From the NCBI GenBank assembly GCA_032718475.1, contig JAUCBJ010000459.1:1827-65826 (forward strand): 64,000 nt of DNA, in the 5' to 3' direction. Shown here in pieces: positions 1 through 64,000 of this stretch; within the stretch, counting starts at the first letter, position 1; each line of letters starts with the position of its first letter. The notes under the pieces are model-generated. The model did no database searches and was not told the DNA's origin. It saw only the letters and a list, made by a program, of their open reading frames with translations. The stretch is from Nemertoderma westbladi (lineage: Eukaryota; Animalia; Xenacoelomorpha). The translations under genes and the position numbers were made by a program.

Positions 1-2384
1 CATTGGATAGGCGAACATTTCTTACAGTGAAAGTATTTTCATACCTATTATAGTTTTAGAGATAGTCAGACATGAGTTGAAAAAATTGGAATTTTTTTTG
101 GTAAAGTCTGATTTTATCGGTACCTGTCATCCAAAATATGGGTTATGATATATCGTTGGATGCGGGTCCCCTAACTGTACAATCACATTTTTTCAAAAAA
201 AAAATTCGATCAACGGTTCTCGAAATATTATCGAATTACCGGAAGCTGACTTTGGACGACTATATCTCCGGTACCGGTAGGCCTATTGAGTTGAATTTTG
301 TTTTAACTTACTCAGAACGGTCCAGTGAATGTTTCTTATTTATAAATTTTTGTCTGAAAATGCATACATCAGATTTCTTAAAAACTGATCTTTTGCGATC
401 ATGATCTTTTGACCCTCTAGAATTGAACTTTTTTATGCCCAAATTTTGGCTACCCCCCTAATTCGAGGGTGAGGAATCTTTTTGTGATGTTAAGTTTTTC
501 CATACGGTAAACTCACAGGACTTGCTCTTTGAAATAAAACCGAAAACACGATCTTTCCTGATCGCTGCCTGATCAAATCACTTTTAGGAAATTTCGAAAT
601 ACTCAAAAGTTGCCCCTTCCTAATAGAAGTCGATTAGTAAAAAAAAAATCGGGGGTCTCAAACAAAGTTTTCGAGAAAATTTGAAAAAACCGAAAAACGC
701 GATCTTTTACGATCAGGTAGCATATCTCGAGATCCGGTTGTCCGATCGAGCCAATTTTTTTTTTAATCAACTCAGAATGGACCAGTAAACATTTCTTACA
801 ATGAATGTTTATTAGAAAAATGATTAGATTAGATTTTAAAAGTACTGATCTGTTCGCGATCATGATCTTGAGTTTTGACCCACTAGACTTGAACTTTTTT
901 ATGCCCAAATTTTGGCTACCCCCCCTAATTCGAGGGTGAGGAATCTTTTTGCGATGTTAAGTTTTTCCATACGGTGAACTCACAGGACTTGCTCTTTGAA
1001 ATAAAACCGAAAACACGATCTTTTCTGATCACGGCCTGATCAAATCGCTTTTTGAAAATTTCGAAATGCACAAAAGGTGCCCCATCACCATAGAAGTCCA
1101 TTCGTAAAAAAAAAATCGGGGGTCTCAAACAAAGTTTTCGAGAAAAATCTAAAAAACTAAAAAAACACGATCTTTTATGATCAGGTATCAGATCTCGAGA
1201 ACCAGTTGTCCGATCGAGCCAATTTTTTTTTTAATCGACTCAGGGCGGTGCCCCGAAGGTTTCTTACAGTAATTGTTTAATCCGAAAGTGCTTAGTTACG
1301 ATTTTATTAAAGTCCGATCTTTGCCGATCATGATCTTGAGTTTTGACCCACTAGACTTGAACTTTTTTATGCCCAAATTTTGGCTACCCCCCCTAAGTCG
1401 AGGGTGAGGAATCTTTTTGTGATGTTAAGTTTTTCCATACGGTGAACTCACAGGACTTGGTCTTCAAAATAAAACCGAAAACACGATCTTTTCTGATCAC
1501 GGCCTGATCAAATCGCTTTTTGGAAATTTCGAAATGCACAAAAGGTGCCCCTTCACCATAGAAGTCGATTCGAAAAAAAAAAATCGGGGGTCTCAAACAA
1601 AGTTTTCGAGAAAATTGAAAAAAACCAAAAAACACGATCTTTTTCGATCAGGAAGCATATCTCGAGAACCGGTTGTCCGATCGAGCCAATTTTTTTTTTA
1701 ATCGACTCAGGGCGGTGTTCTGAAGGTTTCTTACAGTAATTGTTTATATCCAAAATGTTTAGTTACGATTCTATGAAGTCCGATCTTTGCGCGATCCGGA
1801 TCTTGCGTTTTGATCGGGAAGACTTTACTTTTTTTAAAATTTTTTAACGGGAATCATAACTAATGTGGGGTCGCTGAATCTTTTTGTGATTGAACTTTTT
1901 TCCATAGGAGCAACCCTTGAGTGTCCGATCTTTGATCAAAACCGATCTTTGCCGATCGCCGCCAAGATCTTGATCGGAAACATTGTAACTTTTTCATGTG
2001 CCTTAAAACCCTATACTGTCTACATAATGGCGTTGGTCCCAACTTCGCAGCGTTAGCGGTTCTTGAGATTTTTGCATAGCAACGGCAGTTGCCAAGGAAC
2101 ACGTTTTTTCGCCTCAAATTGGCCCTAGCCGGAGAACCGTCGAGATTCACGAGTCGCCGAGTTTCACTAAAAGTCTTGTAATTAAATTTTGGGGGGGGGT
2201 CTAGGAACATTTTATTGGTGGTTTTGGCCTAGTTCTCGAGATAACCTTCTACTCTCTCAAAAAGGCTATCTCTAATTTTCCGAAGCCAGTTCAGTTAGGT
2301 CGCCGTCGAAGGGATCGCGGCCAGAGTGATGTTAGTAGTCCTACGGACATTATACCTTGCTGGCGGAACGGCCCATACATCCAG
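1..2384 (-). mobile_element. Terminal part of a Helitron-like array member (truncated by the window edge), made of ~467-bp modules and ending at junction J1
   Basis: Near-identical to 52790-55091 and 56900-59284; ends with GTAGTCCTACGGAC...GGCCCATACATCCAG (2335-2384). Confidence 0.75.
390..1975. repeat. ~467-bp tandem modules, 3 copies plus a degenerate fourth, rich in GATC/TCGA and A/T tracts
   Basis: ATGCCCAAATTTTGGCTACCCCCC at 435, 901 and 1369. Confidence 0.9.
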
Positions 2385-2497
2385 GGGAAAAACCAGTGGG
2401 CACTCTCTATAGCCGAGTGGGGCACTTGTTACCACATCCGTAGCGTACCACAGCCATAGTGTACCACCTACCTGTAAGGAGCAGGAGGAGAAGCAAC

Positions 2498-2752
2498 AGG
2501 GGTCGTCGCTCGAAAAGGGCCAGAGCCCGATGTATGGGATCACATGTGTATTGCAGTACAAGCAGTGTTTGCGACGCTTCCTTTACAACACATCTGCATC
2601 GCTTGTAAATCCGTTGCGGTTAGGGGTCGTTGCTCGAAAAGGGCCAGCGCCCGATGTATGGGATCACATGTGTATTGCAGTACAAGCAGTGTTTGCGACG
2701 CTTCCTTTACAACACATCTGCATCGCATGTAAATTATCCGTTGCGGTTGGGG
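2498..2752. repeat. 124-bp direct tandem duplication
   Basis: GGGGTCGTYGCTCGAAAAGGGCCAG at 2499 and 2623. Confidence 0.9.
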
Positions 2753-3179
2753 ACCGCGTGTTAGTTCGGTTGGCGACCGAATTTTAAAAAAGCAAGCTTA
2801 TTGGTTTTATAATTATTAGTGTGTTTTCAAAGCATCTGCCCATTGCATTGGAATTATCAGTTGCTGTTCACCACCAATTATTTCTTTGGTTGGCAACCGT
2901 CTTGAAAGAAAGATGTTGTTTATATATAGTGATGACTGATCTAATAATAAACAACATGCAAGCTTGTTATATTATTTTGATGCCTTGAAATTATACTGCA
3001 GCAAGTCCCACCCACAAGTAAGGAAAGTGGGGGGGGGGGGGGTCCCCCCCCCACTACACCCCCCCCCCTCGAACCTAAAAGTCACTGTATATGGGGCTCG
3101 GTCGCTACGCTCCCTCGCCAAACAGTTTTAACATCAGGTTCAATCCTACACTGTAACATAGACTATATCTCAAGGAAAA

Positions 3180-4720
3180 AATTTTTTTTTTCCCATCTCT
3201 TTTCCAGGGAAACTATAAGACTCGAAGGCTCGAAATAATTATTGGGGATATTGTTTTTCATCCTCTACACGTTGCAAGTGGTCCCGAAGCCGTATCTATC
3301 TTGGTTCTTGAGATATTGATGAATTTGATAATTTTCACCGCCGGTGTCTCACCGGATAACGGTGCATCGACATTGCCCAAAACTGTTCTCGCGCACTCCT
3401 CGGACCATTCTAGGGGGTGTCTACACACATGTCTAGTATGAAAAAGTTGATAGAAATCGAGATTTTTGATGAAAAAAAAATATTTTTTTTCCGCTTTTTT
3501 TCCGTTTTTTTTCCGGAAAAAAATTCCAAAATTTTTCATTTACGGGTTATTTACTGCTCTCTACACGATGCAACCGTCGCCTAGTCCGCAGCTATCGCCA
3601 GTTTGGCTGTAGCTCAACCCAAAAATGGAACGGTGTAATTGCGGTGCGAAAAATTTAACCGAGCCTCACCGGAGCACCGTTGAATGAAATTGGCCAAAAT
3701 CAAACACGAGCACTCCTCGGACCATTCTAGGGGGTGTCTACACACATGTCTAGTATGAAAAAGTCGATGGAAATCGAAATTTTTGAGATGGGAAAAAAAA
3801 ATTTTTCCCCTATTTTCCCGGGAAACTTGAAAACTTGAGGTCCCAAAAAAAGAATTGGTAGCCTTATTTTAGCCGCTCTATCGATTGCCGTTGACCCCGT
3901 GACCATAGCATTAGCCACTTTTTCCATTAAGCTCCCACTCAAAGGAAAAGTGGAATTCCGGCGGTAAATTTTCAATGAAGCCTCACCGGAGCACCGTCGA
4001 ATGAAATTGGCCAAAAACAAACACGAGCACTCCTTGGACCATTCTAGGGGGTGTCTACACACATATCTAGTATGAAAAAGTTGATAGAAATCGAGATTTT
4101 TGAAGAAAACAAAATTTTTTTTTTCCGCTTTTTTTCCGCTTTTTTTCCGGAAAAAAAATCCAAACTTTTTCTTTTACGGGTTATTTATTGTTCTCTACAC
4201 GATGCAACCGTCGCCTAGTCCGCAGCTATCGCCAGTTTGGCTGTAGCTCACTCGAAAAATGGGACGGTGGAATTACGGTGCGCAAAATTAAACCGAGCCT
4301 CACCGGAGAACCGTCGAATGAATTTGGCCAAAATTTTGTTGGAGCACTCCTCGGACCATTCTAGGGGGTGTCTACACACATGTCTAGTATGAAAAAGTTG
4401 ATGTAAATCGAAATTTCAGCCGGAAAAAAAAATTTTTGTTTTCCGTTTTTTTTCCGGAAAAAATTTACTTTCAGTTTTAGAAAAAAAAATTGTATATGAG
4501 ATTTTTACATCCTCTACACGATGCAATCGTCGCCTAGGCCGCAGCTATCGCGGATTTTTTTTTTTTTGGGAAAAACAATTTTCCGGTGTTTTCCGGTGTT
4601 TTTCCGGTGAAGGGTCGGACGGATCTCGGAGAAAAAAAATTGCATCCCTTATTTTTTCGTTCCGAATCTTTTCCCCCTACATTTATATTATGAAAAAATG
4701 AGCGGTTCTCGAGATAAGCT
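3180..4720. repeat. 317-bp tandem modules (4 or more diverged copies)
   Basis: CACTCCTYGGACCATTCTAGGGGGTGTCTACACACAT at 3394, 3711, 4028 and 4345. Confidence 0.9.
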
Positions 4721-4870
4721 TCTGCAATCTAAAAAAGGCTATCCCATGAGGGCGTCAGTAATCCGCCTAGACTAGTAATTGGAGCTTTCGTTGAAGCTTT
4801 AGTGGCCGAAAGAGTATACGTAGTGCATATCGCACAATACACCATACGGTTTTGAGGCCCACCCATCCAG

Positions 4871-5356
4871 TAAGCGTACCGAGAGACACTCTCTATAGCC
4901 GAGTGGGGGCACTTTATTCCCAACCCCGAAACAAACAAAATATCATAACCCTCTATCAATCAAATAATAGTTGTGGGTGAGAGCTGACGAGTATAATTTA
5001 TGGCACGAATTGGGTTCGGCTTGTGTCGCGTAATGCGGGTTTGGCCCCGATCGATATAGTAACATATTAGTAATGCAACTGCGTAAACAAACTACAAGAA
5101 GTTATGACAATGATTGAAGGATTCATATTTAGTGATATGTTACGTATGATTGTTATCTATATGTTCTAATGGGTAGATATAATTATTTTTTATTACTCTT
5201 TACTTTAAAGTGCATGCTGGGCTCTACTCTCTCAAAAATCTTAACAATTCTGAAACCAGTTCATGTAAGAGCATTGGAATGGCTGCGTTTGCATGGTTGG
5301 GTTGGTTGAGTAGTCCTACAGACATTACCTTGTCGATGTGTAACCCATATATCCGA
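4871..5356 (-). mobile_element. 486-bp mini member (J2-J3), essentially two termini joined by a short spacer
   Basis: Starts TAAGCGTACC plus hairpin 4887-4905; ends CTACTCTCTCAAAAA...CCAGTTCA...GTAGTCCTACAGAC...CCCATATATCCGA, like 2248-2384; second copy at 55092-55581. Confidence 0.6.
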
Positions 5357-5838
5357 TAAGCAACTGAGGGTGAACTCTCTAAAGCCGAGTTGGGGCACTT
5401 TATAATAATAACAAGTAATCACAAACCCCGTCCTCTTATAAGTTATCATAATTTTGGAGTAAAGAAGATGGTTTAAGTCCCAATTTATAAAGTAACATTA
5501 TTATTAATGCAACCATATAGACAAAGTGGAAGATATGGATTAATAATTAACTTATCCTTTATTAACTTATCCTTTATTAATCCTACTTACTTCAAAGTGC
5601 CAATTGTAATAATAATGAAACATTTTCCAGTTAATCCGGGTTTCACCCCATTTGATATTATACTGAGGCATTATATATTAATATAACCTTGCAAGTAAAC
5701 AAGAAATAAAGCAAATGTTTCTAATCTTAGATTTAGAGTGATTTTAGAGATTTAGAGTATAGGTATATAATATAGAATGGTAATGAAGTAAATGATAATG
5801 AGTAAGATGATAATTATAAAACATCTGGAATGCCTTTC

Positions 5839-5985
5839 CATTACTTTACAATATTTATTGTCCTCCAACCCCGCCCACCACCCTCATTACATTATAATAT
5901 TTATTGTCCTCCAACCCCGCCCACCACCCCCATTACTTTATAATATTTATTGTCCTCCAACCCCGCCCACCACCCTCATTACTTT
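5839..5985. repeat. 46-bp tandem repeat x3
   Basis: CATTAC...TTTATTGTCCTCCAACCCCGCCCACCACCC at 5839, 5885 and 5931. Confidence 0.9.
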
Positions 5986-6711
5986 ATAAGAATGGGAGAA
6001 TTTTGTACGCTCGTTAAGCCAAAGAATGCCTGTTCACCACCATGGGTAATCTTCTACAGTAAACCCTTCCACTCTTCCACATTACTTTATAACAACCCCC
6101 ATTAACAACTTACCTAGAAATTGCATTCTCCAGAATACCAATATGTAAACAAAGAGTTGATAGATGACAACTATTACCAGAATCATCTAAATATTCCATT
6201 ACATATGTTTGAAACTATAAATTGACTAATTACGAAGAAATGTTTATAAATAAAATTTAAATAAAAGATATGATAGAGATAAATTAATCAAAAAGTTAAT
6301 AAAAAGTTTCTCTTCAAACAATAATTTAATAATCACAATTAATCATATACATACATACTATAATTATATAACATACTTACCATTACTAGTATATTTAGTA
6401 ACTTGCCATCTTCGATAACTTCAAAACAACATATATCCATATTATATCATTATAATAATCACAATAATGATATAGTGATTATGAAGAAGAAGTAGCCATC
6501 ATGCTTTACAGAGACTTTGGACTCTTATGTCTTGCAATATTAATTTACATTTCTACTACCAAGTTCTATCGGAGATTGAAGATATGATAGTAAAGTAGTA
6601 AATATCACAAAGCATAGTGCATTTCCTACTTAATGTATTCTCCTCAGTGTTCTTTCCAAGTAGGCCATGTGTCCATAAAATTACCCATACCAACAAATTA
6701 TGGTGTGAAGA

Positions 6712-7015
6712 ACAAAAGACAAAAGTCAAAAGACAAAAATCAAAAGACAAAAGTCAAATCACAAATGTCAATAGACAAAAGTCAAAAGACAAAAGTCAAA
6801 AGACAAATGTCAAGTCATAAGACAAAAGTCAAACGACATAAGACAATAGTCAAAAGACAAAAGTCAAAAGACAAAAGTCATAAAACAAAAGTCAAACGAC
6901 AAAAGACAAAAGTCAAAAGACTAAAGTCAAAAGTCAAAAGACAAAAGTCAAAAGACAAAAGTGAAATAACAAAAGTCAAAAGAAAAAAGTCAAAAGACAA
7001 AAGTCAAAAGACATA
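6712..7015. repeat. Heptamer minisatellite (CAAAAGA/CAAAAGT)n
   Basis: Direct reading; a short remnant also lies at ~17090-17160. Confidence 0.9.
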
Positions 7016-7384
7016 AGTAAAAAGGATATCAACCAAAAGTCAGTTAGGTAAAAATATGAACGCCATGGGTATTGACAAAAATAAACAACCATGATAATCA
7101 CATTTATATAAATCCATCATGACATGTCATTTTGTTTTTGGCAATATTCGGTTAACCATATTTACAATTATGTTAAAAAGATAATAGAATGTCTTTAAAA
7201 CACAAAATTGATAATATGACAAGAACACTGTGTCATCAAGGAGAAACATGGTTTGGCTGGAATTGACCAAATTCCAGCCAACCCGCCTTAAAAAGACGGG
7301 TTAGGTTCTTGCCCACCCTGGATTAGAGAGAGAGAGAGTTAGCATGGTAAGAGAATTGATGGTTCAGATATATTGACAGAATGA

Positions 7385-8790
7385 CATTCTTTCCTGCCTT
7401 AATTATGCAAGCTAAAACCAAGGCACAGTACACAACTGTGTTAAATAATATTTATATATCAATTCTCCAGGCAGGGAGCATCCCCACAAACTCGCAAAGA
7501 ATTGAAAAATATTACAACCTTGATAAAGCCTCATATGTGTATAATTGACTGTGTTTATGCTAAAAGGATCTCCAGGCACAATATGGTGGAAGGAATGAAA
7601 CATGGCGCAGCATACACAACAACCATGAACAAACCAATATCCAGTCTGAATAAGGCGGGATAGTATATAATATTGTCCAGATAGTATGATGATGATCAAA
7701 GCAAATCCACTGTCAACAGACTATGCAAAAGTCCAAAATAATTAATGTTTCGACCCTGGGCGCGCAATGCTCGACCCATGGTTAAACTATAAATATTAGG
7801 ACACTTCACAAACACACAGACAGATTGAAAGATCTTGTTATTCCAGTATTCTTATCATGAGATTTTAATTCTTTCCTGCCTTAATTATGCAGGCTAAAAC
7901 CAAGGCACAGTACACAACAGTGTTAAATAACATTTATATATCAATTCTCCAGGCAGGGAGCGTCCCCACGAAACTCGCAAAGAATTGAAAAATATTACAA
8001 CCTTGATAAAGCCTGCATTTATAAAGCCTCATATGTGTATAATTGACTGTGTTTATGCTAAAATGATCTCCAGACACAATAGGGTAGATGGAATGAAACA
8101 TGGCGCAGCATACACAACAACCATGAACAAACCAATATCCAGTGATGATCAAAGCAAGTTCACTGTCAACAGACTGCAAAAGTCCAAAATAATTAATGTT
8201 TCGACCCTGGGCGGGCAATGCTCGACCCATGGTTAAACTATAAATATTAGGACACTTCACAAACACACAGACAGATTGTAAGAATTTCCTAAAATCTTAA
8301 CAATGAGAAAATGTAATGAACAACACCCGGGACAAACAAAATGTTCATCTCTAGAGTAATTGTTCTTACGAATTCTCAAAGAAAGTAGATCTTATTATTC
8401 CAGTATTCTTATCATGAGATTTTAATTCTCTCCTGCCCTAATTATGCAGACTAAAACCAAGGCACAGTACACAACTGTGTTAAATAACATTTATATATCA
8501 ATTCTCCAGGCAGGGAGCATCCCCACAAACTCGCAAAGAATTGAAAAATATTACAACCTTGATAAAGCCTGCATTTATAAGGCAGAATTCTGAATTTTAA
8601 AGCCTCATGTGTATAATGCAAAAGTCCAAAATAATTAATGTTTCGACCCTGGGCGGGCAATGCTCGACCCATGGTTAAACTATAAATATTAGGACACTTC
8701 ACAAACACACAGACAAGTTCACCAGGATTGAAAAATATTACAACCTTGATAAAGCCTAACTTAAGGCAGGATTCTGAATTTTAAGCCTGA
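7385..8790. repeat. Three diverged ~480-560 bp duplicated segments downstream of the RepHel stop codon
   Basis: CTAAAACCAAGGCACAGTACACAAC at 7412, 7893 and 8451; TTTCGACCCTGGGCG block at ~7748, 8198 and 8641. Confidence 0.85.
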
Positions 8791-8907
8791 ACAAGATGGG
8801 TTGGGTAGGGTAAGTTTGGAAAGTTGCAAGTTTGGCATAGCTGCATAAGCATAGGTACATGGCACACAGACATATTAGAAGACGAAGAAGAAACAAGACA
8901 CAGTAAT

Positions 8908-11900
8908 CTATTGGGACATTGGGATCTCGGCTTGCAAATTATCTTGAATTAACTCTTGGCATTTAACCATTGTTAGTTCAAAACGCTTTGCATTTCCTTC
9001 TGCATCAACATAAAACTCAGCATTATATTGACGCACAATCTCAACACCCATAGCATACACCTGGTCTCGTCCTTTGGTCATATCCCCACCTGCAGGTCCA
9101 GTCTCTGCCATATGATGCCACCTAGTCTCAAATCCCTTACGGTTGTCTGTATTGAGTTTACTCTTGGCGTCACCAGGAAACCCATATATGAAAGCATACA
9201 GAGACCAAGGATGTAAAACAGGATTCTTTGTAAACTCCGAACCTGTTTTATTTTGGTGACTCTGAAGTCTCATTTTCAGGTTCTCAGTTTGACCAGTGTA
9301 ATTCACATTAGGCAACCGAATGCTGATAAGCATATACACAAATCCAATTTGTGCACCAGGGATTTCCCTAAAGAAGGGTCGGAAGGGGTGATATTCAAGC
9401 ATGAGAGGTACCTGAGGGGGCCCAATAAGAATATTAAGACGTCGTAATAACTGGTCTATATAATCTTGATTGGGCGACTTCATGCTAAGCAAGATGCGGA
9501 TACAATTAAAGGCTTCATCCATCTTACCAACAAATGTAAATGTGTTGAGATACCGTACCCTCGATATTAAGGTTGTTATCTGGGTTTTTAACCATAGCCT
9601 ATACTTACTCTTGGCATCAGAGGAGATCTGTGTTGCTAAGCTTGGGGCATCTTGTCCTTGTATACCATGGACAGTACCTGCCCCAAAGTAGCGCACCGGA
9701 AACTGCACCCGTCTGCCGAGAAGATTGCTACCAAAACCAGTAGAAGAGGGAGCACAAGGCCGTTGCTTAACTTTAGCCACAGGCCAGGTACTCTCAACCT
9801 CTTCAATTTGACGACAACCTTTTGGAACAACAGCCAATTCCAAGAAATCATCACAATCAGCTGGTACTGCTTTAACAACAGACAATTGACCATTGGAAAA
9901 TTGAGGTTGTCCAGAAAGCTGATTGTATGTGAACCTAAGGATCTGGTTTAGAAATAAAACCAACTCCATTGGTTCCCGACAAGATCTCGTGATTGAACTG
10001 ATAATGCTGGGAGTGTTTGTAGGCTTCCATGAAGTAGTATTAGATGCAGTAGAACTAACCTCATCATGGCCGCTTATTACAACTGTCCCAGGCTCATTCC
10101 TATGGAGGTTTAGGTATTTCTGTAGTACCTCTTGCTCTGCAGCTCTAGTGCCAACAACCTTCAAGACATCATCAGGGACATCATCCCAACTATCAACAAA
10201 GTTACACCGCCGCTTCAATATAGCAATCACTTCATCAATAAGGTTTGGACTTGGGTTGGATCTTCGCATAATATTAATGACATATTGCAATTCTTGGTCA
10301 TTAGCACTGCGAACGTAATGCCTTGCCACACAAACAGTGAATGTTGTTAAAAAATGTGTGCTAAGCCATACAACCCTACCATCCACAGGTTCTAATTGTA
10401 GATGATCTCCACACCCAATGAAGAGTTTGCCACCGAAGGGTCTCTGTGTGTTACAGATTCGGCGTAATACCAAGTCAATAGCTGCAAGATACTCACATGA
10501 GAGCATTCCACATTCCTCAAAGAAGATAACATTCAATCTTTGGAGATATGCGAGTTTGGATGGATTCTTTGCCAGGGATAATAAGCAATCCTGGGCTAAA
10601 CAAGTGCTAGTTAATGAGCGTGAACCTCTACCAACACTGAATGGCATCAGTAGATGTAGATGTACACCACCAAGCAACCTAGCTCTCTCACTGGTAATAG
10701 CAGTTAGCTGCACATTTAAACCACGCGAGAGGCTATATGCCAGTCCCATTAGCATAACATGAGTCTTGCCAACACCAGGTGCGCCAACCAACCAAGGGGA
10801 TTTAACAAATGTTGATGATGGATGACAATAAGCATCAACAGCATTCACCAATACTTGTAGCATATTCTTTTGCTCAGCAATAGATTCCCCAGTTTGGCCA
10901 CTAGCCACATCCAGTAAAGGTTGCCACTCTAGAGGATGAGCCCGTGTAGCACGTGCTAAATCAGCCATATCTGGCAAAATCAATCCCTCCTGCCCGTATA
11001 AAGCCTCTATAAGATTGTCATGGCTGATCTCCTCTAACCTTTCTACTTCTTTCGTACCTTGCACACGAATACTATCCTCATAAAATAGAGGAATAGCCTC
11101 ATATAACAAGCCATCACCAGCAAAGAATTGCCGAATACCAGTGATTGAAAGATGTAGATAACGTTGGAATTGTGCACTACCAATAGATTGATAATGCAAG
11201 TCTCTCATGACATAGGATTTCAATAAGTCAGTGACTTCACATTCTGGCACAATAACATCATCAGATATTAGACTTGCCTTCTTGAAAGTTGTACGAATAT
11301 CCTGAACATCTAATAAATCTAGTTCAGTCTCGAAACTTCCAAGGGAATAGGCAAGGTGAAACAAGAAACGTCCCATTTGCAATGGGCTAACACTTGAGAA
11401 CACAACTATGGCAGGTTTCTTATGTTTCTCGAGCGAACTCACAAAGATCTTATGAAGTTGTCCTCTGGATATAGGTAAGAATACCTCATCCAATAACTGT
11501 CTAGCGATAACATTACCAGTTGTAGCCTTTCTTGTTAGAAATTCTACAGCTAACGGAATGCCAGAAGGTCGTAGCTTCCATAGATGGTTATTACCATCTA
11601 TCCAATAGCACTTCTTCAGATCCAAATCAATATGATAATTCTTGGCATTTCCTACAACACAAAAGCATTCGTAGAATATGTCAAGCTTATCAAAGATTCG
11701 AAGCTCAGGAGCTCTTACACTGAAAGAAGTTAAACCATCAGCAATATAATCACTCTTACCCATCTCATTGACAGTAAGAATTTGATTATTTGTGAAGTTA
11801 CGCCATTCTGGTAAACCTGGCATCATTAATCGCGTTTGAACAGCTTCAAGGACTCCTAAATGAACATCTCTTGTTTGTTGTTTCACAATGCCATGCCGGT

Positions 11901-13512
11901 ACTCAGGACTCAGAGTGGAAACATGGACAAAGTCCACATTTGATCTGATGTATGGGAAGCCCAGAAGATTATGAAGAATCTCTGGATATCCCATCTCCCG
12001 AGCTCTGATGCCACTCTTATTGCTATCCTTCATATCTGCCTGCTTCTTGAGATAATTAACCCCAGATATCTTTATCCCCTCTTGTTCAGTATGGGTGACC
12101 TTCACTGAGGTCATATTCTTTTGTCCGTCAATTTTAACTGCTCGCCGTTCTTCAGGACCCCCCAAGTACTTGGCACAATACGAAGTGCAAAACTTTGTAT
12201 CACAAGCCTGTACATTGGTGGATGATCTCATAGCAACCCAATACCTAGGTATCGTCGGTACCGCAAACTCATGACCACTAGCAGAATAAGTATGGCGACC
12301 TCCAATAAGATTTCTATGTGCCAATCGATTACCCTGATCATCTAATCTAAGAGACCCATCATCATTTCTTTGAAGAAGGTCTATAGATTCCAGATCATTG
12401 AGGGCATCATCGCTGTACATGTCAGTCTTAGGTTTAAAGCCATTATCCCAACTATCAACGTGACGAGGCATTCGGCAAAACGTATTTCCAGACTCGTCAA
12501 TACGTTTATGGCACCGACTGCCAGCTCGTTCGCAGTTATGCGTTTGCAGGTGCTTTAGGTTGAACAGCTGAGACCATTCGTCATCCTCAATGATTCCTTG
12601 CTCAACCAATTGAGGACGATCTGTCCCAAAGAAAGGAGATAACAAGTCAGTGGTTCGACAGCAAATCCTATCGCGTGTCTCCTCTACAGACTCTGGGTGG
12701 AGGGTTATTCCACCATGGATATGTAGCATATTTGCTACAGGGGATCCCTGGTCTTGAGCCTCCATTCGTGTCCATATATACTTCACATCACCAAAGGGTT
12801 TATCGATACCTCGCTCAATCCAATGGTGAAGGTGATCCGCGAAACGATTCCAACAGCGTGTGAATAAGGCAGTGTACTTCTCCATAGCTAACGCCAGCTT
12901 CCTGCCTTCCAGATGCTCATAGAGCTTCCGAACTGCATCATAAACTGGTGAAACCCCTGGAGTATGCGCATTATTACAGGTGGCTGTGAAAAAATAATTC
13001 CAGTAACCATACCGCAAAAGTGCACAAAGCTCCCTCACACGACGCCGTGATTCCATTTCGTCGAAACGTAAAATGGTATCTGAAGCACCAGATTGAAGCC
13101 TTTCCTCCCCCTCACAGACTTGTTCAAATCCCTTACGGAGTACAAGCTGAGCAGAAGTATGGTTCAATACTGAGTTCATGTACACATCAAACCAGTAATG
13201 AAGATAGGCTGGATCCTTTGATGAAAACAGCCGCTCATCATATGTCCTGATATGCATATGTTCCCGTAGGGATGCTATACCATAATTATGAGCATTGAAT
13301 GGAAGGCCATACAAGAATGATGGAATAGCACCAACGACGCTTCCATTAGCCTTCATGTACCAGAAGTTTCTTGGAAACAGTAATCCTTCAATGTACATAA
13401 GGGGCAAATGGATGCCAGGTGAACGGGAGGCAATATGGTACAGCACCTTATTTACATAGGCAGCTACCTTTACCCCCATAACCACGAGTACGTTTAAGTA
13501 TCTGAAGGCCAT
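8908..13512 (-). CDS. Helitron-like RepHel transposase C-terminal part: HUH Y2 Rep + Pif1-like SF1B helicase + SLX1-like GIY-YIG endonuclease
   Basis: Rep motifs YFFTATCN, EAQDQG...LHIHG, YCAKY; helicase GAPGVGKT (10762-10785), FEECGM, PFGG...GDHLQLEPV, RVQFPV...TVHGIQG, LISRVR; GIY-YIG FVYMLIS...YTGQT...RLQSH...PW...YGF...FETRW (~9110-9345). Confidence 0.9.
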   Translation of the reverse strand: MAFRYLNVLVVMGVKVAAYVNKVLYHIASRSPGIHLPLMYIEGLLFPRNFWYMKANGSVVGAIPSFLYGLPFNAHNYGIASLREHMHIRTYDERLFSSKDPAYLHYWFDVYMNSVLNHTSAQLVLRKGFEQVCEGEERLQSGASDTILRFDEMESRRRVRELCALLRYGYWNYFFTATCNNAHTPGVSPVYDAVRKLYEHLEGRKLALAMEKYTALFTRCWNRFADHLHHWIERGIDKPFGDVKYIWTRMEAQDQGSPVANMLHIHGGITLHPESVEETRDRICCRTTDLLSPFFGTDRPQLVEQGIIEDDEWSQLFNLKHLQTHNCERAGSRCHKRIDESGNTFCRMPRHVDSWDNGFKPKTDMYSDDALNDLESIDLLQRNDDGSLRLDDQGNRLAHRNLIGGRHTYSASGHEFAVPTIPRYWVAMRSSTNVQACDTKFCTSYCAKYLGGPEERRAVKIDGQKNMTSVKVTHTEQEGIKISGVNYLKKQADMKDSNKSGIRAREMGYPEILHNLLGFPYIRSNVDFVHVSTLSPEYRHGIVKQQTRDVHLGVLEAVQTRLMMPGLPEWRNFTNNQILTVNEMGKSDYIADGLTSFSVRAPELRIFDKLDIFYECFCVVGNAKNYHIDLDLKKCYWIDGNNHLWKLRPSGIPLAVEFLTRKATTGNVIARQLLDEVFLPISRGQLHKIFVSSLEKHKKPAIVVFSSVSPLQMGRFLFHLAYSLGSFETELDLLDVQDIRTTFKKASLISDDVIVPECEVTDLLKSYVMRDLHYQSIGSAQFQRYLHLSITGIRQFFAGDGLLYEAIPLFYEDSIRVQGTKEVERLEEISHDNLIEALYGQEGLILPDMADLARATRAHPLEWQPLLDVASGQTGESIAEQKNMLQVLVNAVDAYCHPSSTFVKSPWLVGAPGVGKTHVMLMGLAYSLSRGLNVQLTAITSERARLLGGVHLHLLMPFSVGRGSRSLTSTCLAQDCLLSLAKNPSKLAYLQRLNVIFFEECGMLSCEYLAAIDLVLRRICNTQRPFGGKLFIGCGDHLQLEPVDGRVVWLSTHFLTTFTVCVARHYVRSANDQELQYVINIMRRSNPSPNLIDEVIAILKRRCNFVDSWDDVPDDVLKVVGTRAAEQEVLQKYLNLHRNEPGTVVISGHDEVSSTASNTTSWKPTNTPSIISSITRSCREPMELVLFLNQILRFTYNQLSGQPQFSNGQLSVVKAVPADCDDFLELAVVPKGCRQIEEVESTWPVAKVKQRPCAPSSTGFGSNLLGRRVQFPVRYFGAGTVHGIQGQDAPSLATQISSDAKSKYRLWLKTQITTLISRVRYLNTFTFVGKMDEAFNCIRILLSMKSPNQDYIDQLLRRLNILIGPPQVPLMLEYHPFRPFFREIPGAQIGFVYMLISIRLPNVNYTGQTENLKMRLQSHQNKTGSEFTKNPVLHPWSLYAFIYGFPGDAKSKLNTDNRKGFETRWHHMAETGPAGGDMTKGRDQVYAMGVEIVRQYNAEFYVDAEGNAKRFELTMVKCQELIQDNLQAEIPMSQ

Positions 13513-16318
13513 TCTGACTGTTCAAAAGACAATGAGCAGATACCCTTCCAACATCATAAATAGGAATAGTGGCACCAGTTGCCAATCCTACTAATGGATA
13601 CTCATCGTCATCGTAGTCACCATCGTTTATCCCCACCACATAGTCTTCCATAGGAATAGCAGAATCATCAGTTTGAAAATCACCACCAAAAATTCTGCTT
13701 GCCCTATCTAGAGGATCCTCCACTTCCTCATCATCTGAGTCATCATCAGGACGGCGCTGATCGCCACCTACTTGTAGACCTCTCGAGTGTTGAATTTGAA
13801 CATTCCCCTGGTCATTGCAAGGACCAATAAGTATCTCAATCTCAGGTTGAACAATCACATCCTTCCAGTGACTAAGACACAAACCAACCTCACACTGATT
13901 TGCAGGAAACCCATAAGGGCACCGCCAGCGGATATTCTTACTCACACTAGTACCAGAGTGCGACTTAACACATAATCCATTATCCTCCCTAAAGTTTTCT
14001 CTACGGAGTAATGTTTTATGCTGGGAACACTTAACTTTACTTTGATCAGCGAAATTTGCAAGGAACAGATCGCGCTGTATTTCAGTAAGATTATAGCAGC
14101 CCTTCTTTACATAGATGTAAAGTTGCGCCTTCTTAATGGCACCCTCAGGATCATCTACCATAGGTGGCATCAGCTTATTTCCCTCATGTAAGAAGTGCTG
14201 GAATGAATGATCATCACTCCATCGAAAGATTCCTGACAACTTATCAAAGCTAACCGTCAAAGCAGCATGAAGGTAATAGCCACGTAACTGCAAAGGAAAT
14301 GGTTCCCCTCTGCCAGTATTATGTGGCTTGCTAAGGACATAAATGTCATCATTGATTATGTCATCAATACTATTAACCTCGATACAACCCGGAATAAGTT
14401 CTTCCAGCATTAGAGCTACTTGGCTGTCAACAGTTTGACGATGTAAACCAAGATCAATGTCCTCCTCTAATCGCTCAAGAACATGATAGGCATACATACG
14501 TCGCTGCTGTGCTGTGCAATACGTAGCATACACACCAAACTTCAGATACTTAAGAAGTGCCTTTTGGGCATCACTCTTAACTTCCAAAGACTGGAGGATA
14601 CTATGCATCACTCGGCAATGCATCACTGAAAATGATAGCATCTGTAGTCTAAGGCCGGTAGAGAAACCTGTCTCATTGTAAATACACCATGACCTTCTGC
14701 CGATAGCATTACAAGGTTGCATGATTGGCATTTCATCGAGACAGATATCCTTGAAAGAAAATCGACCTTCTTCGTTTTCTTCCGTTCCCTTATTCATAAT
14801 TCTTTCATGAAGCCTGTAGCAATCATACACATCCATGTATGTAGCTCCTTCCAAGGCTTCCTGAATGAAGTGTTGTTCCGGTGGTTTATAATACCCAGTG
14901 ACATGTTCAATATATCCAGGATCAAGATGGCGATGTCGTCCCTGTCGCATGAACTCTTTCACATCAGGGCGACATTCTAATGTGAGAGATTCAGCGTGGT
15001 ACAACTTGCCATCTCTGCGGGCTTCTTCAGGGAAATATTGGTGTACAGGATCAAGCTCGATATAGCACGATGACAACCCATTAGAATTTCCTTCAGCCCT
15101 TACAGTATGGAAACTGTTAGAATAAACACCATCACGTGGGCCACGCACTATATGAGGAGTTAAAGTGGCCATGGCAAACATGTCTGGGTGAATAATCGGG
15201 TCATCAGGAGATACAGGGTTGTTTGGGAGGTGGAAGATAAACTTGTTAGTTGACTTGTGCTTCTTGCATATCAAGATACCCAAGCCTTTACAAGTTACAA
15301 TCGTACCACCCATCGCTTCCCAATCGAGTTCCTTGAATGTATATGGCCAATCACTCCTGAAGGACCGTGCTTGATCTGGCTTAGCATTAAATACCTGTTT
15401 AATTGGGAAACGGCTCGCCAAGAAATGATGGAATGGAATGGGTCGGCATGCTTCCATATACTGGATACATCCCATACCACATACAACACTAGGAAAGCAA
15501 CCATTGTTCATCAAACTAGTAAACTTCCCTAAGTCGATTTCCTCCATCACTTCATGGTACTCTCTAAGATCCTTGGTAAAGTCCTTGAGAACAGTCTTCG
15601 TAGGACGAAGATCAAATTCATCAATGACAAACCTCCAGCTGTCCCTTAACTCTTCCGGCAGTAAATCAAGTAAGTTGATCGGATTACCCAAACCAGCAAC
15701 CCTATTTACTAGACCTGAATATATAAAGGATGGCCAGCCACTGGCCCAAACACCATGAGAACCCCTTCCTGCCAAATAGATGGAGCACTCCTTACAGAGC
15801 ACATACTCCTCCTTATTGGCACGGAGGAGCGAACCATATTCCCGATTAACTGCTTTCCTACTCATGCGTAACTCTAATGGATGTTCTGGAGTTTTAATGC
15901 GCCTGCAATTCACACAAACCTCCTCATTCTCGAGAATGACCACATTATCACATTGATAATCACCATCAACTTCCATTGCAACTTCGCCATCATTGTCTTC
16001 AACAACCACATCCACCTCTTCAACCATATCCTCATCACTTTCCTCACTCAGGTCAATATCGGGAAGATTCAAATGATCAATACGGATTGAGTCATATCGA
16101 AGGGCCTCCTCATCCTCTTCAAATGAAGACCAATCCATTCTATCATCAGATTCCCCAAATTCTCCTGCTTGGGGTTGGGATGTAGATGGTTGAGGTGGAG
16201 GTGGTTGCTGTTGTTCAACATGAGGTGATGTTGATGCAGTGGTTGTAGACAGTTGTGGGTGAGGAAGTGGTATTGCACTTGCACTCGAGAAGTTGGTTCC
16301 ACCCGGGTAACTCCACAT
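13448..16318 (-). CDS. Middle part of the same transposase: P/Q/acidic linker, Cys/His clusters (probable Zn fingers) and pre-Rep region; out of frame with both neighbours
   Basis: 956 stop-free codons; CVNC...CKEC, CGMGC, CKKH, CSQH...WRCP...CLSH; overlaps both flanking ORFs. Confidence 0.75.
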   Translation of the reverse strand: MWSYPGGTNFSSASAIPLPHPQLSTTTASTSPHVEQQQPPPPQPSTSQPQAGEFGESDDRMDWSSFEEDEEALRYDSIRIDHLNLPDIDLSEESDEDMVEEVDVVVEDNDGEVAMEVDGDYQCDNVVILENEEVCVNCRRIKTPEHPLELRMSRKAVNREYGSLLRANKEEYVLCKECSIYLAGRGSHGVWASGWPSFIYSGLVNRVAGLGNPINLLDLLPEELRDSWRFVIDEFDLRPTKTVLKDFTKDLREYHEVMEEIDLGKFTSLMNNGCFPSVVCGMGCIQYMEACRPIPFHHFLASRFPIKQVFNAKPDQARSFRSDWPYTFKELDWEAMGGTIVTCKGLGILICKKHKSTNKFIFHLPNNPVSPDDPIIHPDMFAMATLTPHIVRGPRDGVYSNSFHTVRAEGNSNGLSSCYIELDPVHQYFPEEARRDGKLYHAESLTLECRPDVKEFMRQGRHRHLDPGYIEHVTGYYKPPEQHFIQEALEGATYMDVYDCYRLHERIMNKGTEENEEGRFSFKDICLDEMPIMQPCNAIGRRSWCIYNETGFSTGLRLQMLSFSVMHCRVMHSILQSLEVKSDAQKALLKYLKFGVYATYCTAQQRRMYAYHVLERLEEDIDLGLHRQTVDSQVALMLEELIPGCIEVNSIDDIINDDIYVLSKPHNTGRGEPFPLQLRGYYLHAALTVSFDKLSGIFRWSDDHSFQHFLHEGNKLMPPMVDDPEGAIKKAQLYIYVKKGCYNLTEIQRDLFLANFADQSKVKCSQHKTLLRRENFREDNGLCVKSHSGTSVSKNIRWRCPYGFPANQCEVGLCLSHWKDVIVQPEIEILIGPCNDQGNVQIQHSRGLQVGGDQRRPDDDSDDEEVEDPLDRASRIFGGDFQTDDSAIPMEDYVVGINDGDYDDDEYPLVGLATGATIPIYDVGRVSAHCLLNSQNGLQILKRTRGYGGKGSCLCK

Positions 16319-16324
16319 AATGGC

Positions 16325-16956
16325 AATGGTCTAAAAGCATAATAATGCGCGCCAACATAATCATGGCCAATCAGGACATTGGGCATTTCTGGCACCCCAA
16401 CTTGTTCCATATGATTGCCAAACTCAGTAGTCAATACCACGAATAAACGTGAGTAAATTCTACCGAGGGCTTCAAGGACAATGGAGTTACCAAAAACCAC
16501 GTCATGAGATTGGTTTGTTAGCTGTGCGACAAATTCCGCAAAAGGCAGTTCATATGGCCCAGGAGCATACTTATCAGAAAATTCTTGAGAATGCTCCCGG
16601 AGATAGTCCCGCACTTTCTTTCTCATCAACAGAGGGGAATCAGTAATTCCTTGTGATGAGATACGGAATGCATTAAACATGCAATTTCCATCGCCACGTA
16701 CCCACACCAATTCCATATTGCGCTTTTCAGCCTCAACACGGAACCAAGCTGCTGCATTCGTCTGAATAGCCATTGATGAAACCCTCTGCGAGGATGAGCT
16801 TCTGGGCGTATCAGATGATGCAGTGGGTTGTGGTGCACCTCCAGTGGCTGGTACTGCAGATGACCTTGCAGTATCATAACCAGTAAACCGAGGTCCAGAA
16901 ACTACCGGTCTAATCCAGGGGGGTCTAATTGAACCTTGAAGGTTCAATCCTGTTGG
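16325..16956 (-). CDS. OTU-family cysteine protease (deubiquitinase-like) domain at the start of the large coding exon
   Basis: VRGDGNCMFNA (catalytic Cys) and GAHYYA (catalytic His); acceptor TTTTTTTATTTTAG precedes 16956, phase 0. Confidence 0.85.
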
Positions 16957-17310
16957 CTAAAATAAAAAAAATTCCATATATAATGAAGTACAATATTTTA
17001 CAATAATTTAAATCTATGTACAAATCTGACTTTAATTTAAAACTATAAACTAATTAATCAACATACTAGGTATGCAACAATATGACAAAGTCAATAGACA
17101 AAAGTAAAAAGGTAAAATTCAAAAGACAAAAGTCAATGGAACAAAAGTCCAAATACAAAATACATAAAATTATCTTATAATATAATAATTTCCAGATCCC
17201 CTTATATTTTATTACTCAATCTATAAAAATGTTTTAGAAAAAATAATATTCTATGTACATACTAGGCCTCATACCGAACTTATGATATTGATATAATGGA
17301 TTTAACTTAC

Positions 17311-17553
17311 TCTTACAGGAAAGCCCCCTCGATTTATACCACGTAGACCACTGGTGACATTTCGTGGAATGGTGTAACGGTGGGGTATAAACCGAGGGGG
17401 TGATCCCAAGGTTGGGTTTTCCACGGGGGGAGAAATGTTGCTTGAAGTCTCAGCACCGGAAGGGGGTGAGACGCTGGGGGGTGTGTTGGCTTCCCCATCT
17501 GTTGTTTCCATGGGTTCATCTGAAGCAGCACTGGTGGAACCCTCAACTCTCTC
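17311..17553 (-). CDS. Predicted internal coding exon (81 aa, S/P/T-rich: ERVEGSTSAASDEPMET...GGFPVR)
   Basis: Acceptor TACATAG at 17554, donor AGA|GTAAGT at 17310; phase 0 at both ends, in frame with the OTU exon. Confidence 0.7.
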
Positions 17554-17699
17554 CTATGTACAATATTTACCAATAATACCAATAATTTACCAATAATATT
17601 AACCAATAATATTCACCAATAATTACGTGGGACTTTATTTACTTAAATAATTACATACGACTTGATTCACCAAAATAGTTATGTGAGACTTGATTCACT

Positions 17700-18220
17700 G
17701 TACCAGTGTGTAGAGGTAGGGGAGGGGGGGGGGGGGGAATGATTCACTTAAGTTCATAATTGATGTGTAGAGGGAAGAGAGAGTGGGGGGGGGGGGCATA
17801 GGAATGATTCACTTAAGTTCACTATTGATGTGTAGAGGGAGGAGAGAGTGGGGGGGGGGGGGGGGTCCATAGGAATGATTCACTTAAGTTCACTATTGAT
17901 GTGTAGAGGAAAGAGAGTGGGGGGGGGGGGTGGTCCATAGGAATGATTCACTTTAAGTTCACTATTGACGTGAAGAGGGAAGAGAGAGTGGGGGGGGGGG
18001 TCCATAGGAATGACTCACTTAAGTTTACTATTGATGTGTAGAGGGAGGAGAGAGTGGGGGGGGGGGGGGGGGGGGGGTGGGGGTCCATAGGAATGATTCA
18101 ATTAAGTTCACTATTGATGTGTAGAGGGAAGAGAGAGTGGGGGGGGGGGGTCCATAGGAATGATTGACTTAAGTTCACTATTGATGTGTAGAGGGAAGAG
18201 AGAGTGGGGGGGGGGGGGCA
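17700..18220. repeat. ~62-bp G-rich tandem repeat (~8 copies) with poly-G tracts
   Basis: AGGAATGATTCACTTAAGTTCACTATTGATGTGTAGAGGGAAGAGAGAGT(G)n. Confidence 0.9.
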
Positions 18221-21200
18221 TCTGGGTGAACCATCTCTACAAGAGTGAACCATCTCTACAAGAGTGAACCATCTCTACAAGAGTGAACCATCTCTACCTG
18301 AGTGAACCATCTCTACCTGAGTGAACCATCTCTACCTGAGTGAACCATCTCTACCTGAGTGAACCATCTCTACCTGAGTGAACCAACTCTATCTGGGTGA
18401 ACCATCTCTACCTGAGTAAACAAACTCTACTCTGAGGTGAACCATCTCTACCTGAGTGAACCATCTCTACCTGAGTGAACCATCTCTACCTGAGTGAACC
18501 ATCTCTACCTGATGTGAACCATCTCTACCTGAGTGAACCATCTCTACCTGAGTGAACCATCTCTACCTGAGTGAACCATCTCTACCTGTGTGAACCATCT
18601 CTACCTGAGTGAACCAACTCTACTGGGTGAACCATCTCTACCTGAGTGAACCAACTCTACCTGGTGAACCATCTCTACCTGAGTGAACCAACTCTACCTG
18701 GGTGAACCATCTCTACCTGAGTGAACCAACTCTACCTGGGTGAACCATCTCTACCAGAGTGAACCATCTCTACCTGAGTGAACCATCTCTACCTGAGTGA
18801 ACCATCTCTACAAGAGTGAACCAACTCCTGGGTGAACCATCTCTACATGAGTGAACAAACTCACTGGGTGAACCATCTCTACATGAGTGAACCAACTCTG
18901 GGTGAACCATCTCTACATGAGTGAACCAATCTACTGGGTGAACCATCTCTACAAGAGTGAACAAACTCTGGGTGAACCATCTCTACAAGAGTGAACAAAC
19001 TCTGGGTGAACCATCTCTACATGAGTGAACAAACTCTACTGGTGAACCATCTCTACATGAGTGAACAAACTCTGTGTGAGCAATCTCTACAAGAGTGAAC
19101 AAACTCTGGGTGAACCATCTCTACATGAGTGAACAAACTCTGGGTGAACCATCTATACAAGAGTGAACAAACTCTGGGTGAACCATCTCTACATGAGTGA
19201 ACAAACTCCTGGGTGAACCATCTCTACAAGAGTGAACAAACTCTGGGTGAACCATCTCTACAAGATTGAACAAACTCTGGGTGAACCATCTCTACATGAG
19301 TGAACCAACTCTACTGGGTGAACCATCTCTACATGAGCGAACAAACTCTGGGTGAACAAACTCTGAGTGAACAAACTCTACTGAGTGAACCAACTCTGAG
19401 TGAACAAACTCTGAGTGAACAAACTCTGAGTGAACAAACTCTGAGTGAACCAACTCTGAGTGAACAAACTCTGAGTGAACCAACTCTGAGTGAACAAACT
19501 CTGAGTGAACAAACTCTGAGTGAACAAACTCTGAGTGAACCAACTCTGAGTGAACAAACTCTGAGTGAACCAACTCCTGAGTGAACCAACTCCTGAGTGA
19601 ACCAACTCTGAGGAACAAACTCTGAGTGAACCAACTCTACCTGAGTGAACCAACTCTACCTGAGTGAACCAACTCTACCTGAGTGAACCAACTCTACCTG
19701 AGTGAACCAACTCTACCTGAGTGAACCAACTCTACCTGAGTGAACCAACTCTACCTGAGTGAACAAACTCTACCTGAGTGAACAAACTCTACCTGAGTGA
19801 ACCAACTCTACCTGAGTGAACCAACTCTACCTGAGTGAACCAACTCTACCTGAGTGAACCAACTCTACCTGAGTGAACCAACTCTACCTGAGTGAACAAA
19901 CTCTACCTGAGTGAACCAACTCTACCTGAGTGAACCAACTCTACCTGAGTGAACCAACTCTACCTGAGTGAACCAACTCTACCTGAGTGAACCAACTCTA
20001 CCTGAGTGAACCAACTCTACCTGAGTGAACCAACTCTACCTGAGTGAACCAACTCTACCTGAGTGAACCAACTCTACCTGAGTGAACAAACTCTACCTGA
20101 GTGAACCAACTCTACCTGAGTGAACAAACTCTATCTGAGGTGAACCATCTCTACCAGAGTGAACCATCTGTGAGTAAACCAACTCTATCTAGGTGAACCA
20201 TATCTACCTGAGTGAACCATCTCTACCTGAGTAAACAAACTCTATCTGGGTGAACCATCTCTACCTGAGTGAACCATCTCTACCTGAGTGAACTATCTCT
20301 ACCTGAGTGAACCAACTCTATCTGGGTCAACCATCTCTACCAGAGTGAACCATCTCTACCAGACCAGAGTGAACCAACTCTATCTGGGTGAACCATCTCT
20401 AACTGAGTGAACCCTCTCTACCTGAGTGTACAAACTCTACCTGGGTGAACCATCTCTACCTGAGTGAACAAACTCTATCTGGGTGAACCATCTCTACCTG
20501 AGTAAACAAACTCTATTTGGGTAAACCATCTCTAACTGAGTGAACCATCTCTACCTGAGTGCTAGGTGAACCATCTCTACCTGTGTGAACCATCTCTACC
20601 TGTGTGAACCATCTCTACCAGAGTGAACCATCTCTACCTGTGTGAACCATCTCTACCAGAGTGAACCATCTCTACCTGAGTGAACCATCTCTACCTGAGT
20701 GAACCATCTCTACCTGTGTGAACCATCTCTACCTGAGTGAACCATCTCTACCTGTGTGAACCATCTCTACCTGAGTGAACCATCTCTACCTGTGTGAACC
20801 ATCTCTACCTGAGTGAACCATCTCTACCTGAGTGAACCATCTCTACCTGAGTGAACCATCTCTACAAGAGTGAACCATCTCTACCTGGGTGAACCATCTC
20901 TACAAGAGTGAACAAACTCTGGGTGAACCATCTCTACAAGAGTGAACAAACTCTGGGTGAACCATCTCTACAAGAGTGAACAAACTCTGGGTGAACCATC
21001 TCTACAAGAGTGAACAAACTCTGGGTGAACCATCTCTACAAGAGTGAACAAACTCTGGGTGAACCATCTCTACAAGAGTGAACAAACTCTGGGTGAACCA
21101 TCTCTACAAGAGTGAACAAACTCTAGGTGAACCATCTCTACAAGAGTGAACAAACTCTGTGTGAACAATCTCTACAAGAGTGAACAAACTCTGGGTGAAC

Positions 21201-24200
21201 CATCTCTACAAGAGTGAACAAACTCTGGGTGAACCATCTATACAAGAGTGAACAAACTCTGGGTGAACCATCTCTACAAGAGTGAACAAACTCTGGGTGA
21301 ACCATCTCTACAAGAGTGAACAAACTCTGGGTGAACCATCTCTACAAGATTGAACAAACTCTGGGTGAACCATCTCTACAAGAGTGAACAAACTCTGGGT
21401 GAACCATCTCTACAAGAGCGAACAAACTCTGGGTGAACAAACTCTGAGTGAACAAACTCTGAGTGAACAAACTCTGAGTGAACAAACTCTGAGTGAACAA
21501 ACTCTGAGTGAACAAACTCTGAGTGAACAAACTCTGAGTGAACAAACTCTGAGTGAACAAACTCTGAGTGAACAAACTCTGAGTGAACAAACTCTGAGTG
21601 AACAAACTCTGAGTGAACAAACTCTGAGTGAACAAACTCTGAGTGAACAAACTCTGAGTGAACAAACTCTGAGTGAACAAACTCTGAGAGAACAAACTCT
21701 GAGTGAACAAACTCTACCTGAGTGAACAAACTCTACCTGAGTGAACAAACTCTACCTGAGTGAACAAACTCTACCTGAGTGAACAAACTCTACCTGAGTG
21801 AACAAACTCTACCTGAGTGAACAAACTCTACCTGAGTGAACAAACTCTACCTGAGTGAACAAACTCTACCTGAGTGAACAAACTCTACCTGAGTGAACAA
21901 ACTCTACCTGAGTGAACAAACTCTACCTGAGTGAACAAACTCTACCTGAGTGAACAAACTCTACCTGAGTGAACAAACTCTACCTGAGTGAACAAACTCT
22001 ACCTGAGTGAACAAACTCTACCTGAGTGAACAAACTCTACCTGAGTGAACAAACTCTACCTGAGTGAACAAACTCTACCTGAGTGAACAAACTCTACCTG
22101 AGTGAACAAACTCTACCTGAGTGAACAAACTCTACCTGAGTGAACAAACTCTACCTGAGTGAACAAACTCTACCTGAGTGAACAAACTCTACCTGAGTGA
22201 ACAAACTCTATCTAGGTGAACCCTCTCTACCAGAGTGAACCATCTGTGAGTAAACAAACTCTATCTAGGTGAACCATATCTACCACAGTGAACTATCTCT
22301 ACCTGAGTAAACAAACTCTATCTGGGTGAACCATCTCTACCAGAGTGAACCATCTCTACCTGAGTGAACTATCTTTACCTGAGTGAACAAACTCTATCTG
22401 GGTCAACCATCTCTACCAGAGTGAACCATCTCTACCAGACCAGAGTGAACAAACTCTATCTGGGTGAACCATCTCTAACTGAGTGAACCCTCTCTACCTG
22501 AGTGTACAAACTCTACCTGGGTGAACCATCTCTACCTGAGTGAACAAACTCTATCTGGGTGAACCATCTGTACCTGAGTAAACAAACTCTATTTGGGTAA
22601 ACCATCTCTAACAGAGTGAACCATCTCTACCTGAGTGCTAGGTGAACCATCTCTACCTGTGTGAACCATCTCTACCTGTGTGAACCATCTCTACCAGAGT
22701 GAACCATCTCTACCTGTGTGAACCATCTCTACCAGAGTGAACCATCTCTACCTGTGTGAACCATCTCTACCAGAGTGAACCATCTCTACCTGTGTGAACC
22801 ATCTCTACCAGAGTGAACCATCTCTACCTGTGTGAACCATCTCTACCAGAGTGAACCATCTCTACCTGTGTGAACCATCTCTACCAGAGTGAACCATCTC
22901 TACCTGTGTGAACCATCTCTACCAGAGTGAACCATCTCTACAAGAGTGAACCATCTCTACCTGTGTGAACCATCTCTACAAGAGTGAACAAACTCTGGGT
23001 GAACCATCTCTACAAGAGTGAACAAACTCTGGGTGAACCATCTCCTCAAGAGTGAACAAACTCTGGGTGAACCATCTCTACAAGAGTGAACAAACTCTGG
23101 GTGAACCATCTCTACAAGAGTGAACAAACTCTGGGTGAACCATCTCTACAAGAGTGAACAAACTCTGGGTGAACCATCTCTACAAGAGTGAACAAACTCT
23201 GGGTGAACCATCTCTACAAGAGTGAACAAACTCTGGGTGAACCCTCTCTACAAGAGTGAACAAACTCTGGGTGAACCATCTCTACAAGAGTGAACAAACT
23301 CTGGGTGAACCATCTCTACAAGAGTGAACAAACTCTGGGTGAACCATCTCTACAAGAGTGAACAAACTCTGGGTGAACCATCTCTACAAGAGTGAACAAA
23401 CTCTGTGTGAACAATCTCTACAAGAGTGAACAAACTCTGGGTGAACCATCTCTACAAGAGTGAACAAACTCTGGGTGAACCATCTATACAAGAGTGAACA
23501 AACTCTGGGTGAACCATCTCTACAAGAGTGAACAAACTCTGGGTGAACCATCTCTACAAGAGTGAACAAACTCTGGGTGAACCATCTCTACAAGAGTGAA
23601 CAAACTCTGGGTGAACCATCTCTACAAGAGTGAACAAACTCTGGGTGAACCATCTCTACAAGAGCGAACAAACTCTGGGTGAACCATCTCTACAAGAGTG
23701 AACAAACTCTGGGTGAACCATCTCTACAAGAGTGAACAAACTCTGGGTGAACCATCTCTACAAGAGTGAACAAACTCTGGGTGAACCATCTCTACAAGAG
23801 TGAACACCTGAGTACCTGAGTGAACACCTGAGAACCTGAGTGAACAAACTCTGAGTGAACAAACTCTGAGTGAACAAACTCTGAGTGAACAAACTCTGAG
23901 TGAACAAACTCTGAGTGAACAAACTCTGAGTGAACAAACTCTGAGTGAACAAACTCTGAGTGAACAAACTCTGAGTGAACAAACTCTGAGTGAACAAACT
24001 CTGAGTGAACAAACTCTGAGTGAACAAACTCTAAGTGAACAAACTCTAAGTGAACAAACTCTGAGTGAACAAACTCTTAGTGAACAAACTCTGAGTGAAC
24101 AAACTCTGAGTGAACAAAACTCTGAGTGAACAAACTCTGAGTGAACAAACTCTGAGTGAACAAACTCTGAGTGAACAAACTCTGAGTGAACAAACTCTGA

Positions 24201-24975
24201 GTGAACAAACTCTGAGTGAACAAACTCTGAGTGAACAAACTCTGAGTGAACAAACTCTGAGTGAACAAACTCTGAGTGAACAAACTCTGAGTGAACAAAC
24301 TCTGAGTGAACAAACTCTGAGTGAACAATCTCTGAGTGAACAAACTCTGAGTGAACAAACTCTGAGTGAACAAACTCTGAGAGAACAAACTCTGAGTGAA
24401 CAAACTCTACCTGAGTGAACAAACTCTACCTGAGTGAACAAACTCTACCTGAGTGAACAAACTCTACCTGAGTGAACAAACTCTACCTGAGTGAACAAAC
24501 TCTACCTGAGTGAACAAACTCTACCTGAGTGAACAAACTCTACCTGAGTGAACAAACTCTACCTGAGTGAACAAACTCTACCTGAGTGAACAAACTCTAC
24601 CTGAGTGAACAAACTCTACCTGAGTGAACAAACTCTACCTGAGTGAACAAACTCTACCTGAGTGAACAAACTCTACCTGAGTGAACAAACTCTACCTGAG
24701 TGAACAAACTCTACCTGAGTGAACAAACTCTACCTGAGTGAACAAACTCTACCTGAGTGAACAAACTCTACCTGAGTGAACAAACTCTACCTGAGTGAAC
24801 AAACTCTACCTGAGTGAACAAACTCTACCTGAGTGAACAAACTCTACCTGAGTGAAAAACTCTACCTGAGTGAACAAACTCTACCTGAGTGAACAAACTC
24901 TACCTGAGTGAACAAACTCTACCTGAGTGAACAAACTCTATCTAGGTGAACCCTCTCTACCAGAGTGAACCATCT
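18221..24975. repeat. Composite satellite of related 19-bp, 15-bp and 34-bp units with ~2-2.7 kb higher-order cycles
   Basis: GAGTGAACCATCTCTACCT, GAGTGAACAAACTCTACCT and GAGTGAACAAACTCT; landmark ACCAGACCAGAG at ~20358 and ~22434. Confidence 0.95.
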
Positions 24976-33390
<8,415 letters not shown>

Positions 33391-33414
33391 AATTAATTAT
33401 TATTAAATTTTATT

Positions 33415-33597
33415 AAAATTAATTATTACAAACCGCTGTATGTAATACACTTAATTAATTATTACAAACCGCGGTATATTACACAATTAATTAATTATTA
33501 CAAACCGCTGTATGTAACACACTTAATTAATTATTACAAACCGCGGTATGTTACACAATTAATTAATTATTACAAACCGCGGTATGTTACACAATTA
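33415..33597. repeat. 36-bp tandem repeat x5
   Basis: AATTAATTATTACAAACCGCKGTAT units. Confidence 0.85.
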
Positions 33598-34145
33598 TAT
33601 ATAAAAAACCACCGCGACACATTAAACATTATATAAATATAAATATCAACAATTCTATAATTTATAGGCCTACATATTATACTTATAAATAAACCATAAT
33701 ATATATTATTAAGAACTATTTTACAATAGACCTACTTACAACACATGTATGTTAGTATACCCATCGGGATTACTGTAAGGATTTCATTTCCACTACATGT
33801 CCGAGCGCACTCGAGCACTCGACGTAGTATTATATCCCAATTATTATGATAATTAATACCAGAATTGCTAATTCGTTTAAAGGTTTCAAAGGTTCTCCGC
33901 CAAGATTTCAACAGTTACATAATTATGTGAGAGTTGATTCATTTACACAAAAATATAATCTCCTTGATACCACAGTATACAATAAATAAATGCGACATTG
34001 GGGGGGGGGGGGGGGGGGGGGTGCCGTCTTGATACCACAGCATACTATACAATAATTAATGCGACATTGGGGCGGGGGGGGGGGGGGATATTAAATCACC
34101 GGACTGCCGGTAGCGGCTAATAATGATTTTATGTATATAACTTAC

Positions 34146-34331
34146 CCCCTCCTGCTGCTGCTGGATAAACCGGCGCCAGACTTCAACACTAATTCCTTCC
34201 TCGATGGTATCCGCGAAAATCCCTGACTCTCGGTGCTCACGGCGAAGGCGACAGGTTGTCACTTTATGTCGCTTCGGTAAGCATTGCCCATGGCAATAGG
34301 AACAGGTAATGGCTTTTCTAGGTTTACCCAT
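34146..34331 (-). CDS. Predicted first coding exon (62 aa) with a CxxC-x8-H-x4-C zinc-knuckle-like motif
   Basis: MGKPRKAITCSYCHGQCLPKRHKVTTC...QQQQEG; acceptor CATAG|A-ATG at 34333; donor GGG|GTAAGT at 34145, phase 0, matching the 17553 acceptor. Confidence 0.6.
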
Positions 34332-34699
34332 TCTATGAGTTTAAACACAAAAAATCATTTCACCACACATAATTACCGCCTAACAACAGATATTCAAATA
34401 AACATACTTCTATATACAATTGTAGTACGGTACAATATAAAATATAACTGCTGATAAAATAATGTGAATTGTGAAAGACACGGCCTGATAAAATAATAGT
34501 TTTAAGTACCAGTATAGCTATAGCTAAGTGCATAATGTATGATGAGATAACCAAACTGCTAAACTCTCCCTTTATGGCAGAAGTACCGGTACTCCTCTAT
34601 AATAATATAAACATACAAAATTGACTGAGCAGAAAATATTGCTTTATTTCAACTTCAGTTATAGTTATAATTACAATTACAGTCTATTACTGTAGTAGG

Positions 34700-36100
34700 C
34701 TTACCAATTTTGTTTAGGCCTACTAAATACCGGTAATCATATTAATAACCTACACGTACACGTAGGCCCTACCACACAAATAGGCCATATTACAGTATTA
34801 AATAAGAAGGGCATATGATAGATATGCCCATAGGCAGATCCGACTACCGGTAGCCTATATCTGTATATGTTGATTTAAAAAAACGTCGGCTTATTCACTA
34901 ATGTAGGCCAGTAGGCCTATGTTACCAGTATGTAACTTTATAAGACTCACCTCTTTGGCAAAGTAAACAATCGGCCAAACGTTCGTTTTGCACTTGCGAT
35001 GACAACTAATACAAAAAGTTATTCAACTGAACCGGAAGATTAATGAATTCTTCTAGTATCTGTCTGCAAAACCGTTGTATAAGATGTTAATTCAATATAA
35101 CGCAATAAGATTATATTCAATTTAATTCGCATAGGGTTAGCCTAAAAAAGTAGGTAAAATTACAATTCAGAGTACAGGAATTCCGGTACCGGTCACCCGG
35201 TAGGCCTACAGTTTGCAGTTCAGTTCAGCAGTAACCCTACTTCCGATTCTGGATTCACAGAAAGGCCTACTTTCTTCGAAATCATGTAGTGTCAGCGCTA
35301 TGCACTGTCAGTGTGCGGAGATACCGCCATAGATCGATGTGACTATGATGTTACAATGCTTGCCAATCACTGAATTTTGCATTTAGCTTTGAGCACTGCG
35401 CTGCGAGAATAACTGAATAATGCGACTGTAAAGTGTAATTGCGCTGCAAAGTGAGTGTAAAACACCGCAAAAACAACTGGCCTGTCAGTGCAAAGCTGCA
35501 AAGTGTAGGGCCTAGGCCTATATGTTATCCGTGGTTTACAGCTTTAGTTAGGAATATATGCAGATATGCTTAGGACTACTGCTACGGACTGGTATCTGGC
35601 AGTCTGGGTATAGGATCAATGAATAGCTATCTCTACCCGTATACAGTTAGGCCTACAGGTAAGTAAGTACGCCTATCAGACAGGAGACAAAGACCTAACT
35701 TCAGAACTCACATTTGTAGAACCTTTATGTATACATACGCCTATTGCAGCCATATTGCTGCAGTGCTGTATTGATATAGTCAGATAGTAGGCCTACGTAC
35801 TGCCGTCTGGCTGTAATGGCAGAACGGGATAGCCTAATATGCAGATGGCAGAATTTAAACAATGAAGTACTGAAGTAGGCTACATATTTTAAAGGACCGA
35901 ATGACGCAGAACCTTACAACACCTCAAAATAAAAACGCAAAACAGCAGGCTGGCAGCTGGCCTACTTTAATTAATTAAATATAAAAAATTAAATAAAATA
36001 TAAAAACTTAAATAATTACTAGGCCTACCGATAGTAAATAATGCAGTAATGCAGTAACGGCAATCTAATATCAGAAAATAATGGCAGAGATTAAACTTTA
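34700..36100 (-). promoter_or_regulatory. Candidate promoter and 5' UTR exon of the transposase gene
   Basis: Minus-strand donor AGAG|GTGAGT at 34945-34950; unique sequence with many TAGGCCTA palindromes. Confidence 0.35.
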
Positions 36101-36298
36101 CCAGAGTTATCCGTTAAGGAATCTAAATTAACTTAGCCATGGTGTATTATATATATTAATTTAGACCACCCTGTACTCAGGCACTGGAGCATCCCTCAGG
36201 GGCTGTCGTCCAATTAGAGAGCAGAAGCTCTGCAGGCAGCATCCTAATAAGTCAGAGACGACAATAACAAGGCCAGTTTAATTGGGCAACCCAGACAG

Positions 36299-36477
36299 TT
36301 GCTCTCCATAGAGCTAATGGGGAACTGTTTGGCCTATGGCGCCAACAACTATATGTGTGGCTAATCTCATGTCAAAACCACATCAACTTGCTCTCCATAG
36401 AGCTAATGGGGAACTGTTTGGCCTATGGCGCCAACAACTAAATGTGTGGCTAATCTCATGTCAAAACCACATCAACT
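36299..36477. repeat. 89-bp direct tandem duplication
   Basis: TTGCTCTCCATAGAGCTAATGGGGAAC at 36299 and 36388. Confidence 0.9.
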
Positions 36478-36979
36478 TACACGGGAGATCAATAGGCCAC
36501 CGTACCTGTGTGTAACCAACCGCATAAACACACCATCTTATGGAATGCTTTATTCAACACCGACTCATCCAATCGTTGTATAATAATTATATCAAACCAG
36601 ATAGGGATTGGAATCTTCTACCTTGCACGTGCGCATATCACATACGTGCGCATATTATGCAACACAATCATGAAAGCAGACAACCGAAACCGACAGACAT
36701 TATTTACACATAATTATATATTGAGGGAAAGGAACAGGTTACATTAGATGATTATTATAAACAAAAAAATAAACGACAGACAATCATAACAGGTTACAAA
36801 TCGGGTGTAGAATTTAATGTCTATCCAATGGGGTTTTATAGGATGTTAGATGTTACACGTCTAAACGGATCTACAAGTCTTACAAAATGTACAGTTACTA
36901 ATGATACGAGGGTGGCAAGATAGGAGGAGGGGGGGGGGGGGTCGTCATTAAGAGTTAGTGATATGAGTTACATGTTAGA

Positions 36980-39900
36980 AACAAGTGTATACCACGGTTA
37001 GTACAAGCATAGAGTATACCACGGTAAGTACAAACATAGAGTATACCACGGTTAGTACAAACATAGAGTATACCACGGTTAGTACAAACATAGAGTATAC
37101 CACGGTTAGTACAAGCATAGAGTATACCACGGTTAGTACAAGCATAGAGTATACCACGGTTAGTACAAACATAGAGTATACCACGGTTAGTACAAGCATA
37201 TAGTATACCACGGTTAGTACAAGCATAGAGTATACCACGGTAAGTACAAGCATAGAGTATACCACGGTTAGTACAAACATAGAGTATACCACGGTAAGTA
37301 CAAACATAGAGTATACCACGGTTAGTACAAGCATATAGTATACCACGGTTAGTACAAGCATAGAGTATACCACGGTAAGTACAAGCATATAGTATACCAC
37401 GGTAAGTACAAGCATAGAGTATACCACGGTTAGTACAAGCATAGAGTATACCACGGTTAGTACAAGCATAGAGTATACCACGGTTAGTACAAGCATAGAG
37501 TATACCACGGTAAGTACAAGTATATAGTATACCACGGTAAGTACAAGCATAGAGTATACCACGGTTAGTACAAGCATAGAGTATACCACGGTTAGTACAA
37601 ACATAGAGTATACCACGGTAAGTACAAGCATATAGTATACCACGGTAAGTACAAACATAGAGTATACCACGGTTAGTACAAGCATAGAGTATACCACGGT
37701 TAGTACAAACATAGAGTATACCACGGTTAGTACAAGCATAGAGTATACCACGGTTAGTACAAGCATAGAGTATACCACGGTATGTACAAGCATAGAGTAT
37801 ACTACGGTTAGTACAAGCATAGAGTATACCACGGTTAGTACAAGCATAGAGTATACCACGGTTAGTACAAACATAGAGTATACCACGGTTAGTACAAGCA
37901 TAGAGTATACCACGGTAAGTACAAGCATATAGTATACCACGGTAAGTACAAGCATAGAGTATACCACGGTTAGTACAAGCATAGAGTATACCACGGTTAG
38001 TACAAACATAGAGTATACCACGGTTAGTACAAGCATAGAGTATACCACGGTTAGTACAATCATAGAGTATACCACGGTAAGTACAAGCATATAGTATACC
38101 ACGGTAAGTACAAGCATAGAGTATACCACGGTTAGTACAAGCATAGAGTATACCACGGTTAGTACAAACATAGAGTATACCACGGTTAGTACAAGCATAG
38201 AGTATACCACGGTTTGTACAAGCATAGAGTATACCACGGTAAGTACAAGCATATAGTATACCACGGTAAGTACAAGCATATAGTATACCACGGTTAGTAT
38301 ACAAGCATATAGTTTACCACGGTTAGTACAAACATAGAGTATACCACGGTTAGTACAAACATAGAGTATACCACGGTTAGTACAAGCATATAGTATACCA
38401 CGGTTAGTACAAGCATAGAGTATACCACGGTTAGTACAAGCATATAGTATACCACGGTTAGTACAAACATAGAGTATACCGCGGTTAGTACAAGCATATA
38501 GTATACCACGGTTAGTACAAGCATATAGTATACCACGGTTAGTACAAACATAGAGTATACCACGGTAAGTACAAGCATATAGTATACCACGGTTAGTACA
38601 AGCATATAGTATACCACGGTTAGTACAAGCATATAATATACCACGGTTAGTACAAGCATATAGTATACCACGGTTAGTACAAGCATAGAGTATACCACGG
38701 TTAGTACAAGCATATAGTATACCACGGTTAGTACAAACATAGAGTATACCGCGGTTAGTACAAGCATATAGTATACCACGGTTAGTACAAGCATATAGTA
38801 TACCACGGTTAGTACAAACATAGAGTATACCACGGTAAGTACAAGCATATAGTATACCACGGTTAGTACAAGCATATAGTTTACCACGGTTAGTACAAGC
38901 ATAGAGTATACCACGGTAAGTACAAACATAAGAGTATACCACGGTTAGTACAAGCATAGAGTATACCACGGTTAGTACAAGCATAGAGTATACCACGGTA
39001 AGTACAAACATAGAGTATACCACGGTTAGTACAAGCATGTAGAGTGTACCACGGTTAGTACAAGCATAGAGTATACCACGGTAAGTACAAACATAAGAGT
39101 ATACCACGGTTAGTACAAACAGAGAGTATACCACGGTTAGTACAAGCATATAGTATACCACGGTTAGTACAAGCATATAGTATACCACGGTTAGTACAAA
39201 CATAGAGTATACCACGGTAAGTACAAGCATATAGTATACCACGGTTAGTACAAGCATATAGTATACCACGGTTAGTACAAGCATATAGTATACCACGGTT
39301 AGTACAAACATAGAGTATTCCACGGTAAGTACAAGCATATAGTATACCACGGTTAGTACAAGCATATAGTTTACCACGGTTAGTACAAGCATAGAGTATA
39401 CCACGGTAAGTACAAACATAAGAGTATACCACGGTTAGTACAAGCATAGAGTATACCACGGTTAGTACAAGCATAGAGTATACCACGGTAAGTACAAACA
39501 TAGAGTATACCACGGTTAGTACAAGCATATAGTTTACCACGGTTAGTACAAGCATAGAGTATACCACGGTAAGTACAAACATAAGAGTATACCACGGTTA
39601 GTACAAACATAGAGTATACCACGGTTAGTACAAGCATATAGTATACCACGGTTAGTACAAGCATATAGTATACCACGGTTAGTACAAACATAGAGTATAC
39701 CACGGTAAGTACAAGCATATAGTATACCACGGTTAGTACAAGCATATAGTATACCACGGTTAGTACAAGCATATAGTATACCACGGTTAGTACAAACATA
39801 GAGTATACCACGGTAAGTACAAGCATATAGTATACCACGGTTAGTACAAGCATATAGTTTACCACGGTTAGTACAAGCATAGAGTATACCACGGTAAGTA

Positions 39901-42900
39901 CAAACATAAGAGTATACCACGGTTAGTACAAGCATAGAGTATACCACGGTTAGTACAAGCATAGAGTATACCACGGTAAGTACAAACATGAGTATACCAC
40001 GGTTAGTACAAGCATAGAGTATACCACGGTTAGTACAAGCATAGAGTATACCACGGTTAGTACAAGCATGTAGAGTGTACCACGGTTAGTACAAACATAG
40101 AGTATACCACGGTAAGTACAAGCATATAGTATACCACGGTTAGTACAAACATAGAGTATACCACGGTTAGTACAAGCATATAGTATACCACGGTTAGTAC
40201 AAGCATATAGTATACCACAGTTAGTACAAACATAGAGTATACCACGGTAAGTACAAGCATATAGTATACCACGGTTAGTACAAACATAGAGTATACCACG
40301 GTTAGTACAAGCATATAGTATACGACGGTTAGTACAAACATAGAGTATACCACGGTTAGTACAAGCATATAGTATACCACGGTTAGTACAAGCATATAGT
40401 ATACCACGCTTAGTACAAACATAGAGTATACCACGGTTAGTACAAACATAGAGTATACCACGGTTAGTACAAGCATATAGTATACCACGGTTAGTACAAA
40501 CATAGAGTATACCACGGTAAGTACAAGCATATAGTATACCACGGTTAGTACAAGCATATAGTATACCACGGTTAGTACAAGCATATAGTATACCACGGTT
40601 AGTACAAACATAGAGTATTCCACGGTAAGTACAAGCATAGAGTATACCACGGTAAGTACAAGCATATAGTATACCACGGTAAGTACAAGCATATAGTATA
40701 CCACGGTTAGTATACAAGCATATAGTTTACCACGGTTAGTACAAACATAGAGTATACCACGGTTAGTACAAGCATATAGTATACCACGGTTAGTACAAAC
40801 ATAGAGTATACCACGGTTAGTACAAGCATAGAGTATACCACGGTTTGTACAAGCATAGAGTATACCACGGTAAGTACAAGCATATAGTATACCACGGTTA
40901 GTACAAGCATATAGTATACCACGGTTAGTATACAAGCATATAGTTTACCACGGTTAGTACAAACATAGAGTATACCACGGTTAGTACAAACATAGAGTAT
41001 ACCACGGTTAGTACAAGCATATAGTATACCACGGTTAGTACAAGCATAGAGTATACCACGGTTAGTACAAGCATATAGTATACCACGGTTAGTACAAACA
41101 TAGAGTATACCGCGGTTAGTACAAGCATATAGTATACCACGGTTAGTACAAGCATATAGTATACCACGGTTAGTACAAACATAGAGTATACCACGGTAAG
41201 TACAAGCATATAGTATACCACGGTTAGTACAAGCATATAGTATACCACGGTTAGTACAAGCATATAGTATACCACGGTTAGTACAAGCATATAGTATACC
41301 ACGGTTAGTACAAACATAGAGTATACCACGGTAAGTACAAGCATATAGTATACCACGGTTAGTACAAGCATATAGTTTACCACGGTTAGTACAAGCATAG
41401 AGTATACCACGGTAAGTACAAACATAAGAGTATACCACGGTTAGTACAAGCATAGAGTATACCACGGTTAGTACAAGCATAGAGTATACCACGGTAAGTA
41501 CAAACATAGAGTATACCACGGTTAGTACAAGCATGTAGAGTGTACCACGGTTAGTACAAGCATAGAGTATACCACGGTAAGTACAAACATAAGAGTATAC
41601 CACGGTTAGTACAAACATAGAGTATACCACGGTTAGTACAAGCATATAGTATACCACGGTTAGTACAAGCATATAGTATACCACGGTTAGTACAAACATA
41701 GAGTGTACCACGGTAAGTACAAGCATATAGTATACCACGGTTAGTACAAGCATATAGTATACCACGGTTAGTACAAGCATATAGTATACCACGGTTAGTA
41801 CAAACATAGAGTATTCCACGGTAAGTACAAGCATAGAGTATACCACGGTAAGTACAAGCATATAGTATACCACGGTAAGTACAAGCATATAGTATACTAC
41901 GGTTAGTATACAAGCATATAGTTTACCACGGTTAGTACAAACATAGAGTATACCGCGGTTAGTACAAGCATATAGTATACCACGGTTAGTACAAGCATAT
42001 AGTATACCACGGTTAGTACAAACATAGAGTATACCACGGTAAGTACAAGCATATAGTATACCACGGTTAGTACAAGCATAGAGTATACCACGGTTAGTAC
42101 AAGCATATAGTATACCACGGTTAGTACAAACATAGAGTATACCGCGGTTAGTACAAGCATATAGTATACCACGGTTAGTACAAGCATATAGTATACCACG
42201 GTTAGTACAAGCATAGAGTATACCACGGTTAGTACAAGCATATAGTATACCACGGTTAGTACAAACATAGAGTATACCGCGGTTAGTACAAGCATATAGT
42301 ATACCACGGTTAGTACAAGCATATAGTATACCACGGTTAGTACAAACATAGAGTATACCACGGTAAGTACAAGCATATAGTATACCACGGTTAGTACAAG
42401 CATATAGTTTACCACGGTTAGTACAAGCATAGAGTATACCACGGTAAGTACAAACATAAGAGTATACCACGGTTAGTACAAGCATAGAGTATACCACGGT
42501 TAGTACAAGCATAGAGTATACCACGGTAAGTACAAACATAGAGTATACCACGGTTAGTACAAGCATGTAGAGTGTACCACGGTTAGTACAAGCATAGAGT
42601 ATACCACGGTAAGTACAAACATAAGAGTATACCACGGTTAGTACAAACAGAGAGTATACCACGGTTAGTACAAGCATATAGTATACCACGGTTAGTACAA
42701 GCATATAGTATACCACGGTTAGTACAAACATAGAGTATACCACGGTAAGTACAAGCATATAGTATACCACGGTTAGTACAAGCATATAGTATACCACGGT
42801 TAGTACAAGCATATAGTATACCACGGTTAGTACAAACATAGAGTATTCCACGGTAAGTACAAGCATATAGTATACCACGGTTAGTACAAGCATATAGTTT

Positions 42901-45900
42901 ACCACGGTTAGTACAAGCATAGAGTATACCACGGTAAGTACAAACATAAGAGTATACCACGGTTAGTACAAGCATAGAGTATACCACGGTTAGTACAAGC
43001 ATAGAGTATACCACGGTAAGTACAAACATAGAGTATACCACGGTTAGTACAAGCATATAGTTTACCACGGTTAGTACAAGCATAGAGTATACCACGGTAA
43101 GTACAAACATAAGAGTATACCACGGTTAGTACAAACATAGAGTATACCACGGTTAGTACAAGCATATAGTATACCACGGTTAGTACAAGCATATAGTATA
43201 CCACGGTTAGTACAAACATAGAGTATACCACGGTAAGTACAAGCATATAGTATACCACGGTTAGTACAAGCATATAGTATACCACGGTTAGTACAAGCAT
43301 ATAGTATACCACGGTTAGTACAAACATAGAGTATACCACGGTAAGTACAAGCATATAGTATACCACGGTTGGTACAAGCATATAGTTTACCACGGTTAGT
43401 ACAAGCATAGAGTATACCACGGTAAGTACAAACATAAGAGTATACCACGGTTAGTACAAGCATAGAGTATACCACGGTTAGTACAAGCATAGAGTATACC
43501 ACGGTAAGTACAAACATGAGTATACCACGGTTAGTACAAGCATAGAGTATACCACGGTTAGTACAAGCATAGAGTATACCACGGTTAGTACAAGCATGTA
43601 GAGTGTACCACGGTTAGTACAAACATAGAGTATATCACGGTAAGTACAAGCATATAGTATACCACGGTTAGTACACGGTAAGTACAAGCATATAGTATAC
43701 CACGGTTAGTACAAACATAGAGTATACCACGGTTAGTACAAGCATATAGTATACCACGGTTAGTACAAGCATATAGTATACCACAGTTAGTACAAACATA
43801 GAGTATACCACGGTAAGTACAAGCATATAGTATACCACGGTTAGTACAAACATAGAGTATACCACGGTTAGTACAAGCATATAGTATACGACGGTTAGTA
43901 CAAACATAGAGTATACCACGGTTAGTACAAGCATATAGTATACCACGGTTAGTACAAGCATATAGTATACCACGCTTAGTACAAACATAGAGTATACCAC
44001 GGTTAGTACAAACATAGAGTATACCACGGTTAGTACAAGCATATAGTATACCACGGTTAGTACAAGCATATAGTATACCACGGTTAGTACAAACATAGAG
44101 TATACCACGGTTAGTACAAGCATGTAGAGTGTACCACGGTTAGTACAAACATAGAGTATACCACGGTAAGTACAATCATATAGTATACCACGGTTAGTAC
44201 AAACATAGAGTATACCACTGTTAGTACAAGCATATAGTATACCACGGTTAGTACAAGCATATAGTATACCACGGTTAGTACAAACATAGAGTATACCACA
44301 GTAAGTACAAGCATATAGTATACCACGGTTAGTACAAACATAGAGTATACCACGGTTAGTACAAGCATATAGTATACCACGGTTAGTACAAACATAGAGT
44401 ATACCACGGTTAGTACAAGCATATAGTATACCACGGTTAGTACAAGCATATAGTATACCACGGTAAGTACAAGCATAGAGTATACCACGGTTAGTACAAG
44501 CATGTAGAGTGTACCACGGTTAGTACAAACATAGAGTATACCACGGTAATTACAAGCATAGAGTATACCACGGTTAGTACAAGCATATAGTATACCACGG
44601 TTAGTACAAGCCTATAGTATACCACGGTTAGTACAAGCATAGAGTATACCACGGTTAGTACAAGCATAGAGTATACCACGGTTAGTACAAACATAGAGTA
44701 TATCACGGTAAGTACAAACATAGAGTATACCGCGGTTAGTACAAGCATAGAGTATACCACGGTTAGTACAAGCATAGAGTATTCCACGGTAAGTACAAGC
44801 ATAGAGTATACCACGGTTAGTACAAGCATGTAGAGTGTACCGCGGTTAGTACAAACATAGAGTATACCACGGTAAGTACAAGCATATAGTATACCACGGT
44901 TAGTACAAACATAGAGTATACCACGGTTAGTACAAGCATATAGTATACCACGGTTAGTACAAGCATATAGTATACCACGGTTAGTACAAGCATATAGTAT
45001 ACCACGGTTAGTACAAACATAGAGTATACCACGGTAAGCACAAGCATATAGTATACCACGGTTAGTACAAGCATATAGTATACCACGGTTAGTACAAGCA
45101 TATAGTATACCACGGTTAGTACAAACCTAGAGTATACCACGGTAAGTACAAGCATATAGTATACCACGGTTAGTACAAGCATATAGTTTACCACGGTTAG
45201 TACAAGCATAGAGTATACCACGGTAAGTACAAACATAGAGTATACCACGTTTAGTACAAGCATAGAGTATACCACGGTTAGTATAAGCATAGAGTATACC
45301 ACGGTAAGTACAAACATAGAGTATACCACGGTTAGTACAAGCATGTAGAGTGTACCGCGGTTAGTACAAACATAGAGTATACCACGGTAAGTACAAGCAT
45401 ATAGTATACCACGGTTAGTACAAGCATATAGTATACCACGGTTAGTACAAGCATATAGTATACCACGGTTAGTACAAACATAGAGTATACCACGGTAAGT
45501 ACAAGCATATAGTATACCACGGTTAGTACAAGCATATAGTTTACCACGGTTAGTACAAGCATAGAGTATACCACGGTAAGTACAAACATAAGAGTATACC
45601 ACGGTTAGTACAAGCATAGAGTATACCACGGTTAGTACAAGCATAGAGTATACCACGGTTAGTACAAGCATATAGTATACCACGGTAAGTACAAACATAG
45701 AGTATACCACGGTTAGTACAAGCATAGAGTATACCACGGTTAGTACAAGCATAGAGTATACCACGGTAAGTACAAACATGAGTATACCACGGTTAGTACA
45801 AGCATAGAGTATACCACGGTTAGTACAAGCATAGAGTATACCACGGTTAGTACAAGCATGTAGAGTGTACCACGGTTAGTACAAACATAGAGTATACCAC

Positions 45901-48260
45901 GGTAAGTACAAGCATATAGTATACCACGGTTAGTACAAACATAGAGTATACCACGGTTAGTACAAGCATATAGTATACCACGGTTAGTACAAGCATATAG
46001 TATACCACAGTTAGTACAAACATAGAGTATACCACGGTAAGTACAAGCATATAGTATACCACGGTTAGTACAAACATAGAGTATACCACGGTTAGTACAA
46101 GCATATAGTATACGACGGTTAGTACAAACATAGAGTATACCACGGTTAGTACAAGCATATAGTATACCACGGTTAGTACAAGCATAGAGTATACCACGGT
46201 TAGTACAAACATAGAGTATACCACGGTTAGTACAAACATAGAGTATACCACGGTTAGTACAAGCATATAGTATACCACGGTTAGTACAAGCATATAGTAT
46301 ACCACGGTTAGTACAAACATAGAGTATACCACGGTTAGTACAAGCATGTAGAGTGTACCACGGTTAGTACAAACATAGAGTATACCACGGTAAGTACAAT
46401 CATATAGTATACCACGGTTAGTACAAACATAGAGTATACCACTGTTAGTACAAGCATATAGTATACCACGGTTAGTACAAGCATATAGTATACCACGGTT
46501 AGTACAAACATAGAGTATACCACAGTAAGTACAAGCATATAGTATACCACGGTTAGTACAAACATAGAGTATACCACGGTTAGTACAAGCATATAGTATA
46601 CCACGGTTAGTACAAACATAGAGTATACCACGGTTAGTACAAGCATATAGTATACCACGGTTAGTACAAGCATATAGTATACCACGGTAAGTACAAGCAT
46701 AGAGTATACCACGGTTAGTACAAGCATGTAGAGTGTACCACGGTTAGTACAAACATAGAGTATACCACGGTAATTACAAGCATAGAGTATACCACGGTTA
46801 GTACAAGCATATAGTATACCACGGTTAGTACAAGCCTATAGTATACCACGGTTAGTACAAGCATAGAGTATACCACGGTTAGTACAAGCATAGAGTATAC
46901 CACGGTTAGTACAAACATAGAGTATACCACGGTAAGTACAAACATAGAGTATACCGCGGTTAGTACAAGCATAGAGTATACCACGGTTAGTACAAGCATA
47001 GAGTATTCCACGGTAAGTACAAGCATAGAGTATACCACGGTTAGTACAAGCATGTAGAGTGTACCGCGGTTAGTACAAACATAGAGTATACCACGGTAAG
47101 TACAAGCATATAGTATACCACGGTTAGTACAAACATAGAGTATACCACGGTTAGTACAAGCATATAGTATACCACGGTTAGTACAAGCATATAGTATACC
47201 ACGGTTAGTACAAGCATATAGTATACCACGGTTAGTACAAACATAGAGTATACCACGGTAAGCACAAGCATATAGTATACCACGGTTAGTACAAGCATAT
47301 AGTATACCACGGTTAGTACAAGCATATAGTATACCACGGTTAGTACAAACCTAGAGTATACCACGGTAAGTACAAGCATATAGTATACCACGGTTAGTAC
47401 AAGCATATAGTTTACCACGGTTAGTACAAGCATAGAGTATACCACGGTAAGTACAAACATAGAGTATACCACGGTTAGTACAAGCATAGAGTATACCACG
47501 GTTAGTATAAGCATAGAGTATACCACGGTAAGTACAAACATAGAGTATACCACGGTTAGTACAAGCATAGAGTATACCACGGTTAGTACAAGCATAGAGT
47601 ATACCACTGTTAGTACAAGCATGTAGAGTGTACCACGGTTAGTACAAACATAGAGTATACCACGGTAAGTACAAGCATATAGTATACCACGGTTAGTACA
47701 AACTTAGAGTATACCACGGTTAGTACAAGCATATAGTATACCACGGTTAGTACAAGCATATAGTATACCACGGTTAGTACAAGCATATAGTATACCACGG
47801 TTAGTACAAGCATATAGTATACCACGGTTAGTACAAGCATATAGTATACCACGGTTAGTACAAACATAGAGTATACCACGGTAAGTACAAGCATATAGTA
47901 TACCACGGTTAGTACAAGCATATAGTTTACCACGGTTAGTACAAGCATAGAGTATACCACGGTAAGTACAAACATAAGAGTATACCACGGTTAGTACAAG
48001 CATAGAGTATACCACGGTTAGTACAAGCATAGAGTATACCACGGTAAGTACAAACATAGAGTATACCACGGTTAGTACAAGCATAGAGTATACCACGGTT
48101 TGTACAAGCATAGAGTATACCACGGTTAGTACAAGCATGTAGAGTGTACCACGGTTAGTACAAGCATAGAGTATACCACGGTAAGTACAAGCATATAGTA
48201 TACCACGGTTAGTACAAACATAGAGTATACCACGGTTAGTACAAGCATATAGTACAAGTA
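36980..48260. repeat. 27-bp satellite, ~11.3 kb (~415 units), with higher-order duplications
   Basis: GTATACCACGGTWAGTACAARCATAKA; the same variant strings recur 3528 bp (39055/42583) and 2224 bp (44111/46335) apart. Confidence 0.97.
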
Positions 48261-48267
48261 CAAGTAC

Positions 48268-48762
48268 AATATTAGTCAGGCAATCTGTACCAGTACCATC
48301 TGTATCACTAACTAATAATATTAGTCAGGCAATCTGTACCATATGTAACACTAACTAATAATATTAGTCAGGCAATCTGTACCAGTACCATATGTAACAC
48401 TAACTAATAATATTAGTCAGGCAATCTGTACCATATGTAACACTAACTAATAATATTAGTCAGGCAATCTGAACAAGTACCATATGTAACACTAACTAAT
48501 AATATGAGTCAGGCAATCTGTACCATATGTAACACTAACTAATAATATTAGCCAGGCAATCTGTACAAGTACCATATATAACACTAACTAATAATATTAG
48601 TCAAGCAATCTGTACCATATGTATGTAACGCTAACTAATAATATTAGTCAGGCAATCTGTTCCATATGTAACACTAACTAATAATATTAGTCAGGCAATC
48701 TTACCATATGTAACACTAACTAATTATATTAGTCAGGCAATCTGTACAAGTACTATATGTAA
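48268..48762. repeat. ~42/49-bp alternating tandem repeat (~11 copies)
   Basis: AATATTAGTCAGGCAATCTGTAC(CAGTAC)CATATGTAACACTAACTAAT. Confidence 0.9.
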
Positions 48763-48775
48763 CCCGTCGGCCGTA

Positions 48776-50650
48776 ACAACTGTTTCGCAACATGTAATAA
48801 TGTACGACACAATGTACAACTGTTTATCAACATGTAATAATGTACGACGCAATGTACAACTGTTTCGCAACATGTAATAATGTCCCACACAATGTACAAC
48901 TGTTTAGCAACATGTAATAATGTACGACGCAATGTACAACTGTTTAGCAACATGTAATAATGTCCCACATAATGTACAACATTTTAGCAACATGTAATAA
49001 TGTACAACATTTTAGCAACATGTAATAATGTACAACGCAATGTACAACTGTTTCGCAACATGTAATAATCTCCCACACAATGTACAACTGTTTAGCAACA
49101 TGTAATAATGTACGACGCAATGTACAACTGTTTAGCAACATGTAATAATGTACGACGCAATGTACAACTGTTTAGCAACATGTAATAATGTACGACACAA
49201 TGTACAACTGTTTAGCAACATGTAATAATGTACGACGCAATGTACAACTGTTTCTCAACATGTAATAATGTCGCACGCAATGTACAACTGTTTAGCAACA
49301 TGTAATTATGTACGACGCAATGTACAACTGTTTAGCTACATGTAATAATGTACGACACAATGTACAACTGTTTCGCAACATGTAATAATGTCCCACACAA
49401 TGTACAACTGTTTCGCAACATGTAATAATCTCCCACACAATGTACAACTGTTTAGCAACATGTAATAATGTACGACGCAATGTACAACTGTTTAGCAACA
49501 TGTAATAATGTACGACGCAATGTACAACTGTTTAGCAACATGTAATAATGTACGACACAATGTACAACTGTTTCGCAACATGTAATAATGTCCCACACAA
49601 AGTACAACTGTTTAGCAACATGTAATAATGTACGACGCAATGTACAACTGTTTCGCAACATGTAATAATGTACGACGCAATGTACAACTGTTTAGCAACA
49701 TGTAATAATGTACGACGCAATGTACAACTGTTTAGCAACATGTAATAATGTACGAAGCAATGTACAACTGTTTAGCAACATGTTATAATGTCCCACGCAA
49801 TGTACAACTGTTTAGCAACATGTAATAATGTACGACGCAATGTACAACTGTTTAGCAACATGTAATAATGTACGACGCAATGTACAACTGTTTAGCAACA
49901 TGTAATAATGTACGATGCAATGTACAACTGTTTCGCAACATGTAATAATGTACGACGCATTGCAGAACTGTTTAGCAACATGTAATAATGTACGACGCAA
50001 TATACAACTTTTTAGCAACATGTAATAATGTACTACGCAATGTACAACTGTTTAGCAACATGTAATAATGTACGACGCAATGTACAACTGTTTAGCAACA
50101 TGCAATAATGTACGACGCAATATACAACGGTTTTGTAACATGTAATAATGTACGACGCAATGTACAACTGTTTCGCAACATGTAATAATGTACGACGCAA
50201 TGTACAACTGTTTAGCAACATGTAATAATGTACGACACAATGTACAACTGTTTCGTAACATTTAATAATGTACAACGCAATGCACAACTGTTTCGTAACA
50301 TGTAATAATGTACGACGCAATGTACAACTGTTTCGCAACATGTAATAATGTACGACGCAATGTACAACTGTTTCGCAACATGTAATAATGTACGACACAA
50401 TGTACAACTGTTTAGCAACATGTAATAATGTACGACGCAATGTACAACTGTTTCGCAACATGTAATAATGTCCCACACAATGTACAACTGTTTAGCAACA
50501 TGTAATAATGTACGACGCAATGTACAACTGTTTCGCAACATGTAATAATGTACGACGCAATGTACAACTGTTTAGCAACATGTAATAATGTACGACACAA
50601 TGTACAACTGTTTAGCAACATGTAATAATGTACGACGCAATGTACAACTG
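48776..50650. repeat. 40-bp satellite (~47 copies)
   Basis: TGTACAACTGTTTMGCAACATGTAATAATGTACGACGCAA. Confidence 0.95.
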
Positions 50651-51235
50651 GGTGAACCATCTCTACCTGAGTAAACAAACTCTATGTGGGTGAACCATCT
50701 GTACCTGAGTAAACAAACTCTATCTGGGTGAACCATCTCTAACAGAGTGAACCATCTCTACCTGAGTGAACCATTTCTACCTGAGTAAACAAACTCTATT
50801 TATGTGAACCATCTCTACCAGAGGGAACTATCTCTACCAGAGTAAACCATCTCTACCTGAGTGAACAAACTCTATCTGGGTGAACCATCTATAACAGAGT
50901 GAACCATATCTACCTGAGTGAACCATTTCTACCTGAGTAAACCATTTCTACCTGAGTGAACAAACTCTATCTGGGTGAACCATCTCTACCTGAGTGAACC
51001 ATCTCTACCTGGGTGAACAAACTCTATCGAGGTGAACCATCTCTACCTGAGTTAACAAACTCTATGTGGGTGAACCATCTGTACCTGAGTAAACAAACTC
51101 TATCTAGGTGAACCATCTCTAACAGAATGAACTATCTCTACCTGAGTGAACAAACTCTAATTGGGTGAACCATCTCTACCTGAGTGAACCATTTCTACCT
51201 GAGTGAACAAACTCTATCTGGGTGAACCATCTCTA
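50648..51235. repeat. Second, diverged block of the 19-bp satellite
   Basis: CTGGGTGAACCATCTCTACCTGAGT units, as at 18221-33390. Confidence 0.9.
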
Positions 51236-51254
51236 TTCTCTACTGAATAATGAA

Positions 51255-51845
51255 TAACGACACCACACTTACTCCCAATGTTGGTAATTCATCAATGTTG
51301 GTTGTTATCTGTAATGAATAGAGACACCACACTTACTCCCAATGTTGGTAACTCATCAATCTTGGCTGTTACCTGTAATGAATAGAGACACCACACTTAC
51401 TCCCAATGTTGGTAAATCATCAATCTTGGCTGTTACCTGTAATGAATAGAGACACCACACTTACTCCCAATGTTGGTAACTCATCAATGTTGGTTAATAT
51501 CTGTAATGAATAGAGACACCACACTTACTCCCAATGTTGGTAAATCATCAATCTTGGTTGTTATATGTAATGAATAGATACACCACACTTACTCCCAATT
51601 TTGGTAAATCATCAATATTGGCTGTTACCTCTAATGAATAGAGACATCACACTTACTCCCAATGTTGGTAACTCATCAATGTTGGTTGTTATCTGTAATG
51701 AATAGAGACACCACACTTACTCCCAATGTTGGTAACTCATCTATATTGGCTGTTACCTGTAATGAATAGAGACACCACACTCACTCCCAATGTTGGTAAC
51801 TGATCAATGTTGGCTGTTACCTGTAATGAATAGAGACACTACACT
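51255..51845. repeat. ~63-bp tandem repeat (~9 copies)
   Basis: TGTAATGAATAGAGACACCACACTTACTCCCAATGTTGGTAA units. Confidence 0.9.
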
Positions 51846-52789
51846 TAGTGTTGTGGGTCTTAGGTTATGTGGGTTAATGCTGTGGGTTGTAAGTGTTGTG
51901 GATTTTATTATTGTTGGGTGCAGTTATTCATATGCTGCATGATGTTTGTGAATCTTTTCTTTCTAGCACATGTCAAATATAACATGACACTAACTTCCTT
52001 CCATTAGTAGGATATTCCAGGTCTGGAGGTATCCAATATAGGTCACTTCAGGTCTGGTTGGATTCGCCAAGGTACTGGATTCGCCAAGATTCGCCAAACA
52101 ATTCCCCTGATACATGTCTGGATATATTTCTCACTGGACCACCGCTAGGCAATACATAATAAATGTTGCCTCGATTTGTCTCAGATTTTTAGGCACTTGA
52201 GAATTGCATCAATCATCATCCATTATCCCATATAACTTGAGATAGATTAGGACTGGATGTGATTCAGACTGGACCACCGCTAGGCAATACATAATTAATG
52301 TTGCCCCGATTTGTCTCACATTGAACATATTTAAATGTGTGTGCATGTTAATTGTTTTATACAATTGGTACATACATATTCCATGGGTCATTTTAACACA
52401 ATTTTATTGTAATTTATCACAGTCAATTATTCGAATTACTGATGCAGTTGAGTCATCCTATTTATGGTTAGCATATGCAGTTTGACACCTTATTGACAGT
52501 TTACTGATTTAATAACCCAATAATTCATTGTCATGTCCCTGTATCCACTACTTTGATGTGATATGGCGCTCCGGTCACTCCGTTCCCTCCGCTGGATTGT
52601 AAAAGTAATTAGTAAAGAAACATTCTTTATAACATATTATGACATTATTTTACATCTCATAAAAACTACAGAGAATATAAAAAATCCGAGTTTATGGTTA
52701 GAAGCGTGTTACAATAATGAAAACTTCTTACACTTAAAGTTTTTCCTTACCAATTATAGTTTTCAAGAGAGTCTGACATGAGTAGCAAA

Positions 52790-55091
52790 ATTATAATTTT
52801 TTTTTTGTAAAGTCTGATTTTACCGGTACCTGTCATCCGAAATATGGATTGTGATATACCGTTGGATGCGGGTCCCCTAACTGTACAATCACATTTTTTC
52901 AAAAAAAAAATTCCATCAACGGTTCTCGAAATATTATCGAATTACCGGAAGCAGACTTTGGACGACCATATCTCCGGTACCGGTAGGCCTATTGAGTTGA
53001 ATTTTGTTTTAACTTACTCAGAACGTTCCAGTGAATGTTTCTTATTTAGAAATGTTTGTCTGAAAATGCATACATCAGATTTCTTAAAAACTGATCTTTT
53101 GCGATCATGATCTTTTGACCCTCTAGAATTGAACTTTTTTATGCCCAAATTTTGGCTACCCCCCCTAATTCGAGGGTGAGGAATCTTTTTGTGATGTTAA
53201 GTTTTTCCATACGGTGAACTCACCGGACTTGCTCTTTGAAATAAAACCAAAAACACGATCTTTCCTGATCGCTGCCTGATCAAATCACTTTTTGTAAATT
53301 TCGAAATACTCAAAAGTTGCCGCTTCTTAATAGAAGTCGATTAGTAAAAAAAAAATCGGGGGTCTCAAACAAAGTTTTCGAGAAAATTGGAAAAAACCGA
53401 AAAACACGATCTTTTACGATCAGGTAGCATATCTCGAGATCCGGTTGTCCGATCGAGCCAATTTTTTTTTTAATCAACTCAGAATGGACCAGGAAACATT
53501 TCTTACAATGAATGTTTATTAGAAAAATGATTAGATTAGATTTTAAAAGTACTGATCTGTTCGCGATCATGATCTTGAGTTTTGACCCACTAGACTTGAA
53601 CTTTTTTATGCCCAAATTTTGGCTACCCCCCCTAATTCGAGGGTGAGGAATCTTTTTGCGATGTTAAGTTTTTCCATACGGTGAACTCACAGGACTTGCT
53701 CTTTGAAATAAAACCGAAAACACGATCTTTTCTGATCACGGCCTGATCAAATCGCTTTTTGAAAATTTCGAAATATACAAAAGGTGCCCCTTAACCATAG
53801 AAGTCGATTCGTAAAAAAAAAATCGGGGGTCTCAAACAAAGTTTTCGAGAAAAATCTAAAAAACTAAAAAAACATGATCTTTTATGATCAGGTATCAGAT
53901 CTCGAGAACCAGTTGTCCGATCGAGCCAATTTTTTTTTTAATCGACTCAGGGCGGTGCCCCGAAGGTTTCTTACAGTAATTGTTTAATCCGAAAGTGCTT
54001 AGTTACGTTTTTATTAAAGTCCGATCTTTGCCGATCATGATCTTGAGTTTTGACCCACTAGACTTGAACTTTTTTATGCCCAAATTTTGGCTACCCCCCC
54101 TAAGTCGAGGGTGAGGAATCTTTTTGTGATGTGAGGTTTTTCCATACGGTGAACTCACAGGACTTGGTCTTCAAAATAAAACCGAAAACACGATCTTTTC
54201 TGATCGCGGCCTGATCAAATCACTTTTTGAAAATTTCGAAATGCACAAAATGTGCCCCTTCTTATTAGAAGTCGATTCGTAAAAAAAAAATCGGGGGTCT
54301 CGATGATAGTTTTCGAGAAAATTAAAAAAAACCAAAAAACACGATCTTTTTCGATCAGGAAGCATATCTCGAGAACCGGTTGTCCGATCGTGCCAATTTT
54401 TTTTTTAATCGACTCAGGGCGGTGTTCTGAAGGTTTCTTACAGTAATTGTTTATATCCAAAATGCTTAGTTACGATTTTACGATGTCCGATCTTTGCGCG
54501 ATCCGGATCTTGCGTTTTGATCGGGAAGACTTCACTTTTTTTAATTTTTTTTAACGGGAATCATAACTAATGTGGGGTCGATGAATCTTTTTGTAATGTT
54601 AAGTTTTTCGATTGGAGCAAGCCTTGAGTGTCCGATTGCTGATCAAAACTGATCTTTGCTGATCGCGGTCAAGATCATGTTCGGATCGCTCCAAAAAAGA
54701 TCATTTAAATGTTAACCCATATGCTGCCTATCGATTGGCGCCGGTCCCAACTCCATAGCATTAGCCGTTTTGGCTGTAGCTCCCTAGCAACGGCGGTTGC
54801 CAAGGAACCCGTTTTTTCGCCTCAAATTGGCCCTAGCCGGAGAACCGTTGAGATTCACGAGTCGCCGAGTTTCACTAAAAGTCTTGTAATTAAATTTTGG
54901 GGGGGGGTCTAGGAACATTTTATTGGTGGTTTTGGCCTAGTTCTCGAGATAACCTTCTCAGCCGTTTTTTGGGACCCTGCCAAATATTCCGAAGCCAGTT
55001 CAGCGAGATGGCCGTCGTCGGGCTTTGGGCCGGAGTGATGTTAGTAGTCCTACGGACATTATACCTGTCGGTGAACGGCCCATACATCCAG
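52790..55091. repeat. Terminal block of ~467-bp modules of the giant element
   Basis: Colinear with 90-2384 and 56990-59284. Confidence 0.85.
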
Positions 55092-55581
55092 TAAGCGTAC
55101 CGAGAGACACTCTCTATAGCCGAGTGGGGGCACTTTATTCCCAACCCCGAAACAAACAAAATATCATAACCCCCCTCTATCAATCAAATAATAGTGGTGG
55201 GTGGGAGCTGGCGAGTAGAATTTATGGCACGAATTGGGTTCGGCTTGCGTCGCATCATGCGGGTTTGGCCCCGATCGATATAGTAACATATTAGTAATGC
55301 AACTGCGTAAACAAACTACAAGAAGTTACGACAATGATAGAAGGATTCATATTTAGTGATATGTTATGTATGATTGTTATATATATATATTCTAATAAGT
55401 AGATGTAATTATTTATTATTACTCTTTACTTTAAAGTGCATGTTGGGCTCTACTCTCTCAAAATCTTAACAATTCTGAAACAAGTTCATGTAGGTGAGTT
55501 GGAATGACTGCGTTCGCATGGCCGGGTTGGTTGAGTAGTCCTACGGATATTAGCCTGTCAATGTGTGGCCCATATGTCCGG
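55092..55581 (-). mobile_element. 490-bp mini member (J4-J5)
   Basis: Copy of 4871-5356; hairpins at 55108-55126 and 55538-55548. Confidence 0.6.
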
Positions 55582-58500
55582 TAAGCAACCGAGGGTGCAC
55601 TCTCTAAAGCCGAGTGGGGGGCACTTTATAATAATAACAAGTAATCACGAACCCCGTCCTCTTATAAGTTATCATAATTTTGGATTAAAGAAAATTGTTT
55701 TAGACCCAATTGATAAAGTAACATTATTATTAATGCTACCATATAGACAAAGTTGAAGATATGGATTAATAATTAATTTATCCTTTATTAACTTATCCTT
55801 TATTAATACTACATACTTCAATGTGCCAATTGTAATAATAATGAAACATTTTCCAGTTAATACAGGTTTCACCCCATTTGATATTATACTGCGGCATTAT
55901 ATATTAATATAACCTCGCAGGCAAACAAGAAGTAAAGCAAATGTTTCTTATCTTAGATTTAGAGTGATTTTAGAGATTTAGAGCTTAGTGAATGATTAGA
56001 GAATTAAAAAATATGCCAGTACTTGCCTTTTGATCAGATAATCAAAGCGTCTTTAGTATAGTACCATAATAATATCAATTAGCAATCTGTTATACAATAT
56101 AAATACTAAAATCTATTTTTCAAATATATTAAGAGCCCAACATTGTATATTTATCCTACAGGTGGAGAATCTAGTTTATTAGAACTTCATATAATTTGGT
56201 ATAATGTATAATATGTTATAAATAAGACTGAGGTACCTAAACTATATTGAAAAGAAATCAAATACCCGAAAGTAATATACTAGCCCCTCCCTCCACCCTA
56301 TAAATAGTGTTTGCCACCTACCCCACCCACCACCCTTGGCGCTCCGGTCACTCCGTTCCCTCCGCGGGGGGATTAAGTAGTCGGTTTTGATACTATGCAA
56401 AATCTGAGCACAGCGTTAGAAGCGCATTGGATAGGCAAACATTTCTTGCGGTGAAAGTATTTTCATACCTATTATAGTTTTCAAGATAGTCAGGCATGAG
56501 TAGCAAAAATTTGAATTTTTTCTGGTAAAGTCTGATTTTACCGGTACCTGTAATCCGAAATATGGATTGTGATATATCGTTGGATGCGGGCCACCAAACT
56601 GTACATTCACATGTTTTCAAAAAAAATTTTCGATAAATGGTCATCGAGTTATCATAAAATTACGAGAATCAGACTTTGGACGACCATATCTCTGGTACCG
56701 GTAGGCCTATTGAGTTGAATTTTTTTAAAACTTACTTAGAACGGTCCATTGAATGTTTCTTAGTTTGAAAATTTTGTCTGAAAAGGCTTACATCAAAATT
56801 CTAAAAAACCGATCTTTTGCGATCGTGGTGATCAGGGCTTAAGTTGTTTATATCTCGAAAACTAATGACCGTGGTAGAAATCTGAATACATCGTTAGAAG
56901 CGCATTGGATAGGCCAACATTTCTTACAGTGAAAGTATCTTCATACCTATTATAGTTTTAGAGATAGTCAGACATGAGTAGAAAAAATTTGAATTTTTTT
57001 TGGTAAAGTCTGATTTTACTGGTACCTGTCATCCAAAATATGGGTTGTGATATATCGTTGGGTGCAGGTCCTGTAACTGTACAATCACATTTTTTCAAAA
57101 AAAAAATTCGATCAACGGTTCTCGAAATATTATCGAATTACCGGAAGCAGAATTTGGACGACCATATCTCCGGTACCGGTAGGCCTATTGAGTTGAATTT
57201 TGTTTTAACTTACTCAGAACGTTCCAGTGAATGTTTCTTATTTAGAAATTTTTGTCTGAAAATGCATACATCAGATTTCTTAAAAACTGATCTTTTGCGA
57301 TCATGATCTTTTGACCCTCTAGAATTGAACTTTTTTATGCCCGAATTTTGGCTACCCCCCCTAATTCGAGGGTGAGGAATCTTTTTGTGATGTTAAGTTT
57401 TTCCATACGGTGAACTCACAGGACTTGCTCTTTGAAATAAAACCGAAAACACGATCTTTCCTGATCGCTGCCTGATCAAATCACTTTTTGGAAATTTCGA
57501 AATACTCAAAAGTTGCCCCTTCCTAATAGAAGTCGATTAGTAAAAAAAAAATCGGGGGTCTCAAACAAAGTTTTCGAGAAAATTGGAAAAAACCGAAAAA
57601 CACGATCTTTTACGATCAGGTAGCATATCTCGAGATCCGGTTGTCCGATCGAGCCAATTTTTTTTTAATCAACTCAGAATGAACCAGTGAACATTTCTTA
57701 CAATGAATGTTTATTAAAAAAATGCTTAGATTCAATTTTAAATATACTGATCTTTTCGTGATCATGATCTTGAGTTTTGACCCACTAGACTTGAACTTTT
57801 TTATGCCCAAATTCTGGCTACCCCCCCTAATTCGAGGGTGAAGAATCTTTTTGCGATGTTAAGTTTTTCCATACGGTGAACTCACAGGACTTGCTCTTTG
57901 AAATAAAACTGAAAACACGATCTTTTCTGATCACGGCCTGATCAAATCGCTTTTTGAAAATTTCGAAATGCACAAAAGGTGCCCCATCACCGTAGAAGTT
58001 GATTCGTAAAAAAAAAATCGGGGGTCTCGATGATAGTTTTCGAGAAAAATCTAAAAAACTAAAAAAACACGATCTTTTATGATCAGGTATCAGATCTCGA
58101 GAACCAGTTGTCCGATCGAGCCAATTTTTTTTTTAATCGACTCAGGGCGGTGCCCCGAAGGTTTCTTACAGTAATTGTTTAATCCGAAAGTGCTTAGTTA
58201 CGATTTTATTAAAGTCCGATCTTTGCAGATCATGATCTTGAGTTTTGACCCACTAGACTTGAACTTTTTTATGCCCAAATTTTGGCTACCCCCCATAATT
58301 CGAGGGTGAGGAATCTTTTTGTGATGTTAAGTTTTTCCATACGGTGAACTCCCAGGACTTGGTCTTCGAAATAAAACCGAAAACACGATCTTTTCTGATC
58401 GCGGCCTGATCAAATCGCTTTTTAAAAATTTCGAAATGCACAAAAGGTGCCCCTTCTTATTAGAAGTCGATTAGTAAAAAAAAAATCGGGGGTCTCGATG

Positions 58501-59284
58501 ATAGTTTTCGAGAAAATTGAATAAAACCAAAAAACACGATCTTTTTCGATCAGGAAGCATATCTCGAGAACCGGTTGTCCGATCGAGCCAATTTTTTTTT
58601 TAATCGACTCAGGGCGGTGTTCTGAAGGTTTCTTACAGTAATTGTTTATATCCAAAATGCTTAGTTACGATTTTACGATGTCCGATCTTTGCGCGATCCG
58701 GATCTTGTGTTTTGATCGGGAAGACTTCACTTTTTTTTAATTTTTTTAACGGGAATCATAACTAATGTGGGGTCGATGAATCTTTTTGTAATGTTAAGTT
58801 TTTCGATTGGAGCAAGCCTTGAGTGTCCGATTGCTGATCAAAACTGATCTTTACTGATCGCGGCCAAGATCATGTTCGGATCGCTACAAAAAAGATTATT
58901 TAAATGTAAACCCATATGCTGCCTATCGATTGGCGCCGGTCCCAACTCCGTAGCATTAGCCGTTTTGGCTGTAGCTCCCTAGCAACGGCGGTTGCCGAGG
59001 AACCCGTTTTTTCGCCTCAAATTGGCCCTAGCCGGAGAACCGTTGAGATTCACGAGTCGCCGAGTTTCACTAAAAGTCTTAGAATTAAATTTTGGGGGGG
59101 GGTCTAGGAACATTTTATTGGTGGTTTTGGCCTAGTTCTCGAGATAACCTTCTACTTCTCTAAAAAAGGCAACCATTAGTTTTCCGAAGCCAGTTCAGCG
59201 AGGTGGCCGTCGTCGGGCTTTGGGCCGGAGTGATGTTTGTAGTCCTACGGACATCACGTAAACGGAACTGGCCCATACATCCAG
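55582..59284 (-). mobile_element. 3.7 kb non-autonomous relative of the giant element (J5-J6)
   Basis: Shares both ends with 5357-55091; GA-hairpin at 56341-56365; no coding region. Confidence 0.7.
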
Positions 59285-61647
59285 TAAGAAACCGAGAATG
59301 TACTCTCTATAGCCGAGTAGGGGCACTTATTTCCCGACCCCAAACAATGTATATAATCATGGCCCTCTACCCGATGCAATGTACGCGTACGTACCCTTAT
59401 GTTGGGAGGTCTATTTGCTAGCGGTTTGCTATATCGTTGCGAACGCTCGTTGCGAGTTAAGTTTATTGCTGCAGCGCATTGTTTCCAGAAATGTGTAAGT
59501 AATGTGTTCCACTATCGTTTTATACATGTCCGTTTCATGGGGTGAGAGTGGTTGCACTTATTTTATACAATATCGGCAATCATCGACATAGGCTAATTGT
59601 GCGTAACTGTTAACTGTTTTCAATACTTTCAAAGTGTCCAACCCCGACACAAAATTACATTATTTCTACCTGGGTATTAGATTGTCGAAAGGCCAAATCC
59701 TTCCTATCTCATGCTGTGGGTATATACAAAATTATTATAATGATTGAATTTATTATAAAGCCATTTTGTCTTTTTATGAGATGAGATAGACACCTTATCA
59801 ATAATATTACCTTGCTATTGATTTGTTAATTAATATAATTATATAAGACATGCGGTAATGCTTACTATGAATGATACATGCCATTATGCATTCGTAAGGC
59901 AGACAATACGTTCTAATTAGTTTACTAACCATACTATACAAACTGAGAAAGTGCTGCGCACGCTACGCTGACTATTCCCCTCCCCCTCAACCCAACCACC
60001 ACCCCAAGGTCGCTCCGGTCGCTCCACTCCCTCCGCTCCACTATTCCAATCGCATTCCCGAGTCAATTGAAAAAATATATAATTTTATATTTCAAGATTA
60101 TAGGTAAAGTTGTATGTATTGACAAAACTACTGAACGTATTGCAAATCTGAATACAGCTTTAGAACGGCATTGCATAGGCGAACATTTCTTGCACTGAAA
60201 GTTTTTTCATATCTGTTATAGTTTTCGCAACAGTCAGACATGAGCGACGGTTACATCGAATATTTACAGTAAAGTCTGATTTTACCGGTAGCTGTCATCC
60301 GCAATATGGATTATGATACATCGTCAGAAGTGGGTCATCAAACTGTACATTCACATTTTTTCAAAAACAAAATTCGATGATCGGTTCTCGAGTTATCGTC
60401 AAATTACGGAAAGCTGACTTTGGAGGACCATATCTCCGGAACCGGTAGGCCTATTGAGTCAGAATCCATTTTAATCTACTTGAAACACTCCAGTAAATGT
60501 TTTTTAATTTGAAAGTTTCATTCTAAAATGCTTAGAAATAATTTTACCAAAGTCCGATCTTTCGATCATATTGTAGACCAGTTTTGACCTTGAAGAATTA
60601 AGTTTTTTTGAAATTTTGTTTGACCTACCCCCCCTAAGTCGATGATGAGGAACATTTTTGCTGTGTTACACTTTTCGATAGGGTCACTCCTTCTGCGTCC
60701 GATTTTCAAAAAAACACGATCTTTGTACGATCGGCCATATATCGACCTGATCAAATTGCTTTTTGAAAATTTCGAAATGCACAAAAGTTGCCCCTTACTC
60801 AGAGCTATCGATTAATAAAATAAAATTGGGGGGTCAAGCCTTTCGTTTATGAGTTATTTAGAAAAAACTGAAAAATATGATCTTTTACGATCAGGGCCAG
60901 ATCAGGCACTTCTATTGCAGTTGATGGAATATCCTTCGTATGGGAGGTACTCCTAACATTGTTCTATCGAATTATAAAAAAAAAATCGGGGGTCAAGCCT
61001 TTCGTTCTCGAGTTATTCGAGTTACCGTAACCTGACCTTTTGATCATTTACGGGATCTTCGGGAGCCCTTTTGACCCCCTAGAATTCAACTTTTTTATGC
61101 CCATCTTTTGGCTACCCCCCCTAAGTCGATAGTGCTGAACATTTTTGTAATACTTCATTTTTCCATACGGGCAATTCCTGAGTGTCCGATTTTTGATCAA
61201 AACTGATCTTTGCAGATCACTCAAAAACGAGACGGGAAACCCCCATTTTTTATGGCACTTTTCAATACAAACATATATATTTTACGTCTAATGGCAAAGT
61301 TTCAAAAAAATCTGAACGGTGGAAATTGGAAATGTAACCGTTTTCCACCATTTCCGCTTTTTTCGACTTTGACGGACAATATCTCGAGAACCGTTGGTCG
61401 TACGGAAAAATTTTCAATCACAAAAATGATCGGAATTAAATTTTGAGGGGGGGTATAGGAACATCTTATTGGAAGATTTCGCCTCCTTGTGCCATAAACT
61501 GCACACCTCTCTAAAAAAGGCTATCGTTAGATCACGACTATGCGTTCAAGACTAGGTGCGGACAAGTGGGATTGTCCGAGTGGGTGGTATGGTGTTAGTT
61601 AGTACTACGTACAGAGAAACCTGTGTTTCTGAGCCCAAGACATCCAG
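59285..61647 (-). mobile_element. 2363-bp non-autonomous member of a diverged subfamily (J6-J7)
   Basis: Bounded by CATCCAG|TAAG; TACTC-TCTATAGCC-GAGTA at 59301-59319; GTAC-TAC-GTAC at 61602-61612; module block homologous to the 467-bp family. Confidence 0.75.
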
Positions 61648-64000
61648 TAAGAAACCGAGAATGTACTCTCTATAGCCGAGTAGGGGCACTTATTTCCCGA
61701 CCCCAAACAATGTATATAATCATGGCCCTCTACCCGATGCAATGTACGCGTACGTACCCTTATGTTGGGAGGTCTATTTGCTAGCGGTTTGCTATATCGT
61801 TGCGAACGCTCGTTGCGAGTTAAGTTTATTGCTGCAGCGCATTGTTTCCAGAAATGTGTAAGTAATGTGTTCCACTATCGTTTTATACATGTCCGTTTCA
61901 TGGGGTGAGAGTGGTTGCACTTATTTTATACAATATCGGCAATCATCGACATAGGCTAATTGTGCGTAACTGTTAACTGTTTTCAATACTTTCAAAGTGT
62001 CCAACCCCGACACAAAATTACATTATTTCTACCTGGGTATTAGATTGTCGAAAGGCCAAATCCTTCCTATCTCATGCTGTGGGTATATACAAAATTATTA
62101 TAATGATTGAATTTATTATAAAGCCATTTTGTCTTTTTATGAGATGAGATAGACACCTTATCAATAATATTACCTTGCTATTGATTTGTTAATTAATATA
62201 ATTATATAAGACATGCGGTAATGCTTACTATGAATGATACATGCCATTATGCATTCGTAAGGCAGACAATACGTTCTAATTAGTTTACTAACCATACTAT
62301 ACAAACTGAGAAAGTGCTGCGCACGCTACGCTGACTATTCCCCTCCCCCTCAACCCAACCACCACCCCAAGGTCGCTCCGGTCGCTCCACTCCCTCCGCT
62401 CCACTATTCCAATCGCATTCCCGAGTCAATTGAAAAAATATATAATTTTATATTTCAAGATTATAGGTAAAGTTGTATGTATTGACAAAACTACTGAACG
62501 TATTGCAAATCTGAATACAGCTTTAGAACGGCATTGCATAGGCGAACATTTCTTGCACTGAAAGTTTTTTCATATCTGTTATAGTTTTCGCAATAGTCAG
62601 ACATGAGCGACGGTTACATCGAATATTTACGGTAAAGTCTTTTTTTACCGGTAGCTGTCATCTGCAATATGGATTATGATACATCGTTAGAAGCGGGTCA
62701 TCCAATTGTACATTCACATTTTTTCAAAAACAAAATTCGATCATCGGTTCTCGAGTTATCGTCAAATTACGGAAAGCGGACTTTGGAGGACCATATCTCC
62801 GGTACCAGTAGGCCTATTGAGTCAGAATCCATTTTAATCTACTTGAAACACTCCAGTAAATGTTTTTTAATTTGAAAGTTTCATTCTAAAATGCTTAGAA
62901 ATAATTTTACTAAAGTCCGATCTTTCGATCATATTGTAGACCAGTTTTGACCTTGAACAATTAACTGTTTTTGAAATTTTGTTTGACCTACCCCCCCTAA
63001 GTCGATGACGAGGAACATTTTTGCTGTGTTACACTTTTCAATAGGGTCACTCCTTCTGTGTCCGATTTTCAAAAAAACACGATCTTTGTACGATCGGCCA
63101 TATATCGACCTGATCAAATTGCTTTTTGAAAATTTCGAAATGCACAAAAGTTGCCCCTTGCTCAGAGCTATCGATTAATAAAAAAAATTGGGGGGTCAAT
63201 AGCTCCGTTTTCGAGTTATTTAGAAAAAACCGAAAAATATGACCTTTTACGATCGGGGTCAGATCAGGCACTTCTAATGCATTTGATGGAATTTCCTTCT
63301 TATGGGAAGTACTCCTAAGATTGTTCTATCGAATTATGAAAAAAAAATCGGGGGTCTACAGCTTCGTTCTCGAGTTATTCGAGTTAGCGTAACCTGATCT
63401 TTTGATCATTTGCGGTACCTTCGGGGGCCCTTTTGACCCCCTAGAATTCAACTTTTTTATGCCCAACTTTCGGCTACCCCCCCTAAGTCAATGGTGCTGA
63501 ACATTTTTGTAATACTTCATTTTGCCATACGGGCAATTCCTGAGTGTCCGATTTTTGACCAAAACTGATCTTTGCAGATTACTCAAAAACGAGACGGGAA
63601 ACCCCCATTTTTTATTGCACTTTTCAATACAAACCCATATATTTTACGTCTAATGGCAAAGTTTCAGAAACTTCTCTTAGGCGGAAATTCGAAATGTAAC
63701 CGTTTTCCACCATGTCCGCTTTTTTCGACTTTGACGGACAATATCTCGAGAACCGTTGGTCGTACGAAAAAATTTTCAATCACAAAAATGATCGGAATTA
63801 AATTTTGAGGGGGGGTCTAGGAACATCTTATTGGTCGTTTTCGCCTCCTTGTGCCATAAAGTGAACTCCACTCTAAAAATTGCCATCGTTAAAGAACGAC
63901 TTTGCGTTCAAGACTAGGTGCGGACAAGCGTGGTTGTCCGAGTGGGTGGTATGGTGTTAGTTAGTACTACGTACATAGAACCTGTTGGTTTCTTTGCCCA
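61648..64000 (-). mobile_element. Tandem second copy of the 2363-bp member, ending just beyond the window
   Basis: Colinear with 59285-61647 at offset ~2363; the window ends at ...GTACTACGTAC...TTTGCCCA. Confidence 0.75.

What the first reader, a model, noticed from the sequence alone, without database searches (positions are those of the whole stretch)
2335..64000. Self-targeting head-to-tail array of heterogeneous rolling-circle elements joined at one conserved site
Seen: seven junctions (2384, 4870, 5356, 55091, 55581, 59284, 61647) plus one at the window edge, all in the same orientation. They delimit units of 2486, 486, 49735, 490, 3703, 2363 and ~2363 bp with no host DNA or TSD between them. 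Homology switches inside CATCCAG: J1 and J4 share the left side and diverge after it, while J2/J4 and J6/J7 differ on the left and match after it. Known: Helitron rolling-circle read-through yields tandems of identical copies. Inference: because these neighbours belong to different subfamilies, the elements appear to integrate or recombine specifically at each other's termini, forming a cassette-like array driven by the resident Rep-helicase-GIY-YIG protein.
Basis: partly seen in the sequence, partly recalled or inferred. Interest (0 to 1): 0.9.

Follow-up and report, generated by a model that had tools for sequence, protein, structure and literature searches.

The report
Rolling-circle transposons stacked end to end
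Four kinds of rolling-circle transposon units sit end to end here, every joint falling in one short shared core, and the resident Helitron-type enzyme, which carries an extra nuclease domain, likely inserts new units at the ends of old ones instead of at random host sites.

Summary
Seven co-oriented junctions and the start of an eighth are present, with the stated unit sizes. Four unit types (B, C, D..A, E) meet in six pairings. Where flanks swap, the switch maps to the 7-bp core. B sits in an exact copy of the J4 site with the core on both sides, an empty/filled pair.

Corrections: J3 and J5 carry variant cores and repeat the same C|D pairing. The 49.7-kb unit is about 31 kb satellite, and it is not proven to be one element.

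The resident gene is a true but very divergent Helitron RepHel (best fold match Helraiser). It belongs to a large family with named members in hagfish, tunicate and ostracod. 88 of 89 relatives with a full C-terminus keep an SLX1-like GIY-YIG domain.

Best reading (0.55): Rep nicks a resident terminus and exchanges strands with an incoming circle, as TrwC does at oriT. Main rivals: mixed concatemers joined outside the chromosome (0.2), or ordinary clustering with read-through (0.2). The genome-wide test was impossible because no assembly is held. Abutting unrelated Helitrons have been noted before; base-precise stacking and this GIY-YIG family were not found in print.

The parts
2378..2384 (+). 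J1 core CATCCAG (A-type end | B start)
4864..4870 (+). J2 core CATCCAG (B end | C start)
5350..5356 (+). J3 core TATCCGA (C end | D start)
55085..55091 (+). J4 core CATCCAG (A end | C start); the empty version of the site that B occupies
   Evidence: a read contig ends exactly at 55091
55575..55581 (+). J5 core TGTCCGG (C end | D start)
   Evidence: bridged by contigs in X1 and X3, one sample
59278..59284 (+). J6 core CATCCAG (A end | E start)
61641..61647 (+). J7 core CATCCAG (E end | E start)
63906..64000 (+). Left half of an eighth junction (E end); its core lies beyond the window
2401..2427 (+). Conserved block 16 nt right of each core: 5-bp stem, 9-nt loop, then GGGGCACTT (other copies start at 4887, 5373, 55108, 55598, 59301, 61664)
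   Evidence: closing pair is C-G in 4, T-A in 2 and A-T in 1 of 7
55026..55084 (+). Example (J4) of the left-of-core region: variable sequence, predicted long stem-loop closing 3-6 nt before the TCC
   Evidence: stability mostly not above shuffles
1..2384 (.). U0: A-type end with three 468-bp repeats; its other end lies outside the window
2385..4870 (.). U1: unit B, 2486 bp, non-coding, 317-bp repeats; no internal homology to A, C, D or E except terminal motifs
4871..5356 (.). U2: mini-unit C, 486 bp, 92% identical to U4
5357..55091 (.). U3: D start (400 bp, 94% to U5), RepHel gene, about 31 kb of satellites, A end (2.4 kb, 94% to U5); likely the autonomous member
55092..55581 (.). U4: mini-unit C, 490 bp
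55582..59284 (.). U5: non-coding D..A unit, 3703 bp; shares both ends with U3 but has its own 350-bp interior
59285..61647 (.). U6: unit E, 2363 bp, about 73% similar to A over parts of its body
61648..64000 (.). U7: unit E, identical to U6 for 946 bp, then about 7% different
8908..13521 (-). Open frame, 1537 aa: Helitron-type Rep (FFTATCN, E-x-Q, H-I-H, Y-x-x-x-Y), Pif1 helicase, C-terminal GIY-YIG
13448..16330 (-). Open frame, 960 aa, in another frame; homologous to the N-terminal half of single-chain relatives; no Pfam or Atlas match
16069..16956 (-). Open frame, 295 aa, OTU-like protease; the same chain as RepHel in 3 of 22 relatives scanned
18220..51847 (.). Satellite block inside U3 (19, 4, 27, 46/92, 40 and 64-bp periods) with about 3.4 kb of unique sequence at 33.6-36.95 kb

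Best explanation
This is a head-to-tail array of Helitron-like rolling-circle transposon units of four families that share one junction core, and it likely grew by the resident Rep-helicase nicking an existing element end and exchanging strands there with an incoming excised unit. Shown: the shared core, the coincident breakpoints, the empty/filled pair for B, and the protein's domains. Inferred: (1) each unit excises as a circle closed at the core, as Helraiser does; (2) the enzyme nicks the same core at a chromosomal terminus, and the freed 3'-OH accepts the enzyme-linked 5' end of the circle, which places the newcomer directly against the resident and leaves a core on each side; (3) read-through of an internal junction then copies composites such as C+D..A; (4) the SLX1-like GIY-YIG domain would cut the branched or flap intermediate left by a one-strand exchange (the least supported step, about 0.35). 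The nick probably lies at CA|TCC on the + strand (5'-TC start in 7 of 7, ORF antisense; about 60%) or one base away at CTGG|ATG on the - strand (CTRR end in 5 of 7; about 40%).
For: A ends meet three different right neighbours (B, C, E), and C and E starts each meet two left neighbours. The 16-nt spacer right of the core always follows the right-hand unit, and the bases left of it follow the left-hand unit. No crossover therefore fell in the longer 27-bp shared block. A rough count for three independent joins under homology-proportional crossover gives 0.012. B occupies a J4-type site with no base gained or lost other than one more core. All 7 right ends abut a left end and no solitary end was found in the window. 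Short-read contigs show the same breakpoint: one X1 contig ends exactly at 55091; X2 and X3 show a further right-hand variant after TACATCCAG; a contig in X5 joins D to an unrelated left flank while keeping a YRTCCRR core. Family copies differ by 4-8% in patches, unlike one rolling-circle concatemer. Rep motifs and fold match Helraiser (Foldseek E 1.1e-5; VIA Z 12.6, rmsd 3.6, 211 aligned). Helraiser cleaves its own end-to-end junction precisely (PMC5876387, passages). The HUH relaxase-helicase TrwC integrates DNA into a resident copy of its own oriT (PMC3264647, abstract).
Against: One locus only: no assembly is held and no flanking DNA of any relative was obtained. One low-depth contig in X1 and X3 (same sample) carries a D-like end from 55581 with 416 bases to its left that did not lay on the stretch. 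Their letters were not shown, so they may be host DNA. Copies are recombination mosaics inside their bodies, so non-specific shuffling also acts here. The minimum number of independent heterologous joins is only three. An unoccupied CATCCAGTAA lies at 10908. The resident gene is broken into three frames. Helraiser itself inserts at AT sites across the genome and shows no local hopping (PMC4778049, passages). A strict catalytic pattern matched only 35 of 92 GIY-YIG domains, and the Arg and Glu columns are 74% and 67% conserved.
Confidence: 0.55

Rival explanations
1. Ends of different excised units are joined in trans outside the chromosome (the 3' end of one attacks the enzyme-linked 5' end of another), giving mixed concatemers that then integrate together at ordinary host sites. 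Joints are base-precise, but there is no preference for chromosomal termini.
For: It explains the same precise joints and single orientation. Helraiser forms end-to-end junctions in vitro without host proteins (PMC5876387, passages). It allows solitary copies such as the contig with an unmatched 416-base flank.
Against: It needs repeated mixing of four families into one molecule of more than 60 kb that includes a 50-kb unit. B lying in an exact A|C site that recurs empty at J4 reads more simply as a later insertion.
Confidence: 0.2
2. Ordinary Helitron clustering: elements insert at a short target such as A|TCC anywhere in the genome, element ends happen to match it, and read-through plus unequal recombination then build and shuffle arrays. 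No special targeting is involved.
For: Unrelated Helitrons directly adjacent were noted in bat and maize (PMC4067079, passage). Preference for inserting near or inside other Helitrons is cited for maize (PMC3288121, passage). The copies are mosaics. The C|D joint is carried by high-depth contigs, which fits copying as a composite (depth is not a copy number).
Against: The heptamer class YRTCCRR occurs 68 times in the window on both strands, yet unit boundaries fall only at the 7 that lie between terminal motifs. No unit is nested inside another unit's body with recognisable ends. 7-8 bp is short for homologous crossover, and the longer shared block was not used.
Confidence: 0.2
3. The array is an assembly artefact of collapsed high-copy repeats.
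For: The region is repeat-rich, U6 and U7 are identical for 946 bp, and no listed contig spans the stretch.
Against: The units differ by 4-8%. The C|D joint is bridged by short-read contigs in X1 and X3, and an A|E-type joint appears as a loose end in X3. These come from one sample, which may be the window's source.
Confidence: 0.05

Closest known systems
HLE1 Helitrons (Helraiser/Helibat; plant tandem arrays)
   Same: HUH-Y2 Rep plus Pif1 helicase; the best sequence and fold match among solved structures. Precise end-to-end junctions, read-through composites and no variable TSD (PMC4778049, PMC5876387, passages). Tandem arrays and abutting unrelated copies have been reported (PMC5876387, PMC4067079, passages).
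   Different: About 14-18% identity in the Rep fold; phmmer detects only the helicase. C-terminal GIY-YIG is conserved across the family. No cut gives both 5'-TC and CTRR-3' together. Helraiser targets dispersed AT sites.
HLE2 (Helitron2/Helentron/DINE-1, FoHeli)
   Same: Predicted stem-loops at both ends, internal tandem repeats in non-coding units, OTU upstream of RepHel, precedent for antisense ORFs (PMC3627910, PMC5148889, passages). One Sphagnum HLE2 family carries a captured GIY-YIG (PMC11417382, passage and supplement legend).
   Different: No asymmetric terminal inverted repeat above chance in 6 of 6 complete units. No DUF6570, AP-endonuclease or RPA hit in the window or in 22 relatives. 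No TT target.
Paramecium third-clade Helitrons (PMC13085455, sections 14 and 18 part 1 read)
   Same: Very large satellite-filled autonomous elements, ORF-less derivatives sharing their ends, uniform orientation, and inferred target specificity.
   Different: They insert into telomeric repeats, which separate the copies. Here no tandem TTAGGG or TTAGG repeats occur and units abut directly. No GIY-YIG mention was found in 7 supplementary files. Relationship by tree not tested.
TrwC relaxase-helicase integration at oriT (PMC3264647, abstract)
   Same: An HUH-Y2 enzyme joins incoming DNA to a resident copy of its own nick site.
   Different: Bacterial conjugative system, not a transposon; a mechanistic analogy only.
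Integron cassette arrays and CTXphi/RS1 arrays at dif (recalled, no call)
   Same: Heterogeneous, co-oriented units stacked at a site that each integration regenerates.
   Different: Those use tyrosine recombinases; none is encoded here.

Membership tests
Helitron superfamily | HUH Rep with motifs 1-3 and two catalytic tyrosines | tested here: met
   fold match to 7lcc_A at Z 12.6, rmsd 3.6, 211 aligned, model mean pLDDT 61
Helitron superfamily | Pif1-type SF1 helicase C-terminal to Rep in the same chain | tested here: met
   PF05970 E 1.6e-9; 22 of 22 relatives
Helitron superfamily | No variable target-site duplication | tested here: met
   B empty/filled pair shows only the fixed 7-bp core; tested at element-element sites only
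Helitron superfamily | Circular intermediate closed at the termini | not testable with these tools
   contigs only; no raw or long reads
HLE1 | 5'-TC and CTRR-3' termini together | tested here: not met
   + strand cut CA|TCC gives 5'-TC in 7 of 7 but 3' ends in CA, TA or TG; - strand cut gives CTGG in 5 of 7 but 5'-AT or AC
HLE1 | Hairpin shortly before the 3' end | tested here: inconclusive
   candidates exist on both sides of the core; a covarying closing pair on the right; folding not above shuffles in 13 of 14 folds
HLE1 | Insertion between A and T of host DNA | not testable with these tools
   no host flank in the window; the joints read A|T in 6 of 7 under the + strand cut
HLE2 | Asymmetric terminal inverted repeats of 8-15 bp | tested here: not met
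   longest inverted match 4-6 bp, null fraction 0.21-1.0, in 6 of 6 units
HLE2 | DUF6570 marker or AP-endonuclease domain | tested here: not met
   no Pfam hit at E 0.01 in the three window frames or in 22 relatives; divergence could hide a weak match
HLE1, HLE2 or Paramecium clade | Placement in a RepHel phylogeny | not testable with these tools
   no reference HLE1, HLE2 or Paramecium protein could be obtained (one search returned none)
Paramecium clade | Insertion into telomeric repeats | tested here: not met
   no tandem TTAGGG or TTAGG on either strand; junction sequences show no such repeats

The most novel reading that the evidence does not exclude
A deep, undescribed lineage of Helitron-like elements, spread across aquatic animals and marked by an SLX1-like GIY-YIG domain, works as a site-specific integrating system. 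Its Rep exchanges one strand at a resident element end and its own nuclease resolves the branch, so autonomous and non-autonomous families stack into integron-like cassette arrays and avoid host genes.
Probability: 0.3. Interest if true: 0.85.

Novelty: new variant of a known kind. Interest (0 to 1): 0.66.

Why it matters
How Helitrons choose and join their target is the least understood step of their cycle. A family whose target is its own terminus would give a defined substrate for that step and a testable role for a second nuclease. It would be a eukaryotic counterpart of relaxase integration at oriT. It would also offer a route to large co-oriented repeat and satellite blocks, and an integrase for large cargo at a fixed landing site. 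Independently of targeting, the family (322 cluster representatives at E up to 1e-30) scores weakly on the standard Helitron profile and is probably missed or misfiled in annotation.

Tried and rejected
No own genome is held, so the genome-wide terminus count was not done.

Junction pattern scans gave 0 matches in metagenome contigs and viral contigs. Locus searches for relatives gave 10 helicase-only matches at 22-32% in metagenomes, not examined further, and nothing in viral or prokaryote genome contigs.

The word-based protein search found 1 relative and, for longer proteins, none; the full HMMER scan was needed.

The junction is not a known RNA: Rfam 0, tRNA 0. No RNA holder was listed.

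The N-terminal 960-aa frame has no Pfam or usable Atlas hit. Its alignment looked unreliable and was not folded.

Terminal folds are mostly no more stable than shuffles: z -1.07 to +1.15 on -, and -1.96 to +2.09 on +.

Rejected: homologous crossover in the shared hairpin block as the source of new pairings; a single concatemer of identical copies; U5 as a simple deletion of U3, because its 350-bp interior is absent from U3; a telomere-capping role, because no such repeats were seen.

Five look-ups of earlier scan findings gave nothing on this family.

Not in print, as far as searched: Helitron + self-targeting, 0 papers; Helitron + GIY-YIG, 32 papers, 30 listed, 3 opened; transposon + HUH + Pif1 + SLX1, 1 unrelated paper. 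Repbase and most subscription papers, including Xiong 2016 and Yang and Bennetzen 2009, were not available.
Full report
Observation. A self-comparison of the window and motif scans confirm seven co-oriented junctions and the left half of an eighth. Each has three parts: a variable left region ending CCCA-N2-3, a core YRTCCRR (CATCCAG in 5 of 7), and, 16 nt further on, a nearly invariant 27-bp block. No solitary end and no reverse-strand junction was found.

Units. U3 (49.7 kb) and U5 (3.7 kb) share their first 400 bp (D) and their last 2.4 kb (A) at 94%. U0 is another A end. U2 and U4 are a 0.49-kb mini-unit C. U1 is B. U6 and U7 are E. The pairings are A|B, B|C, C|D, A|C, C|D, A|E and E|E. 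J3 and J5 therefore repeat one pairing, and C+D..A has probably been copied as a composite.

Breakpoints. For pairs sharing a left side, identity stops at the core end (J1/J4, J1/J6) or 4 bases after it (J4/J6). For pairs sharing a right side, it starts at the core start (J2/J4, J6/J7). The switch is thus confined to about eight positions. The 16-nt spacer after the core always follows the right-hand unit, so no exchange occurred in the longer shared block. A rough homology-proportional calculation for three independent joins gives 0.012. J1-B-J2 is the filled form of J4, with one extra core and no other change at the joint. Same-family copies differ by 4-8%, in patches; U6 and U7 are identical for 946 bp and then about 7% different. 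The array is therefore not one concatemer, and internal recombination also occurs.

Other samples. Six runs were listed, three holding the stretch, from two studies; one may be the window's source. Four were laid, all as contigs. An X1 contig ends exactly at 55091. C|D is bridged in X1 and X3, which are one sample. X3 shows an A|E-type joint as a loose end. X2 and X3 show a right-hand variant absent from the window after TACATCCAG. One of two X5 contigs joins D to an unrelated flank through a TATCCGG core. Against strict self-targeting, one low-depth contig in X1 and X3 has a D-like 89-bp end with 416 unmatched bases to its left; its letters were not shown. No A|D joint was listed, and 30 loose ends and 317 pieces were cut from the output.

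Protein. The minus-strand frame 8908-13521 has Rep motifs, Pif1 and GIY-YIG. The frames upstream match the N-terminal parts of single-chain relatives, so this is likely one gene broken twice. The full scan found 322 representatives at E up to 1e-30; the best was 36% identical. Of 21 clusters looked up, 3 carry an organism name: Myxine, Styela and Cyprideis. The host is thus probably an aquatic animal, which is an inference. Pfam finds GIY-YIG in 12 of 22 relatives. A family profile finds it in 88 of 89 hits that extend at least 120 aa past the helicase, including 65 of 66 not used to build the profile. Its closest solved structures are SLX1 (E 2.4e-10). The window's copy keeps the Tyr, Arg, His and Glu positions, but some relatives have lost them. 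Helraiser is the top sequence and fold match, at low identity. The terminal rules of HLE1 and the markers of HLE2 are not met. A tree against references could not be built, so a separate clade is likely but not shown.

Polarity. Two cuts one base apart fit the sequence. On +, CA|TCC gives every unit a 5'-TC start, a sequence-conserved block near the 5' end and a sequence-variable stem-loop near the 3' end, with the ORF antisense. In Helraiser the left end is essential and the 3' hairpin stem can be swapped (PMC4778049, passages); antisense ORFs have precedent (PMC3627910, passage; PMC13085455, section 14). On -, CTGG|ATG gives a CTRR end after a 5-bp hairpin whose closing pair covaries, but it fails at J3 and J5. 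I lean to the first, about 60%.

Mechanism. Helraiser cleaves at its left boundary and at its own end-to-end junction (PMC4778049 and PMC5876387, passages). A resident terminus is therefore a natural nick substrate, and the freed 3'-OH could accept an incoming enzyme-linked strand. TrwC does this at oriT (PMC3264647, abstract). I give this reading 0.55. End-joining between excised units followed by joint integration gets 0.2, ordinary clustering with read-through and shuffling 0.2, and an artefact 0.05. A role for GIY-YIG in resolving the branch is a further inference.

Prior knowledge. Tandem Helitron arrays, multiple termini, self-insertion and unrelated copies directly adjacent are on record (PMC5876387, PMC3288121, PMC5148889, PMC4067079; passages only). 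Target-specific, satellite-filled Helitrons are described in Paramecium (PMC13085455, passages, outline, section 14 and part 1 of section 18, supplement search). One captured GIY-YIG is described in a moss HLE2 (PMC11417382, passages and supplement legend). Passages of PMC6431247 and PMC13404089 added nothing specific. Ten searches found no description of this family or of base-precise stacking of different families at one core. Repbase, subscription papers, figures and bioRxiv supplements were not seen and may bear on that claim.

Verdict. The feature is real and more than ordinary tandem amplification. It is a new variant of a known kind, interest 0.66. The self-targeting claim rests on one locus plus fragmentary contigs and needs the genome-wide count.

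Noticed in passing
window 6712-7024 and 17087-17160: The same 7-bp satellite (ACAAAAG/GTCAAAA type) lies on both sides of the RepHel gene.
   Followed up: no
window 18220-33389 and 50648-51235: The 19-bp satellite brackets an inner block at 33.4-50.6 kb (unique DNA plus 27-, 46/92- and 40-bp satellites), suggesting a later insertion or expansion inside it.
   Followed up: no
window 24973-33268: About 8 kb of TCTG-type microsatellite, interleaved with 19-bp blocks; it produces long spurious open frames.
   Followed up: no
window 10908-10917: Unoccupied CATCCAGTAA inside the RepHel frame, matching 10 bases of the junction without terminal motifs.
   Followed up: partly
window 52564-52595 and 56337-56368: A 32-bp motif shared by U3 and U5 just inside their A ends, separated from the main homology.
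   Followed up: no
window 2350-2370, 55057-55076, 59250-59269, 61610-61632: The stretch 15-35 nt left of the core is hypervariable even among A copies, yet folds into a small hairpin in several junctions.
   Followed up: partly
window 55581-55667: Read contigs match only the first 87-89 bp of D and then diverge in several ways, indicating further families with D-like ends.
   Followed up: partly
window 13448-16330 (-): A conserved cysteine-rich N-terminal region of about 700 aa, shared with relatives, with no Pfam or Atlas match.
   Followed up: partly
proteins P0007, P0020, P0025, P0028, P0034, P0035: These relatives keep the GIY-YIG-like block but appear to have lost catalytic residues, so the nuclease may be inactive in a sub-lineage.
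   Followed up: no
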